DNA of 64,000 bases. It comes from Candidatus Babeliales bacterium. Its GTDB lineage: Bacteria > Babelota > Babeliae > Babelales > JANWKD01. Below the pieces are notes generated by a model that did no database searches, was not told where the DNA came from, and worked only from the letters and a program-made list of their open reading frames with translations. Position numbers and translations under genes: made by a program. Shown here one piece after another: positions 1 through 64,000 of this stretch. Where the stretch lies: positions 576,001 to 640,000 of the forward strand of contig CAVRJM010000001.1 in NCBI GenBank assembly GCA_963722075.1, written 5' to 3'. The stretch's first letter is position 1. Each line of letters starts with the position of its first letter.

Positions 1-132
1 AGGTCGAGGAAGTAATTGAACTTCTCCTGCGCTTTCTAAAATCTCTTTTATCAAAAGAGTTTTATCAACATAATAATAATCACCACTTATTAGTTTTTTA
101 AAATCACTAATACCGATAGGCAAATTCTTCAT
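1..132 (-). CDS. AAA-ATPase-like protein, N-terminus (family usually fused to a PD-(D/E)XK nuclease); runs off window start
   Basis: Manual translation from ATG at 132: MKNLPIGISDFKKLISGDYYYVDKTLLIKEILESAGEVQLLPRP, matching the LPIGIxxF...YYVDKT...RPRRFGK signature. Not in the ORF track. Confidence 0.85.
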   Translation of the reverse strand, partial: MKNLPIGISDFKKLISGDYYYVDKTLLIKEILESAGEVQLLPRP

Positions 133-242
133 AACGTTTTGTTTCTTTTTTGAGTTTTACTAGCCTCTAATTAGTATACCATATTTAATAAATTTATTCT
201 TAAGCAAATCACTGAAAAAATTCCTAAAAAATATATAATTAA

Positions 243-275
243 AGCTAAAGGTAAGATTTTTTCTGACCTTTAGCT
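243..275. terminator. Hairpin, probable terminator of the HAD gene
   Basis: AGCTAAAGGT...ACCTTTAGCT inverted repeat just past the stop of 297..1208 (-). Confidence 0.45.
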
Positions 276-296
276 CATGATACTGGTTTTATTTTT

Positions 297-1208
297 TTAT
301 AAATTAATACCGAGCATCTGCAGATCTTTTTCAGTTTGTTCTACCGACTTAAAATGAATCCCAATAAAACCCTTTTTTACTGCCACTTTTACATTTTCAA
401 GATTATCATCAATGAAAATAAACCATCTACCATCTAAATCTTTTTCATAAAGAGTTTTTCTGAGTCCCTTAAAGTATTTTCCAGAAGGTTTTTTGGCATA
501 AAGAAATTGACCCGGGCGCGGATTTTGGCGTGCGTTGTTTGGATGATCACACGTATATATAACAACATAATGATCTTCATTAGGAACTGTTTGTGCATCC
601 ATTAAACGCTTATAGGTGTTATATCCTTGATTAGTTCCAATCGCTATCGGGTAACCTTGTCTATGTACCTTTAGCAATAAATCTATAGATCCTTGTCGTG
701 CATCGCCATAACTACAATCGTGTTTCAATCGTTCGGCAAATGAGATTCTTGATTTTGTATTTTTTTGTAAAATAGGATTTTTTTCTACAAGTTTATCAAC
801 AGCCGGATCGAGGTCGAAAGCGCATACTTCTTTATCAAATGCAGCGGTAAATTCATTAACCGCTCTTATATGTTCTACCGGGAAGTTAATTTTATCGGAA
901 TCAATATTAAAAATGTTGTGTAATTCAGCTACCAGTTCAATTGGATCATGTGAGTCAAAAATATAACAAAGAATGGTGAGAGGAATATCCCATCTTCTAT
1001 CTAATAAAACCTGATCAGCATCAAAAATTAAAACTGGCTTTTTATCAGATTTATTAAAATCGAATTCCAAAGGCACATAAATGGTAGGATCACCCGGACA
1101 TTTATAGCCACTGGTGTGTATTTCATCTTGTTGCATTGAATTTAATTGGTTCACTAAACAAACAAAAGATACCAGTAAGATAAGGGGTCTAAGAATTCTA
1201 TTTGCCAT
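297..1208 (-). CDS. HAD-superfamily hydrolase with N-terminal signal peptide
   Basis: IFDADQVL (motif I), IGTN (II), KP (III), FIDDNLENV (IV); hydrophobic N-terminus. Confidence 0.8.
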   Translation of the reverse strand: MANRILRPLILLVSFVCLVNQLNSMQQDEIHTSGYKCPGDPTIYVPLEFDFNKSDKKPVLIFDADQVLLDRRWDIPLTILCYIFDSHDPIELVAELHNIFNIDSDKINFPVEHIRAVNEFTAAFDKEVCAFDLDPAVDKLVEKNPILQKNTKSRISFAERLKHDCSYGDARQGSIDLLLKVHRQGYPIAIGTNQGYNTYKRLMDAQTVPNEDHYVVIYTCDHPNNARQNPRPGQFLYAKKPSGKYFKGLRKTLYEKDLDGRWFIFIDDNLENVKVAVKKGFIGIHFKSVEQTEKDLQMLGINL

Positions 1209-1509
1209 CGAATATACTTCCTTTTTTATGAATTAAATGAATAATTTTTATCACAAATTCCTATTTTTGCGTAAATTAAGGGCTGTTAAAAAACCTTTCA
1301 GCTTTTCTTGATAATAATTTTACCATACATAAGAGCAATTTTATTTCCATCCTCAGTATATTGAAAACCATCTGAAACAAAAAAATCAATATTGGCTCCT
1401 AAAATTGAATCCTGAACAACCTAATGATGAATCTCATATCATTACATTTATTGCTTATTGGTGAATTTTACGGGTAGAATTACCTCATAACTAATCATGG
1501 AGCTTCCTG

Positions 1510-2142
1510 ATGAACATACATATGTGCCGTTACTTGTTACTTATCACCATATGGGCTATTGGTATCTCAGTCTGCACAGAATTATCTGGTATAAGCATTG
1601 CAACCAATGGGCCATATGAATCGCTCATAACTATTCATGAAGCATCATCTAACGATTTAGAATCAATTCTTGCCCTTGATGCTTCAATATCATATGAATA
1701 TTTTAAGCCATTATTTTTGCTCTATCCGGAATATGAGGGCAAAGAGCATGAGGTTGAAAAATTGCTTGCCGCTGAGCTAGAAACTGATGCTACATGGTTT
1801 GCAGATTGTATTGCAATGAAAGATGATCAACGCTTATTCATGGCACGTCATGATAACTGTGTTGGCTTTGTAGCTTGTCATAAACAGGATGGTACTATCG
1901 TAGTTATTGATCTATTGATGATTGATGCCGCATACCGCGCTAAAGGAATTGGCAAACAGCTGATCAAAACATGCATCAATGCATTTCCTGAAGCATCTAC
2001 TTGTATGTTAGTAGTGCTTGATAAAAACTTACAAGCGTGTGCTGCTTACGAAAAAATTGGTTTTGTTTTAATTACCGAAAAGCCTGCATTTATGCAAGAA
2101 AAATATCCTAATCCACGATATCTTTGCTATAGATTGCCATGA
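1510..2142 (+). CDS. GNAT N-acetyltransferase with signal-peptide-like N-terminus
   Basis: YRAKGIGKQL acetyl-CoA motif; NxxAxxxYEKIGF. Confidence 0.85.
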   Translation: MNIHMCRYLLLITIWAIGISVCTELSGISIATNGPYESLITIHEASSNDLESILALDASISYEYFKPLFLLYPEYEGKEHEVEKLLAAELETDATWFADCIAMKDDQRLFMARHDNCVGFVACHKQDGTIVVIDLLMIDAAYRAKGIGKQLIKTCINAFPEASTCMLVVLDKNLQACAAYEKIGFVLITEKPAFMQEKYPNPRYLCYRLP

Positions 2143-2144
2143 AT

Positions 2145-2945
2145 TCAGTTGTTATGATTTTGAATACGGTCACATAAATCCACTACCAACCTTTTTTCAA
2201 TCTCATGATCTGGCAGCTGCTTCATAAGCTCTAAACATTCTTTTTGAAAATTAAGATCTTGAGAATGCTGCACTAAAAGCCACGCATTTTGGCACGCTTC
2301 TTTTCCAAACTTTGATACAGTAGGCCAACCATAACAAATAACAATTTCTTTAAGTCTGTTTGTAGTATGAGCATCAAGCTCAGGAATTCCATTACCTGGC
2401 CACCACCAGGAGCAATTTGTTTCATTGACACCATCTAATATTCTTTTGCGAAGCTCTTGATCTGCTTCTGCCATTTGCTTAAGCATCATTTTCACTTCAT
2501 CTTCAGTAAATGGCTGGTTGTGGTGGGTTCGTATACGGTCATATAAATATACTATCCACCTTTTTTCAATCTCATTACTTGGCAGATGCTTCATAAGCGC
2601 TAAACATTCTTTTTGAAAATTAAGATCTTGAGAATGCTGCACTAAAAGCCACGCATTCATGCATGCTTCTTGGCCAAATTTCGATAAAGTAGGCCAACCA
2701 TGAAGTGTAACAATTTCTTTAAGTTTGTTTGTATTATCAGTATCAAGCTTAGGAAGCCCATATTCATGCAGCACCTCGTCAAGGGAACGTTTTGTTTCAT
2801 GAACATCATCCAATATTCTTTTACGGAGCTCTTGATCTGCTTCTGCCATTTGTTTAAGCATTACTTTCACTTCATTTTCAGTAAATGGTTTGCTGCTTTG
2901 AATTACTAGAAAAAAAGCAATCGATAGTAAAAAAATCTTTTTCAT
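2145..2945 (-). CDS. Secreted protein with two tandem DUF6624-like domains
   Basis: Twice DQELR...LKEIV..GWPT.SKFG.EA..NAWLLVQH; signal peptide. Confidence 0.75.
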   Translation of the reverse strand: MKKIFLLSIAFFLVIQSSKPFTENEVKVMLKQMAEADQELRKRILDDVHETKRSLDEVLHEYGLPKLDTDNTNKLKEIVTLHGWPTLSKFGQEACMNAWLLVQHSQDLNFQKECLALMKHLPSNEIEKRWIVYLYDRIRTHHNQPFTEDEVKMMLKQMAEADQELRKRILDGVNETNCSWWWPGNGIPELDAHTTNRLKEIVICYGWPTVSKFGKEACQNAWLLVQHSQDLNFQKECLELMKQLPDHEIEKRLVVDLCDRIQNHNN

Positions 2946-2960
2946 ACATTTCCCTTATAT

Positions 2961-3698
2961 TCAAATAAACACCGGAATAAAAACATATAGTAAAAAATCA
3001 GAGGTAAGGTGCGCAAGCATGGCTGTTTCAAAGCCTTTTTTCCAAAATAATAATCCAAACAAAATTCCACTGATACCATTTAAGATCACTATTCTCAAAA
3101 TAAGAAGAGGTGTTGCAGGTGTAATTTCATGAACAAATGTTGCAATATGACCAAGCCCAAAAAGTAACGCGGTAAATAAAATACTCACCCACATAACCGT
3201 AGATAAATTGAGAGTCTTAAAGAATTTTTTTAGCAGTATGACAATTCCTGATAGCAGAAAAAGCCGCATATAAACTTCTTCATTAAATGCTGCGGGTATT
3301 AAGCCAAGTAAACCATACAATGGATTCATATGAGTTGCAAGGTAATATAGATTTAAATGAGCGGCAGGCAGCAATCTATCTGCTATAAGCATTAAAACAG
3401 TACATATTATTCCTACAATTATTCCAGGCTTCAATAGATCTTGTTTTAAATTTGCATTCTTATCCAATAATAACAGGTGAATACCTATTTTTTGTGAAAA
3501 TTTCAGACCAAGAAATGTTAATATTCCATAAACGAGACCTTCTAGAGCAGCAACACATAATAATAAAAAAGTTGTTTGTTCAAGAGGCTTCCCATTAATT
3601 AAAATTGATACAGTTTGGCTAAAAGGTATTATTGCAAATGAACCTATGAAGCAGCCTGTCCATATTAGAAAAAAATATCTTTTTAAAGTTAAAAACAT
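2961..3698 (-). CDS. CPBP/CAAX (Abi) family intramembrane metalloprotease
   Basis: EEVYMR, FGLGH and AHLTSD motifs; multiple TM helices. Confidence 0.85.
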   Translation of the reverse strand: MFLTLKRYFFLIWTGCFIGSFAIIPFSQTVSILINGKPLEQTTFLLLCVAALEGLVYGILTFLGLKFSQKIGIHLLLLDKNANLKQDLLKPGIIVGIICTVLMLIADRLLPAAHLNLYYLATHMNPLYGLLGLIPAAFNEEVYMRLFLLSGIVILLKKFFKTLNLSTVMWVSILFTALLFGLGHIATFVHEITPATPLLILRIVILNGISGILFGLLFWKKGFETAMLAHLTSDFLLYVFIPVFI

Positions 3699-3710
3699 AA
3701 AGCCTTCTTT

Positions 3711-5150
3711 TTACAAAATTATTTTTTGTATCACTTCTTCAAGAACACTGTCATTATATATATCATCTATATGGTACAGGGGGATATATACTTCATTTGG
3801 CTTCCTAATCCTATTACGGAACACTTTAATTGGAAAATGTAGCGTTACCAATGAACTTGATAATTTTACATCACGACATTCCATGTAATTAGTATCAGCA
3901 TTTGTTGCAAGACCAATGTGTATTACTGAATCAAGAGTAAATAGTTCATCAAGAAAATTTAAACATGCACTTGCACAATAATTATCAGTAATAGCGATTA
4001 TGCGCGCATGAAGGGGCTTTCTTATATGGTGCAATTCTTCAGTTCCTTTTGAACTATTCATTGCTTTATAAAATAGATTTCCCATTAACTGACTTTTTTG
4101 CATTCCAGAAATAGTATCCGAAAAAACAGATACTATTTCACTTTGCCCAAATTGTTTTTCCAATTTTATGAGTAATTTTTTCAAATAATCTATATTTCCC
4201 TGACTTGCACGCCATTCAACATATTTTTTATCATGAAGCTTTTTTAAAGTAGTGTTATAATATTCTTCACCATACAAATTTTTAAGCATCATTGAACCAT
4301 AATATGAATTGCCGCCGCCATTTCCACGCACATCAAAAATAACAAGATCATAACTTGCATAATGAGATATTGAGCTTATGAGATTATTAAGACAATCCTC
4401 CTCTTTTGGTGTTTGCGGATAAAAAGAAGGAATGCTAATCCATACTTGATTAATTCCAAGCTCTTTTATAGATGCTTTTTGTTGAGGATTTTTAGGAAGC
4501 TTTGAAAAATAATCAGCGATACTAATTTTTTGCCATGCTGGACCGGCTTCTTGTGATCCACTATTGGTTTTAAAGATATATTTTTTTGGCCTAGCAACAA
4601 AAACAGTGCCTTCCCACAGCGATAAATAAGGAGCCATTACAAATATTGAGGCTTCAATATTCCGAGCATCAATAAAAGACAACACATTTTTTTTCAACCA
4701 AGCAATTGGGGATTCATCATCGCATGAGATTAACTCAGCTCCTAATGGAATATCTTTTTTATCGCTATGAACTACTATGAATTTTCCTTTTTGATAACCA
4801 ATACAAAAACCTGGCCATTCTGCCGGCAATAAAGATTTATCAAACTGTATTCTAAGATGACCATCCTTAAATCCATTAACAAACAATCTCAAACCATAAA
4901 TATAATCTGCAAAAGACGATATGCCATCAAGTTTATTCAAGGCTTGTTGATAACCATCATTAAGCCATTCTTTAAACTTTGGATTTTGATCATCATAAAA
5001 TCCAGGATGATTTTCTTGTAAGGTATCATAGATGATCTTTAGATCTTTCTGGAAGATACTTTTCCAAGAACTACTTTTTTGTGCACGTATAGCTAATAGA
5101 CAAAAACTTAATATAATTGATGAGATAAGTATTTTCTTTAAATATTTCAT
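3711..5150 (-). CDS. S41-family (tail-specific protease-like) peptidase, secreted
   Basis: DGHL, DVRGNGGG, ASAC motifs; start taken at MKYLKK. Confidence 0.75.
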   Translation of the reverse strand: MKYLKKILISSIILSFCLLAIRAQKSSSWKSIFQKDLKIIYDTLQENHPGFYDDQNPKFKEWLNDGYQQALNKLDGISSFADYIYGLRLFVNGFKDGHLRIQFDKSLLPAEWPGFCIGYQKGKFIVVHSDKKDIPLGAELISCDDESPIAWLKKNVLSFIDARNIEASIFVMAPYLSLWEGTVFVARPKKYIFKTNSGSQEAGPAWQKISIADYFSKLPKNPQQKASIKELGINQVWISIPSFYPQTPKEEDCLNNLISSISHYASYDLVIFDVRGNGGGNSYYGSMMLKNLYGEEYYNTTLKKLHDKKYVEWRASQGNIDYLKKLLIKLEKQFGQSEIVSVFSDTISGMQKSQLMGNLFYKAMNSSKGTEELHHIRKPLHARIIAITDNYCASACLNFLDELFTLDSVIHIGLATNADTNYMECRDVKLSSSLVTLHFPIKVFRNRIRKPNEVYIPLYHIDDIYNDSVLEEVIQKIIL

Positions 5151-5246
5151 AAAATCCTCCATAAGTATCATTATACCAATTTTGCAAAAAAATACAATCT
5201 GAAAATCTCTTAATTTTCTATCAATCTGATTCCTCTATTGGATTGA

Positions 5247-5918
5247 TTAATGTCCGTTTAGGCTTAATTTAAATCCACACCATTTATGTTCGGGCAATTC
5301 AGGATGGACATCCTTCATCAAAGCATCTTGAAAATTAAGCTTATGATAAAAGCTGATAGCCGACTCATTAATCTTGCGCGCACAGACCATAACCACTGCA
5401 GGCTGATTTTGCGCAATTATTTTAATCATATCTAGAACAAGTGCTTTTCCAAGCCCCTGTTTTCTATATGCACGATCTATAGCAAGCTGCCGAATATAGA
5501 TTGTTCTATTCTCAGAAGTTTCAGTATTATCATAAGAAACAAATCCTATAATCTTATTGCTCTCAACATCTCTTGCAACAACAAATAGTGCCTCTTTTTT
5601 CTTATTTATAAAATCATTTTCTTCACTCTCAAAAGCCACTTCTATGAGCGGTCTCAGTTCAGATTTATTTTCAAGATACAATTGCTCAGGAGAATATTCT
5701 TCATAAACTTCAAGAAAAGTTTTTATAAAGAGTTCCTTTGCACGCATCAAAATATCTCTATCCTCTAAATCTTCCGGTTCAAGCTTGATAACATCAACCA
5801 TGCTATTATTTTTAAGAGTAACGGTAAGTAATTTCTGCTTTGCGCCAAGAGCAGGCCAGAATAATGTTTCTGTAGTAAATAAGAACAACAACAACAATAA
5901 TAATGAAATATTTTTCAT
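5247..5918 (-). CDS. GNAT N-acetyltransferase with signal peptide
   Basis: YRKQGLGKAL; NESAISFYHKLNF. Confidence 0.85.
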   Translation of the reverse strand: MKNISLLLLLLFLFTTETLFWPALGAKQKLLTVTLKNNSMVDVIKLEPEDLEDRDILMRAKELFIKTFLEVYEEYSPEQLYLENKSELRPLIEVAFESEENDFINKKKEALFVVARDVESNKIIGFVSYDNTETSENRTIYIRQLAIDRAYRKQGLGKALVLDMIKIIAQNQPAVVMVCARKINESAISFYHKLNFQDALMKDVHPELPEHKWCGFKLSLNGH

Positions 5919-6036
5919 AAAAACCCTCAATGTATAAATACAAATTTTTATTCAATCGTTGGCATTCCGCTCGCACAATTGCTATATCTTTAACCTAAAT
6001 AGTACTTTTGTCTACGAAGTAAAAAGGTTTTAACCT

Positions 6037-6915
6037 ATGAAAAACTTTAAAACAAATCTCTGCGCCCTATCAATCATTCTTTTAAGTTATTTAGGACAAG
6101 CATTAATTGCTATTGAAAAAGATGCTCATAATAAATCATCTAATGATTTAGAATTACAATGTCATAAATCTAAAAAACTGTTCCTGATTCCCGAAGTATA
6201 TAAACAACTTATTGCAAAACTACCTAATCAACCTATCTTGCAAGGTTTTTTAGAAGATAAGCATCTGTATGAAATCTTATTGATCGAAGATAGTTCTTCA
6301 CCTTATATTGTGATTAAATCTAAAGCAGCACATATTTACTTAGCGGGAATTCCCACTGAAGACCAATTACAAGTAATTTTAAAAAAAATATCAAATTATA
6401 AAACCATATTGTTAATCTGCGAAGAACACATTCAATCTTTCTTTCTCAAAAACGGCTTTACTCTTCAACCTCGCATTGAACTGGAATGGTTTCCTTGTGA
6501 CAAAAATAATGAGAATCCGTATCCCAATGGCTATGCAATTAAGCCTATTAAGGACTTAAATCTCTTTAGCCAATGTAACTGGTTTGAATTTATATCTTCT
6601 CTTTATGGCAATGCAGATCAGTTTTTAAAGTATGGATTTGGATATGCTTTAGTTGATGAAGACAATAAACCTATTGCTGAAGCATATGCTGCTTGTGTTG
6701 GACACGATTTATGTGAAATAGGAATTGTTACACATCCAGATCATAGAGGAAAAGGCTACTCAACAAATGTAGTATATTGCCTTATTGATGAATGCATACG
6801 ACGCAACTTAACACCTATATGGAGTTGTAATTGGGATAATATCGCATCATTAAAAGTTGCATTTAAAACAGGTTTCAAAATTAAACGATATTATTCTAGA
6901 TTAATAAAAAGTTAG
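6037..6915 (+). CDS. GNAT family acetyltransferase with signal peptide
   Basis: EIGIVTHPDHRGKGY...WSC..DNIASLKVAFKTGF. Confidence 0.85.
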   Translation: MKNFKTNLCALSIILLSYLGQALIAIEKDAHNKSSNDLELQCHKSKKLFLIPEVYKQLIAKLPNQPILQGFLEDKHLYEILLIEDSSSPYIVIKSKAAHIYLAGIPTEDQLQVILKKISNYKTILLICEEHIQSFFLKNGFTLQPRIELEWFPCDKNNENPYPNGYAIKPIKDLNLFSQCNWFEFISSLYGNADQFLKYGFGYALVDEDNKPIAEAYAACVGHDLCEIGIVTHPDHRGKGYSTNVVYCLIDECIRRNLTPIWSCNWDNIASLKVAFKTGFKIKRYYSRLIKS

Positions 6916-7451
6916 ACAATAAAAACTTCTAATGATTGTTTCAGTTGTTTAATAAAATCCAATACCTGATTTAAATTATCAGTTGTATCTAAATGTTCTT
7001 GAGCCCACTGCATAATAGGCTTCACTGATCTAATCCCTGTACCAAATTTTTCTTCCATCCACTCATAGCGCGGAAATACCCATAGATGAAAATGCTTTGA
7101 ATCTTCTTCCTGAATCAAATAAACGGTATCAATATTCAAAATTTCCCGCATATGACGTCTGATTTTATAAACAAAATCTATAAAATCATGTCTTTCTTCC
7201 TGCGTAAAGTCATCGATACTTTGTACATGCCTTTTTGATGAAATAACCATAAATCCCGGAATCAATAAATAACAATCTTGCCGTACCTCAAAATACTGCG
7301 TAGAAGCGATTAATTCTCCAAAGCCTTTAAATTCACCTGATTGCAAAGCGCAACCGACACAATAATTTGGTTTAATTAGTTTTACCTCTGAACAGCTAAC
7401 GTGCCCAAAAATAACACTCAATAAACTCAAAATCATAACCAATATTTTCAT
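6912..7451 (-). CDS. HIT-family hydrolase with signal-peptide-like N-terminus
   Basis: PGFMVISSKRHV and HFHLWVFPR (HxHxW variant of the histidine triad). Confidence 0.8.
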   Translation of the reverse strand: MKILVMILSLLSVIFGHVSCSEVKLIKPNYCVGCALQSGEFKGFGELIASTQYFEVRQDCYLLIPGFMVISSKRHVQSIDDFTQEERHDFIDFVYKIRRHMREILNIDTVYLIQEEDSKHFHLWVFPRYEWMEEKFGTGIRSVKPIMQWAQEHLDTTDNLNQVLDFIKQLKQSLEVFIV

Positions 7452-7596
7452 CTTTTAACTTTCTAAATAATAAGCGGCGATGTAGCATCTGGCATCTGCT
7501 TATTATTTTAGATCATTTCAATTGACTACACCATTGATAATTTTGCAATCACAATAATTTTTTCTTGCAAAAAATTTTACGGGAGCATCTCGTTAT

Positions 7597-9117
7597 TTAA
7601 TTCATGAGTACCGGGTAATCATCAACATTAAAATCCGGTGTTTGCCAATCTCTAATCTGCTCTAGATGGAGCGTACTATCGCCAACGAAGAAATCTGCAG
7701 CAATACCTTTTGCTAATCGCATAGCTCCTACGCTAACTCCCGGAATATCACCACTCACCAGGCCATGGCTTAATGAAGCACCATAGTTAAAGCAATAGAT
7801 ATTTTTTAAAAAAGGAGCACTACCCGGTTGCATTTCCATAAACTGAAAATGAGATCCTAAATAAGGAAAAAGTCCTAGCATCGGCACTTCTCGTAAAAAC
7901 TCATCAGCAACACGATCTTTCCACAGTAAAATAGTATGCCTAATGGCATCAAGCTCGGCACGCTCGAAAAGATTAATTCTATAACCGGTCGCAACGATAA
8001 TAAAATCTACACGCAATGACTTTAGATTCGTTTGGAGGATAAGCGCGTCTCCATCTTCAACAACCTGCTGCACCTGACTATTATAATGGAAGTGAAGATT
8101 GTTAAAGTCTTTTACCCGCTTAACGGCAAATATGCTCGGTGCAACACCACCGGCCTTAAAAGCTTGTGCAAAAAAAGAACACTTCATTTCATCTGAAAGG
8201 AGATAAAATCCATTCTCTAAGCCTGGGTACGCAAATTGACCAAACTTATTAATGGCTGAGATAGCTGAACGGCGAACAATCATTTCAACCGTTTGCGCAC
8301 CGTTTTCCAAGGCGGCTGCTGCTGCATCAAACGCTGAAGAAGCAGCGCCTATAATTGCAATACGCTTATTTTTAAAAAATTGTGGATCAATTATTTCTGC
8401 CGTGTGCGCATACAATCGTTTTGGCACTTCGTTCAAATAGGGCGGAATCTCATACCCTCCTGATCCTTCCCTACCCGTTGCTAAAACAACTTTTCGTGCA
8501 TACACAATAATTGTACGGCCACCATGATTGAACGTTAATTCTAATAAGTTTTCATACGGTTGTAGGTTTATAAGCTTCATATCGTTTTCAATAGGTAACT
8601 TAAGAACCTTACGAAACCAGCAAAGATAATTGTGCCAAAGCCTCGTAGGACTTGTCCAAAGATTTTGGAGGCGTTCTTTTCCATAGCATGCTTCATACCA
8701 ACTTGAAAATGTTAAGCTGGGAATTCCTAGAGCTGGCCCCAAAAATCTTTTTCCCGATCTCAAAACATCCATCCGCGCATATTTGATCCAAGGGCCTTCT
8801 TGATTTTCAGGATTTTCGTCAAAGATTTTGATGTTTGAAACGCCTTCCTTTATTAATGCAAAACAAGCAGCAATTCCCGCCATGCCTCCGCCAATGATCG
8901 CGACATCTAAAACACCCACATCACTATCTGAATGTATAATCCATGAAAAAGTCGGCACGTTAAGTCGCACAAGATCATTTTCAATCTGAGCTTCAAGTGC
9001 GTTAAGTTGTTTCTCATCAATAGCAGCATAAATACCATCCGGTTGAGCAGCTTCTAGATTCATTGCCGGTAAAGTTGATAAAAAAATAGTTACAACCACT
9101 CTTTTTAAAATATGCAT
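7597..9117 (-). CDS. FAD/NAD(P)-dependent oxidoreductase (flavin monooxygenase, HpyO-like)
   Basis: DVAIIGGGMAG Rossmann motif, VVLATG, second IIGAASSAFD motif, ATGY. Confidence 0.8.
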   Translation of the reverse strand: MHILKRVVVTIFLSTLPAMNLEAAQPDGIYAAIDEKQLNALEAQIENDLVRLNVPTFSWIIHSDSDVGVLDVAIIGGGMAGIAACFALIKEGVSNIKIFDENPENQEGPWIKYARMDVLRSGKRFLGPALGIPSLTFSSWYEACYGKERLQNLWTSPTRLWHNYLCWFRKVLKLPIENDMKLINLQPYENLLELTFNHGGRTIIVYARKVVLATGREGSGGYEIPPYLNEVPKRLYAHTAEIIDPQFFKNKRIAIIGAASSAFDAAAAALENGAQTVEMIVRRSAISAINKFGQFAYPGLENGFYLLSDEMKCSFFAQAFKAGGVAPSIFAVKRVKDFNNLHFHYNSQVQQVVEDGDALILQTNLKSLRVDFIIVATGYRINLFERAELDAIRHTILLWKDRVADEFLREVPMLGLFPYLGSHFQFMEMQPGSAPFLKNIYCFNYGASLSHGLVSGDIPGVSVGAMRLAKGIAADFFVGDSTLHLEQIRDWQTPDFNVDDYPVLMN

Positions 9118-9165
9118 TTCTTCATTCTCTTTTTTGTAGTAATTAAGTAGAAACTATTTTAATTT

Positions 9166-10521
9166 TTAATCTAAATCAAAAGATTCTAAATATTTTGGGA
9201 TCACCACATGCCAACCAAATCGTTCTTCTATTTTCTTTTTTAATGACTCAGCAGATGCTAGTTCACCATGCGTAAGAAATACTTTTCTAGGAGGCTTTTC
9301 AAAATAGCCGAGCCATTGGATAATTTCTTTATAATCAGCGTGCGCTGAAAGTGATGTTATCATTTTTATTTCCGCACGAACGGGATATGACATGCCATAT
9401 ATTCTTAATTCTTTTGAACCATCAACTAAGAACCGGCCCTGAGTTCCCTTTACTTGATAACCCACAAAAGCAACCGTATTTTTAGCATCAGAAATAAAAT
9501 GTTGTAAATGAAACAGTACTCGTCCCCCGTTTGCCATGCCACTACCGGCAATAATTATTGCAGGATGCGTAAGCTGATCAAGATGCTTGGATTCTTCCAC
9601 GGTGTGTACGTATGTAGCAATACTAAATATTTCTTTACATGCTGATGGTGCCAACTTAAGGTCTTCTTTAAACTTACAATACAAATCAGTAACCCCTATA
9701 CCCATTGGGCTATCTAAAAAAATAGGAATATCTGGAATAGTTTTCTTGTGTTTTAATTGATAAAGACAATAAAGAATCGTTTGTGTGCGCTCTACAACAA
9801 AAGAAGGTATTATAAGAACTCCTCCTTTTTTTACCGTTTCATTCACCACTAGGCCCAGGGCTTTTATAGGATCCCCTTTTTCATGAAGCCTATCACCATA
9901 AGTGGATTCAAGAACTAAAAAGTCAGTTTCTTTTAAATGCGGTGGCGGTTTCTGTATAAATTGTTCAGGACGCCCAAGATCTCCAGAAAAGGTTAATTTT
10001 TGCTTACCATCCGATACAATAACAAAAGAAGAGCCAAGAATGTGGCCTGATCTTATTAGCGTAATCTGTAAAGTTTTGATGCTAAAAGCAGTATCATAAT
10101 CAACTGTGTGAAAAAATTTTAATGAATTCTCAGCATCTAGTTTTGTGTATAAGGGTGTTGCTCCAGGATGCTGTGGACCGTATCTCTTAGTAATATGCTC
10201 TGCTTCTTCTTCCTGTAACGATCCACAATCAAGTAATAAAAGAGCGGCCAACGCACCGGTAGCTTTTGAAGAATATATTTTCCCCTTAAAACCATTTTTA
10301 ATTAATGCCGGTATATAACCGGTATGATCTATATGAGCGTGCGTTAATACAATAGCATCAATGCTCTCCGCTGCTATGCCAAATGGATCCCAATTACGCT
10401 GAGCAAACTCCTTTTCTCCTTGAAAAAGCCCGCAATCAACTAACAATTTTACATCGTTATCTTCGACAAGATACCTTGACCCGGTTACTTCTTGTACGGC
10501 ACCCAGAAAAGTTATTTTCAT
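9166..10521 (-). CDS. MBL-fold beta-CASP ribonuclease (TTHA0252/Ysh1-like)
   Basis: GAVQEVTGS, DCG, THAHIDH, GHILGS, ESTYG, SAHAD, THGE. Confidence 0.9.
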   Translation of the reverse strand: MKITFLGAVQEVTGSRYLVEDNDVKLLVDCGLFQGEKEFAQRNWDPFGIAAESIDAIVLTHAHIDHTGYIPALIKNGFKGKIYSSKATGALAALLLLDCGSLQEEEAEHITKRYGPQHPGATPLYTKLDAENSLKFFHTVDYDTAFSIKTLQITLIRSGHILGSSFVIVSDGKQKLTFSGDLGRPEQFIQKPPPHLKETDFLVLESTYGDRLHEKGDPIKALGLVVNETVKKGGVLIIPSFVVERTQTILYCLYQLKHKKTIPDIPIFLDSPMGIGVTDLYCKFKEDLKLAPSACKEIFSIATYVHTVEESKHLDQLTHPAIIIAGSGMANGGRVLFHLQHFISDAKNTVAFVGYQVKGTQGRFLVDGSKELRIYGMSYPVRAEIKMITSLSAHADYKEIIQWLGYFEKPPRKVFLTHGELASAESLKKKIEERFGWHVVIPKYLESFDLD

Positions 10522-10696
10522 GCTTCATTACTCTTTTATACCATCTGTAACAGATGGGTTACTAAAAAATTTTAACTTATAAAATGCTATAATTTAAAAT
10601 GCTCTCATTACGTTATTGTTCATGCATAATATGTAGCATAATGTACTCAGTACTAACAATATATTTCTTGTCAGCTAAGCGGTCTTACAAATTACT

Positions 10697-10938
10697 TTAT
10701 TTTCTTTCAAGATATAAAACATTTTCAAAATAATTTTTGAGAATATTCACATGAGGATTAAATAGTTCTTTTGGTAAATTAGAAACTGAAAAAAATTTCC
10801 ATTCATAACAAAAGTGCGGTTCCCTATTTTGTATTTCCCCTAAAAAGCTTTCAAGCAAATTTTTCTTTTTCCTAATAAAATAGCATCGTCTTTTATTAAG
10901 AAAATTTCACAGCCAACGTTAATATTTTTAATGTTCAT
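10697..10938 (-). pseudogene. Internally deleted paralog of the Nudix gene at 15022..15441
   Basis: Reads MNIKNINVGCEIFLIKDDAILLGKRK, then out of frame LLESFLGEIQNREPHFCYEWKFFSVSNLPKELFNPHVNILKNYFENVLYLERK*; 242 nt versus 420 nt. Confidence 0.9.
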
Positions 10939-11036
10939 AACTGATCTTTCTATTTCTTCTATTTTTTCTATCCATAACCCTTTTCTTGTTAAGTTTGAGT
11001 TTATATCAAATAAGCCTAATTCACCCTATTCTTTTT

Positions 11037-11065
11037 TTGACTTTTATATTCTTTTTATTTACAAT
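11037..11065 (+). promoter_or_regulatory. Sigma70-type promoter of the tRNA cluster
   Basis: TTGACT-17 bp-TACAAT, 23 nt upstream of tRNA-Val. Confidence 0.7.
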
Positions 11066-11088
11066 TTCATCTGTCCACTTAATAAGTG

Positions 11089-11164
11089 GGGCGGTTAGCT
11101 CAGTTGGTAGAGCATCAGTCTTACAAACTGGGGGTCACTGGTTCGAATCCAGTACCGCCCACCA
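11089..11164 (+). tRNA. tRNA-Val(TAC)
   Basis: GGGCGGT/ACCGCCC acceptor stem, loop CTTACAA, GTTCGAATC T-loop, encoded CCA. Confidence 0.97.
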
Positions 11165-11216
11165 GTCTTCGTTTATCCGGGCCTTCCGGCTCGGCAAACT
11201 ACGCCTGGCGCGGCCA
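11162..11216 (+). repeat. REP-like palindrome fused to the tRNA-Val 3' end
   Basis: CCAGTCTTCGTTT-ATCCGGGCC-TTCC-GGCTCGGC-AAACTACGCCTGG-CGCGGCCA. Confidence 0.7.
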
Positions 11217-11259
11217 ATTTCTTAAATGATTGAAATTAATAATAAAAGAATAGCGAAAT

Positions 11260-11317
11260 GCCAAGGCTATGCCTGGGCAGACCAGCCACGCCATAGCTCG
11301 CAGAGCGGCGGCGAGCC
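11260..11317 (+). repeat. REP-like GC-rich elements between tRNA-Val and tRNA-Asn
   Basis: GCCAAGGCT and CGCCATAGCT-n5-AGCGGCGGC both recur at 43606-43691. Confidence 0.6.
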
Positions 11318-11327
11318 AAAAATGTAT

Positions 11328-11402
11328 TCCTCGGTAGCTCAGTGGTAGAGCACACGACTGTTAATCGTTAGGTCGCTGGTTCGAATCCAGCCCGAGGAGC
11401 CA
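11328..11402 (+). tRNA. tRNA-Asn(GTT)
   Basis: TCCTCGG/CCGAGGA acceptor stem, loop CTGTTAA, CCA. Confidence 0.97.
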
Positions 11403-11428
11403 GTCATTTCCTTCAGAAATGCCTGGCA
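11399..11428 (+). repeat. 30-bp tRNA-3' hairpin, copy 1
   Basis: GCCAGTCATTTCCTTCAGAAATGCCTGGCA, identical to 11561-11590. Confidence 0.9.
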
Positions 11429-11487
11429 AGCCATTAAATGATTATAAAATTTTCACTCCGTTTGACACCTCGTCAAAGCGGATGTTG

Positions 11488-11564
11488 GGAGCTGTAGCTC
11501 AGTTGGTTAGAGCGTCCGCCTGTCACGCGGAAGGTCGTGGGTTCGAGTCCCATCAGCTCCGCCA
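11488..11564 (+). tRNA. tRNA-Asp(GTC)
   Basis: GGAGCTG/CAGCTCC acceptor stem, loop CTGTCAC, CCA. Confidence 0.97.
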
Positions 11565-11590
11565 GTCATTTCCTTCAGAAATGCCTGGCA
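11561..11590 (+). repeat. 30-bp tRNA-3' hairpin, copy 2
   Basis: Identical to 11399-11428. Confidence 0.9.
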
Positions 11591-11684
11591 GGCCAGTCTC
11601 TTAATAAGCACGAAATTTTTTCTCTCCATTTATAATGAAGCCTATTATAGGTGCTCAAATAACTGATTATATTCACGCCCAAAG

Positions 11685-12473
11685 TCATTCATGGAATAAA
11701 TAGTGTAAATACTGCTCTGGATTATCTAAAAACTGTTTTGTAATTTGATAATGTTGGGAGTCCTGATAACTAATAGTTTTCAGGACTTCTGAATCGCATG
11801 AATAAATAGTAGCCTGGGGAAATGCCAATAGTAGTGGAGAATGAGTAGCAATAATAAACTGTGCATTATAAGAATTTTTGCACATTTCATGGATAATAAG
11901 CATAAGGGTAAGTTGCTTTTGTGGTGAAAGGGCAGCCTCGGGTTCATCAAGTATAAAAAAACCAGCATTACCAAGCCTGTTTTGAAAGAAGGAAAGAAAA
12001 CTTTCTCCATGTGATTGCTCATGCAGTGATTTCCCACCGTATGATGCATATGCCTGCCAGTCAGTTTGAGCAAGTACATCAATATAATTCGCAACGTTAA
12101 AAAAGCTTTCCGCTTTAAAAAAATACCCATTTTGTGGCTTTTTGCGCCATGATAGCGTAAACCGTTCAGAAAATTTTTCAATTGGAGTATAGAATTTCTC
12201 GTCAGCCGTTCTAAAACTAATATTTTTGCTGCCACCTTCAAAGCCAAAACCTGCTTTTAATGCAAGAGCTTCTAAAATAGTTGATTTACCGGTGCCATTT
12301 TCTCCAACAAAAAAAGTTACCGCAGTAAAAAAATTAATTTCGTGAAGATTTTTAATAATAGATAAAGAAAATGGATAACTATTTTGGTCGATATCATCAG
12401 GTATAGTAACTTTTACTTTATCCAACAACGGACCATCTAGAGAGGTACTATATTTTTTTGAGAATTTGCGCAT
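11685..12473 (-). CDS. Predicted ABC/AAA ATPase (COG3910-like)
   Basis: GENGTGKS Walker A, SHGESF, ILDEPEAALS Walker B, IIATHSP. Confidence 0.85.
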   Translation of the reverse strand: MRKFSKKYSTSLDGPLLDKVKVTIPDDIDQNSYPFSLSIIKNLHEINFFTAVTFFVGENGTGKSTILEALALKAGFGFEGGSKNISFRTADEKFYTPIEKFSERFTLSWRKKPQNGYFFKAESFFNVANYIDVLAQTDWQAYASYGGKSLHEQSHGESFLSFFQNRLGNAGFFILDEPEAALSPQKQLTLMLIIHEMCKNSYNAQFIIATHSPLLLAFPQATIYSCDSEVLKTISYQDSQHYQITKQFLDNPEQYLHYLFHE

Positions 12474-12525
12474 AGTTAAAGTATATCATAAAAATCACAT
12501 CCGATGAAGGATTTTTTGAGACCAT

Positions 12526-13976
12526 TGTTAGTGCAAAGTGATAAATTCCTCTTATAGCGCAAAGTAAAAAGTTCCGGTTTTTAGGGTAAACTTAATCTTG
12601 AAGAAAAAAAGAATAAACCCTAAAAATACACCGGAACTTATATGGAATATATTACCATGAATAAGAAAGAACGAGAACAGGCAAAAGTGTTTGCTCAGGT
12701 TAAAGAAGGAAAGCTGACAAAGGCAGAGGCAGCGGAACGCCTGAGGTTTACCAGGCGCTGGGTAAGGGAAAAATATACAAGATACTGCCAGTTAGATGAC
12801 TTTGGCTTAGTACATGGCAATAGAGGAAAGGCAAGCCCGAATAGGTGGGATCAAGAGGAGAGGCAACTGTTAATAACCTTGTTGGAAGGCGATTGGCAAG
12901 GCTTTGGACCAACCTTTGCAGCTGAAAAGCTTAATGAGTTACATGGGATACAGGTAAGCCGAGAAGTTGTTAGAAAGGCTATGATCGAAGAGGGTTTATG
13001 GCATTCCAGAAAACGAAGTGGTAAACATCGTAAACGACGAGAAAGAAAACTAATGTTTGGCATGATGATTCAGCTTGATGGGTCACCACATGACTGGTTT
13101 GAAGGTCGTGCTCCAGAATGTACGCTACTTGTTTTCATTGACGATGCTACCAGCCGTATTCTTTGGCTTGAATTTGCTCCATCTGAATCAGTATTTGCTT
13201 TAATGGCGGCAACTAAAAATTACATTGAGAAATATGGAATCCCTCAAACTTTTTACGTAGACCATGGATCTGTTTTTCATGTTAATTTGAATAATAAAGA
13301 TGATATTAAAAAGACTCAATGGGAGCGTGCTTGCGAATCTATAGACATTGAGATTGAACATGCCCATAGCCCTCAGGCAAAAGGACGTGTTGAACGATGC
13401 AATCAAACCATGCAAGATCGCCTTATTAAAGAGATGAGGCTTGCTGGCATATCATCAATAACTGCTGCAAATAATTATCTAAGAGCGAGTAACTTTATCA
13501 CCAAGCATAATGCTGCATTCCAAGTCCCTCCAACTCAACAAGGCAATGCACATGCTGATGCTCAATCTTATGACTTAGCCGATGTATTCAGCATGCAAGA
13601 GACTCGCATTCTTATGAACGATTTTACTATTACTTACCACAATCGCATTTTTCAATTGACTCCGCATCAGAAAACAATTCTACGCCCAAAGGATATTATT
13701 GTTGTTAAGGTGCATTTAGATGGAGAAATTAAACTGTGGATTAGAAAAACAGCGCTTGCTTTTAGTGAAATTTATCAACGAGTAACCCCACAAGTTCAGG
13801 AGAAAAAAATAGTAGATTACAAACCAAGAAAGCCTTCACAGAGCAGTCAACGTTGGGTAAGCGGTTTACCCCCTCGCGAGAGTAGGGTGAAGCCGGCTGC
13901 GCCGGCCGTGGAGGCGCTTTAATGAGAGGAACTTTTTACTTTGCAAAATAGTGGAATTTTTCACGTTGCTTTGACA
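12526..13976 (+). mobile_element. IS1202-like (ISNCY) insertion sequence with 17-bp target-site duplication
   Basis: TGT...ACA termini; each imperfect ~50-bp IR has two GCAAAGT(G/A)AnAA(A/G)TTCC-like sites; GGATTTTTTGAGACCAT at 12509-12525 and 13977-13993. Confidence 0.92.
12642..13922 (+). CDS. ISNCY/IS1202-family DDE transposase
   Basis: N-terminal HTH, IQLDGSPHDWFE, IDDATS, YVDHGS, PQAKGRVER. Confidence 0.92.
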   Translation: MEYITMNKKEREQAKVFAQVKEGKLTKAEAAERLRFTRRWVREKYTRYCQLDDFGLVHGNRGKASPNRWDQEERQLLITLLEGDWQGFGPTFAAEKLNELHGIQVSREVVRKAMIEEGLWHSRKRSGKHRKRRERKLMFGMMIQLDGSPHDWFEGRAPECTLLVFIDDATSRILWLEFAPSESVFALMAATKNYIEKYGIPQTFYVDHGSVFHVNLNNKDDIKKTQWERACESIDIEIEHAHSPQAKGRVERCNQTMQDRLIKEMRLAGISSITAANNYLRASNFITKHNAAFQVPPTQQGNAHADAQSYDLADVFSMQETRILMNDFTITYHNRIFQLTPHQKTILRPKDIIVVKVHLDGEIKLWIRKTALAFSEIYQRVTPQVQEKKIVDYKPRKPSQSSQRWVSGLPPRESRVKPAAPAVEAL

Positions 13977-14149
13977 GGATTTTTTGAGACCATGAAAATA
14001 ATTAATGAATATACCGTAAATTTTTTTGATGCTCATTTAAAATAAGCTCAGTTCAATTATTTTACCATCGAATTTGCGTTAATCATTGATTGTTTGTCCA
14101 ATAAATTGTACGCTTGAATTGTATATATTGTACCGTGATGGGAATAAAA

Positions 14150-14459
14150 ATGAGAAAAAAATATATATTCTATAAAACGGATGAATATCAAGAATGGCTG
14201 GATAATGAAACAGCTAAATCACAGGTACAGATTGCCGATCGCTTATCTAAAATAGAGATGTATGACCATTGGGGAGATCATAAGCCTCTGGATGAAGATA
14301 AGGATGTCTGGGAGCTAAAAATGGGTCAATGGAAGAAGGCTATACTATGCCTATCTTGAAGAATTAGATATATTATTATTGCTGGGAGGAAATAAAAATG
14401 GTCAAAATAAAGACATCACAAAAGCAAAAAAAATCCTTAGAAAATATACAGAAACGTAA
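14150..14459 (+). pseudogene. RelE/ParE-like (HI1419-type) toxin, frameshifted
   Basis: Removing one A from the A5 run at 14317-14321 gives ...WELKWVNGRRLYYAYLEELDILLLLGGNKNGQNKDITKAKKIL*, the typical LLLGGxK..Q..DI..A tail. Confidence 0.85.
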
Positions 14460-14745
14460 AATAAAGAAAGGTGTAGTATTAATACCCTACAGCCCCCACA
14501 AAGAAATTACTGATGAAGATTTTATAGGAAAAGCATTGTTAGAATGCTTAAAAAACAATGATCCTGAAGGGGTCATGGAAGTTATCTCTGTTTATTTGAA
14601 TGCTATTGAGAAAACGAGTTTTGCCAAAGAAGCCAATGTTCCTAAATCAACACTTTATTATGGTTTAAAGGGAAAAAACCCAACCATCAAAACTTTAGCA
14701 AAAATTATTCATGCAACAACACTTCAATCTACTACTAAAAGATAA
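14398..14745 (+). CDS. HTH antitoxin (HI1420-type addiction module antidote)
   Basis: FAKEANVPKSTLYYGLKGKNPTIKTLAKII HTH; overlaps the toxin 3' end. Confidence 0.8.
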   Translation: MVKIKTSQKQKKSLENIQKRKIKKGVVLIPYSPHKEITDEDFIGKALLECLKNNDPEGVMEVISVYLNAIEKTSFAKEANVPKSTLYYGLKGKNPTIKTLAKIIHATTLQSTTKR

Positions 14746-14901
14746 CAATGCTGCTCACTCTGATTTTAGTACACAATTCCACGCTCGCCCCAAAGGTAAA
14801 TCCACCAATTTGAATGTTTTTTCTTCCAAATACATTTGGTATCGCTTAAATGATTTTTGTTCAAATGCATATTCACCAAAGATACCTAATAAAGAAAAAA
14901 T

Positions 14902-15008
14902 GCATTAGATTTAGGCGCCGGAGCAGGTAAGATACCGCATTTCTGTTCAAAAATGGTTGGCATGTTTGGGCAAATGACGTAGAATGTTTCGAACCTATAC
15001 TAGCTTAG
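14902..15008 (+). pseudogene. Class I SAM-dependent methyltransferase remnant
   Basis: ALDLGAGAG(K), then one frameshift later DTAFLFKNGWHVWANDVE. Confidence 0.65.
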
Positions 15009-15021
15009 AAAACTCAAAAAT

Positions 15022-15441
15022 ATGAACATTACCACTATTAAAGTCGGCTGTGAAATTTTCTTAATAAAAGACAACACAATTTTATTGGGAAAAAGAAAAA
15101 ATTGTTATGGTGAAGGCACATGGGCACTTCCTGGAGGACACTTAGAACAAGGTGAATCTATTAGGGAATGCGTAATTAGAGAACTAAAAGAAGAATTAGG
15201 TATAGAAGCGATAGAGTTTAGATTAGTTAGTGTAGCAGATTATATTAATGAGCGCGGTCATTATGTTCACATTTCTTTTTTGCTTGAAAATTTTTTAGGC
15301 GAAATACAAAATATGGAACCATATTATTGTTATGAGTGGAAATTTTTTTCGCTTTCTAATTTACCAAAAGATCTGTTTAACCCTCATATAAATATTCTCA
15401 AAAACTATTTTGAAAACATTTTATATCTCGAAAGAAAATGA
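15022..15441 (+). CDS. Nudix hydrolase
   Basis: Nudix box GGHLEQGESIRECVIRELKEELG. Confidence 0.92.
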   Translation: MNITTIKVGCEIFLIKDNTILLGKRKNCYGEGTWALPGGHLEQGESIRECVIRELKEELGIEAIEFRLVSVADYINERGHYVHISFLLENFLGEIQNMEPYYCYEWKFFSLSNLPKDLFNPHINILKNYFENILYLERK

Positions 15442-15445
15442 TTTC

Positions 15446-15601
15446 ATGAATAAAATATGTGCAGAATATTTAAAACCAGGTGATCATATTCGTGTAATTG
15501 CACCCAGCCTTTCTATGACAATCTTATCTGAAGAAACAATAAAGAATGCTATGGAGCGTTTTCAGCAAATGGGATTAAGATTTCATTTTGCTAAAAAATA
15601 A
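15446..15601 (+). pseudogene. Truncated S66 LD-carboxypeptidase (MccF-like) N-terminus
   Basis: LKPGDHIRVIAPS...AMERFQQMGLRFHF, stops after 51 aa. Confidence 0.75.
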
Positions 15602-15614
15602 CATGGCTCATTTT

Positions 15615-16853
15615 TTATTTTAAATCCCATGGTACTGCTATAATATCTTCTGCAATTCGATAACATTCATCGCCAGCATAAATGACTATTCCTGGCGCTA
15701 TCTTTAGATGGGGATAAGTTTCTCTGAATGCGGTAATTCCACGCACTTCATTTTTACTGACAGTAGTTGCTGATTTTATTTCAATGGGATAAAAGATTCC
15801 GTCAATTTCTACCAGAATATCAACTTCAGCTCCTGCCAAGGTTCGCCAATGATAAAAATTGGGGATTAGTGGTAATGAAGAGCAAAAAGCTTTAATCATA
15901 TTAAAACAGTAAGATTCAAAAAATGCTCCTTGCAGGGGACTTACCGCAAGAGCGTCTGGTGATGAAATGCGTTGTTGATAGCATGCGAGGCCCGTGTCGA
16001 AAATTATACCTTTTGGTTTTGCTGAAAGGCGTTTAATGCTATTCATGTGAAAGGGTTGCAACTCAGTCCATTGATAGGTATACGTGAGTAATTTAAGCCA
16101 TCGTTGGGCTGTTTTGGGTGTAATACCCAGCTCCCTTCCCAGTTGAGAGTAATTTATTTCTTGAGAAGATAATGCTGAAAGCAATCCTAAAAATTGTCCG
16201 AATGTTGCAAGATCTTCGATGTTTTCTAATGTTCTTATATCTCGTTCGACATAGGTTTGTATATAGGATGAAAAATAAAAGGGCAATGCACTATTTGGGA
16301 TATCAATGATCCCGGGCATGCCTCCGCGCCAAATAGCTTCTAAGCGTGATGGCATGTTTTTGAGCTTCTCCAGAGAATTTTTAAAGAAATTGTCTGGATT
16401 TTTTAAATAGTTCAAAAACCAATTTTTATCCTTATCAAATTCATCGTACATCTCATGGGGAGTCATTGGGTTTATAGGTATGATTACAACTCTGCCAGCA
16501 AGACTTTCGGATACATTCTTAAGAATTGATAGCTGCTGAGACCCCGTTAGGTAATATTGACCTGGTTTATCAGAAAGATCAACAAAGCGTTTTAAGGAGG
16601 GTAACAACTCAGGTACAAATTGAATTTCATCCAATATCAAGGGAGTGCCAAAATCCTTTAAGAAGAGGTCTGGATTTTTGCGGACATTGTAAAGATCTTG
16701 AATGGGATCAAATACAAATATCTTGGTTGAAGGGAAAAGATGGGAAAGTAACGAACTTTTACCTACCTGCCGGGCTCCCACTAAGAATATAATTTTGTAT
16801 ATTTTTGATAACTCTGTAATCAGGGATTCGTAAATTCTTTTTTTATAATTCAT
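15615..16853 (-). CDS. AAA_14 ATPase with DUF4143 domain
   Basis: GARQVGKS, LDEIQ, LTGS, GGMP, TYVERDI, DTGL, EVD..EIK. Confidence 0.88.
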   Translation of the reverse strand: MNYKKRIYESLITELSKIYKIIFLVGARQVGKSSLLSHLFPSTKIFVFDPIQDLYNVRKNPDLFLKDFGTPLILDEIQFVPELLPSLKRFVDLSDKPGQYYLTGSQQLSILKNVSESLAGRVVIIPINPMTPHEMYDEFDKDKNWFLNYLKNPDNFFKNSLEKLKNMPSRLEAIWRGGMPGIIDIPNSALPFYFSSYIQTYVERDIRTLENIEDLATFGQFLGLLSALSSQEINYSQLGRELGITPKTAQRWLKLLTYTYQWTELQPFHMNSIKRLSAKPKGIIFDTGLACYQQRISSPDALAVSPLQGAFFESYCFNMIKAFCSSLPLIPNFYHWRTLAGAEVDILVEIDGIFYPIEIKSATTVSKNEVRGITAFRETYPHLKIAPGIVIYAGDECYRIAEDIIAVPWDLK

Positions 16854-17104
16854 TGTTTTTCTATTTTTATCTTGTAATTTAATTATCATATTACCATTTT
16901 ACTAGGCAATTGAGCAATAATTTTCGTGGGATTAGGCAGATAGTCTAATCTCGTTTCGTCTTTTTTTTAAATTAAAATATTTAAAAGCCAATCTTCGATA
17001 GACTCCTAGCTAACTGGAGTGTTGCAATTAACTCTGATAGAGTAAGTGACATATTTCAGAGCAAACAATAAAATGGTGCACCAGTGATACGAGAAGGAAC
17101 AATT

Positions 17105-17200
17105 ATGGCAATCTCTAACGAGGTTATTGAAGAAGTAAAAAAAAGACTTATCGAGGTATACGATCCCCTTAAAATTTATCTTTTTGGATCATATGCATGA
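17105..17200 (+). pseudogene. Minimal nucleotidyltransferase (MNT) 5' fragment
   Basis: MAISNEVIEEVKKRLIEVYDPLKIYLFGSYA*; the DxD motif does not follow. Confidence 0.7.
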
Positions 17201-17379
17201 TTCTCTCGCAACCGGCTTATCACAAATCTTCCTGCTTGAGCTTGTAAAAAATTTTTGTCTTTTTGTCTATTAATAATTATTAATACCTTATATACTGTAT
17301 CTGTTTTTATTTGTATCCTGACAAAAGTTGGTAGTATATGGCGTGTTATAGTTTCTAAACTTTAAAGTCGATACACACA

Positions 17380-20300
17380 ATGAAACACAGATCAAAACTC
17401 TTACTCTTTATTTTTCTTTCATTTTATTTTCCCCTCTTTACTATGCAAAATAAGCCCGACAAAGATTTGTACTTAAGCCAATTACAAACGCAGGTAAAAC
17501 CGGCATTTGGCTTGGACAGATTATATGAACCTGGGTTTATCAGCCCCAAAAAAGAATTAAAAGATAAAAAAAAGCAAGAAGATCCGTCTCAACTTGATCT
17601 TCTTGAAAGTAACCCTTTCCAGAGTTTAGGATACCAAAACAAAGCAGTTGGCGAGACCTTAGAACTTTTTGAAAATTTCAGCGACGGAGTCTCATCACAT
17701 AATGAATCGTCTTTTGATGCCTTTATTAGCGGGCTAGCACAGGTAAGTGCAAATATTGTTATTACTGGAGCAATAGGCTACTACGCAAGCGCAGCGCTTG
17801 GGGCATGCTCAGAAGCCAAATATCTTAAAGAAAAATTTGATGAATTAGATAGTAATAATGTCTCTAGCCCGGCTGCAAATGTTCTAAGCGTTATGCAGAC
17901 TGGTTGCACCGTTCAAGAAAATTTTGATAATATTGGAATAATTCTTCAAGCAGCAGAAAAACTCGATCAACAAAAAAGAAAAGTTATTAAATCGCATGAA
18001 AAAAAGCTCATGCAGTTTGCAACACTCATAAGAGAAGGCATTAAAAATTCATCCTATGATCTTCACCAAAGCTATTATGGCGGCTTGACCTATCCTGTAT
18101 ATACACAACATCAAAGAGAAAAAATCTCTAACATCCCAGAATTTGATCTAGAAAAATCTCACCAAGAATATTGGGCTCAGCATGAACGAGGTCTACGACG
18201 ATTCCAAGAAGAAAAAAAAGCTGCAAAACAAAAACCACAAAAAACCACTGCCAATAAAAGTAGTAATAGCAATAGCATAGCAGCAACCGACACCACGCAG
18301 GCTCGTGAAGAGCGTGCTAAAATTTTTGTAGAACAACAAAAAAAATTAGACACATTGCTCAAAGAATTCAAGTCAGAAATGGAATATCAAGAAGCAATGA
18401 GCACCATTGCCGGTGGATTTAACGGAGTTGCTGCAATAGCTTCTATTTTTGGAAACAAGAAAGAAGCGTATGCTATTGCAACATTCGCTACAGCCGGCAT
18501 TCAGGCTGTTGATAGTATGCGCACTATTGCGCAAGCAGGTTTAACAGGAGCAGGCATTCATCCCTATGTCGGCATACTTATGTCAGTTGCAAGCATGGTT
18601 AGTCTCTTTCAAGAAGATGATGCTCAAGATGGCACACAAGCAATTCTTGATGCAATTGCACACGGCATTATGCATTTATCACAACAAATACATCAATTTC
18701 AAGAAGAAGTGCGCGAACAGTTTGCAGAAGTGCATAAAAAATTGGACAAACATCATTTGATCGTGCTTGAAAAATTCTTTGCGCTACATCAAGATCAAGA
18801 GAATATTCTTCAGCATTTAAAAGATCTTCACACTTATATAGCAGATAATCACAGAGCGATTCAAAGTGGCATTGATGCATTGCATGCACGCGTTGATACC
18901 AATTTCAGAATGACTCTTGATAACTTGAATGGTTTTCGCATAGAAAATATCGATAAATTAAGAGAACGTTCATTGCTCATTTTAAAGCGTACTGATGTTT
19001 CACCGGAAGAATTTAGCAGATGCTTAGATGAACTTTATATTGAAGGAACAAGCGGAGCATCAGCCGATGCATTAACGGGCGGATCAGTTGATATTCATTC
19101 CCCTGCTGCAATTCAAACGGTACTTGAAAGATCATCTTCACTGCATAATATTTTTGAACATCCGGCATTTGCCAACATCAATTTACTCAGTAGATTTCTT
19201 TACCATGAAAAACTCGTAAACCCCTTAATTTGGATTAAATGTGTGGATACGATTATGCAAATGCTTGATCAAAAACTTAAGCCTGATGAAGAATATCCAC
19301 CAACAGAAAACATGAAAGATTTGGATATTAAAAAATTGCTGCTTCTCAAAAAGCATGGTAAAAAAGTACGCGCATTTATAAAAAGAGTTGGCCAAAAAAA
19401 ATATCTAGAACATATGGCGCAAACCTATGAGCAAGGATTACAAGAACTTTCAGAAGCAGTTCAGCATGTGCAAACAAATTTTGAAGAAAAAGAAACGCAA
19501 TTGCTGCGCAGAGAACATACTGCTTTTTTTGAAGCAGAAAGATCAAAAACACAAAGAATTGCAAGTTCGTATGAATGTAAAAAATGCGTTGAACATGTTA
19601 CATACTTTACTCAACCGACAAATAGATATAAGATACTGTACCAACGATCCGATCCTTTCTGGTTATATTATCGAGAACAAAAAGACCCCCCACATTCCCG
19701 GCGTGCTCCGCCTCTTTTACCAGAATGCAATGAAGTTCATATGTTAAGCACCGGCGAAAAGAAACCTACTGATGTTTTAAATCCAACCGAAAAACTTAAA
19801 CAAATTTGCCAAGAACATACACACTTTATGGAAGCGCAAAAGGATTTGTTACTTAGATCAATAGCATTGGATCTTACGCACAATGCTTGTAATGCGATAG
19901 GTAATGGAAGAAGTCAATGGTTATATCCTGAAAATGACGCTACTACTATTCCAATTCTTCTGTTGCCAAAACAAAATCTTCCTCTTAATTCCATCTATAT
20001 TACTGCCGAAAATAAAGGAAAGGGGACGATAACGCATGAATATACTACCACAGGAAATGTCTTTCATTTACAGTCGTATTTTACGATTAAGCACAATAAT
20101 CAAAAAGTAAAAATTTTAGATATGTTTAAGCCATATACTTCAGAGCAAGAATACTCTTCAATTGAAAACATACTTCATTATTGGTATGGAGGTCGTTTTG
20201 CAAAAGCTCCTGATCTCTTTAAAATACAACGAAATAATATGACGTCTTGGCACTTCTTTCCTTTTCCTCCCATAACCCCCTATCCAGCCGAACGCGATAC

Positions 20301-21048
20301 CTTCGTAAGCACCGCACAAAGAGGCCCTGATCAAGCAAATCAATTTTTACCGTTAATTCAGCAGTTGATTGAAGAAGATCAACAAGAAAAAAGACTGCAA
20401 TTTAATCAAGAAATAATGACGCACATGAGTTGCAAATCACCAACTTCAGAAGTGTACAAGGCTGCTCAAAAAGTTGATGTTTGCTTTAAAATCCTCGATG
20501 CCCTTTTAACGCTTATGTACCATGATCTTATGAGCGAAGATCAACGTTCAGATCATCCTGAGCTTTTTGCAATAACAAGTGATGATGATAAGCACTACCT
20601 GAAAAATGGTACTGCACTAACACGTTATCTCCAAAATTATTCTTCAAAAATTAATCAGGAACACAAACAAGGTGATTATTTACCCTGTTATATTCGCTAT
20701 ACAACCGATAAACTGATGCATGCAGTTCAAGAAATTAATAATGCGAGGTATCGACCTCAATTTAAGGCAGTAACGCAAGTTATTGATAATATTAATCTTC
20801 TTGTTCGTAACTATAGAGATATTAGGCCAAGAGAAATAGCACCAAAACCGACTTCTGAAGAATCTAAATTATTGGCAATTATTTTGAGACAAAATGAGGA
20901 AAAAGATAAAAAAATTGACGAACTTATGGAACATAACAGAGAACTCGCAGCAGAGACAAAAGCACTCAGAGAAGAAGTTGCGGGTGTGAAAGAACAATTG
21001 CAACAAATGATGGCGGCCTTGTTACTAGAAATGAAAAAGGGCGTATGA
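17380..21048 (+). CDS. Large secreted hypothetical protein with Gly/Ala-rich hydrophobic helices and coiled coils
   Basis: 1222-aa ORF, signal peptide, hydrophobic block at aa ~340-410, C-terminal coiled coil. Confidence 0.7.
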   Translation: MKHRSKLLLFIFLSFYFPLFTMQNKPDKDLYLSQLQTQVKPAFGLDRLYEPGFISPKKELKDKKKQEDPSQLDLLESNPFQSLGYQNKAVGETLELFENFSDGVSSHNESSFDAFISGLAQVSANIVITGAIGYYASAALGACSEAKYLKEKFDELDSNNVSSPAANVLSVMQTGCTVQENFDNIGIILQAAEKLDQQKRKVIKSHEKKLMQFATLIREGIKNSSYDLHQSYYGGLTYPVYTQHQREKISNIPEFDLEKSHQEYWAQHERGLRRFQEEKKAAKQKPQKTTANKSSNSNSIAATDTTQAREERAKIFVEQQKKLDTLLKEFKSEMEYQEAMSTIAGGFNGVAAIASIFGNKKEAYAIATFATAGIQAVDSMRTIAQAGLTGAGIHPYVGILMSVASMVSLFQEDDAQDGTQAILDAIAHGIMHLSQQIHQFQEEVREQFAEVHKKLDKHHLIVLEKFFALHQDQENILQHLKDLHTYIADNHRAIQSGIDALHARVDTNFRMTLDNLNGFRIENIDKLRERSLLILKRTDVSPEEFSRCLDELYIEGTSGASADALTGGSVDIHSPAAIQTVLERSSSLHNIFEHPAFANINLLSRFLYHEKLVNPLIWIKCVDTIMQMLDQKLKPDEEYPPTENMKDLDIKKLLLLKKHGKKVRAFIKRVGQKKYLEHMAQTYEQGLQELSEAVQHVQTNFEEKETQLLRREHTAFFEAERSKTQRIASSYECKKCVEHVTYFTQPTNRYKILYQRSDPFWLYYREQKDPPHSRRAPPLLPECNEVHMLSTGEKKPTDVLNPTEKLKQICQEHTHFMEAQKDLLLRSIALDLTHNACNAIGNGRSQWLYPENDATTIPILLLPKQNLPLNSIYITAENKGKGTITHEYTTTGNVFHLQSYFTIKHNNQKVKILDMFKPYTSEQEYSSIENILHYWYGGRFAKAPDLFKIQRNNMTSWHFFPFPPITPYPAERDTFVSTAQRGPDQANQFLPLIQQLIEEDQQEKRLQFNQEIMTHMSCKSPTSEVYKAAQKVDVCFKILDALLTLMYHDLMSEDQRSDHPELFAITSDDDKHYLKNGTALTRYLQNYSSKINQEHKQGDYLPCYIRYTTDKLMHAVQEINNARYRPQFKAVTQVIDNINLLVRNYRDIRPREIAPKPTSEESKLLAIILRQNEEKDKKIDELMEHNRELAAETKALREEVAGVKEQLQQMMAALLLEMKKGV

Positions 21049-21282
21049 TACAGTTAAAAACCATTAATCCTTTTTACGACCTTTATGTCCCTTAGTTCTT
21101 AACTGTTTTAAAGCGAAGAAAACAAAAGGCAGAAGTGAAAGTAAATATTCCCAGCACAAGAAAACCAACATGATAAAGCAACCTGTTTCAAATACTAGCG
21201 CTTTGCATGCAACGAAAAAGAACAATAAATAAAAATGCTTACTTTTTTTGGGCAACCATAAGTATGCACTCTGATTTATTTT

Positions 21283-22092
21283 CTATTCCGCTCCCTTTTG
21301 AATTACATAACAATACTGCAAATCAGCAAACTTCAATAATGGCTTAATAACCACGTTATAATGCAATCCCTGAAGCTCAAATGATTTAATGGTGCCAATG
21401 CCAAATCCTTGTGGAAACACTAACCCTTCTCCACTAGAAATTACTAAATCATCATTTTTTAGCGTATGAAGATGACTCACATATTGTAACATCGATTGCT
21501 TTTTTTTATTAACACCTTCATGAATACCATGTGCTTGCGATGATAAGCAGTATGCAGCCATTTTACATTCAGGATCAGTAATAAGTTTTACTTTACTATA
21601 ATAAGGATACACATGCGTTACTCTTCCTACTAAACAATTCTTGTACACCGCAATCATATCAACCGTTACTCCGTGAGCACTACCGCAATCAATGAGATAC
21701 GAATGTTCATAAGCAGAAAAATGCTTCATAATGATTTGTGAAATTCGTGCATATTGCACATTATATTTTGATTTAAAATTAATAACTTCTTGCGTGTGAT
21801 TATAATAATGTAACGTTGCTTGTAACCCTATATTTTCTGATCTTAACTGCTCATTTTCTTCTTTTAATACGGTTGATTGTTTCTGTATTAAATCCATTTC
21901 TTTTTTCTTTTTAACATATGAAACAATCGGTTGGCATACTACCTGTTGCAGCTTTATAAAAGGATATAGTATGAGTGATACACCCTGTTGCAGGTAATTA
22001 GTTGGAACATACAACAACCTATAAGAAACAGCGGCAATACTACTCAAGAGAATTAGATAATACAAAAAAGAACGTACTCGCACGGCAAACAT
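21283..22092 (-). CDS. mreC: Rod shape-determining protein MreC
   Basis: TM helix, coiled coil LKEENEQLR, LVGRV...SKVKLITD, VISSGEGLVFPQG. Confidence 0.9.
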   Translation of the reverse strand: MFAVRVRSFLYYLILLSSIAAVSYRLLYVPTNYLQQGVSLILYPFIKLQQVVCQPIVSYVKKKKEMDLIQKQSTVLKEENEQLRSENIGLQATLHYYNHTQEVINFKSKYNVQYARISQIIMKHFSAYEHSYLIDCGSAHGVTVDMIAVYKNCLVGRVTHVYPYYSKVKLITDPECKMAAYCLSSQAHGIHEGVNKKKQSMLQYVSHLHTLKNDDLVISSGEGLVFPQGFGIGTIKSFELQGLHYNVVIKPLLKFADLQYCYVIQKGAE

Positions 22093-22217
22093 AATAATCT
22101 TTCATCATATTTGTTTACGACATAATGCATCATATAATTTTTTATTGAATAGTTAAAAATCATTATGATACGCTGCAAGTATACTCATAAAATTATATTA
22201 ATAAAGGGAGCATTCTA

Positions 22218-22622
22218 ATGGAAGGTCATTTAAGCAAAGAGCATATACAGGCATGTGATAACTGCATAGATGCTTGTCAACGATGCATCGATACTACTCA
22301 ACAAGTAATTGATATGTGTTCAGCAAATGATAATATCGATTGTGCTGAGCATGTTGGCATCTGTATTAAAGATTGCGCCGCCTGTATCGAAGCATGCAAA
22401 GTATGCATACAATTTTGTAGAAAACATCGTGAAGAATGCAAAAATGTTGAATGTATAAAAAAAATGGATTGGTGCGTTAAGCGGTGTCAGGAATGTATCA
22501 ATGCATGCGAAGAATGTATGGAAGAATGTAAAGCCGGAAAAAAAGAATGCGTTGATAAATGCCTAAAATGCATTGAAGCATGCTCAGATTGTTCGCAAGC
22601 ATGTCAACAAATGAAAAGCTAA
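22218..22622 (+). CDS. Cys-rich four-helix-bundle protein (Csp3/DUF326-like copper storage)
   Basis: 26 Cys in 134 aa in CxxC/CxxxC spacing; no signal peptide. Confidence 0.75.
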   Translation: MEGHLSKEHIQACDNCIDACQRCIDTTQQVIDMCSANDNIDCAEHVGICIKDCAACIEACKVCIQFCRKHREECKNVECIKKMDWCVKRCQECINACEECMEECKAGKKECVDKCLKCIEACSDCSQACQQMKS

Positions 22623-23459
22623 TTAAAAGTGATATGACATTTTAAATGCCGGTTCTCCTTGGTTATTTTGTACACAATCAAAGGAATAGCGCCGAGCTTC
22701 TAATTTTTTTTCAATTACCGTATTAGCAGCAAAGGCAAAAATTAATCCTAAGCAACCGCCAGCCACTAATTGGGAAAGATAATGGCGATTACAATTTATA
22801 AAATCAACCAGAACAAAGGTACCAACCAATCCTAATGGGATCGCCCATACAGGCCCATGCCGCATACCAAATAATGCGGTCATGAAGACTACATTTGCCA
22901 TGTGCCCAGAGGGAAAACCACCCGGGGACCGCTCTTTTTTACTAAATCGCTCATTCCAAGGACGCAAACATGCTTTAAAGCGCAATTGTTTAATAATATC
23001 CTTACCCGATTGTACAAATGGAAGTCCTATCAAAAAAAGCCGCGCCGTTGTACGCAAATCTTCATTCCACCCGAGTACGGTCAAACTTGAAAGCAGTATA
23101 ATTGGCACCGCAACACCACATTTTGCCATTTCATAGCAACAATTAGGTAATTGATTAACATTTTTATGTTCGCGTGCATCATAAAAATTTAGTTGAAGAT
23201 CTTCATCAATCATACGCGCACCCAAATAAAACGGGGTAAAACCGGTCATTATTTTTACCGTGTTCATTGAAAAGACATGCACGTTCAACATTAATGCATC
23301 AATAATAACTTCACCAATAAAGCGCGCGGCACTATGAAAAAAAAAGTTTTTTTTTGGACATTTAGGAAAGTAAATATTTCTTTCATGCGCTTGAACAGTA
23401 AAAGCAGATAAGTAGAGAAAAAAAAGTAATGCAAAAAAAGGTAGCTTTAAATAACGCAT
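22623..23459 (-). CDS. PAP2-family phosphatase
   Basis: K...RP, FPSGH, RHYLSQ motifs. Confidence 0.8.
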   Translation of the reverse strand: MRYLKLPFFALLFFLYLSAFTVQAHERNIYFPKCPKKNFFFHSAARFIGEVIIDALMLNVHVFSMNTVKIMTGFTPFYLGARMIDEDLQLNFYDAREHKNVNQLPNCCYEMAKCGVAVPIILLSSLTVLGWNEDLRTTARLFLIGLPFVQSGKDIIKQLRFKACLRPWNERFSKKERSPGGFPSGHMANVVFMTALFGMRHGPVWAIPLGLVGTFVLVDFINCNRHYLSQLVAGGCLGLIFAFAANTVIEKKLEARRYSFDCVQNNQGEPAFKMSYHF

Positions 23460-23532
23460 ATTAATTTGATTACAAGGAAATTGGTACTACGTACTTAATG
23501 AGCTTAAAAAATTTTGTATTGATATAACAATA

Positions 23533-23560
23533 AAAAAAGCCCGGAAAGCCTCCGAGCTTT
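23533..23560 (-). terminator. Rho-independent terminator
   Basis: AAAAAAAGCCCGGA-AAGCC-TCCGAGCTTT; T-run on the minus strand, after 23588..23968. Confidence 0.6.
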
Positions 23561-23587
23561 AAAGTAACATTAAAAAATATTATATTT

Positions 23588-23968
23588 TTACCAATTCATT
23601 TTTCTTTTCAATTTATACACTAGATCATTAACACGCGGTTTATAATAGCTATACATCCAACAGCTCCCCAATAAAATCGCGGGAAATTTAACAAAACCTG
23701 GCGTACTATCATAGGCATATTTCATGCCTTCAAATGCTTTAGCAGGAAATTGTCGATCTTTTACTACGCACTGAATCGTACCTCCAGCTAATAATACTAC
23801 GGTCGGCAACCATCCTTTAAAAAAATAATCATTGCTAAAGCCTCTAATACTCTTCCAGGTACTTATCGTTTTAAGTGGCTCAGTATCTTTACCAGTTTTC
23901 ATGGCAGCGCTATTTACAACAGCGCCAAAGAGCATACTGCTCAATAATACCGTAATAATACGTTTCAT
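23588..23968 (-). CDS. Hypothetical exported/membrane protein
   Basis: Signal peptide plus two hydrophobic segments; GGAG RBS. Confidence 0.65.
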   Translation of the reverse strand: MKRIITVLLSSMLFGAVVNSAAMKTGKDTEPLKTISTWKSIRGFSNDYFFKGWLPTVVLLAGGTIQCVVKDRQFPAKAFEGMKYAYDSTPGFVKFPAILLGSCWMYSYYKPRVNDLVYKLKRKMNW

Positions 23969-23970
23969 TG

Positions 23971-24744
23971 TTAATCTTCTCCTTCTTTACTAGTTACTTT
24001 ATTAAAATCACAACTTTTCGAGCGACGAGGCGATTGCAATGCCTTACTGCCAGGCGGCGATAATTGTTTTTGACTTACCGGGGATGTACTCATATTCACA
24101 AAAGTATCATCAGTTAAATCATCAGAAGAGCTTCTTTTTACCTTTTTACGTAAACATTCTTCTACAATTTCTTTAATCATTCCTGCTAATGTCTCATTTT
24201 TTGGTATAAATCTAATTAACCTTCCGGTATAAGATTCTCCTTCTTTTTCTTTTTCCTTATCTTTTCTATAGGTCGTCATGATTTGACGTTCAATTTGATG
24301 ACCAAATACAAAATACCAAATAGTTGTTAAGTCTTTTTCGCAATCATCAACTTTAATACCAATCTGCTTTACTTCTTGTACTAAATTTTTTATTTCAAGG
24401 AGTAAAGCATTATTTTGTTTCTGAAAATCCTCATGCTCTTCTTTCCATGAATTAAATAATTTCGAAATATCATCCATAAGAGGTTTAGATAATGAACGTA
24501 TAAACTCAGTGGGATTTTCAACTGGCTTTAACTTCTTAACATCACATTGTAATTGTTCTATTTGTTTATCTTTTTTATAACTTTTATACCAATCCCACAA
24601 TAAATATCCGCCAACACACGTCGCCGCACCACAATATTTAACCCATAATGGCGTAGTTTCCCAATGCTCTTTGAAAACCTGCATTGAATGAGTATGGAAG
24701 AATATAAAAGAAGAAATAAGCAGTATTATTTTTTGATATCCCAT
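23971..24744 (-). CDS. Hypothetical exported protein (TM helix, coiled coil, Ser/Pro-rich tail)
   Basis: 257-aa ORF with AGGAG RBS. Confidence 0.7.
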   Translation of the reverse strand: MGYQKIILLISSFIFFHTHSMQVFKEHWETTPLWVKYCGAATCVGGYLLWDWYKSYKKDKQIEQLQCDVKKLKPVENPTEFIRSLSKPLMDDISKLFNSWKEEHEDFQKQNNALLLEIKNLVQEVKQIGIKVDDCEKDLTTIWYFVFGHQIERQIMTTYRKDKEKEKEGESYTGRLIRFIPKNETLAGMIKEIVEECLRKKVKRSSSDDLTDDTFVNMSTSPVSQKQLSPPGSKALQSPRRSKSCDFNKVTSKEGED

Positions 24745-24796
24745 AAACGTCTCCTAATTTATATTAGTATACAAAAAATAAATTTTAAAAAGTCAA

Positions 24797-26002
24797 TTAT
24801 TTATGTTTCCCAAACTTGAATATAAAATACGTTGGCACATAGCCCACTGCCAAACCATCTCTATTAAGCGATTGTAACGGCAAACGATGCTGATAAAAAT
24901 AAATAAAATCATCCCACGTTGTAATACCCTTAAATCTTTTTTCTAATGAAATGGCATGCACATTACCATAGCCACGACTGTATCCTTGTGCTTCAATAAG
25001 CTCATTATGTTCAATACTGCCCACTATAGACACATATCCGGGAGCCCATATAATATCGCCTTCCTCTAACAATTCTTCCCGTAATAATGGTACAAATGTA
25101 TGCAATACACTCGTACTATTTATGCAAAAATAAGGAATCCCAACAATCTGAGCGGCCCGCAATAGCAGCCCTGAACAATCAAAACCAGCATACGGACGTT
25201 TAACGATAGTAGGATCATTCCAATAGGCTATTTTATTATTATGACTCATTCCTTCTTCTAAAATGACCGTATCAGAATCTGACGTGTACGTGAAACTGCT
25301 ACCGCCCCACACATATGGAATAGATTGTTCTAAAGAGCACCAGTAGTATAACAACTCAACAAATGCTTTTTTTCGTTCATGGGGCAACGTGCAACTAGTT
25401 GGAAAAGCCGCCTTATAAGGAACTGTAGCATAGACCGTTTTATTATTTTCATAATCATACAATATCACCGTATAGTTGATATCCTTTGACAATGATGGAA
25501 CCGTTATCAAGCGCGTTCCTGCTGAATATGTCTTATGGGTAATTGGATCATACCACGGTACTATAAGGGTAATCACTTCTTCATGGATAGGTTGATTATT
25601 TTCACAAAATGGTTCGGGAAATATGGTAAGATCAATACTTTCTTTTTGTAATTCAGTTATAGAGATTACCCAATCTGCCCGCGTCCACGCTTTAACCGCT
25701 GTTGGTGCTTGCCGTGGCATCTGTACGGAATAGCAATTGGTTAACGCTATGTATACTTGCTCGCCTTTATAATCAAGAATTTTTACTTTTTCATTAAAAA
25801 TCGCTTGATGAATGCGCGTACACGAATCTTTATGACGTTCAGGAGATAATGAAATACGGTTATACAGATCTGAAATTGAACTAGTTTTGGATTCAAAAGG
25901 CTCGGCAATTAAATCAGCAACGGGAACACAAATATAGCCATACTCAGCATATGCCGATAAAAACCAAAAAAATAATATAAAAAATAAATGATACTTATTC
26001 AT
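24797..26002 (-). CDS. NlpC/P60 family cell-wall peptidase-like protein
   Basis: PYVWGG...GFDCSGL...GDII; signal peptide; SH3-like N-region. Confidence 0.8.
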   Translation of the reverse strand: MNKYHLFFILFFWFLSAYAEYGYICVPVADLIAEPFESKTSSISDLYNRISLSPERHKDSCTRIHQAIFNEKVKILDYKGEQVYIALTNCYSVQMPRQAPTAVKAWTRADWVISITELQKESIDLTIFPEPFCENNQPIHEEVITLIVPWYDPITHKTYSAGTRLITVPSLSKDINYTVILYDYENNKTVYATVPYKAAFPTSCTLPHERKKAFVELLYYWCSLEQSIPYVWGGSSFTYTSDSDTVILEEGMSHNNKIAYWNDPTIVKRPYAGFDCSGLLLRAAQIVGIPYFCINSTSVLHTFVPLLREELLEEGDIIWAPGYVSIVGSIEHNELIEAQGYSRGYGNVHAISLEKRFKGITTWDDFIYFYQHRLPLQSLNRDGLAVGYVPTYFIFKFGKHK

Positions 26003-26117
26003 CAAATAATCCCTTTTTTTTGAATTAAATTTTTTAGCTGTAATAAAAATCTTGCATTTTATTTGTATCTTTATTTTACACTATACCTAAATGGTTAAAG
26101 AATAAAAGGGGATAACA

Positions 26118-26576
26118 ATGATGATTAAGCCACTCTACTTAATGCTGACAATTGGCCTTCTTATTACTACTGCCAAAAAAAAAGAAGAAGAATCTAAATC
26201 ACTGGTTTCTACGCCAATCAAAAAAAAATCCTTATCACATTGTCAAAATAAACAGGGATGCGATTTAAAAAAATGCATTCTTGAATTAGCACCAGAAGAA
26301 AGCAAAAAAGTTTTGATAGAATTATCAGCTGACCAGCGAACAATTTTTTTTGAACAGTTATCGGTAAAGGAATATATTATGCTTCTTGATAATTACAATG
26401 AATATGAATGGAAGCGGTTATTCCAAGGATTATCGAATCAAGAAAAAAAACAATGGCCAGCATCAGTTCATGAACAGCGTGTTGCCATTGCAAAAATTAA
26501 AAAAGATGCACAACAAGAAAGTACAAAAGAAAACAAAATTAAACAATTTATGAAACAAACTTTTAAACCAACATAG
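26118..26576 (+). CDS. Hypothetical exported protein, paralog 1 of 3
   Basis: Shared motif EY..L....E.EW..L...LS..EK..WP.(S/T)V.EQ. Confidence 0.75.
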   Translation: MMIKPLYLMLTIGLLITTAKKKEEESKSLVSTPIKKKSLSHCQNKQGCDLKKCILELAPEESKKVLIELSADQRTIFFEQLSVKEYIMLLDNYNEYEWKRLFQGLSNQEKKQWPASVHEQRVAIAKIKKDAQQESTKENKIKQFMKQTFKPT

Positions 26577-26583
26577 AGCAGTT

Positions 26584-27189
26584 ATGATCAAAAAGTTAGC
26601 TTTATTTTTTATAATGTTGATTATATCGACAGCTTTTTCATCAGAATTAAATAACACCACCAATAATAATTATTACACCGTAATAAATGACAACTCTCAA
26701 CAATTTTTTAAAAAGAAAAAAAATAACAAACCATGTTTGTGTGAGGATGAAAATGGGAAAAAACTTGTCTCCTGCATCTTTGCGCTCAATCATCAAGAAA
26801 TGCATACTTTTTTTATGCTGCTACCCATCCATAAAAAAAGAGAATTTTTAAAAAATTTATCATTAGCTGAATATGAATATTTTATAACATCATACACCGA
26901 GCAAGAATGGCATCAACTCTATGAATCATTGGCAGAATATGAAAAACAACTATGGCCATCTACCGTTAAAGAGCAAACTGAATCACTAAATAATATTAAA
27001 GAATATGCTAATACGGCCGGGAAAGCTTTAGGATATACGTCTGATGCGATGACTCTGATAAATCCATTTCTAGTGGGAATTGCTGTTTTTAATAATGTGC
27101 ATTCGTATGTTACCGATGAGCGTCATGAAGTAAAAAGTATTAAAAACAGTGAGTTTAACAATTATATGGAAATTACCTTTGAATTATAA
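26584..27189 (+). CDS. Hypothetical exported protein, paralog 2 of 3
   Basis: EQEWHQLYESLAEYEKQLWPSTVKEQ. Confidence 0.75.
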   Translation: MIKKLALFFIMLIISTAFSSELNNTTNNNYYTVINDNSQQFFKKKKNNKPCLCEDENGKKLVSCIFALNHQEMHTFFMLLPIHKKREFLKNLSLAEYEYFITSYTEQEWHQLYESLAEYEKQLWPSTVKEQTESLNNIKEYANTAGKALGYTSDAMTLINPFLVGIAVFNNVHSYVTDERHEVKSIKNSEFNNYMEITFEL

Positions 27190-27199
27190 AAGGAGAAAT

Positions 27200-27724
27200 A
27201 TGAAAAAAATTATTATAATTACTTGTATGTTAGTTTTCCATCTTTCAGCACATGATCCTTCTGCATCATGTGATAATAAGAAGGGCGATCAGTTTGTTGA
27301 AAGTTTTTTTTCATTACCGCTGCCTGCCCAAAAAAAATATTTTGCCCTCATTACGCTTCTTCGTAAGAAGGAACTTTTAAAACACATGACTTTTGAACAA
27401 TATGAAAAATTTCTCAATTCGATAAGTGAGAATGATTGGCAACAATTACTACAATCCGTATCTGCAGATGAAAAACGTACCTGGCCACAAACGATTGAAG
27501 AACAAAAAAATGCGATTCAAGAAATCAAGGAACATGCGGACAATGTAAAAGATGTAGTTCTCGTGGGCTATGTTGTTGGCTACGCAATCTTTCCACCAAG
27601 CCTTTTATTATATGGTGCACAAGCTGCCTACCAATACGTAACAGAATCGGATCCGGTGAAAGATTTTGCAATAAATAAAAAGTACTGCCAATATTTAAGA
27701 GAAAAGTTCAATGTGGTTAAATAA
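27200..27724 (+). CDS. Hypothetical exported protein, paralog 3 of 3
   Basis: ENDWQQLLQSVSADEKRTWPQTIEEQ; AGGAG RBS before ATG 27200. Confidence 0.75.
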   Translation: MKKIIIITCMLVFHLSAHDPSASCDNKKGDQFVESFFSLPLPAQKKYFALITLLRKKELLKHMTFEQYEKFLNSISENDWQQLLQSVSADEKRTWPQTIEEQKNAIQEIKEHADNVKDVVLVGYVVGYAIFPPSLLLYGAQAAYQYVTESDPVKDFAINKKYCQYLREKFNVVK

Positions 27725-28574
27725 GAATATTTTATTTTGTATATGCCTATTTATAATTGGGGATACTTTTAATAAGGACTATAGCCATCTTACCTTACCA
27801 ACTCCCAACGAATATAAGCAGTTATCTGGTGACAGTCCTATCTTCATATTTAATAATACCAATACACAAAAAGTACGTATTGTTGAATCAACAGAAGAAT
27901 TACAAACCAATGTTACCCCGCCACCACTTATTATTCACGCCAAATCCGTACCTTCTATTACCCCTGACATGCAAGAAGTTCAACCGTCATCTAATCCTCA
28001 GCAAAATAAAATGGCAGCTCCTCAAGCTACCCACTCATTTCACTCCCAAGAATCAACCGTTCTTAACTGGTCATCAGTAATACCAGGTAACCTTTTCAAT
28101 TTAAAAAGTGGCGCATTAGTTGTGGGAACCATCACGGCAGCTTTTTATGGATATATATACTTCCGGCTTTATCGCCTCAGTTCTCTTGTACAAAATAATG
28201 AAGGATGGGGGTCATTTAAGCAAGAAGTTCCACCTCATCATCTACGCGCTATTCCGATTCATGATCTTGCTGAAGGACTTATTGAAGAAATTCAAAGAAA
28301 ATATGCTATGCACCGTACCAATGTAGTTCCTTCTTTGCTTGCTTTCAATAATGATATAGAAAAAGAATTACACGATTTAGAATATTATCTTTCATGGTGC
28401 CAGTGGCTCAGTAAATACAATATTATATACATATTTCCTAATCAAAAAAATCTTATGATACAAGCAGAATGTAAAGTACAACGCTTGCGTATTTTTAAAG
28501 AAGCAATCACTTATTGGATCGAAATACATGCAGCGAATTTAGTAAAGTATGACAAGGAAATACCCGCCAATTAA
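27711..28574 (+). CDS. Hypothetical membrane protein
   Basis: 287-aa ORF with signal-like N-terminus and central TM helix. Confidence 0.65.
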   Translation: MWLNKNILFCICLFIIGDTFNKDYSHLTLPTPNEYKQLSGDSPIFIFNNTNTQKVRIVESTEELQTNVTPPPLIIHAKSVPSITPDMQEVQPSSNPQQNKMAAPQATHSFHSQESTVLNWSSVIPGNLFNLKSGALVVGTITAAFYGYIYFRLYRLSSLVQNNEGWGSFKQEVPPHHLRAIPIHDLAEGLIEEIQRKYAMHRTNVVPSLLAFNNDIEKELHDLEYYLSWCQWLSKYNIIYIFPNQKNLMIQAECKVQRLRIFKEAITYWIEIHAANLVKYDKEIPAN

Positions 28575-29028
28575 ATGGACTTGATTAAGCTCGTAGTTAT
28601 TTATTTTTTAATCGTGCTGATTCAACCGCTCAAATCACAGCACCCCAGTTTCATTATTTGACCAAGCAGTAGCACAAACTTATTTTCAATATCCACACCT
28701 ACTTATTAATCAGCATATAGGAAAAGAACAACAATCCTTATTCAATGGTATACAAATAAAAAAAGAACAAGCTTATAAATGGGCCGATTGGTTTTCATTC
28801 ATATTCTTTGGTATGAACTTTTGTAAATCATATTATGATATTTATTACTGTTCATTCACCAAAACAAAGCTTTATTCAATATCTGCTTCATTCCTATACA
28901 CCCTCTTTTATTACTAATTCATCAAACCATGTACGATTTTTTTTACTAAGTTGCGAGCAGCTGTTACAAGCTTATTTATTAAAAATAACGTTAAAAATGA
29001 TTATTTTCTGTTTTTTATAATAAGTATC

Positions 29029-30473
29029 TTAATACCCAGCTGGATGCATTTTATGCCACTCGGTTGCTTGTTCATACGCATATGCCGTTTGGAGTAGCAA
29101 TTCTTCACTCAAATGTGGGCCAACTAACTGAAATCCTATCGGTAATTTATCAGAAGAAAATCCACACGGAATTGAAAGCGCTGGTATACCGGCAATATTA
29201 GCTGGACAGGTGAAATAATCTTGTAAATCAAGTTGAAGTTTATTATCGTCAAAGGCGCCAAATTTGAAGGCAGGAATTGGTGAAGTCGGCATTAATAATA
29301 AATCAACATTTTTAAACGTATCGGCAAATTCAGCACGCATTGCTTGCTGTGCTTTCAGCGCATTAAGATAAAATTCACCGGCATGTCCCACGGAAAGAAC
29401 GTAGTTTCCAATCATAATACGTTTTTTTACTTCAGTACCAAATCCTTTTTGGCGTGTTAATTCATACATTTTTAGCAGCGTGGAAGCATTTTTATCGCGC
29501 AAGCCATAGCGAACACCATCAAATCGCGCTAAATTTGAAGCAGCTTCAGCACGGCTAATAATAAAGTAGATAGCAGCACCGTAATCCATGGTAGGTAATG
29601 AAACCTGCTCAATAGTAACACCCAATTTCTCTAAAGTTTTAATGGCTTCATCAATTTTTTGAGAAACTTCCCGATCAATACCATCAGCATGTAATGCATT
29701 GGTAACAATACCAATTTTCAAGCCAGGTTTCATTTTTTGATCTAAATTTTTAGTATAGTCATATGCTTTTACTGCTAAGCTTGAAGAATCATGGGGATCA
29801 TTACCAGCAATAGTGGTTAAAATAATTGCCGTATCTTCTACGCTCCGCGTAGCAATACCAATTTGATCAAGCGATGATGCGTACGCAACTAAACCATACC
29901 GTGAAATCAACCCATACGTTGGTTTTAGCCCTACCACGCCACATAATGCAGCCGGTTGACGCACCGAACCACCCGTTTCAGAACCGAGCGCCCAAGGAAC
30001 TAATCCGGCAGCCACGGCAGCAATTGAACCACCACTAGAACCACCAGGAACGCGCTCAATATTCCATGGATTTGCTGTTTTTTTATATGCTGAAGTTTCA
30101 GTCGAACTACCCATCGCAAATTCATCCATATTTGCACGCCCAATAAGCGGTGCTCCTGCATGCTTTAATCGGGTAATTGCAGTGGCATCATAAGTAGATC
30201 TGAAATTTTCTAACATTTTAGAAGCGCAGGATACCGTACGCCCTTGTTGGCAAATATTATCTTTAATTAAACCGGGAATACCCGCTAAAGGACCTTCATT
30301 GCCCGCTAATTGCATAATTGAATCTAGATTAAAGATTTCTAAAGCGGAGCCTAATTCATTATCAAATTGTGCAAATCGCTCAATAAAATAACGAACGAGT
30401 TCTTGGGTTGAGATTTCTTTTTTTTAAGGAGGAGATGTAACTCTTTTATAGAGGAAAAAGCAATATTGTTCAT
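29029..30473 (-). CDS. gatA: Asp/Glu-tRNA amidotransferase subunit A, with a frameshift at an A8 run
   Basis: KDNI, GGSSGGS, GSETGGSVRQPA, SNLARFDG. The N-terminus MNNIAFSSIKELHLLLKK from ATG 30473 joins the main frame if T8 at 30418-30425 were T9. Confidence 0.93.
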
Positions 30474-30487
30474 AAATCTATCAATTC

Positions 30488-30781
30488 TTAAGGTGTATCT
30501 AAAATTACGGGCACAACAAAATAGTTTTGATCAGTTTCAGGAGCTTGGGCTAAAATAGGTTTTGGGTCAGTTTTTATAACCACATCTTCACGAAATACGT
30601 TATAATTTTGTAATGGGTTACTTTCTAATTGCCCACTTTTTTGCGCTAAATCTTTAACGCGTAATGCATAATGAAGTACCTCATCAATTTGCCCGAGTAA
30701 CTCATTCACCTCGTGCTCAGTAAGTTGCAATCGCGAAAGATGTGCTAATGAAATAAGTTCTTCCTTAGTAATTTTGTGCAT
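30488..30781 (-). CDS. gatC: Asp/Glu-tRNA amidotransferase subunit C
   Basis: LAHLSRL, NVFRED, AP....YFVVP; directly upstream of gatA. Confidence 0.92.
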   Translation of the reverse strand: MHKITKEELISLAHLSRLQLTEHEVNELLGQIDEVLHYALRVKDLAQKSGQLESNPLQNYNVFREDVVIKTDPKPILAQAPETDQNYFVVPVILDTP

Positions 30782-30795
30782 GCTCTTTAGTTTCC

Positions 30796-32184
30796 CTAAA
30801 TTGATTTATGTTGCCAACGCTCACCACGAAAGCGGTAAATATATAAAATACTCATTAAACCACTTCCTAAATAGAAAGTGCTATATACTAACAAAAATTT
30901 TAAAGAAGGATTTTCTATCGGTAATCGAGAAAAGAACCACGATACAGGGACAAAAAAGAAAAAGCAGATGGCAACCCGCACCCACATAACCATATTAACA
31001 TTTGCTGCACCGCGCATTGCGCCAGCCAAAATTAATTGCAGTAAATCACAAAATACCAAAATACTTAACACAGGAAATATTTTAGCGGCAAAGCTGGTAA
31101 ATTTATCTTTATGGTCAAAAAGATGTATAAAAAACTGGGGCCATAATGAGAAGATGAATAAAATAGAGAAAACGAAAAAAGAAGAAAGAAAAATAGTCTT
31201 TTTAATGGTACTTTTAATACCTTCCCAATCATGTGTTCCATAGGCATTACTTACCAAGAAGGTAATAACTTGCGCAAAGGCCTGAGCAGGTAAAATGGCA
31301 AGTCGTTCAAGATCTTTAATAACCGTATAACTTGCTATGGCATAAATGCCCATAGGGTTAATTAAATACCCTAACCATAACGGCACCGCAGCCAATGTCC
31401 CTTTATCAAGCATAATCGGACCGCTAATAGAGAAAATTTCTTTAATTCTTTTAAAATTAATTTTTTCAGCGATCAAATGAAAGCCATATTTTCGATTTTC
31501 TTTATCGATAACTAAGTACGCTAATCCCGCAATCAACATAAAGCCATATTGAATAACGGAGGCTACAGCAGACCCTTTTAATCCTAATTGAGGGAATCCA
31601 AAGGTACCAAAAATTAAACAGTAATCAAAAAAGAGAAATATGAAGGCTCCCATAGTAAAAATCTGCATGGGAACTTTAGGTTTTTTAATACCCCGTAAAA
31701 ACCCTACAATCGCAAAGAAAATGAACATAAAAAAGATACTTATAGCGCGTAGCCGTAAAAGCGGTACCCCTAATACAATCATTTTATTCGGAACCCCATA
31801 AAAATAATAAATCCAATAGGCGCCAAAAAATAATGCAGCAGCAATAAGTCCACCCGCAATAATAGTAGCCCAAAAAGCATTAACCATGGTTTTACCAACT
31901 TCTTTATGGTCGTTAATACCGTTATAATGACCACTAATAATAGTGGTACCAATTGAGAGGCCTTCTGCCACCTTAGTTATAAAATGCATCCAATCTTTAA
32001 TGGTTCCGGCCGTTGCATACATGGCAGTTGATTTAAGATGTGCCACCCACCAGGCATCTAAAACATATAAAAGAAGGACTAATGCGGTGATAAATTCAGG
32101 AACAAAATAACGAAATATGGTAGCGTAGCTTTCACCATGGGTTTGATCACGAATGCCTGAAATATAACTAGTGAGCATCTTCAT
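30796..32184 (-). CDS. MATE family efflux transporter
   Basis: ~12 TM helices; LIFGTFGFPQLGLKGSAVAS; GAMRGA. Confidence 0.88.
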   Translation of the reverse strand: MKMLTSYISGIRDQTHGESYATIFRYFVPEFITALVLLLYVLDAWWVAHLKSTAMYATAGTIKDWMHFITKVAEGLSIGTTIISGHYNGINDHKEVGKTMVNAFWATIIAGGLIAAALFFGAYWIYYFYGVPNKMIVLGVPLLRLRAISIFFMFIFFAIVGFLRGIKKPKVPMQIFTMGAFIFLFFDYCLIFGTFGFPQLGLKGSAVASVIQYGFMLIAGLAYLVIDKENRKYGFHLIAEKINFKRIKEIFSISGPIMLDKGTLAAVPLWLGYLINPMGIYAIASYTVIKDLERLAILPAQAFAQVITFLVSNAYGTHDWEGIKSTIKKTIFLSSFFVFSILFIFSLWPQFFIHLFDHKDKFTSFAAKIFPVLSILVFCDLLQLILAGAMRGAANVNMVMWVRVAICFFFFVPVSWFFSRLPIENPSLKFLLVYSTFYLGSGLMSILYIYRFRGERWQHKSI

Positions 32185-32347
32185 TATTTCGCCTTTCTTA
32201 TAAACTTTAAAACTACCATGATTTTTATTATTGATATCCATTTTAAAACTCTTTCTACATGGCAATTATGTTTTTTATTATAGCTAGAAATAAGTATTTT
32301 GAGTGTAGTTAAAATATAGAAAGTTTGCAAATGGACCCTCTGGGGAT

Positions 32348-32986
32348 CTAAACTCTTTTAAAAAAGAGCAGCCGTCTCTTTTTATGGTGGACGGTATACT
32401 CACATTCATTAAATATAAGCTTTTGCGCCGCAGCCTCGGGAATAAAATGGCGCGAGGCCCAATACACTAACACCGCTTTATTATAAATAGAAGACGGTTG
32501 AAACATTCTTAATAGCTCATCCATCTGGAGTGAAGCCCGGGCCATAAACAAGTCAATGGGAAAGCTCGTTTTTCGTAAAAAAGTACGCCAATCCATGCCA
32601 ACCACTTCTATACCTTCTAATTGCAGCTTATTGATTAATGCCTGCAGATATTCAATTTTTTTTGTATTTACTTCGATCAAAACTACTTTCAACTGGGGAT
32701 AATAGATTTTTAATGGTATGCCGGGGAAACCGCCGCCTGACCCTATGTCGGCGATCATAGTTATTGTTTCCATGTTAAAACAGTTCCTTAGAGCCAAGGA
32801 GTCCTTAAAGTGGAGATCAATAATATCGGCCGTATTTTCAATTGCCGTAATATTAAGCGGAGCTTCTTTCATAGTAGCCAAGAGCATTTTAAACTGTTCT
32901 ATTTGTAGGGGCGAAAGAGCATATTCTTGACTAAATTGGTCAAAAACTTCCTGATCATGCTTAGATTTTTCGTGCAAAGCAACCAT
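32348..32986 (-). CDS. rsmG: 16S rRNA m7G527 methyltransferase
   Basis: NITAI, HFKDSL, DIGSGGGFPGIPL, ARA. Confidence 0.9.
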   Translation of the reverse strand: MVALHEKSKHDQEVFDQFSQEYALSPLQIEQFKMLLATMKEAPLNITAIENTADIIDLHFKDSLALRNCFNMETITMIADIGSGGGFPGIPLKIYYPQLKVVLIEVNTKKIEYLQALINKLQLEGIEVVGMDWRTFLRKTSFPIDLFMARASLQMDELLRMFQPSSIYNKAVLVYWASRHFIPEAAAQKLIFNECEYTVHHKKRRLLFFKRV

Positions 32987-33113
32987 CTATTTTGTTCCTT
33001 AAAAAAAATAATAAAAAAGCAACAACATCAAATTGATAGCTTTTTATTATTACTATTTGATATAGTTACAATAAGAAAGAATAGCGGGCTCTCAAAAAAA
33101 CTAAAGTAAAAAA

Positions 33114-33827
33114 ATGCAAAAACTTTTTGTGTTAATACTCGTATCCAATCTATTGTGTAGTATAACCTACGGGCGACTACCCTTTAGTCATATTATTACA
33201 TTTTTTATTCAAGAAGTATCATTCGATACTAATAAGGATACTATTAATAAATTTGAAACAACCGTCACCACCCCAGGAAAAGTTGCCACTAAAATTACCC
33301 AATCGTTTTTAAGTAATGGTCATCACAGTATTTTTGCTACGTACGGTGGGTATCTAACTATTTCTGATTATAATGGCCAAATTATCTTTCCCCGCATGCA
33401 ACAAAAAGAAGAATTGACCCTTATTATCACTGAAAATATTAAACCGGTATTTATGATTGGCAATACAATTCATCATTGGGAATTAGTATCTCCTGCCCAG
33501 ATATATTCAGTCATACGCAAGCAAGATCACAAGACTAAGTTATTTTATTGGGATGTACAACCAGAAAAAGAACTTGCCAATAATATTATTCCTCTCACCA
33601 GTATTGTACTCTTTATAAAGCCTAGAAACATTATAGTCCCTACTGGAATTACCATAACTAATGATAACCCTCAGCTCGTTTTACCGACTCTCTATGCAAA
33701 GAAAAGTATAAATCCGTTGACACCAACATTAAATGTATTAAATATACGGCAATTCTTTGGTGCCTTACCCTCTTCTATTAAAAAAATAAATAATACTTAT
33801 TATGCAGAACAAATAGGAACACAATAA
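33114..33827 (+). CDS. Hypothetical exported protein
   Basis: 237-aa ORF with signal peptide. Confidence 0.65.
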   Translation: MQKLFVLILVSNLLCSITYGRLPFSHIITFFIQEVSFDTNKDTINKFETTVTTPGKVATKITQSFLSNGHHSIFATYGGYLTISDYNGQIIFPRMQQKEELTLIITENIKPVFMIGNTIHHWELVSPAQIYSVIRKQDHKTKLFYWDVQPEKELANNIIPLTSIVLFIKPRNIIVPTGITITNDNPQLVLPTLYAKKSINPLTPTLNVLNIRQFFGALPSSIKKINNTYYAEQIGTQ

Positions 33828-33897
33828 GCCTTTTGTACCATTCCTATATATTGTTATACTTATTACATTGGTTAACCATATTCATTAAGGAAATGTC

Positions 33898-34524
33898 ATG
33901 AAACTGCAAATTTCTTTTGATTTGACTGATTTAGAAAAAGCACTGGATATTGCCAGTCAGGTTGCACCATATGCCGATATTATTGAAATTGGGTCATTAC
34001 TTCTTTATAAATATGGAACTCACGCTATTGAAGAATTTCGTAAAAACTTTCCAAATGCAACAATCCTTGTTGATGCAAAAATAAGTGATCGCGCTAAAGA
34101 GGCAGTAAAAACACTTTCATCAGCAGGAGCAAATTGGATTACGGTAATGGCAGGAACTACCCCCAATGTTATTCATTCAGCATGTACTACCGCTCATGAA
34201 TTAAATAAAAAAATAATGCTTGATTTATTAGACGCCTCATCCGTTGGTCAATCTGCTCTTGAAGCAAAGGGGCTTGGTGTTGATGCCCTTCTATTTCATA
34301 CTCCCCATGATGAAGAAACATCACTGACCTTTTTAGATAAATGGGATATTATTCGTGGCAATACCCCTTTACCTATTTTTATTTCGGGTAAAATTTCTCG
34401 TGATATTATTGATAAATTTATTGCTATTAAACCGGATGGTATTATTGTCGGCAAATCAATTATAGATGCATCCAATCCAGCAGAAGAAGCCGCATTTTAC
34501 CATCGTATTTGTACCGAAAATTAA
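33898..34524 (+). CDS. 3-hexulose-6-phosphate synthase / KGPDC (OMPDC-fold) family protein
   Basis: MKLQISFD, IIEIG, DAKISD, IVGKSI. Confidence 0.82.
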   Translation: MKLQISFDLTDLEKALDIASQVAPYADIIEIGSLLLYKYGTHAIEEFRKNFPNATILVDAKISDRAKEAVKTLSSAGANWITVMAGTTPNVIHSACTTAHELNKKIMLDLLDASSVGQSALEAKGLGVDALLFHTPHDEETSLTFLDKWDIIRGNTPLPIFISGKISRDIIDKFIAIKPDGIIVGKSIIDASNPAEEAAFYHRICTEN

Positions 34525-34530
34525 TCACCC

Positions 34531-37500
34531 TTACCCGATATACTGATTCGAAGGCGCCAGAATGTTATTAACTTCAATCTGAATATCCGATGCTAAATTG
34601 GTCTCTGCATTAACTGAAGGCCCTCCTAAAAAAATATCCATATAAAGAAATTCCAAGAATGTATATAACTTCAACGATAATTGTGCAATAGCACTATATC
34701 CAATAGCTTGTGTAGTAACATCAGAGGCGTTCTCAATTTTCTCTTTAAACAGCTCAAATCCATTAAACATCAATGTCACAAAATCCTTACCATCAGGAAA
34801 ATCTGTTCTATTAAGCGTAATTGTTACTGAAGTAAGATCATCTAATGCTACTTGGTTTTTTTCAGTAAAGGTATGTAAGAGTGCTAATGCTTGTTGCGTA
34901 ATATCAGTACGAGTACCTTCATCAGGAATAAGCGTCATCAATAATGAAGGATCTGTTTTTTGCGCCCCATGATTTACGATTAAGGTATTACACCCACTAT
35001 AATAAATCATCGCATCAAGTAAGAAATTCTGAATTTTTTTAGCCATATCTTGTTCTGCTGGATCCAAACTGACCGTTGAAACGCCGCCCTGTTGACTCAA
35101 AAATTGTAAGTATTTGGTCATCAAATCAGTAAATGATATTTTTTCTGTTGCACCAGTACTTAATACGATATCAATCAATCCTTTTTGTGTTTCTTGAAAA
35201 GAGCCAAGATTATTCGTAGAGCCTTTAAACATTGCCCCATAATAACGCACGTTAGCCTGAGTAGTACTTTTTTTAATACTATCAGTAGGTGCCGTAATTC
35301 GCTGATATAAATTAACTGCAGTAAAGAAATAAGATAATGAGTCAAAAAATTTTTTCTGGTTAGTTAAAATCATTCCAGCATTCATATGATATTGTGCCAT
35401 GGTTCCATACAGATCATCTGAATTCTTATAGGTAACAATGGCCATTACATAGTTGCCCAACATATCTTTAAGTACTTGCGTATAATTGTATGATAATGGA
35501 TCCCCAATTAAAAAGGTGGCTAAGGTATCGGCGCAATTTTTATAACTATCAAGTAATAATGATATTATTGATGCATATTCTTTTGATTGTGCGGTGGTCA
35601 AATTACTGCTAATTGGGCCATTATAATACGCAATCATTTGGTTATATAGATTCTTTATAGAATTATATAAGGCCATATACGGATCTAACGTTATATTCAT
35701 ATCAGTCTGAGGCACTTGCTTAAGCGCTTTCCAGGTAGTACTAGTCGTAATTGAATCAAGCTGTTTTTGAAAATCGTACCCTTGGCTCAAGAAGGTGTGT
35801 ACCTGTGCCTCAATCATAGCAGCGTATTGTTCTGAATCATTACCAGCTGGTAAGGAAGGTTGGCAAATCTGCATATTTGCAGTAGATAAATCAGCAGGTC
35901 GATATAAGGATGCCGCACAAATATAATATTCAATAACCGCCGGATAATTTTGATAAAAGGTGATTTCATCAACAAACGGCGGTATTGGTACATAATATTC
36001 ATAGAGGCCATATTGTGGCATACCATTTTGGATGCCAATAGGCTGTAAAGAAAGTGAAGAGATTTTTGCCTGTACCCGTTTTGTTAATTCATTATTAAAA
36101 AGAAGTGCATTTGTTAAAACTGAAATAAATGCCGATTGCTGATCAGGAATAAATGATTGAAAAACGCTATTGTTTATCAATTGATTATATGATAATGAAA
36201 ATAAGGGAAAGAGTGTATCAAAATCGAAACCAGGAAACATTTCAGTTATTTTATTATAAATGTACATTTTTGAAGCAAGAGAAATGAGAAAATCACTTAC
36301 CATTTGTGGCGTTTTTAAATTTCTAAAATCTACCCCACTGGTGAATTCAACCGGAACCGCTTGCCCATATACTTTTATTTCGTAATGATCTGGTATCTGT
36401 ATGCCATTAATGGTAACAGCTCCTTGAGGGATTATTAAATCTCGATATTCAGTTGCTAAATAAAGCGCATTAGCTACTGCCAATTGATCATTAAACGATG
36501 CTATAAGATTTGGCTGGTTTTCTTTCAAATAGATCTGTTTAGCCTGGTAGTAACATGGATATGCTAGGGTATAATTTTTTTGCTTTAAATATAAATCTCC
36601 TAATTGTTTATACAATGATGCTAGTTGCAACGAAGGGTTAGGCATCGTTATAGTTTGTTTTATTGTTAATGCATTATAAGTAATAACCCCATGGCTATCA
36701 ACACTTTTTTCCAGTAAAGTACCCAATGGTGTTGATGATAAGCCCATAGATTCTCGCACGTTTTCTTCGGTCTGAATTGCTTGATCTGCAATAATACTCC
36801 AATGCATAAGCGTTTCTTGATCTGTCGTTGCCGTAGTAGTTAATGAAGTTGGGTCATTAATAGTTTTGAGAAGAGCGGTTGCTTTATTAAAAAAGAGTGT
36901 AATATTTTGATTAATTTCTTTTATTACCGGTTCTGTATCTTCTTTTTGAGTAAGCAATAATAAATAGTTCATATATTGTATTAACGCAATACCAATCTCA
37001 GGAAAAAATGAGCTTGGTACCTTTTGTTGATACAAAGCAGCATAACTAGTAATAGCGTTAGTAAAAGCATCTTTGGCTTGCATATATCCTAGATGATAAA
37101 TTAATAGGTATTGTTGCAAAAGATTATTCCATTGCACCGTTGCATCACTACTATAATACGCGGTTGTTGAATTAGAAACCCATGAACTAGCCGGTAATGT
37201 TTGTAATCTTTTTTCTGTTGCTTGAGCGTTTGCATATAATTGTGCAATAGAAGGTGTACTTTTAGATAATATTCCCAATGTCGTTGTAATAAAAGAATCA
37301 ACTGCAGGCGTTAAATAATTAAAACGAGTATTAGCATCATTGTAATACATAAGTGCTAAAACAGGATTACTTCCAAGTGTATTTGCGTATTGTATGCCTA
37401 ATTTTGCGATATGCCGCTGTGCAATAGTAGTAAAATCTATATTTTCTCCCTTTTGAGTAAATAAATAAGGAAGATAACTAGCAAGTTGCTTATTTTTTTC

Positions 37501-39390
37501 ATACAAACTATCTGCTTGACCAAATAGTTGAAGCGCTGCTTCATAATATTGATCTGCTTGTAACAATGCTTGTGAAGATAACCCCGCTAATTGTTCATCT
37601 CCTTGCATAAGATTAAATTGCGCCTGACTTAATGATGTTACTAATGAAACCCCTTCAGTTAAATTTTGCAACAAGGTAATGGTCTGGGCGGATTGTTGTA
37701 AGGAAGGATTATTTTTTATTACTGATTGATATGATTGAACTGCAGGTGCAAGGGTAACGTAGGTATTTTGATAGAGCGAAATGAGATCATTAAACAATGG
37801 TTCAAAAGTAGCCATGGTAACTGACGTATCGAGCGAATTGATAAAAGTAATATATTCACTAATCAGTGCACTATTTTTTGAACTAAATTGATTATAAAGG
37901 GCCGTGCCATTTTTTATGGCATAGTTTCCTAAAATAGCACTTAACGTAATGCTTACTTTATTAGCATCCACTTTATCACCCGCTTGAAGAAAATACTGTT
38001 GCGCGGTGGTATATTGTGAGATTGCTTTTGACTCATCACCATTAGTGTACGCATTTTGAGCGTCAATTATCAGTTGACCCGCCTGCGTTAATTTCGTGTA
38101 TAACCCAATATAATTTTGTGCACTCGCAGTACTACTGGCTTGAGAAAAATAGACGCTTGCTTGTTTAAAGTAGGTAATAATTTGTTGCCGCATCGGTTCA
38201 GTATTTTGGTTTGGCTGTAATGATTTCATTAGTGACAAACCAATGTTAGCATTCAAAAGCGCTAAGCTAATATTAGCATTACGTGCGGCATCATTTGTAT
38301 TACTTGGTTCATTAATTTGCTTAATTTCATCCATTATTAATGTATATATTTGTAATGCATATGAAAGTTGTTCTTGAGTGGGCGAACTTCCTGCTTGTAT
38401 CACTAAATGAGATAATGCATTATTATACGCTACATAGGTGGCATTTATTTTATTTTGCAGATAATTGAAAAACATTTTTTGTTGATCAGTACTCGTATCA
38501 AAATATTTTGCTATTATTATTTGTAAGGATTTATCAAACCCATCACGTACTAACCAGGTATCTTTTTTATTGTTCGTTCCCCTTATTTTTATGCTTAAAG
38601 CTACTAACGCTTTAAAATAATCATTACTAATGGGCTCTTTTTGAATCTGCTGTATATTTTGAAAAATAATTTCATTATATAAATTACCAATCCTTTTAAT
38701 AATATTATTTAATAATTGTGCCCGATCATCTGCATGTATAGGCATTACTTGCTTATATAGATCATATGCCTTCTGAGCCAATGCATCCAATTGCGCAGAC
38801 AATTGTTCTACCGTCGCTTCTTTATACGCTTGTCCCAGAGCAAGTTGATTAAGAAACTTCTGAATGTTATCTCCTAATTGATTATAGGTTGGTAAGAGCT
38901 GCATGAGCTTACTAAATAGTACCTCCATCTTTTGCTCATACGCTTCTTGCGCTTTAATAAGCGCTTCTTCCTTTTTATAATTAATGGTACCGCCATGTTT
39001 TTTTTGCTGTTGCTGCTGATACAATGTAATTGCCTGAGCAATTTTTAAATTAATGGGATACAAAAGATCATTGATCGATTGTTGCGCTTGTGTTACGGCA
39101 TTATTTAATAACAATAATGCGTCCATGTTATTCGGTTCTTTCTGCCAAGGAGCAATTTGCTTCATTGTTGTTTTATAGGTGGTATCTATTTGTTTTGCCG
39201 TAGCTACCAGCTGATTTCTTAGATTCTGTTGCGTTGATGCTGGTAATTCTACCAGCTGTTTTTCTAACACACTAATTTCTGTTTTTATGCCATTATATGT
39301 ATTGGTTAAATCTTGAGCCGTTTTAATAGCATACAGTACACCCCACCCAGACAACATGAAAACAAGAATACCATTCTTAATGAACTTCAT
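34531..39390 (-). CDS. Very large secreted alpha-helical protein with TPR/SNAP-like segments
   Basis: ~1620 aa; signal peptide; segments such as LYKQLGDLYLKQKNYTLAYPCYYQA and AISQYTTAQQYFLQAGD. Confidence 0.7.
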   Translation of the reverse strand: MKFIKNGILVFMLSGWGVLYAIKTAQDLTNTYNGIKTEISVLEKQLVELPASTQQNLRNQLVATAKQIDTTYKTTMKQIAPWQKEPNNMDALLLLNNAVTQAQQSINDLLYPINLKIAQAITLYQQQQQKKHGGTINYKKEEALIKAQEAYEQKMEVLFSKLMQLLPTYNQLGDNIQKFLNQLALGQAYKEATVEQLSAQLDALAQKAYDLYKQVMPIHADDRAQLLNNIIKRIGNLYNEIIFQNIQQIQKEPISNDYFKALVALSIKIRGTNNKKDTWLVRDGFDKSLQIIIAKYFDTSTDQQKMFFNYLQNKINATYVAYNNALSHLVIQAGSSPTQEQLSYALQIYTLIMDEIKQINEPSNTNDAARNANISLALLNANIGLSLMKSLQPNQNTEPMRQQIITYFKQASVYFSQASSTASAQNYIGLYTKLTQAGQLIIDAQNAYTNGDESKAISQYTTAQQYFLQAGDKVDANKVSITLSAILGNYAIKNGTALYNQFSSKNSALISEYITFINSLDTSVTMATFEPLFNDLISLYQNTYVTLAPAVQSYQSVIKNNPSLQQSAQTITLLQNLTEGVSLVTSLSQAQFNLMQGDEQLAGLSSQALLQADQYYEAALQLFGQADSLYEKNKQLASYLPYLFTQKGENIDFTTIAQRHIAKLGIQYANTLGSNPVLALMYYNDANTRFNYLTPAVDSFITTTLGILSKSTPSIAQLYANAQATEKRLQTLPASSWVSNSTTAYYSSDATVQWNNLLQQYLLIYHLGYMQAKDAFTNAITSYAALYQQKVPSSFFPEIGIALIQYMNYLLLLTQKEDTEPVIKEINQNITLFFNKATALLKTINDPTSLTTTATTDQETLMHWSIIADQAIQTEENVRESMGLSSTPLGTLLEKSVDSHGVITYNALTIKQTITMPNPSLQLASLYKQLGDLYLKQKNYTLAYPCYYQAKQIYLKENQPNLIASFNDQLAVANALYLATEYRDLIIPQGAVTINGIQIPDHYEIKVYGQAVPVEFTSGVDFRNLKTPQMVSDFLISLASKMYIYNKITEMFPGFDFDTLFPLFSLSYNQLINNSVFQSFIPDQQSAFISVLTNALLFNNELTKRVQAKISSLSLQPIGIQNGMPQYGLYEYYVPIPPFVDEITFYQNYPAVIEYYICAASLYRPADLSTANMQICQPSLPAGNDSEQYAAMIEAQVHTFLSQGYDFQKQLDSITTSTTWKALKQVPQTDMNITLDPYMALYNSIKNLYNQMIAYYNGPISSNLTTAQSKEYASIISLLLDSYKNCADTLATFLIGDPLSYNYTQVLKDMLGNYVMAIVTYKNSDDLYGTMAQYHMNAGMILTNQKKFFDSLSYFFTAVNLYQRITAPTDSIKKSTTQANVRYYGAMFKGSTNNLGSFQETQKGLIDIVLSTGATEKISFTDLMTKYLQFLSQQGGVSTVSLDPAEQDMAKKIQNFLLDAMIYYSGCNTLIVNHGAQKTDPSLLMTLIPDEGTRTDITQQALALLHTFTEKNQVALDDLTSVTITLNRTDFPDGKDFVTLMFNGFELFKEKIENASDVTTQAIGYSAIAQLSLKLYTFLEFLYMDIFLGGPSVNAETNLASDIQIEVNNILAPSNQYIG

Positions 39391-39467
39391 TACTATCACT
39401 CCGCTTTTTTATTTTTCACTGTGATTGTAGCTAAAGATATTGTAAGTAGCGGAGTAAAAACAATATT

Positions 39468-41213
39468 TTATGTTTGTTGTTGTGCAAACATCTCTTTTAT
39501 TTCATCTGGCGATGTCGATTGTTCTGGCGTTTTATCAAGGCGATATTCTATAAAACGAGGAAATCGTAAAGCAAATCCTAAATGCTGTTCCGTTTTACCC
39601 GCAGTATGCAACGGTGAAATAGTAATTTCATCAGCTAAAATGGTACATACAATAGTGGGATAAACCCATACATCGGGAAAGAGTTCTTTAGGACATTCAA
39701 TATTAATTGGTTTTTCTTCAACTTTTAAAGAATCTGCTTTATTTTTTAAGGCAACCCATTCTTCATCAGTAAGCCCCGTACCTATTTTTGCAATGGTTTG
39801 AAAATGATCTTTTCGTTTGTTATAAATTCCCACTAAGAAAGCTCCAATTCCAAAAGCTGCTCGTTTACCTGACCCATAATAATACCCCAATACAACACAA
39901 TCGATGGTATCCTCTAGATGGCCTTGCGTAATTCTTTTTAACTTAATCCAATTAAAATTTCGTTTGCCTGGTTGATACGTAGAATTTATTTTCTTTACCA
40001 TCACCCCTTCTAATCCCGCATCAATATTCTTTAAAAAATAGGATTCCAGATCTTGCACAGAGTTGATAGGAATTTCAGGGATAATTTGAATTTTAAGCCC
40101 GACATAGGATTGAATAAGATCAACAAGAGCTTCTCTTCGTTGATGGTGCGTACGATCCATTAAATCCTGCCCATTTAGGTAGAGAATATCAAAAAGAAAT
40201 ACCTGTAATGGATACTCACTGGCTGCTTCCTCGATACCATGTTTTCTTTTACGTTTCACCGTTTCTTGAAAGGGAACAAAAACACCGGTATTAGGATCAT
40301 ATGCAATTGCTTCACCTTCACAAATAAGCTCTTTGACATCAAGTTTCATAAATTCTTGTGCGACATCAGGAAACATATGAGTCATATCTAGTAAATTACG
40401 TGAAAACAATTTAATGAATGGTTTTTTTGGATCAGTTTTATCAAGGTGAATTTGCAACCGAAAACCATCTAATTTAGGCTGTGCAACACTGTGCCCCAGT
40501 TTTTCAAAAACAGCCTGTGGATCAGGTAAGCGTTCAGCTGCAGCCATGCGAATTGGAATACCAATTTGACTGTGCATATGCTGCAAGGAGTTGATCCCCT
40601 TTTCCTTTATGGTATGAGCAATATAGCCAATATCGGCGCAAATGTTATAGGCATTTTCAATTTCTTTATGTAAACTTTTATCCCCTTTTTCCATCCATGA
40701 TAAGGCATCCACAAGGGTCATATCTGAAAAACCAAGCCGTAATTTCCCCAAAATGATACGTATAACATATTTTGCTGATAGAGAATCTAATTCTTGGAGC
40801 AACTGCAATACATGGCTATATTTTTCTTCTTGAGAACCGGTTCCACCAATAGCTTCCAATTCGAGTAATTTTTGATTAACTTGCAGTAATGTTACCTCTT
40901 TATCAGTATGCCATCCGCCATAAGCATCGATAACAAGCCCTAAATCACCCAATTCTTTCGTTCTTTTTGCCACTGTATCAACGGGTAAATTTAATAATCC
41001 GGCCACTACTTTTATAAGACTTTTTTCTGCCATATTAAATTGTGTACCGCCCTGGTAAGACGGGCGTAGCATTCCTAAGGAGAAATTACAAATGCAGGCA
41101 GCTTCATGCGCTGAAGCCTTGCTCAATAATTCAGCTAATAGCTTAGTAATCTCAGTTCTTGAAGAAACGATACTAATTTGTTCAAACACGTGTGCTACTG
41201 TTTTAAAAAACAT
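39468..41213 (-). CDS. lig: ATP-dependent DNA ligase (three-domain, archaeal/LigI-like)
   Basis: PKLDGFR (motif I), EGEAI, FDILY, EGVMVK, WIKLK, LRFPRF; N-terminal DNA-binding domain; start at MFFKTV. Confidence 0.92.
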   Translation of the reverse strand: MFFKTVAHVFEQISIVSSRTEITKLLAELLSKASAHEAACICNFSLGMLRPSYQGGTQFNMAEKSLIKVVAGLLNLPVDTVAKRTKELGDLGLVIDAYGGWHTDKEVTLLQVNQKLLELEAIGGTGSQEEKYSHVLQLLQELDSLSAKYVIRIILGKLRLGFSDMTLVDALSWMEKGDKSLHKEIENAYNICADIGYIAHTIKEKGINSLQHMHSQIGIPIRMAAAERLPDPQAVFEKLGHSVAQPKLDGFRLQIHLDKTDPKKPFIKLFSRNLLDMTHMFPDVAQEFMKLDVKELICEGEAIAYDPNTGVFVPFQETVKRKRKHGIEEAASEYPLQVFLFDILYLNGQDLMDRTHHQRREALVDLIQSYVGLKIQIIPEIPINSVQDLESYFLKNIDAGLEGVMVKKINSTYQPGKRNFNWIKLKRITQGHLEDTIDCVVLGYYYGSGKRAAFGIGAFLVGIYNKRKDHFQTIAKIGTGLTDEEWVALKNKADSLKVEEKPINIECPKELFPDVWVYPTIVCTILADEITISPLHTAGKTEQHLGFALRFPRFIEYRLDKTPEQSTSPDEIKEMFAQQQT

Positions 41214-41304
41214 CTTTTCTCCCAATTTAATTTGATCGTACGATATATTGTTATTAAAGCAAAGACAAGTAACATACAGTATCATGAAAAGAATGATATA
41301 ACTA

Positions 41305-41889
41305 TTAAGACACTGCTTTATAGCCATTAATAAATGATCTAATATTTTTCTCATGACGCCATAACCCCCAACTACTGATAAAAAAAGAAAGCATAATCAT
41401 TGATGGATTAATGCCATTATAAAAAAGGGTAACAAATGGTAAACTTATAAGGCCCATCACCGATGCAAAACCTACGTTCTTAGTAAGGAGCACCGCACAA
41501 AGCCATATTAATAAAACACCATATAGAATTATGCCATTAAGCGCTAATAGTATACCAATAGCAGTTGCAATTCCCTTACCCCCTTTACCCTGTAAAAAAC
41601 AAGAAAATCCATTACCAATTAATAAGGCGATTGAAGAGCTGAGTAATACAAAATCAGGTAGCTGAAATTGAATCAAAAGCTGCAAGAAAATGTACGCTTT
41701 TATACAATCAAGAAAAAAAACAATAAAGAAATATTTAATACCTGCAACGCGCGCTACATTAGTAGCACCGATATTTCCTGAACCATGTTTGGTTATATCG
41801 TCAATACCCACATACCGCGCTAATAACCAACCAGAAGGAATCGCACCAATAAGATAAGCAATAATAGATACAATTAATAATAACATCAT
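41305..41889 (-). CDS. plsY: Glycerol-3-phosphate acyltransferase
   Basis: YLIGAIPSG, GSGNIGATNVAR, KGGKGIAT, RHEKNI. Confidence 0.93.
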   Translation of the reverse strand: MMLLLIVSIIAYLIGAIPSGWLLARYVGIDDITKHGSGNIGATNVARVAGIKYFFIVFFLDCIKAYIFLQLLIQFQLPDFVLLSSSIALLIGNGFSCFLQGKGGKGIATAIGILLALNGIILYGVLLIWLCAVLLTKNVGFASVMGLISLPFVTLFYNGINPSMIMLSFFISSWGLWRHEKNIRSFINGYKAVS

Positions 41890-41893
41890 TTCA

Positions 41894-42478
41894 TTATCTA
41901 CAAGCAGCAACCAGATTATGAGCACAATCTAATTTAATAATTTCTTTATTTAATTTTAGTATATTTTGCTCTGTTCCAATAATAAAGACCTGACTATCAT
42001 TTTTTAATAACATTTTTGTTCCATTTTTATGATTATATAATACAAACTTATTTTCATATGCATTTATAATAAAAATTGATTCTAATATTTCTTTAAAAAA
42101 CATATTCAACCATCTGTTTTCCGGATGCTCAAGTTTAAAAGTTATCAGCGCTGAAGGCTTCTCTATATCAAATAAACAAAAAATAATCATAATAGTTACA
42201 ACTAAATCTGGTTTACCACGAAGATAAAATGCATTTTTATTAGGACAATATGAACCAATTACCGAAAGACCAGTAACAAATTGGTTAAACGAATCAATTA
42301 AATCAGATTGATAACGTAAATAATAATATCCTTCTATTTCCTGACTACCATCAATTTCAGTCAATGATACTGATTGATTATAAACAGTAAAGAATTGGTC
42401 TGGGGTAAGAGTAGCGCTTTCAGCGTTAATTGAGAAATTAAATAAAAGAAATAATAGAAAAGAATAAGTCTTTAACAT
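41894..42478 (-). CDS. Hypothetical exported protein, possibly with degenerate secretin-N (NolW-like) repeats
   Basis: Signal peptide; NAFYLRGKPDLV...LFDIEKP and SQVFIIGTEQNI...IIKLD. Confidence 0.5.
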   Translation of the reverse strand: MLKTYSFLLFLLFNFSINAESATLTPDQFFTVYNQSVSLTEIDGSQEIEGYYYLRYQSDLIDSFNQFVTGLSVIGSYCPNKNAFYLRGKPDLVVTIMIIFCLFDIEKPSALITFKLEHPENRWLNMFFKEILESIFIINAYENKFVLYNHKNGTKMLLKNDSQVFIIGTEQNILKLNKEIIKLDCAHNLVAACR

Positions 42479-42657
42479 TAGTAACCCTTAAATATCAATT
42501 ATAGAATATACAAAATATAATATCATATATAAAGACTTAACTCAAATTTTAAAAACTTTTCTAATAGAGTTATTTTTTGATATTTATACCAACCTCTTAT
42601 TAACTTTTCTTAAAAAAAATTATATAACTTACGATAATAAAAGAGAAAGATTAATAA

Positions 42658-43560
42658 GTGAACATTACATTAAAAGTCTTTGTATTATGTTTTTTATGTT
42701 TAATAAACTCTTTAAGGGGAACTGGATCAATCGTTTACAATCTTAGAGTTACTGAAACCACCAAACGATCAATTTTTGAACAATTAAAAATAAAACCGAA
42801 TATTGCTATAGGAACTGCCTTTGATCAATTTAGAAAACGGGATTTTTTATCATTTCGAGAAAATTTAAGCGGCGCCATGTTTACTTATGTTTATATGCCC
42901 TGTTCATTTTATTTTAAAGTTGATTGGGCGTTGGGTAATAATGTGCAATGGACAAAACATTCTTCTCAATCTAAAACCCAACTTGATGATATTCTTTTTA
43001 GTTCGGGTTATGGATTTCAAGCAACTAAAAAAACAAACATGACCGTTTCTGCGCTTCTTGGCGTTCCAACTCATAAAGATCGCAGTTTAATGGAAGCACA
43101 ATTTGGTACAGGGCATCTTGGTTTAGGAGGGCAATTAGATGGCGCATATAAGTACGCCGAAAAACTATCACTTCGTTTTGCGGCACGTGGTATCCATTTT
43201 TTCAAGCGAACCACAAAGATACCTCTTGCTGATCTAGAGGAGCAATTTATTTTTGCATTAGGTAATTTAACCGATTTATTAATTAGTAATCATCTAAAAT
43301 ATAATAAACATAATGCTGAAATTGGCTATAATGCTTCATTTTTAACTAATGCCCATTTAACCCCCAACGAACCGGCAATTAGTAATCAAATTGATTACAT
43401 CCGTAGTGACTTCTATATTAGCTATGCCTATGGTTTTCTAATCCGCAATCATTTAAGCGGTTTCATCTTGGGCTTCTCTTATGGATTTGATCATCTGCCA
43501 AAAATGGTCGGGCTCAAACAGATTTTCACCGGATGGCTTTCCTGGGGAATAAATTTCTAA
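42658..43560 (+). CDS. Probable outer-membrane beta-barrel protein
   Basis: Signal peptide, alternating aromatic strands, C-terminal WLSWGINF beta-signal. Confidence 0.65.
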   Translation: MNITLKVFVLCFLCLINSLRGTGSIVYNLRVTETTKRSIFEQLKIKPNIAIGTAFDQFRKRDFLSFRENLSGAMFTYVYMPCSFYFKVDWALGNNVQWTKHSSQSKTQLDDILFSSGYGFQATKKTNMTVSALLGVPTHKDRSLMEAQFGTGHLGLGGQLDGAYKYAEKLSLRFAARGIHFFKRTTKIPLADLEEQFIFALGNLTDLLISNHLKYNKHNAEIGYNASFLTNAHLTPNEPAISNQIDYIRSDFYISYAYGFLIRNHLSGFILGFSYGFDHLPKMVGLKQIFTGWLSWGINF

Positions 43561-43576
43561 GAAAACCCATTCCCTC

Positions 43577-43823
43577 TTGTCATCCTGAGGAACGCGTCCG
43601 ACTTCGCCAAGGCTGGCTTCGCCGGATTTTGTGAGTAGCGTGTCTGTCCGGCGTAGTTGTTTACCTCCGCCATAGCTTTTTTAGCGGCGGCTGGATTAAA
43701 CGAAGAAGGAACGTCAGGATCCAGTTAAAAATAAAAATCAGAAAAAAATCACTTTAATTTATTAACACCAACGGAAAAAATAAATCACTGGATCCCTACG
43801 GCCTAAAGGCCTCAGGATGACAA
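43577..43823. repeat. Palindromic MITE/REP composite with 14-bp terminal inverted repeats
   Basis: TTGTCATCCTGAGG (43577-43590) / CCTCAGGATGACAA (43810-43823); inner GGATCCAGT / ACTGGATCC; nested GC-rich hairpins. Confidence 0.85.
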
Positions 43824-43883
43824 AGGCTCTTCTGATTATTCCCATAATATGGTACACATAGGTTAGATATTAATTAGATTAGT

Positions 43884-44453
43884 TTATATAGGATAAAATT
43901 TAATAAATGATCTATAATATAAATAGGCTGAATAGAGAGAAAGAAATAAAGAAATAACTAAAAATAGATTCTCAACAAATATACTTTTACTACCAATCAA
44001 CAACGATCCATCAATAATAACGAGCGTAATATAAATGGTTTGAGCTACTGTCTTTAATTTACCAAACCAGGAAACCGGAATATCAAATCCGCGCTCCAGC
44101 GCTAGCATTCTTAATCCCATTACAAAAAATTCTCTGCCAATAAAGACAATAGCTATATAAAAAAAAAGCTTTTGAGCTGCTACTAATGCAATCAAGGTAG
44201 AAAACAATAAAAATTTATCTGCTAGCGGATCAAGTGCTTTTCCTAATGCCGTTACTTGATCATATTTACGAGCAAGATACCCATCAAAAAAATCGGTCAA
44301 GCTGAGTAAAATAAAACACAGTGCCAACAACAAATTAATAAAGAGAGAATTAAAAGGAATTAAATATACAAGTAATATTGGTAAAAATAACGGAGAAAAA
44401 ATAAGTCGAATTAATGTTAATGCTGTTGGTGTATTTAAAGAAGATAATTGCAT
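43884..44453 (-). CDS. pgsA: CDP-diacylglycerol--glycerol-3-phosphate 3-phosphatidyltransferase
   Basis: LTLIR, TDFFDGYLARK...GKALDPLADK, RE, GKLKT. Confidence 0.92.
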   Translation of the reverse strand: MQLSSLNTPTALTLIRLIFSPLFLPILLVYLIPFNSLFINLLLALCFILLSLTDFFDGYLARKYDQVTALGKALDPLADKFLLFSTLIALVAAQKLFFYIAIVFIGREFFVMGLRMLALERGFDIPVSWFGKLKTVAQTIYITLVIIDGSLLIGSKSIFVENLFLVISLFLSLYSAYLYYRSFIKFYPI

Positions 44454-44458
44454 ATAGA

Positions 44459-44535
44459 TGGTGGCGACGCAGGGACTCGAACCCCGGACCTACGGATTAT
44501 GATTCCGCCGCTCTAACCAGCTGAGCTACGTCGCC
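44459..44535 (-). tRNA. tRNA-Met(CAT), probably elongator
   Basis: GGCGACG/CGTCGCC acceptor stem, loop ATCATAA, CCA; lacks initiator features (C1 mismatch, GGG/CCC anticodon stem). Confidence 0.9.
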
Positions 44536-44558
44536 ATTTACCTTTATAAATCGTTAAT

Positions 44559-46142
44559 TTAAATTTTTATTGTTTGCATACCTATAGTATAAAGGAAAAA
44601 GTTAAAAATGGAACGCAAAAAGAACAATCCAGTGATTAAAGTTGCAATAATACCGACCATCAAGGTTAATGCAAAGCCTTGAATCGGTCCTGATCCAAAT
44701 TTGTATAAAACTATACCAACAATAAACGTAGTTATATTTGAATCTAGAATAACTTCCATAGCATCAGAAAAACCACTTTGTACTGCTTTTTTAGTAGGAG
44801 TTCCTGCAGCAAGTTCTTCTTTAATGCGCTCATAAATTAAAATTGACGCATCAATTGCCATCCCTATAGTAAGCACCATACCCGCAATACCCGGCAATGT
44901 TAAGGTTGCTTTAAGCCATCCAAGAACCAATAAAATAAGCAGTAGGTTAAAGAGCAAAGCCATCACGGCAAAAATACCAGCAACTTTATAAAACAAAACA
45001 CTAAATACAGAGAGTAGTAACAAGCCAACAGCGCATGCAATAAGCCCTTGCCTAATTGATTCTTGCCCAAGAGAAGGCCCAATACGGCGTTCTTCTTCAA
45101 AGGTAACGGGTGCTACAAAGGCACCAGATTTTAATAATAGTGCTAATTCAGTAGCACTTTCAGGAGTAAAATTACCATGAATATACCCACTTGCACCAAT
45201 GGGAGTTGATACACGCGGTGCAGATACCACAACGCCATCAACTATCATAGCTATATTGCGATTAAAATTTTTACGGGTTAATTCATAAAATTTTTCACCG
45301 CCCTCAGGGTTAAATACGAAATTTACGACCACTTCAGTTTGCAACTGCCCACCAAAGCCGGTATATGCATCTTTTAATAAGCGCCCCGTTAAATCGGTAT
45401 GCGATGGCACTAAATAGTAATGCTTACCACGGCCTTCATCGCCGCTCATTCCCGGCACAATAATCATACCTTCAGGAAGTTCGCCATCATAGGCATCAAG
45501 AATTTCTTCAGGGCTGCTTCCTTCACGCTCAACTAATTTCACTTCTAATAATGCTGGTTTGCCAATCATTTCTTTTGCTTTTTGCGGGTCATCTATATCA
45601 GGAAGTTCAACAATAATATTTTTTTCGCCTTGTGCCGAAATAGGAATTTCGCCAACACCTAAGCTATCTAAACGTGTTCTTAATACTTCAATATTGCCCT
45701 TAACAGCATTATCAGCTATTCGCTTAGCAATTGCTTCCTTAAAGCTTACCTTTACCGTATCGCCTTCCACTTCTGCATTTAATTCAGATTCTTGTCGTTT
45801 AATAACGCTTTGTACTGCCTGCGCTTCAGATGGATTTGCAAATTTAAGGCGTGCTTCGTTTTTCTCTATTACTTGTGATATAGGAGCAAAATTGAGTTCT
45901 TTTTCAAATTTCTTTGCTAACGATGAAACTTTATCAGTTAAATCAGTTTCGATTGCTTTATCAGTTTGCACACCTAAGGTAATGTAGGTTCCGCCTACTA
46001 AATCGATGCCAAATTTTACCCGATCCTGGCGTAACTTTAATTTTCCATTCTCAAAGGTAAATAGGTAAAAAAGAATAGCGACTGCGCCAACCGTCCATAC
46101 CACAAAACTGGAGCGTGCTAATGATTTAATTGATAAATCCAT
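44559..46142 (-). CDS. secD: Protein translocase subunit SecD
   Basis: GIDLVGG, LGVGE, IIVELP, IGPSLG, LTLPGIAG, DASILIYERIKEE, DSNITT. Confidence 0.95.
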   Translation of the reverse strand: MDLSIKSLARSSFVVWTVGAVAILFYLFTFENGKLKLRQDRVKFGIDLVGGTYITLGVQTDKAIETDLTDKVSSLAKKFEKELNFAPISQVIEKNEARLKFANPSEAQAVQSVIKRQESELNAEVEGDTVKVSFKEAIAKRIADNAVKGNIEVLRTRLDSLGVGEIPISAQGEKNIIVELPDIDDPQKAKEMIGKPALLEVKLVEREGSSPEEILDAYDGELPEGMIIVPGMSGDEGRGKHYYLVPSHTDLTGRLLKDAYTGFGGQLQTEVVVNFVFNPEGGEKFYELTRKNFNRNIAMIVDGVVVSAPRVSTPIGASGYIHGNFTPESATELALLLKSGAFVAPVTFEEERRIGPSLGQESIRQGLIACAVGLLLLSVFSVLFYKVAGIFAVMALLFNLLLILLVLGWLKATLTLPGIAGMVLTIGMAIDASILIYERIKEELAAGTPTKKAVQSGFSDAMEVILDSNITTFIVGIVLYKFGSGPIQGFALTLMVGIIATLITGLFFLRSIFNFFLYTIGMQTIKI

Positions 46143-46240
46143 AATTTGTTTTCCTTTAATATGTATATTTATTCAATCCTACTCTGTAAATTTTTATTAT
46201 TTTCTTATCCAGCCTTATTGATAATATAATAAACTGGCCA

Positions 46241-46268
46241 GCCAGTCATTTCTCTTAGAAATGCCTGG
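46241..46268 (-). repeat. tRNA-3' hairpin, copy 3 (after tRNA-Leu)
   Basis: GCCAGTCATTTC-TCTT-AGAAATGCCTGG differs from copies 1/2 only in the loop; its TGG is the tRNA-Leu CCA. Confidence 0.85.
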
Positions 46269-46352
46269 TGCGGAAGAGGGGACTCGAACCCCTACAGGAT
46301 TTCTCCCACAGCCCCCTCAAAGCTGCGTGTCTGCCAATTTCACCACTTCCGC
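46266..46352 (-). tRNA. tRNA-Leu(GAG)
   Basis: GCGGAAG/CTTCCGC acceptor stem, loop TTGAGGG, long variable arm, CCA. Confidence 0.96.
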
Positions 46353-46376
46353 TTGAAAATGGTTTATTTTGTTCAA

Positions 46377-46405
46377 AATGTATCAGATTTAATGGGCTTT
46401 ATCAA
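46377..46405 (-). promoter_or_regulatory. Sigma70-type promoter of tRNA-Leu (and possibly secD)
   Basis: Minus strand TTGATA-17 bp-TACATT with extended -10 TG. Confidence 0.6.
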
Positions 46406-46411
46406 ATTTAG

Positions 46412-46455
46412 TTCATAAAAAAGGGCCTTCAGAATTGAAAGCCCTTTTTTATGAA
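46412..46455. terminator. Bidirectional Rho-independent terminator
   Basis: TTCATAAAAAAGGGC...GCCCTTTTTTATGAA. Confidence 0.75.
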
Positions 46456-46461
46456 TAGCTA

Positions 46462-47001
46462 TTATGAATTGCCTAATTTATAACCACCCGAAGTCCTAGA
46501 AGAGCTTGAACTGGAAGCCATAAGAGATTTTATCCATCCTTTTATAAAATTATTATACATATTATGCATTAAACGGAGACCTACGTAACTACCCACCGCT
46601 ATTTTATCCAAACTTAACGTACGATCCATATAGGTACTGTAGGCTAAGTAACTGGTTGCAAATGAAGTCTTTCCTACCGTCGCTCTTAATATATGCATAA
46701 ATTTAATAAATGGATTTTGAGAATAACACATATAAGGTTCTGCAGTATTATGAATCTCATGGTATGTACTTAGCATACTTAACGCCCATCCTGCTGATAA
46801 TATAATTCCCATATCCTTATTTAGGGATAATAAATTATTATTTTTATGATAGATATTATAAGCGCCTATTAATCCTAAACTAGTCAATGTATTTGAGGTA
46901 AATTGACGATCGAAACATTTTAAATTTTCACCTAAACTCATTGAATAATTAGTAAATACTTTTCCTAAGCACAATAGTGTTAATATCATTTTATATTTCA
47001 T
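46462..47001 (-). CDS. Hypothetical exported/membrane protein
   Basis: 179-aa ORF with signal peptide and hydrophobic segments. Confidence 0.65.
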   Translation of the reverse strand: MKYKMILTLLCLGKVFTNYSMSLGENLKCFDRQFTSNTLTSLGLIGAYNIYHKNNNLLSLNKDMGIILSAGWALSMLSTYHEIHNTAEPYMCYSQNPFIKFMHILRATVGKTSFATSYLAYSTYMDRTLSLDKIAVGSYVGLRLMHNMYNNFIKGWIKSLMASSSSSSRTSGGYKLGNS

Positions 47002-47527
47002 AATATCCTTTAATATTTTTAATTTTCTTCTTCTTCAGAGCCTTCATCAGAATCTGTTCAGTTTCTCCTTCTTGACAATATTGAGATCTGTAGTTTTTTG
47101 ATAATTCGTATAAAATACCCCCGCCCACTAACATTGATCCTAACGGATTATCTTTTATGGTATTTCGATGAAATAATAATGTATGAGCGGCTATAATACT
47201 AAGAAAAGAATTTTCATAAATAGTTTTCGCTATAAAATTATTAGTTATAAAATTTTTTGGACCCTTTATAGAAAATATATTTGTTATAAAGGAGCTCAAC
47301 ATACAGCTGCCCCATATGGCTGTCCAAAACGTATTTTCTCTAATTGCTTCTCTATCACATATTAAATAATAAAGTCCAATTGCACTTGGTATTGGATTCC
47401 CTACAATAGTTCCCGTAATACCATTCATAATGGCGCTTGGTACTTTCTTTAGATCTTTAAATGACATCCCCGATGCATGAGTTCCCATCAAAGCAGTAAG
47501 TAATAATAAATTACGTAGTAAATTCAT
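46991..47527 (-). CDS. Hypothetical exported/membrane protein
   Basis: 178-aa ORF with signal peptide and hydrophobic segments. Confidence 0.65.
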   Translation of the reverse strand: MNLLRNLLLLTALMGTHASGMSFKDLKKVPSAIMNGITGTIVGNPIPSAIGLYYLICDREAIRENTFWTAIWGSCMLSSFITNIFSIKGPKNFITNNFIAKTIYENSFLSIIAAHTLLFHRNTIKDNPLGSMLVGGGILYELSKNYRSQYCQEGETEQILMKALKKKKIKNIKGYYEI

Positions 47528-47547
47528 CTTTTTCCTAATTTTTATCT

Positions 47548-49080
47548 TTATTTCTTTTTAACTTCTTGAGCTTCTAATTCTTTTTTAGTCTTTTCTTGTT
47601 GTACTTTTTCCTGTTCGGCTTCAGTTGGCGTTAACTTTTTAGGCTCAACCTTTTTAGTTACAAAAAAGCTCATTACATAATCCCAGGTGCTCGTAATAAT
47701 AGAAAGCGGATAGGTCCAAATCATGCTTACATAATCATACCATCCGCTGGTTTTAACGGCAGCCGCAGCTTTTTTTGCTGCCGCTTCTTTCTTTTCAGCT
47801 TCAGTTTCTGCTTTAATTCCCATTTGTTCTTGCCGCCTTTTTTTGCGTGCCAATTTTTCTGCTTTTTTAATTTTCTTTACTTCTGCAAGCAGATTAATAC
47901 CTTTTGCATCCAAATCTTTAATTGATGCTTCAACTTTATCCATGCTTTGACGCAAATTATTGATAATGCTATTAAAGTAGGTTGATAAATCTCCTTTTAA
48001 ATAGCGTAAAATTTCTTGCATATTTTTTAGCAATGATTCAGTCTGCAGATATAATTCTTCAGCTTTTTCATCACTGAGCACTTTCTTAATTGTTTGAAAA
48101 TTTTTCCAGGCACGTGTTTGATAACTATTACTAGTATCGATCTCTTTTTCTAGCTGCATTATCGTATCATCTAATGAAGCATCTAAATCAGTAATTGATC
48201 GGACCGTAGTACGCAGGTTTTTTAACTCAGTTATTTTAGTTTCAATAGCCGCTAAAACTTGTCGTTCCTCTTCAGTTAGGTCGCCTTCTTCCTTGCGCTG
48301 TCCTTTAAGATCCTGTACTAAGGTAGTTAAGAGCTTATTTAAATCACCCAGCTCAAATCCGATTTTATTTGAGAAAAGATCAAAAGTGCGATCAATTTTA
48401 TTTCGTTTAACTAAGTAATCGATACGGCTTTCTAAAATTTTAGTAAAGACATCTTTTATCTTTTCAATAACATCCATTGTTTTTTCAAGTGCTTGACGCT
48501 TTAAAAGCCAATTACCACCCTCTTGCTCGTAGGTATCGATTCCTTCTTCTTCAAACGTAGGTGCCGGTTTTGCAAGCACTTTTGCAACTTCTTGCTTTGC
48601 CGCTTTTTCCTGCTCTTGTGCAGTAGGTTCTTTTTCAACGGGAGCCGCTGGTATTTCGGCTTTTTTCGTTTCTTCTTTATGAACTATAGGATGTTCTGGC
48701 GTAGTAGGTTTAGGTGTAGGGGTAAGGGGTTTTGTAGGAGTAATAAGATGCTCAATCGTTTTTGCTTCAATTGCATGCGTCGGCGTTTCCATATGAGTAA
48801 CCGCTGCTTTTGCTGGAGTTACCGCAGAAGCCTCTCCATGTTCTGGCGCTGCTGCTTCGCTCACTGGATGGGTTGCAGGTGCCATTGCCGAAGGGGTAGT
48901 TACACTTTCCCTTTCCCCCATAGGATGTGTTGGCGTAGTAATAGTAGCTAATGGCGCAACAACTGATGGTTTAGCAGCCTCAGTTGTTAGTTGCGCCTGT
49001 GCACATTGAACAGTTCCTAAATGAATACCAATATTAATTAATAAACAATATACTAAACACCAAAATACCGTTTGTTTCAT
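47548..49080 (-). CDS. Exported protein with Pro/Thr/Ala-rich linker and long coiled coil
   Basis: 510-aa ORF; low-complexity region aa ~30-175, helical core. Confidence 0.7.
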   Translation of the reverse strand: MKQTVFWCLVYCLLINIGIHLGTVQCAQAQLTTEAAKPSVVAPLATITTPTHPMGERESVTTPSAMAPATHPVSEAAAPEHGEASAVTPAKAAVTHMETPTHAIEAKTIEHLITPTKPLTPTPKPTTPEHPIVHKEETKKAEIPAAPVEKEPTAQEQEKAAKQEVAKVLAKPAPTFEEEGIDTYEQEGGNWLLKRQALEKTMDVIEKIKDVFTKILESRIDYLVKRNKIDRTFDLFSNKIGFELGDLNKLLTTLVQDLKGQRKEEGDLTEEERQVLAAIETKITELKNLRTTVRSITDLDASLDDTIMQLEKEIDTSNSYQTRAWKNFQTIKKVLSDEKAEELYLQTESLLKNMQEILRYLKGDLSTYFNSIINNLRQSMDKVEASIKDLDAKGINLLAEVKKIKKAEKLARKKRRQEQMGIKAETEAEKKEAAAKKAAAAVKTSGWYDYVSMIWTYPLSIITSTWDYVMSFFVTKKVEPKKLTPTEAEQEKVQQEKTKKELEAQEVKKK

Positions 49081-49104
49081 AAACTACCTTTATCATTCTT
49101 AAGA

Positions 49105-49563
49105 TTAAAGACTTTTAGATAACTCTTTTAATTCATTAAGTAAATTTTTAGAAAGTTCCTCAGCTTCCCAAGAGGTATAACTCCACTGAACTCCTTTATC
49201 AACACGCGTTAATAATGAACGATCACTTTTAATGTCAATAATATCAATACGAACAACATTCATTAACGGATGCACCGAAGAAGGAGCCCGAACAACACCT
49301 GCCCTTCCTAAAACACTATATGCGGTATTATTTTCCTCCAAAAAACAGAGCATAACTTTTTTCTGCCATACCATATTATGGTACCCCGTATGTTCTTTAT
49401 GAATCGAAATTAAAATACTTTCCAACCCTTTTGGATACACACAATGAATCGGTGTTGTATGCGGAAGTCCTTTTTCAGAGAATGTTGCTAAAACACCTAC
49501 CGGCGCTTTTTTTAGTACTGCAATTAAATCATCAGGAAGTTTAACACCAACATGTTTGGCCAT
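49105..49563 (-). CDS. Pyridoxamine 5'-phosphate oxidase-like (FMN split-barrel) protein
   Basis: VLATFSEKGLPHTTPI...SVLGRA. Confidence 0.75.
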   Translation of the reverse strand: MAKHVGVKLPDDLIAVLKKAPVGVLATFSEKGLPHTTPIHCVYPKGLESILISIHKEHTGYHNMVWQKKVMLCFLEENNTAYSVLGRAGVVRAPSSVHPLMNVVRIDIIDIKSDRSLLTRVDKGVQWSYTSWEAEELSKNLLNELKELSKSL

Positions 49564-49649
49564 GAATATATCCTTTAAATAAAAATAATACAAAATTATA
49601 ACGACAAACAAAATTAACCTAAAGATACCTTCTTAGTGTACCAGCATTG

Positions 49650-50150
49650 TCAAGAGGCACCTCTTTTATATTCAGTAGGGATAGAATTTTTAATAATTCG
49701 AATTGAGCGAGCTATATCTTCATCAATTTGAGTTTTATCTACGGGTTGATGGGCAAATTTAATTACTATAGCGCCTTTAAAAATTTTTTCTAAGTCAGAT
49801 TCAAGAATGTCAGGTAGCAAATTCTGCTTAAAATGACTAATAATCTCTTCTTCTGTTTTGCTAAAAAAATCAGAGCTATATCGCTGTGTTAGATATTTTT
49901 TTATTATGGTAGTCAATTGTGCATAAAAAATATGATTTTCAAGGTTTGCTGTTTTTTTTAATGCTTCTACCTCTATCAATGCATGATACCAACACGGCTT
50001 TTGGCGATGCCTATTTCTTAAAAATAAGTATATTGCTATAACTGCTATTACTACAATAATAGCACCTGCGCCAATAATGGTATAATATCGTACCAACCAC
50101 GAAGGCTCATACCAAAGGTCATAGGGGTGATAAAGTTCTATTTCAGTCAT
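49650..50150 (-). CDS. MoxR/Bat-operon associated membrane protein (DUF4381-like)
   Basis: TM helix then ALIEV..L, FYAQLTTIIKKYL..RY, KT..E, IKFA. Confidence 0.65.
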   Translation of the reverse strand: MTEIELYHPYDLWYEPSWLVRYYTIIGAGAIIVVIAVIAIYLFLRNRHRQKPCWYHALIEVEALKKTANLENHIFYAQLTTIIKKYLTQRYSSDFFSKTEEEIISHFKQNLLPDILESDLEKIFKGAIVIKFAHQPVDKTQIDEDIARSIRIIKNSIPTEYKRGAS

Positions 50151-50165
50151 TATAGTCCCTAAATA

Positions 50166-51029
50166 TTAATGTAAAAGACGGCGCGCAAAGAAAGATATTA
50201 ATTTATCAATATAAGAAAAATTAAGCGAGATATCAAAAAAATCTATCCCGCTCTTTTTAAATTGGCTATCTTGTTTTTTAATGCGTTGTTCAAGAAAGTT
50301 ATTAATTTCCCTATTATTTTTTAAGTTAAGTAAAAATCGCCCCTCATGTTCAGGATCCTGAACATGAATATAGCCGATCGGTGCGATAGCCTTCTCGTAC
50401 TTATCAAGACATCGAATTATTACCATATCATAGCGCTCACTTACTAATACTAATTCTTTTTTATGCATTGGATTAATAAAATCAGAAATAAAAAATAGTA
50501 AGGTATCTTTCTTACTTTTTTGAGCTAAGAAATCAAATACCATTTTAATATTGGTACCCCGCGCATTTGGTGTATGGCTCCAAATTTTTTGTATTATTAC
50601 ATTAATATGTGATTTGCCTGCCTTTGGTGGTATATATAATTCAATATGATCGGAAAAAAGCAATAAGCCGACATATGCTTTTGAGTATTCCCCCGCAAGC
50701 GCTAATACCGTGGCTACTTGCTGAATAATCTCTTTTTTTAATTCTTTTTGCGAACTAAAAATGGTGGATGCAGATATATCAATGGCAACTAAGATAGTTC
50801 TGGTATGCTCGTGAATATATTCTTTAATGACCATTTTGTTAAGGCGTCCCGTGCTTTTCCAATCCATAAATCTGATATCATCGCCCAATTGATAGTCACG
50901 AAGCTGATCAAATTCTAATCCATATCCTTTATGGGCTGAACGATACTCACCCGTCAAGAAACCATTCAAACGCTTTTTTACCAGCAATTGTAATAAACAA
51001 ATCTTTTTTTGTATTTCTGGAGAAATCAT
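50166..51029 (-). CDS. DUF58 domain protein
   Basis: GLEFDQLRDYQLGDDIRFMDWK, DISAS, ISDF. Confidence 0.9.
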   Translation of the reverse strand: MISPEIQKKICLLQLLVKKRLNGFLTGEYRSAHKGYGLEFDQLRDYQLGDDIRFMDWKSTGRLNKMVIKEYIHEHTRTILVAIDISASTIFSSQKELKKEIIQQVATVLALAGEYSKAYVGLLLFSDHIELYIPPKAGKSHINVIIQKIWSHTPNARGTNIKMVFDFLAQKSKKDTLLFFISDFINPMHKKELVLVSERYDMVIIRCLDKYEKAIAPIGYIHVQDPEHEGRFLLNLKNNREINNFLEQRIKKQDSQFKKSGIDFFDISLNFSYIDKLISFFARRLLH

Positions 51030-51039
51030 AGATTACTCG

Positions 51040-52272
51040 TTATAAAAGCCACGGTTTTAATACATCGGGTATCTTTATTGAGCCATCAGGTTGCTGAAAT
51101 GTTTCCATAATCGCTGCCATTAATCGCGGTAGCGCTAATGAAGATGCATTAAGGGTATGAACCAACGTAGTTTTACTGGTCACTTCTTTTTTATAACGCA
51201 TTGCACCGCGCCGTGCTTGAAAATCAGTACAATTACTACAAGAAGAAACTTCCATGTAACGATTTTGGCCTGGTAGCCATACCTCAATATCATACGTTTT
51301 TGCCGAAGGGAAAGAACAATCTTGCGCTGCTAATAGGCTTATTCGATAATGCAAATTAAGTTTTTGTAATAATTCCTGTGCGCAATCTACCATTTTAGTA
51401 AGTTCATTATCAGATTCATCAGGCACACAATAGGTATATAATTCAACTTTTTCAAATTGGTGAATCCGTATTAATCCTCGCTCAGCGGCACCATACCCGC
51501 CAGCTTCGCGTCTAAAGCAACTGGTTGGAGCAGTCAGGCGAATTGGCAATTGATCAGCAGAGAAAATAGTATCTCTGTATAAATTTGCCAAACTAACTTC
51601 TGAGGTAGGGATCAAAAATAAATTATCATGCGCTACGGCATAAACATCATCATAAAATTTGGGGAAATTCCCCGCAACTTCAAGTGATTTTTCATTAACT
51701 AAGTAAGGTGGTAATACAAAAGAAAAGCCATGCGATTCATTATGCTTAAGCATAAACATCACTAAAGCATAAATGAGTTTTACTGCTTGGCCTTTATAGA
51801 GAACAAAATTATTACCAGCAATCATTGCTGCTGCATGAAAATCAAACCAACCAAGCGCTGTGCCTAATTCAACATGATGTTTAATTTCGAAATCAAATAC
51901 GGGCTTTTTACCAACCTCTTTTACCACTTTATTAGCTTCTTTTGCCCCTTCCGGGATCTCAGGTAATGGTATATTGGGGCAACGCAAATATAATTTTTTA
52001 AATTCTTCTTGCGTAGCAAGCAGTGTATGCTCTTGCTCTTTTAGTTCTTTTCCAATAGTAATTGATTTCTCACGCAATTCTTGGGTAACGGCAGCTTTAC
52101 CTTGCTTTGCAAGCTCATTTTTTTGATGACGTAATTCTTCAACCCTTTTAGTGAGTATTCGAACCTCTTTTTCTAGTTCAATAAAATGATCAGAAGGGAA
52201 TGTAGGATCTTTTTTTTTAATAAGACTTTTAAATTGTTCAGGATGTTCATGCACCAAAGATAAATCTATCAT
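51040..52272 (-). CDS. serS: Serine--tRNA ligase
   Basis: LIPTSEV, CFRREAG, GLIRIHQFEKVE, EVSSCSNCTDFQARR, HTLNAS. Confidence 0.97.
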   Translation of the reverse strand: MIDLSLVHEHPEQFKSLIKKKDPTFPSDHFIELEKEVRILTKRVEELRHQKNELAKQGKAAVTQELREKSITIGKELKEQEHTLLATQEEFKKLYLRCPNIPLPEIPEGAKEANKVVKEVGKKPVFDFEIKHHVELGTALGWFDFHAAAMIAGNNFVLYKGQAVKLIYALVMFMLKHNESHGFSFVLPPYLVNEKSLEVAGNFPKFYDDVYAVAHDNLFLIPTSEVSLANLYRDTIFSADQLPIRLTAPTSCFRREAGGYGAAERGLIRIHQFEKVELYTYCVPDESDNELTKMVDCAQELLQKLNLHYRISLLAAQDCSFPSAKTYDIEVWLPGQNRYMEVSSCSNCTDFQARRGAMRYKKEVTSKTTLVHTLNASSLALPRLMAAIMETFQQPDGSIKIPDVLKPWLL

Positions 52273-52355
52273 ATATTCTCTCAAAACGTGGTAACTAGTA
52301 ATGATAAATCGGTATTATTTACCTTAACCTTAGCGTAAAAAAACTATTTTGAAAA

Positions 52356-52382
52356 GCAAAAAGGATCGGAAATCCGATCCTT
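52356..52382 (-). terminator. Rho-independent terminator after the HU gene
   Basis: AAGGATCGGA-AA-TCCGATCCTT with adjacent A-run. Confidence 0.7.
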
Positions 52383-52423
52383 GTACTGGTAATAATCTTA
52401 AATTTTCGTAGTCTATATAACCA

Positions 52424-52702
52424 CTAAATTGATCTAACTATCTCTTTTAAATTCTTCCCAGGTTTAAAACGTGGAATATTTATTGCAGGAAGATTAATAC
52501 GTTCTTTAGTTGCAGGGTTAATACCTTTACGTTCAGGTCTACGTGAAACCCACCAGGTACCAAACCCAGCCCATTGTAATTTATCGCCTTTTTTCAAGGT
52601 GCGTTGTACAATGCGCGCTAAACTATCTAACACTCGTGAAACATCTTTTTTACTAAAAGTAGTTTCTTCACTGAGCGAATTTATTAACTCACTCTTATTC
52701 AT
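52424..52702 (-). CDS. hup: HU family DNA-binding protein
   Basis: MNKSELI, GFGT, RKGINPAT, PRFKPGKNLK. Confidence 0.93.
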   Translation of the reverse strand: MNKSELINSLSEETTFSKKDVSRVLDSLARIVQRTLKKGDKLQWAGFGTWWVSRRPERKGINPATKERINLPAINIPRFKPGKNLKEIVRSI

Positions 52703-52920
52703 AAGAACTCCTAAGTTTAATAGAGGTTAAAACACTGCTACTTCATTAAATATCGCCTTTTTTTTTCTGTGATATTTAGTAACAAATACTAATTTTGATT
52801 TAAAAATTTGTCAACTTCCGATACATTTTTATTACCAACTATATGGACAGGTTGTACCAAAAAAAATCAAATTAATTTGTTTTATAATTTAAACACATAT
52901 TTAATTTCAAGGAACTAATA

Positions 52921-53745
52921 ATGCTCATTGATACTCATTGCCATATCAATATGATGATTAAAGAAAAATTTGATGAATTGATTACTAATAATCAGCTCTT
53001 TTTAGCAGAAGCTATCATTAACCAAGCACAACAATCAACCGTTTTGAAAATAATTAATGTTGGCACAAGTTATAGAGAGAGTATTAATTGTGTCACCTTA
53101 GCAACACAATATGCTGCGTGTTATGCAGCAATTGGCATACATCCTAATGATTGTACAGCAACCTGGCATATAGATTTAAAAGAAATGGAGCAACGTTGGT
53201 TTCAACAAACAACTACCCGCCATAAAGAATTTAAAATTGTGGCAATCGGCGAATGCGGCCTCGATCGGCACTATCCAGATTATAATATGATGCGACAAAA
53301 AGATGCTTTTAGAGCACAAATTGAATTAGCACTTACCTTTTGCCTTCCCGTAATTGTGCACACGCGTGATGCTGGCGATGAAACATTGCGGGTACTTGAA
53401 GAATATATACCAAATAATATAAAAGGAGTTATTCATTGTTTTAGCGAAGATCAATCGTTTGCAAATACCGTACTAGAATGGGGATTTTTATTAGGGATTG
53501 GTGGCCCATTAACCTATCCTAAAAATAATGCATTACGCGATATTTTTAAAACCGTACCACTTGAAACTATTGTTTTAGAGACGGATGCCCCATTTTTACC
53601 AATACAGCAAATGCGCGGCAAACAAAACCATCCAAAATATATTGCCGATATCGCAGAATTTCTTGCGCAATTACGAAATGAGAGCATTGAAACTGTTGCT
53701 CAAATAACTACAAAAAATGCCACAAAACTGTTTTTATTTGAATAG
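52921..53745 (+). CDS. tatD: TatD family hydrolase
   Basis: IDTHCH, GIHP, IGECGLD, VHTR, HCF, ETDAP. Confidence 0.93.
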   Translation: MLIDTHCHINMMIKEKFDELITNNQLFLAEAIINQAQQSTVLKIINVGTSYRESINCVTLATQYAACYAAIGIHPNDCTATWHIDLKEMEQRWFQQTTTRHKEFKIVAIGECGLDRHYPDYNMMRQKDAFRAQIELALTFCLPVIVHTRDAGDETLRVLEEYIPNNIKGVIHCFSEDQSFANTVLEWGFLLGIGGPLTYPKNNALRDIFKTVPLETIVLETDAPFLPIQQMRGKQNHPKYIADIAEFLAQLRNESIETVAQITTKNATKLFLFE

Positions 53746-53807
53746 TTCAAATACTTACTTTAAAATACCTTTATATCATTCATTTATTTAATTTTAAGGA
53801 AACTAAT

Positions 53808-54116
53808 ATGAAATATGCTCTTTTTCTAACTACTATTTTGATATCTTGTTCATTAAAAGGCATGTATCATTATGAAAAAAATAATGATAAAAATGAAGAT
53901 GGTTACGTAATTAAATACATCACTAGAACATGCAATAAGGGATATAAAGGTAAATCAATTCACGTCAGCAAAAAACGTAATATAGCAACGAAAGAATTAG
54001 AATGGTCTCTCATAACGTTTGATGAAAATAATAAAAATTCAAGACCATCACCCTCTTATTGGTGGCGTCTTCTTAAAGATGAGCACGCCAAATATATAGC
54101 AGCTAAATCCGAATAA
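53808..54116 (+). CDS. Small secreted hypothetical protein (paralog of 54194)
   Basis: Signal peptide; AAGGA RBS. Confidence 0.65.
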   Translation: MKYALFLTTILISCSLKGMYHYEKNNDKNEDGYVIKYITRTCNKGYKGKSIHVSKKRNIATKELEWSLITFDENNKNSRPSPSYWWRLLKDEHAKYIAAKSE

Positions 54117-54193
54117 CTTTCTTATATCCATTATCAAGCCAAATATAAGCTGTTATCAAATAGAACATCTTACCTTTAACCGCTGAGGGCTCT

Positions 54194-54556
54194 ATGAAAT
54201 ATTTTTATATTTTTCTCAATATAATTTTTTTATCATATCCACTACATGCAATAAATCACGAAATAATAGACCTTAAAAAAGTTAAAATTAAAACAGACGA
54301 TTCAGTAATTACTACAATTACAAAAAAAGATATCTATAATAACCAAGGGCATATAGTATCCATTAGTAAAATAAAACACAAAAAAGACAATAAAATTCAT
54401 TGGACAATCACGACGTGGGTGATACAGAAAAAAAATGAATCTTGTGAGGAACGCCAAGAATACTACTTAGAATATGAGCCCGATCACTTCCCCAATTTGT
54501 GGTTCTCTCTCAAAGCAGAATTAGAAAAAGATATTGATTCATCCAAATCGCAATAA
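54194..54556 (+). CDS. Small secreted hypothetical protein (paralog of 53808)
   Basis: Shared IT...G..(I/V)..SK...W(S/T)...W..LK.E pattern. Confidence 0.65.
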   Translation: MKYFYIFLNIIFLSYPLHAINHEIIDLKKVKIKTDDSVITTITKKDIYNNQGHIVSISKIKHKKDNKIHWTITTWVIQKKNESCEERQEYYLEYEPDHFPNLWFSLKAELEKDIDSSKSQ

Positions 54557-55000
54557 TTTTTTTATACCCATATCAAGCCAAATATGCGAAGCTGCTCCTA
54601 AAACGAAAAATAGCATATCGTATATGATAACTTGAATTAAAGCAGGCACTATCATATATCCACACATAATAATACCTAATGCCATAAGCATGATAAACCA
54701 TATATTGTGACAAATAGCGCGATGATTGGAAATTAAGGGAATCATGGCCAATATACTTAAAAGCGCGATTTCAAAAAAATGTCGAATTAAAAAAAGATAG
54801 ATAATAATAAAGAACAATATTTTATAAAAAATCTTTTGTCCTTTACTTTTGGTATCAATATCAGGAAACAGCGAACCCAATAAACTAAACCCCAGCCATT
54901 CGAGTGCAGTAAAAATAGAAATATACATACCGATAAAAAAATAAAGACCGATAGCAAAAATCAGCGCTCCACCTGCTAAATGTTTTTTATAATTCGGCAT
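54539..55000 (-). CDS. YdjM-like membrane-bound metal-dependent hydrolase
   Basis: N-terminal His, GSLFPDID, HRAICH, SHIWLD. Confidence 0.85.
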   Translation of the reverse strand: MPNYKKHLAGGALIFAIGLYFFIGMYISIFTALEWLGFSLLGSLFPDIDTKSKGQKIFYKILFFIIIYLFLIRHFFEIALLSILAMIPLISNHRAICHNIWFIMLMALGIIMCGYMIVPALIQVIIYDMLFFVLGAASHIWLDMGIKKLLRFG

Positions 55001-55017
55001 ACGCTCCTAATAAATAA

Positions 55018-56220
55018 TTATACCGTTAATTTCATACATGAAGTTCCCGGATAAAAAAAGCGCAAAATGTTGCGATAAGTCCATCCTTGATCAACCATAT
55101 ATCGTGCGCCCCATTGACAAATACCACAATGGTGCCCATATCCTTTACCTTTAATCAAAATTTTTTTCATTTTTATTTCAATAGAGTAACAGTAACTTTT
55201 AATTTTAGTTGAAAGCGCATAGAACTGCTTACCCGTTAACCGAGTAACTCCTTTAGCCCATTTAATAACAACTTCTAAGACTGATCCAGCCTTATCGTTT
55301 TTTATTTCAATATCCTTAATTGCATAAAGATCAAATCCTTTCTTTTGCAATAATTTTTCAAATTCAAGTAAAGATAACTCAAAATGCCATTGATATATCT
55401 TACACGGTTTGCAAAAATCACAGATTTGGGCGCGCGCTAAATACGGAGACTTTTTGAAATCAACACCGGATAGATTTGCCGGAACTACCCCACCACAACA
55501 AGAATCAAACATAGCAAGAATAGGTTTTTTATTATGAGTGACTATAAGCCCTTCAGTTTGTTCTACCGCTTTTTTTAATAGTTCATTGTTATGGTAGCCA
55601 TTATATGTTTGATGAATGTTGGTGTTTTTAATATGGAAAGGCTTCTTATTAGTACGTTCAAGAATTTTATTCAATACATACGTCCGGGAAGCGATGGCAA
55701 AAACCTTATTGACTTCTAATGGCCAACCAGGCCAACTTTCAGAGCGCAAAACACTATACACATAATCTTCAAGCCGCAATTGATTAATTAAATAACAGGT
55801 ATCGTTTTCAACAATAAATAACAAATCACCTTGATAGGGATTATTATTAAAAAGTAGGTGATCTTGAGCTGAACGTACTCTAATATTTTTTTCACTCAGT
55901 TTTTTACCATTAATAAATAGATTTTTATCTTTAAAGCAGAAAATATGGGATTTAGTAGAAGAAATTTTTCTTTTATGCTCATTACCTAATTCACAAATAA
56001 TAAGATCACTAGCTGATTCAATAATCCATTGCCCATTGTATTTTTTTTCATCCAGCAAAACGCGAACGGTACACTCTTTAGGCTTTTTTTGAATGATATC
56101 TGATTGCTTAGGATTCTCTATTATGGGACTGTTAGCACATAGGGTAAATCCAGAAAAAATAAGAATAATCTGGCATAATACTATAAAAATAATGTTCTTT
56201 TTTTTATAAACTGATCTCAT
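55018..56220 (-). CDS. SpoIID/LytB domain lytic transglycosylase
   Basis: LEDYVYSVLRSE, AIASRTY, HQTY, GYGHHCGICQWGA, ILRFFYPG. Confidence 0.9.
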   Translation of the reverse strand: MRSVYKKKNIIFIVLCQIILIFSGFTLCANSPIIENPKQSDIIQKKPKECTVRVLLDEKKYNGQWIIESASDLIICELGNEHKRKISSTKSHIFCFKDKNLFINGKKLSEKNIRVRSAQDHLLFNNNPYQGDLLFIVENDTCYLINQLRLEDYVYSVLRSESWPGWPLEVNKVFAIASRTYVLNKILERTNKKPFHIKNTNIHQTYNGYHNNELLKKAVEQTEGLIVTHNKKPILAMFDSCCGGVVPANLSGVDFKKSPYLARAQICDFCKPCKIYQWHFELSLLEFEKLLQKKGFDLYAIKDIEIKNDKAGSVLEVVIKWAKGVTRLTGKQFYALSTKIKSYCYSIEIKMKKILIKGKGYGHHCGICQWGARYMVDQGWTYRNILRFFYPGTSCMKLTV

Positions 56221-56719
56221 ATTGATGCATAATCTTTTGAAATTCACCCGGCATTGGCGTTCTTTTATCTATACCTTCATTTGCCAATGCATCGGCAATA
56301 CCATTATATTCTCTTAATATGTGACAAAATGAATAATTAATATTAGATAAAAACAGATGAGCACAGTTAAAAAGCTGCTTTAACTCTAAACTTCTAATCT
56401 TATATTCACCCTTCATATGCTTTATTAGGAGCTCAGAATCAGAAAATATATATAAAACATCATTAGCATTGATATGTTTCTTAGCAAAATAAATACCTAA
56501 TAACAATGCTAAATATTCTGCTTGATTATTGGTCTTTACCCCTAAGAAAAATCCTTTTTTATAAATAAGCTCTTCTTCTTTTAGTAAAAAAATACCAGCC
56601 CCTGCTAATCCAGGGTTTTTTCGAGATGCACCATCGACAAACAGTTTCCAAGAAATTGCACCTTTTTTAACGATTACAGAAGAAGGAATACAATCATCAA
56701 AAAAACTAAGCTGTTTCAT
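56204..56719 (-). CDS. rnhA: Ribonuclease HI (archaeal/Ty3-like type)
   Basis: FVDGASRKNPG, TNNQAEY, SDSEL, REYNGIADALAN. Confidence 0.9.
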   Translation of the reverse strand: MKQLSFFDDCIPSSVIVKKGAISWKLFVDGASRKNPGLAGAGIFLLKEEELIYKKGFFLGVKTNNQAEYLALLLGIYFAKKHINANDVLYIFSDSELLIKHMKGEYKIRSLELKQLFNCAHLFLSNINYSFCHILREYNGIADALANEGIDKRTPMPGEFQKIMHQYEISL

Positions 56720-56723
56720 CCGG

Positions 56724-57422
56724 TTATTCCATATATAAAAATCGATAACATTGCTTACATTGTAGTATGCCATTTCTTCTGACACGCGACAAATCTTGAG
56801 CAGACAAACTGTAAAAACATGCTGAACAGCTATCATTTATTACGGGAACTACGGGATTTGAAACAGATTCACGCATAAGAGCGTATTTTTCTAGCCATTC
56901 TACCGGCAATCCCTTTTCTTTATCGGGACGTTGCGCACGTGCTTGATCAATCGATTCAGTAAGTGCTTGTGCTTTACTTGCGAGCTCTTCCATGGCTTTT
57001 TCAGCTTGCATTATTTGCTGTGCTGTCTCTTCACTTTTTATGGTATATTCACGCGTTGTTGCTTCAAGTACATGCCAAACCTGCAACAGTTGTTCTTCAA
57101 AAGCATGTTGTGCTTGTTTTAACTTTTCAATTTCATGGGTCAATGATTGATATTCTCGCTGGTTACTAACTCGATCAAGTTGCTGTTCTTTATTTTTTTG
57201 TTTTTGCCCAAGCTCTTCCATTTCTAATTCTTTAGCATCTACCTCTTTTTTGGCAGTGCTTAAGCGCTTTTTTACTGTTTCAAGATCAGTTTTTAATTGA
57301 TCTATTCTTTCTTTATAAGTTAATGATTCTTGCTGAAGCTGCTTTTGCTCATATACCAACTTATTAATTTGTTGATCCAGATGAACTAGGTCTAAAAATC
57401 GCTGAAAGGGAAACTCGCTCAT
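56724..57422 (-). CDS. Coiled-coil protein with C4 zinc ribbon (COG1579)
   Basis: Long coiled coil ending CSAC...CKQCYRFLY. Confidence 0.88.
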   Translation of the reverse strand: MSEFPFQRFLDLVHLDQQINKLVYEQKQLQQESLTYKERIDQLKTDLETVKKRLSTAKKEVDAKELEMEELGQKQKNKEQQLDRVSNQREYQSLTHEIEKLKQAQHAFEEQLLQVWHVLEATTREYTIKSEETAQQIMQAEKAMEELASKAQALTESIDQARAQRPDKEKGLPVEWLEKYALMRESVSNPVVPVINDSCSACFYSLSAQDLSRVRRNGILQCKQCYRFLYME

Positions 57423-57458
57423 TACAAATCTTTCTGTTAGCAAAGGTTACGGTTTGAA

Positions 57459-57535
57459 TGGTGGGCCCACCAGGACTTGAACCTGGGACCTCTCGGTTAT
57501 GAGCCGATTGCTCTGACCAACTGAGCTATGGGCCC
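57459..57535 (-). tRNA. tRNA with CAT anticodon, probably tRNA-Ile2 (lysidine)
   Basis: GGGCCCA/TGGGCCC acceptor stem typical of Ile tRNAs, loop CTCATAA, CCA. Confidence 0.88.
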
Positions 57536-57750
57536 CCTATTAGACATTTTCAAGCCAGAAAGAACATTTATTTCTAACGGGGAAACTGCAATTAAAGATA
57601 ATGTAAAATTTGCTCTTTGTGAAGGGGCAATGCTAATTTTGTTACCGAGTTTATCAACTATAATCCTGAACCATAATTTTTGACAAAAGATCATATTTCT
57701 AATAAATTTTAAAGTGTTTACCTACAAAATTTTATAATTAAGAGAAATAT

Positions 57751-58587
57751 ATGAAAAAACTTATTTTATTATGCTCGTTAAGCATGATCACTTTTTTTAG
57801 CCGTTCTGCCACACTCATAGAAATCGAAAATGAGCTCAAAAAAAAATCTTTCGAATTGCAAGCAGAATTACATCAAGAACTGGATTCAATGAACAATGAA
57901 TCGATTAGCTTCCATGAAAATCGCCTTAAAAAAAAAGCTAGTTTTGCCGACAGACATTTCCAAGAATGCTCTAAGGATGGTAATTCAGAAGAATGCAAGA
58001 AAGTAATGGAAGAGTGGAAATCATATAAAAAGGTTGAAGAAAAGGACAAGAAACGCTTCGAAGAACATCGGGATCAAAAAGGTATCTTCGCTATCGAAAA
58101 GGCACGAGAACAAAATCCCAAAGTTAAAGAGTTAATGCTCTCCGTGGATAGATTAAAAAAAGATCGTGCATTTGCCTTATTTGAATTAATACAGCAAAAT
58201 CCACAAGCACTCTTTGAAATCGCTAAAAAAGTCGTAACTAATGCGCAAAATGTGCAAATATCATTAAATGAAAAAATTACTGAGTTCCTAAAGCCTATTA
58301 CACAAGAAAAACTACAATATAAGGAAAAAAGTCTTCAGGAAGAATCTTCGTATTTTCAAAAGCAGGATATAGATTCAGGAGAACAGAAAAAAAAATCAAA
58401 GCGATACAAACGAAACAAACAACATGGGCAAATTATTGAAGGTTGCTTTGAAGAAAAAGAAGCGATTGCACAATTTAAGGCAAAAAACGATAAAGACGTT
58501 CAAGATTTAAATTATCAAGCGACAAATTACCTAGAAGTTCTTATGATACTCCAGGGTCTTGAAAAATCTATTTCCACAAAGAATTAA
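57751..58587 (+). CDS. Hypothetical exported Lys/Glu-rich helical protein
   Basis: 278-aa ORF with signal peptide. Confidence 0.7.
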   Translation: MKKLILLCSLSMITFFSRSATLIEIENELKKKSFELQAELHQELDSMNNESISFHENRLKKKASFADRHFQECSKDGNSEECKKVMEEWKSYKKVEEKDKKRFEEHRDQKGIFAIEKAREQNPKVKELMLSVDRLKKDRAFALFELIQQNPQALFEIAKKVVTNAQNVQISLNEKITEFLKPITQEKLQYKEKSLQEESSYFQKQDIDSGEQKKKSKRYKRNKQHGQIIEGCFEEKEAIAQFKAKNDKDVQDLNYQATNYLEVLMILQGLEKSISTKN

Positions 58588-58591
58588 TTAT

Positions 58592-58622
58592 GAGAGCCCA
58601 GCAATTAAGATCAATGGGCTCT
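58592..58622. terminator. Hairpin between convergent genes
   Basis: AGAGCCCA...TGGGCTCT. Confidence 0.5.
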
Positions 58623-58627
58623 TTACC

Positions 58628-59632
58628 TTAAATTATTTTTACCAAAAAATCTTTAAGCCGTTGGCTATAACCCCATTCATTATCGTACCAGCCAAATACC
58701 TTACCACTCGTACCATACATTTGAGTTAAGGAAGCATCAAAAATTACCGAGTTTGGATTTCCTTTAAAATCTGATGAAACTAACAATTCATCGCTATAAC
58801 CTACAATTCCTTTTAGTGAATTCTGAGAAACAGTCCTAAATAATTCATTTATGCTTGATACGGTTGCCGATTTAGTTACTTTAAAAGCAACGTCAATAAG
58901 AGATACTTTATCAATGGGTACCCGTAAAGCAACACCTTGTATCTTATCTGCCAATGCGGGTAACACCTTACTGACGCTTGTAGTAGCACCGCTACTGGTA
59001 GGTATAATATTAATTGCTGCCGCTCTTGAACGCCGTTCATCATGTACCATTACATCTAATAATACTTGAGAATTAGTATAGGCATGCACCGTAGTCATAA
59101 ACGCGTGCTCTAAAATAAGATGTTCATGTAATACATTAAGTACGGAAACTAAAGCATTTGTAGTGCAGCTTCCTAAAGAAACAATGTTATGCCGTTTTTT
59201 ATCAAATGAAGCATCATTAACCCCTGGAATAATCATAATGTCTTCATTATGCGCCGGTGCGGATATTAAAACTGATTGCGCTCCCGCTTTAATATGTTCT
59301 TCTGCTTTTGTACGGTCCGTATATTTACCAGAACAATCAACCACCCAATCAATTGCTAGTTTTTTCCATGGTAGTTCTAGGGCATTCATATGCGTAAATA
59401 TGGGAATTTTAAGATTATTTATGCATAAATGGTCATCTGCTAAACCTACTGTTCCTTCAAATTGTCCCATCAATGAATCATATTTAAAAAAATGTGGCAG
59501 CAGTTCTTTATTTGCAGGTCCAATGTTAATAGCTGCTATCGTTAATTTCTCTAATGCCTGCTTATCTGAAACTAATATACGTAATAACGTTTTACCAATT
59601 CGTCCCAACCCATTAATAGCAATACGCATCAT
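58628..59632 (-). CDS. gap: Type I glyceraldehyde-3-phosphate dehydrogenase
   Basis: IAINGLGRIG, SCTTN, TVHAYT, NIIPTSSGA, WYDNEWGYS. Confidence 0.95.
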   Translation of the reverse strand: MMRIAINGLGRIGKTLLRILVSDKQALEKLTIAAINIGPANKELLPHFFKYDSLMGQFEGTVGLADDHLCINNLKIPIFTHMNALELPWKKLAIDWVVDCSGKYTDRTKAEEHIKAGAQSVLISAPAHNEDIMIIPGVNDASFDKKRHNIVSLGSCTTNALVSVLNVLHEHLILEHAFMTTVHAYTNSQVLLDVMVHDERRSRAAAINIIPTSSGATTSVSKVLPALADKIQGVALRVPIDKVSLIDVAFKVTKSATVSSINELFRTVSQNSLKGIVGYSDELLVSSDFKGNPNSVIFDASLTQMYGTSGKVFGWYDNEWGYSQRLKDFLVKII

Positions 59633-59654
59633 TACTCTCCTTTTACTGCCCTTT

Positions 59655-60485
59655 TTATCGATTAATAAATTCTTGTACCTCAAGCACAATCTTATTTAAT
59701 TCTTCATCCGTTACAAGAGGAAGCTCCATAATAAGCGGTATTTGTTTTAATCGTTCATGATTAATCAATTGTTTTAGTGCCGCTAATCCAATAGCGCCAT
59801 TACCAGGAATATCATGCCTATCATGAAATGATCCGCATTGTTCTTGCGTATCATTAAGGTGAATAAGTACGATTGATTCAAAACCTAACACCGTTTCAAG
59901 CAATTCAATAAACGCTTTTTGACCGGATGGGTCTGCAATATTATAGCCGTAGGAATATGCATGAGCAGTATCGATGCAAAATTTAATCTTTTCTGGTTTA
60001 TCTAATTTATCACGTATAGCTGCCAGATGGGTAATATCACCACCAATAACGCGTTTATTAAACGCTACGTTTTCAAGTACCAACGTAGGATAGTCATTCT
60101 TCTTGAAAATAGTGTTAATTTTTTTTGCAATTATATCAATACCATGGTTAAAATCTTCTATATTTTCTACAGATCCAGGATGCATAATGAGATACGGTGA
60201 AGCTAATTGAGATGCAAGTTCAAGCTCTTTTTTCAAAAAATAACAACTTTCAGCATAATAAGAAACGCTCGCTAAATTTATTTTATATGAGCCATGAGCA
60301 ATAATACGAATATCAGATCGTTGCGCATGAATTTGAGATAATTCAGTTTCTTTAAATTGTATATATGATCCACATTCATAATGCGTAAGAAAAGTTTGAA
60401 ATAATGGAATATTAAGCCGCTGCGCTTGATAAATTAAGTCAAGCATCGTACCATTCATTCTAAAATTTAACCCCACGCTTCTCAT
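59655..60485 (-). CDS. nfo: Endonuclease IV (AP endonuclease 2)
   Basis: H..Y.INL, HPGS, LEN, CIDTAH, HLND, DRH, ME zinc ligands. Confidence 0.9.
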   Translation of the reverse strand: MRSVGLNFRMNGTMLDLIYQAQRLNIPLFQTFLTHYECGSYIQFKETELSQIHAQRSDIRIIAHGSYKINLASVSYYAESCYFLKKELELASQLASPYLIMHPGSVENIEDFNHGIDIIAKKINTIFKKNDYPTLVLENVAFNKRVIGGDITHLAAIRDKLDKPEKIKFCIDTAHAYSYGYNIADPSGQKAFIELLETVLGFESIVLIHLNDTQEQCGSFHDRHDIPGNGAIGLAALKQLINHERLKQIPLIMELPLVTDEELNKIVLEVQEFINR

Positions 60486-60496
60486 TATGAATTTCC

Positions 60497-61894
60497 TTAA
60501 CAAAGCTCAGCAAGACAGGAGTTATTAATATGAGGACTCATTAGATTAATAAATGTTTGCTTTATCCTTTCTAAGTGAGCTCTTGAATCTGCTTCAAAGC
60601 GTATACAAATAACTGGTTGCGTATGTGAAGGGCGTATAAGTCCCCACCCCTCTTTCATAATTACCCGAATACCATCAATAGTCATCAATTGTACCGTACG
60701 ATCATGCTCAAATGCTTTTACTATATCCGTCAAAATTAAGTTAATTTGTTGTTGATCACATGCTATTCTATATTCAGGCGTATTATATTTTTCCGGAAAT
60801 ATCGTCAATAATTGTGATAGATTCTTACCACTTTGCACGAGTATCTCAAAAAGGCGTAGCAGCGCATAGATGCCATCATCGTAACCAAAATATCTGTCCT
60901 TAAAAAAGAAATGACAACTCAATTCGCCTGCCAAGAGTGCCTTATTAATCTTCATTTGATTTTTAATAATTGCATGGCCCGAAGGAGACATAATCCATTT
61001 TGCTTGTATAGAATCTAATACTTCCGGTAAACCCGAGGAACATTTTATATCAAAAATAATGGTTGCATCAGGATTGTTTTTTATTAAATAACATGAAAAG
61101 AGTGCTAACAATTTATCACCAGCAACTATTGAACCTTCTTTGGTCATTGGCGCCATCCTATCACAATCACCATCAAGCCCGATGCCAAATTGATACGGTT
61201 TTGTTGTTATTATTTTTCTTAAATCCTGCATATTTTTTTCTACGGTAGGATCCGCTTCATGATGAGGATAGGTGCCATCAACTTCTTGATACAATAAATC
61301 AACAGATTGCCATTCCATCTGTTTAATAAGTTCAGGTAAAACCGTACCTGCAGCTCCATTGCCACAATCAATAAGCACGGGTAATTTCATACCAATTAGA
61401 TGTTTAAAATGTTCCTTAAGCCACTGTATATAAACTTCAATCATATCTATAGTTGAATAAGTACCTTTTTTATCTAATGGTACTGATTTTTTATCTTTAT
61501 ATAACTGCTTTATTTCTTGAATCTGGCTACCCCATACCGATTCCTTATTCATACATATTTTTAACCCATTATATTCTTTACCATTATGTGAAGCAGTAAT
61601 AATAATTCCTGCTTGTACCTCTAGATTAAATAAAGAAAAATAAAGTACTGGTGTTGGGCAGGTTCCTATAAAAATGACATTTATACCGCTATCAAGAAAT
61701 GCGCGAGAAAGTTCTTCTTTAATAAGTGGTGAATGGATTCTTCCATCCATACCTAAGGATACGGCCTTTAATAATGAATTTTGCTGCTTAAAAAAATAAG
61801 CCAAGGCTAATCCCAGTTGATAAGCCTCCTCTATCAACAGTTCAGACCCCACTTTACCCCGTATATCATACTGTTTGAAAATTAAATCGTTCAT
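60497..61894 (-). CDS. Phosphomannomutase/phosphoglucomutase
   Basis: YDIRG, TASHN, DGDCDR, GELSCH; AAGGAG RBS before ATG 61894. Confidence 0.93.
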   Translation of the reverse strand: MNDLIFKQYDIRGKVGSELLIEEAYQLGLALAYFFKQQNSLLKAVSLGMDGRIHSPLIKEELSRAFLDSGINVIFIGTCPTPVLYFSLFNLEVQAGIIITASHNGKEYNGLKICMNKESVWGSQIQEIKQLYKDKKSVPLDKKGTYSTIDMIEVYIQWLKEHFKHLIGMKLPVLIDCGNGAAGTVLPELIKQMEWQSVDLLYQEVDGTYPHHEADPTVEKNMQDLRKIITTKPYQFGIGLDGDCDRMAPMTKEGSIVAGDKLLALFSCYLIKNNPDATIIFDIKCSSGLPEVLDSIQAKWIMSPSGHAIIKNQMKINKALLAGELSCHFFFKDRYFGYDDGIYALLRLFEILVQSGKNLSQLLTIFPEKYNTPEYRIACDQQQINLILTDIVKAFEHDRTVQLMTIDGIRVIMKEGWGLIRPSHTQPVICIRFEADSRAHLERIKQTFINLMSPHINNSCLAELC

Positions 61895-62023
61895 AAGCTC
61901 CTTTAAAAAATACTTTATATATCTATGATACAAGAGATTAACAAAAATGAATAATGGCTTATAAAGCTTACTTTGAGCTTAATCTATCAATTTGAATCAC
62001 TTGATCGATAGCCTTTTTTGCCA

Positions 62024-62163
62024 TTTCTAACATTGTATATCACCTACAAGCATGTTAAACTACCCAACATATTAATAACTATAAATAATTATCGATTCCA
62101 ATTTTCCTAATGATTCCTTTAAAATTACATCTTAAGAATTTCTTAAGTTATGGCGATGTCTTA
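62024..62163 (+). repeat. Duplicated sbcC upstream box and first 18 codons (copy 1)
   Basis: 62024-62062 identical to 63632-63670 (39 bp); 62108-62163 matches 63717-63772 with 1 mismatch in 56 bp. Confidence 0.92.
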
Positions 62164-62355
62164 ACGATAGTAACGGGAAAACTGCCTTATGGCATGCTCA
62201 ACAATTATAACAGCATAATATTATTACACTTTTACAACAGGCTGAAGAAGGGAATCGATAAGTAATTTTATTAATTATTATTGTATTTAAGTTGTATATT
62301 GTATAATGTATAAAAAATATAACTAAAAATCACAAAAAAAAGGTGAGTAAAAAAA

Positions 62356-63456
62356 ATGAAAATAAATTTTTTGTTAAAATTTTTACTTATAGCAATTCTA
62401 AGCATTGGAAATTCTTCTTTAGCTTCAGTTTGGACTAATTGGAAAGAGTTTCCAGTAGACCCAATTTATAATCCGTATGGAACCCAAATTCTCCCTGAAG
62501 ATTATTGGCCTTTTGTTATTTTTAATAAAAATTTATTTAATGGCGATGGTGATAGATCTTTTTACAAAATGTGGCATCAAGGCCCAAATGGAATTGCTAT
62601 TTCCTATTCTATTGATGGAAGTTTTTGGCGGTTAAAAGGCGATACTACACTTAGTAATTTATTTCATCCATGTATTATTTACGATCCAAATGGTTTCGGT
62701 GGTGGGCCTTATAATTACAGAGGTTGGTTTTGGACGGGAGTCGCAGGGGTGACTCCCGACGTTATTCAATATTCTTTTTCAACCGATGGCATTAATTGGC
62801 TTACGCCACAACCTGCGATGCAAGATGCAAGTTCACCAATTGTTACAGGAATATCTCCGGGATATTTTTACCATTTATATGGTCCGGGATTTGTGATATA
62901 TAATCCAAATTCAACTTCAACGCCAGGGCAACCGTATACATTCCCCTATGTTATGTTTTTTGATACATCAACAGAAGGTACCGGGCCTGGTTTAAGCGTT
63001 GAGCAAATTGGTTTAGCTTACAGTAATGATGGAGTTACATGGACTCGCTTTGGTTCTGTACCAATTGTAATACCATCAGGAAGTGCCACTGCTTGGGATG
63101 GAAATTATGCATTTCGCCCTTCAATTATTCTAGTCCAAGGAATTTATCATATGTTTTATTCAGGTTCTAATGATCTAATTGACCCTTTAACGACGATCCC
63201 CTATGCACATGGTATTGGTCATGCTAGTTCTTCTGATGGAATAAACTGGACATTGGATCCAGACAATCCTATTTTTATTTATTCAGATGGTGTTGCATGG
63301 AGAAATAGCCGCACGTATACACCGAGTGTTCTTTTTGATCCATTTTGTACCGCTGCAGTAAGAACATGTGCTAAAATGTGGTTTGATGGTGGCCAAGGAA
63401 CGGTTGCTGGCGAAGATCAAGCTATCGGCCTTGCTACATTAACCTGTCCATACTAA
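62356..63456 (+). CDS. Secreted beta-propeller glycoside hydrolase-like protein (GH32/GH43/GH130-type fold)
   Basis: Repeated IGLAYSNDGVTW / GHASSSDGINW / FSTDGINW Asp-box motifs, KMW(F/H), signal peptide. Confidence 0.72.
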   Translation: MKINFLLKFLLIAILSIGNSSLASVWTNWKEFPVDPIYNPYGTQILPEDYWPFVIFNKNLFNGDGDRSFYKMWHQGPNGIAISYSIDGSFWRLKGDTTLSNLFHPCIIYDPNGFGGGPYNYRGWFWTGVAGVTPDVIQYSFSTDGINWLTPQPAMQDASSPIVTGISPGYFYHLYGPGFVIYNPNSTSTPGQPYTFPYVMFFDTSTEGTGPGLSVEQIGLAYSNDGVTWTRFGSVPIVIPSGSATAWDGNYAFRPSIILVQGIYHMFYSGSNDLIDPLTTIPYAHGIGHASSSDGINWTLDPDNPIFIYSDGVAWRNSRTYTPSVLFDPFCTAAVRTCAKMWFDGGQGTVAGEDQAIGLATLTCPY

Positions 63457-63466
63457 ACAAAAAATG

Positions 63467-63498
63467 TGCCGTAATAAAATAAGTTTTTGTTACGGCAG
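63467..63498. terminator. Hairpin after the glycoside hydrolase-like gene
   Basis: TGCCGTAATAAAA...TTTTGTTACGGCA. Confidence 0.55.
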
Positions 63499-63718
63499 TA
63501 ATTAAAATTGGGTCTAGACTAGAATAATTTATGTAATTATTATGGGGAACTATGATCAGGTCTTTTTTAGTTTATGTATCAGTACCATAACAGAATATTC
63601 GTATCATTGCCTATGAACTTTACTTTGTTGGTTTCTAACATTGTATATCACCTACAAGCATGTTAAACTAACCACCTAATTACTATAAAAACAATAATGA
63701 ACAATAGTTTAACGTATA

Positions 63719-64000
63719 ATGATTCCTTTAAAATTACATCTTAAGAATTTTTTAAGTTATGGCGATGTCTTACAAACGATCGATTTTACCCCCTATCAAC
63801 TGATTTGCTTGAGCGGCAAAAATGGACATGGCAAATCTGCCTTGCTAGATGCTATAACGTGGGCAATCTGGGGCCAAGCGCGCAAAATTGGCGGCGTTGC
63901 AAAACCAGATGCCCATCTCATGCGACTTGGTCAACAACAGATGCTGGTGATGTTTGATTTTGAATTTAACGGACAACAATATCGAATTCGACGAGAATTT
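63719..64000 (+). CDS. sbcC: SbcC/Rad50 SMC-family ATPase, 5' part; runs off window end
   Basis: MIPLKLHLKNFLSYGDVLQTIDF...LSGKNGHGKSALLDAITWAIWGQAR; not in the ORF track. Confidence 0.9.
   Translation, partial: MIPLKLHLKNFLSYGDVLQTIDFTPYQLICLSGKNGHGKSALLDAITWAIWGQARKIGGVAKPDAHLMRLGQQQMLVMFDFEFNGQQYRIRREF

Follow-up and report, generated by a model that had tools for sequence, protein, structure and literature searches.

What kind of sequence sits directly behind a tRNA gene in such a way that the tRNA's own CCA opens its stem? This question was raised by an initial annotation of the DNA studied here, a 64-kb stretch that was analysed as a whole and is referred to as the window. Two readings had been offered: a small non-autonomous element targeting tRNA CCA ends, or a processing or protection signal that hides the CCA in the tRNA precursor. 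Our analysis suggests that the hairpins are probably what is left of a very small selfish element which has tRNA ends as its target and no integrase, rather than a tRNA-processing signal.

Docked hairpins in the window

Using ARAGORN and Rfam, six tRNAs were identified in the window, and no Rfam family other than tRNA was found there. At four of the six (Val, Asn, Asp and Leu-gag), a hairpin abuts the tRNA without a gap and its 5' arm begins with the tRNA's own CCA (Val, 11162-11164; Asn, 11400-11402; Asp, 11562-11564; Leu-gag, 46268-46266 on the minus strand), as had been described. tRNA-Val(TAC), a docking site with encoded CCA (11089..11164, plus strand), carries a long-type hairpin (11162..11208, plus) with a CCA-GTC outer arm, an inner insert and a GCC-TGG arm. 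Behind it lie a tail that ends in GCCA and can pair back on TGGC (11209..11216, plus), an AT-rich spacer (11217..11251, plus), a distal copy of the 5' arm in inverted form, judged degenerate by inspection (11252..11260, plus), and the second GC-rich hairpin of the Val leader (11286..11315, plus). The docking sites tRNA-Asn(GTT) (11328..11402, plus) and tRNA-Asp(GTC) (11488..11564, plus) are followed by short-type 27-nt hairpins with tails (Asn, 11400..11433, plus, with hairpin 11400-11426 and tail 11427-11433; Asp, 11562..11595, plus, with hairpin 11562-11588 and tail 11589-11595); the identical 30-mer reported for both genes (from 11399 and 11561) is present, the hairpin proper being 27 nt long. 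At the docking site tRNA-Leu(GAG) (46266..46352, minus), the short-type hairpin is inverted in place (46235..46268, minus, with hairpin 46242-46268 and tail 46235-46241). The inverted Leu copy, the shared outer arms around a longer insert at Val and the four quoted tails all agree with the earlier description. Two tRNA-Met genes (44459..44535 and 57459..57535, both minus; ARAGORN) were checked for a hairpin and have none; tRNA-Met genes are filled in the relatives G001, G003 and G004.

Parts of the Val trailer recur elsewhere. Its long-type hairpin is also carried by tRNA-Lys(ttt) in the same genome and by several tRNAs of G001, G003 and G004, and its spacer (11217..11251) reappears at another site of the genome, in the trailer of tRNA-Ser(cga) (local score 67, shuffled maximum 26). 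The second hairpin (11286..11315) corresponds to the module that precedes the start codon of a nuclease gene in intact cassettes, and no nuclease gene follows it here. Contigs from three public runs (two studies) are identical to parts of 11117-11405 with zero mismatches, which argues against an assembly artefact, although one run may be the source sample. Four public DNA runs, searched as contigs, contained neither a conspecific empty site nor a contig spanning the whole stretch. No RNA run was among the public runs listed for this sequence.

As single-stranded DNA, the short-type copies fold at -6.2 kcal/mol (Asn, z -2.98), -6.2 kcal/mol (Asp, z -2.29) and -9.2 kcal/mol (Leu, z -4.40). The Val copy folds no better than shuffled sequences (z -0.78), and the outer CCA stem is absent from its minimum-energy fold. 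As previously suspected, the hairpins are atypical as terminators: there are 0 terminator-like sites in 10900-11800, and a TTTT run within 12 nt past the tail occurs in 20/65 copies in four relatives and in 2/38 cross-phylum copies, so that an intrinsic terminator was rejected. The same fate befell the proposal that the tail duplicates the target. In 66/70 copies the tail CCA is preceded by G regardless of the tRNA discriminator, and the base at this position matches the discriminator in only 13/70; the GCCA tail is element-encoded. A MITE or IS-derived miniature element was likewise dismissed, given the absence of a target-site duplication (13/70) and of fixed ends; insert lengths are variable, and a common right end was not found.

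Occupied and empty tRNA ends across the genome and its relatives

In the genome as a whole, 28/37 tRNA/tmRNA genes carry a hairpin from the base after the CCA. The 36 loci obtained in a genome-wide blastn-short search with all 28 copies comprise 28 at a tRNA/tmRNA CCA end, three in or near tRNA trailers and five distant from tRNA clusters. Two of these five are island arms with a displaced CCA (C1:142703, 168751 and 1311863 are unaccounted for). The tRNA specificity assumed in the initial annotation is thus upheld, without a general scatter of copies through intergenic DNA. Across 151 genomes of the order, the pattern T-loop..CCA-NNN-TWCG gave 1037 matches, compared to 88 for the reversed control, and the association between tRNAs and hairpins is therefore no chance effect. 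A search for the docked long-type pattern returned zero copies in 17/151 genomes.

The occupation of individual tRNA ends differs between relatives. Among the analysed tRNAs, 18/34 are filled in G001, 18/34 in G003 and 16/34 in G004, the last count including Ala(ggc) with a 5' arm only; four false ARAGORN calls in L069 and one G004 Met false positive were left out. Orthologous sites are empty, as an insertion would predict, or occupied by other hairpin types, with the same type in only 19/81 orthologous comparisons and a dominant type that differs genome by genome. At Gly(tcc), Thr(tgt) and Thr(ggt), the spacers measure 146, 393 and 157 nt here versus 26-35, 93-98 and 38-50 nt in three relatives, and the original spacer is retained behind the insert. 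Unrelated tRNAs of one genome have common trailers; for instance, the same AT-rich spacer occurs at Lys(ctt), Phe, His and Gly(gcc), preceded by two different first hairpins. The short hairpin is found in both orientations, and also with the loop alone or the arms alone inverted. Like the three unaccounted loci, a further observation counts against our preferred explanation: Pro, Val(gac), Trp, Cys and Ile are empty in 4/4 genomes, some of them showing the pattern in other genomes of the order, and a rule of targeting by CCA only leaves this emptiness unexplained.

In serine-recombinase islands, copies away from tRNAs sit behind the displaced CCA of the far arm. tRNA-Arg(tct) of this genome has two relic island arms, each with a hairpin, plus a hairpin of its own, and thus appears to have been re-occupied twice. 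One could consequently ask whether another enzyme, either a tRNA-targeting large serine recombinase or a Y1 transposase of the RAYT/IS200 type, places the hairpins. The islands of relatives do share the CCA junction with the hairpins, and the genome encodes one Y1 transposase. However, this genome has no Recombinase-family match except an N-terminal fragment on C4, and the islands were encountered at just four kinds of tRNA, each leaving a far arm of its own. The Y1 gene, the single PF01797 match in the genome, is one 129-aa ORF with no hairpin hit nearby, which answers the earlier suggestion of a RAYT/TnpA-Y1 gene flanked by the repeat, and the genome has no reverse transcriptase. We regard placement by such an enzyme as very improbable. 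An integrase island targeting tRNAs was also rejected, as the nuclease cassette has no integrase gene and duplicated tRNA 3' fragments occur at few loci only (L098, L099, L219).

A GIY-YIG nuclease behind the same leader

The docked hairpin opens a longer leader, a feature not noticed in the initial annotation. This leader is made up of arm, tail, spacer, inverted arm copy and second hairpin, and it runs ahead of a GIY-YIG gene of ~80 aa. A perfect inverted copy of the 5' arm lies downstream in 37/79 long-type copies (shuffled arms, 6.6 +/- 2.2) and in 44/68 cross-phylum copies (shuffled, 16.7). The stem closes with TGG in 73/79 copies and its next three pairs covary, as counted by script because the inner lengths are too different for a covariance model (79/81 copies parsed, about five still mis-called); covariation, the signature proposed earlier for a role of RNA structure, is hence present.

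These data bear on the idea of a host signal, one that would serve tRNA 3'-end processing, protection or termination by keeping the CCA hidden in the precursor. In 19/26 tRNA-plus-trailer folds of truncated precursors from this genome, the CCA is predicted to be paired (P>0.5), and together with the conserved, covarying stem and the TTTT runs in relatives this would suit such a signal. In addition, searches of the genome found genes of the RNase PH and PNPase families but neither an RNB-family match nor an RNase Z over cut-off, and trailers may therefore matter. In full-length leaders, however, pairing with the distal arm is the preferred fold (19/26 as RNA, 22/26 as DNA), and in it the first C is mostly unpaired. 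Moreover, 9/37 tRNA/tmRNA ends are empty here, relatives have many orthologous tRNAs with an empty end and some genomes lack the docked long-type pattern altogether, while the short hairpin is present in either orientation and copies persist at island arms away from tRNAs. Since orthologous sites are empty or filled with other hairpin types, tRNA processing does not need the hairpin. The second reading of the initial annotation, CCA hiding as a host function, thus lacks support, and we consider a host signal unlikely.

The GIY-YIG genes linked to the repeat, for which a search had been suggested, were found behind the leader at tRNA ends. Three such ORFs lie 104-194 nt behind the hairpin-bearing tRNAs Gln, Gly(gcc) and Glu. 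The Gln-linked gene (C1:371244) is the only intact one of the three with an ATG; the Gly(gcc)-linked frame is open and shows no common start codon where one would be expected, and the Glu-linked gene is interrupted by an internal TGA. The nuclease is a stand-alone, single-domain protein of 79 aa (Pfam PF01541, E 2e-15) with Y5, Y17, R27, H31 and E63 invariant in 16 aligned homologues. Its predicted model (pLDDT 93.9) resembles HIGLE, Slx1 and UPF0213, and the best match in a PDB sequence search was UPF0213 BH0048 (E 9e-4); no NCBIfam family was found for three nucleases. Among the best 30 order-wide homologues, 24/30 lie within 500 nt behind a same-strand tRNA/tmRNA, compared to 0/30 in a control GIY-YIG clade. 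A GTDB scan placed 68/80 homologues within 500 nt behind a tRNA/tmRNA, at 15 tRNA/tmRNA kinds and in many phyla. Alphaproteobacteria are among the carriers, for example a Bradyrhizobium whose cassette is at tRNA-Ala. The cassette is often broken and present in several copies per genome.

The median number of docked hairpins is 8 in genomes with the nuclease (n=92) versus 1 in those without it (n=59), a correlation that is overstated because the genomes are related and incomplete. A within-family permutation reached this association in 0/10000 cases (control clade, p=0.07). As exceptions, 8/59 genomes without a detected nuclease have >=9 docked hairpins, and 6/92 with it have 0-1. The nuclease might still be a passenger, acting in repair and using tRNA read-through merely for expression, behind a leader that is either a regulatory RNA or simply a REP-like repeat spreading by ordinary recombination and hairpin-driven replication slippage. 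The two alternative covarying leader folds would suit an RNA switch, the gene is absent from most hairpin copies, and the predicted fold is like that of the Slx1/HIGLE repair nucleases. Yet hairpin load follows this nuclease and hardly the control clade, the distribution of a multicopy, often broken cassette over so many tRNA kinds and phyla is more in keeping with a selfish gene than with one for repair, and the tail of cross-phylum copies lacks a T-run in 36/38, so there is no conserved attenuator. A passenger role is therefore rather doubtful, if less so than the other alternatives.

Proposed mode of spread and relation to known systems

We favour, with a probability of roughly 0.6, the explanation that the hairpins are shortened, gene-less leader copies of a cassette of hairpin and ~80-residue GIY-YIG nuclease located exactly behind the tRNA/tmRNA CCA, which would spread by nuclease cutting and repair copying. 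It rests on the exact left junction at the CCA, the empty or differently filled orthologous sites, the common trailers, the covarying stems and the nuclease behind the same leader. Of the element first proposed, the small non-autonomous nature and the tRNA CCA ends are retained, whereas the tail as target duplication is not. To our knowledge, no strand-transfer step is known for GIY-YIG domains, so that insertion would have to depend on host repair. The nuclease might cut single-stranded DNA at the tRNA 3' end or near its hairpin, by analogy with SsnA (PMC11893778). Repair would then copy the trailer of a tRNA end that is already filled, possibly using the common T-arm/CCA as microhomology for template switching or gene conversion, and the same process could invert loops and arms in place. 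Expression of the cassette may come from read-through from the tRNA promoter, and the cassette might be tolerated because the tRNA sequence stays whole.

The closest known systems are Ssn/SRM, REP/RAYT and phage SegB, and the hairpin cassette appears to belong to none of them. According to excerpts of Chenal et al. 2025 (PMC11893778), Ssn systems with NTS/SRM also pair a stand-alone single-domain GIY-YIG protein (80-95 aa; SsnA, CDD cd10448) with an imperfect DNA hairpin of its own. Many of their hairpin copies likewise lack the gene, the catalytic Tyr/Tyr/Glu pattern is the same, and NTS-ssnA-NTS is likened by the authors to a mobile element. The present nuclease, with <~100 aa and catalytic Tyr, Tyr, Arg and Glu (Y5, Y17, R27, E63), resembles them. 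In contrast to Ssn as excerpted, the hairpins here lie on the 5' side and are docked on the tRNA CCA; the word "tRNA" is absent from the main text of PMC11893778. The published SRM pattern matched 0/37 trailers and 1/30 and 0/80 nuclease loci, and is insensitive here (control clade 5/30 upstream, 6/30 downstream). An 88-row tree, whose rows do not include SsnA and CDD sequences, separates the tRNA-linked nucleases from an SRM-like flanked GIY-YIG branch (96/87), and in the same genomes, GIY-YIG genes with SRM-like flanks never lie behind tRNAs.

REP/BIME/REPIN-RAYT systems, in the excerpts of Di Nocera et al. 2013 (PMC3733652), are likewise short imperfect palindromes with many extragenic copies, inverted pairs and mosaics, and the CGTC-tagged REPs have a short unpaired tail fitting CCA and no dedicated transposase. 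Compared with what is described there, the hairpins here are tied to the tRNA CCA rather than dispersed between genes, and the linked gene is a GIY-YIG nuclease instead of a Y1 transposase. Phage T4 SegB, a free-standing GIY-YIG homing endonuclease, is also situated among tRNA genes and drives cut-and-repair gene conversion without an integrase; as far as the excerpted account goes (PMC2330249), it acts between phage genomes at one locus, whereas here many non-allelic tRNA ends of one chromosome are involved, and the cassette consists of a single 80-aa domain plus hairpin leader with gene-less copies. The tRNA-linked repeats (TLR) of E. coli also lie directly behind tRNA genes and end in a tRNA-like 3' sequence, but the unit repeated in TLRs is an 18-19 bp stretch from the 3' end of the gene upstream (excerpts of PMC8144298), unlike the fixed, tRNA-independent GCCA found here. 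In the literature covered, most subscription journals being outside this coverage, we found no account of a GIY-YIG/hairpin cassette located at the tRNA ends of bacteria.

More tentatively, and with odds somewhat below even, the cassette might represent a pan-bacterial class of minimal homing element, in which an 80-residue nuclease and a switchable hairpin leader use the universal tRNA CCA both as target and as part of the stem. Such an element would copy itself and its gene-less miniatures onto any tRNA/tmRNA without integrase, transposase or reverse transcriptase and re-occupy ends after displacement by islands, with three quarters of the tRNA ends filled in the present genome. If this is true, a very large group of stand-alone GIY-YIG proteins that lack an explanation would gain a function and a natural substrate, and it would extend the Ssn idea of a tiny nuclease with its own hairpin to a clade aiming at tRNA ends. 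It would also represent a site-specific route of spreading without a recombinase. Two testable consequences would follow: the recognition of a tRNA-end DNA fold by an 80-residue nuclease, possibly of use as a tool, and the maturation of tRNAs in a cell with few 3' ribonucleases when the precursor CCA is predicted to be paired.

Hairpins at tRNA ends in the window and the genome

At four of the six tRNA genes in the window (Val, Asn, Asp and Leu(gag)), a hairpin abuts the 3' end with no gap; the encoded CCA opens its 5' arm, TGG closes its 3' arm and a tail ending in GCCA comes next, as the initial annotation had read. The Asn and Asp 30-mers are indeed identical, and both Met genes are without a hairpin. 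The short stem-loop proper spans 27 nt and contains a single T-C mismatch; at Leu(gag) it is inverted in place. When folded as ssDNA, each of the three short copies beats shuffled sequences (z -2.3 to -4.4), and the long-type Val copy is no better than its shuffles (z -0.78). Contigs from three public runs match parts of 11117-11405 letter for letter. On the minus strand, an AAA/ABC-type ATPase ORF (11685-12473) lies directly downstream of the tRNA cluster, as does further on a 426-aa transposase-like ORF (12642-13922), both labelled by inspection.

The window belongs to contig C1 of a 1.47-Mb genome (G000; 34.7% GC), in which 28/37 tRNA/tmRNA genes are filled with the element, 16 of these sites by the short type, to which the Asn, Asp and Leu copies belong. 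Searching the genome with all 28 elements (blastn-short) gave 36 loci, of which 28 lie at a CCA end, three in or near tRNA trailers and five elsewhere. The suspected tRNA specificity thus holds, with copies enriched at tRNAs rather than scattered. Across 151 genomes of the order, the pattern T-loop..CCA-NNN-TWCG had 1037 matches versus 88 for the control; the short type occurs in 14/151, and outside G000 and its relatives G001 and G003, 8/9 sampled short-type loci sit at a tRNA CCA. A sequence that appears, by its motif, to resemble SRP RNA (C1:236300-236420) lies 3' of the hairpin behind tRNA-Ser(gga).

Leader anatomy and alternative folds

This hairpin begins a modular leader that runs from CCA and the 5' arm through an inner stem, an imperfect 3' arm ending in TGG, the tail and an AT-rich spacer to an inverted copy that matches the 5' arm perfectly, a second hairpin rich in GC and, often, a start codon. 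Covariation, on which the initial annotation had staked a structural role, was found: the three base pairs next to CCA covary among four genomes (GTC/GCC 32, ATC/GAT 12, TAC/GTA 7, GTC/GAC 5, GGC/GAC 4, GCT/AGC 3, GCC/GGC 2) and TGG closes 73/79 parsed copies, counts in which about five parses are wrong and the unit is the copy, not the independent event. The distal inverted copy matches its own 5' arm in 37/79 long-type copies, compared with 6.6 +/- 2.2 when arms are shuffled, and across phyla in 44/68 versus 16.7; it therefore tracks its own arm, which implies two mutually exclusive folds.

When tRNA and trailer are folded only to the tail, CCA is predicted to be paired in 19/26 G000 tRNAs (pairing 1.0 for Asn, 0.92 for Leu, about 0.5 for Asp and 0.2 for Val). 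Among 26 full leaders, chosen for the presence of both arms, the distal fold is favoured in 19 as RNA and 22 as DNA, leaving the first C mostly free. CCA hiding, earlier offered as a precursor-processing signal, would thus be a property of the truncated form, and we consider it improbable that the hairpin is a host RNA signal. For 3'-end maturation, RNase PH/PNPase and a PolyA_pol-family gene are present in G000; this 99% complete genome gave no match to the RNB family (RNase R/II), and no RNase Z over the cut-off. The sole match to the RNase Z model is weak (E 2e-5), a 451-aa metallo-beta-lactamase-fold ORF (window 9166-10521, minus strand) that adjoins tRNA-Val on its upstream side and presumably resembles a beta-CASP ribonuclease. 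At C1:762517-765020, a PNPase-sized gene adjoins an RNase PH-sized gene.

The base before the tail CCA is G in 66/70 copies whatever the tRNA, and equals the tRNA discriminator in only 13/70. The tail is thus not a target duplication but belongs to the element itself. At Phe and Thr(cgt) of G003, a second hairpin is docked at the CCA of the first hairpin's tail. Several sampled loci (L098, L219, L080, L085, L088, L090, L101) have the leader in tandem repeats, some of which include a second copy of a tRNA 3' fragment and some of which recur past the nuclease gene, which suggests local amplification. In L171, L191, L158 and L213, the leader is permuted, with distal arm and second hairpin first and proximal arm and tail last. 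In L099 (genome G074), leader and nuclease lie inside the anticodon arm of a duplicated tRNA-Arg 5' half, at a CCA that is not a 3' end, with a whole tRNA-Arg copy downstream.

A GIY-YIG nuclease behind the leader

G000 has small GIY-YIG ORFs behind three of its hairpin-bearing tRNAs, Gln, Gly(gcc) and Glu, at distances of 104-194 nt; the Gln one (79 aa) is the sole intact copy with ATG. Among the best 30 homologue loci from the 151 genomes, 24 are <500 nt behind a same-strand tRNA, versus 0/30 for the control, another GIY-YIG type that G000 also encodes. In GTDB, a scan confirmed 596 loci, and of the best 80 (three of them already in the order-wide set), 68 follow a tRNA/tmRNA; they cover 15 tRNA/tmRNA kinds with the same leader, in Alphaproteobacteria, Acidobacteria, Verrucomicrobia, Planctomycetota, Nitrospira and others. 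All 16 aligned sequences agree at the catalytic positions, the structure model (pLDDT 93.9) matches HIGLE, Slx1 and UPF0213, and the control clade forms one side of a branch in an 88-row tree (support 96/87). Named records within the nuclease clade make Babeliales (Dependentiae) the likely order of G000.

The median of docked patterns per genome is 8 with the nuclease versus 1 without (151 genomes). Within-family permutation reached this correlation in 0/10000 cases, versus p 0.07 for the control clade; 8 clear exceptions occur among nuclease-less genomes and 6 among nuclease-bearing ones. Passive spread with the nuclease as a passenger seems unlikely. Placement of the hairpins by another enzyme is more doubtful still than a host signal; G000 yielded neither a RAYT nor a reverse transcriptase nor a complete recombinase.

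The tRNA-Glu cassette nuclease is interrupted by TGA at one shared position in G000 (C1:1112932, L004) and its relative G004 (L230:~1050); a copy on contig C4 has CGA there and other breaks. The control-type genes (C1:1398408-1398695, 140112-140399 and 1361610-1361855; L001, L005, L006), one intact and two decayed, have inverted CGTC-like hairpins on either side and are likely Ssn-family elements.

Gain, displacement and spread of the element

We compared G001 (same genus), G003 and G004 (same family), with 34 analysable tRNAs each (Rfam counts 36, 36 and 42; tmRNA left out); the element occupies 18, 18 and 16 of them. Only in G000 do Gly(tcc), Thr(tgt) and Thr(ggt) carry it, with 110-300 extra bases between CCA and the kept old spacer. 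All three Met tRNAs are empty in G000 and five are filled across the relatives; none of the four genomes has a hairpin at Pro, Val(gac), Trp, Cys or Ile. The hairpin type is common to both members in 19/81 pairs of orthologous filled sites, the dominant type differs per genome, and the unrelated Lys(ctt), Phe, His and Gly(gcc) of G000 have one common spacer, yet different first hairpins. Short-type variants include full, loop-only and arm-only inversions and a mismatch-corrected form; DNA template switching in a quasi-palindrome is expected to yield inverted and corrected forms.

In G003, the gene of a large serine recombinase (505 aa) terminates within antisense tRNA-Arg(tct) sequence, and the far arm of its island, 7.5 kb off, ends in CCA followed by hairpin, leader and nuclease. 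G004 tRNA-Glu has the same arrangement, its displaced cassette being 81% identical to the one directly behind G000 tRNA-Glu; such island arms make up 3/6 non-tRNA loci among the best 30 homologue loci. In G000, the off-tRNA short hairpins at C1:871928 and C1:881823 each lie 3' of a relic far arm (87% identical to that of G003), 3.7 and 13.6 kb behind tRNA-Arg(tct); this tRNA bears a hairpin as well, and its recombinase is gone. The simplest order would be island insertion, re-occupation, a second island and a second re-occupation. The three remaining off-tRNA fragments are not accounted for by island arms.

Large serine recombinase genes at L137:7380-8897 and L230:15239-16687 end in tRNA antisense, as do those in the trailers of G001 Arg(cct), Arg(tct) and Glu, G003 Glu, Arg(tct) and Arg(cct), and G004 Glu and Gln. 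There, TGG of CCA reads as a Trp codon, and the far arm supplies an alternative C-terminal peptide, conserved and beginning with the same Trp; the recombinase tail would change on island excision. Contig C4 (5400-5700, 11833-12006), with a recombinase fragment, far arm, hairpin (CCA/TGG altered on both sides) and broken nuclease, looks like a relic of a tRNA-Glu island.

Junctions are precise on the left and variable on the right, and duplication is absent. The data establish copying between non-allelic tRNA ends and a tie to one nuclease clade. We propose, with a probability of roughly 0.6, that hairpins spread by a nuclease cut and repair copying from an occupied tRNA end. The nuclease would cut single-stranded DNA at the tRNA end, much as SsnA cuts a few bases upstream of its own hairpin (PMC11893778); repair might then switch template to an occupied tRNA end via the shared T-arm/CCA, for which homing by SegB (PMC2330249) is a model.

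The cassette works like Ssn/SRM, in joining nuclease and hairpin, but the flanking SRM motif, sought with a published pattern of low sensitivity here, is largely missing (1/30 and 0/80 nuclease loci, 0/37 trailers); it also works like REP/RAYT, but has neither a Y1 partner nor intergenic dispersal. It may spread as a free-standing homing endonuclease does. In the literature searched, no description of a GIY-YIG/hairpin cassette at bacterial tRNA ends was found. We conclude that the element is real and a new form of nuclease-plus-hairpin selfish DNA, its mechanism being a proposal. G000 contributes near-saturation of tRNA ends, a miniature invertible form, a test of target duplication, a controlled nuclease link and a chronology of island displacement.
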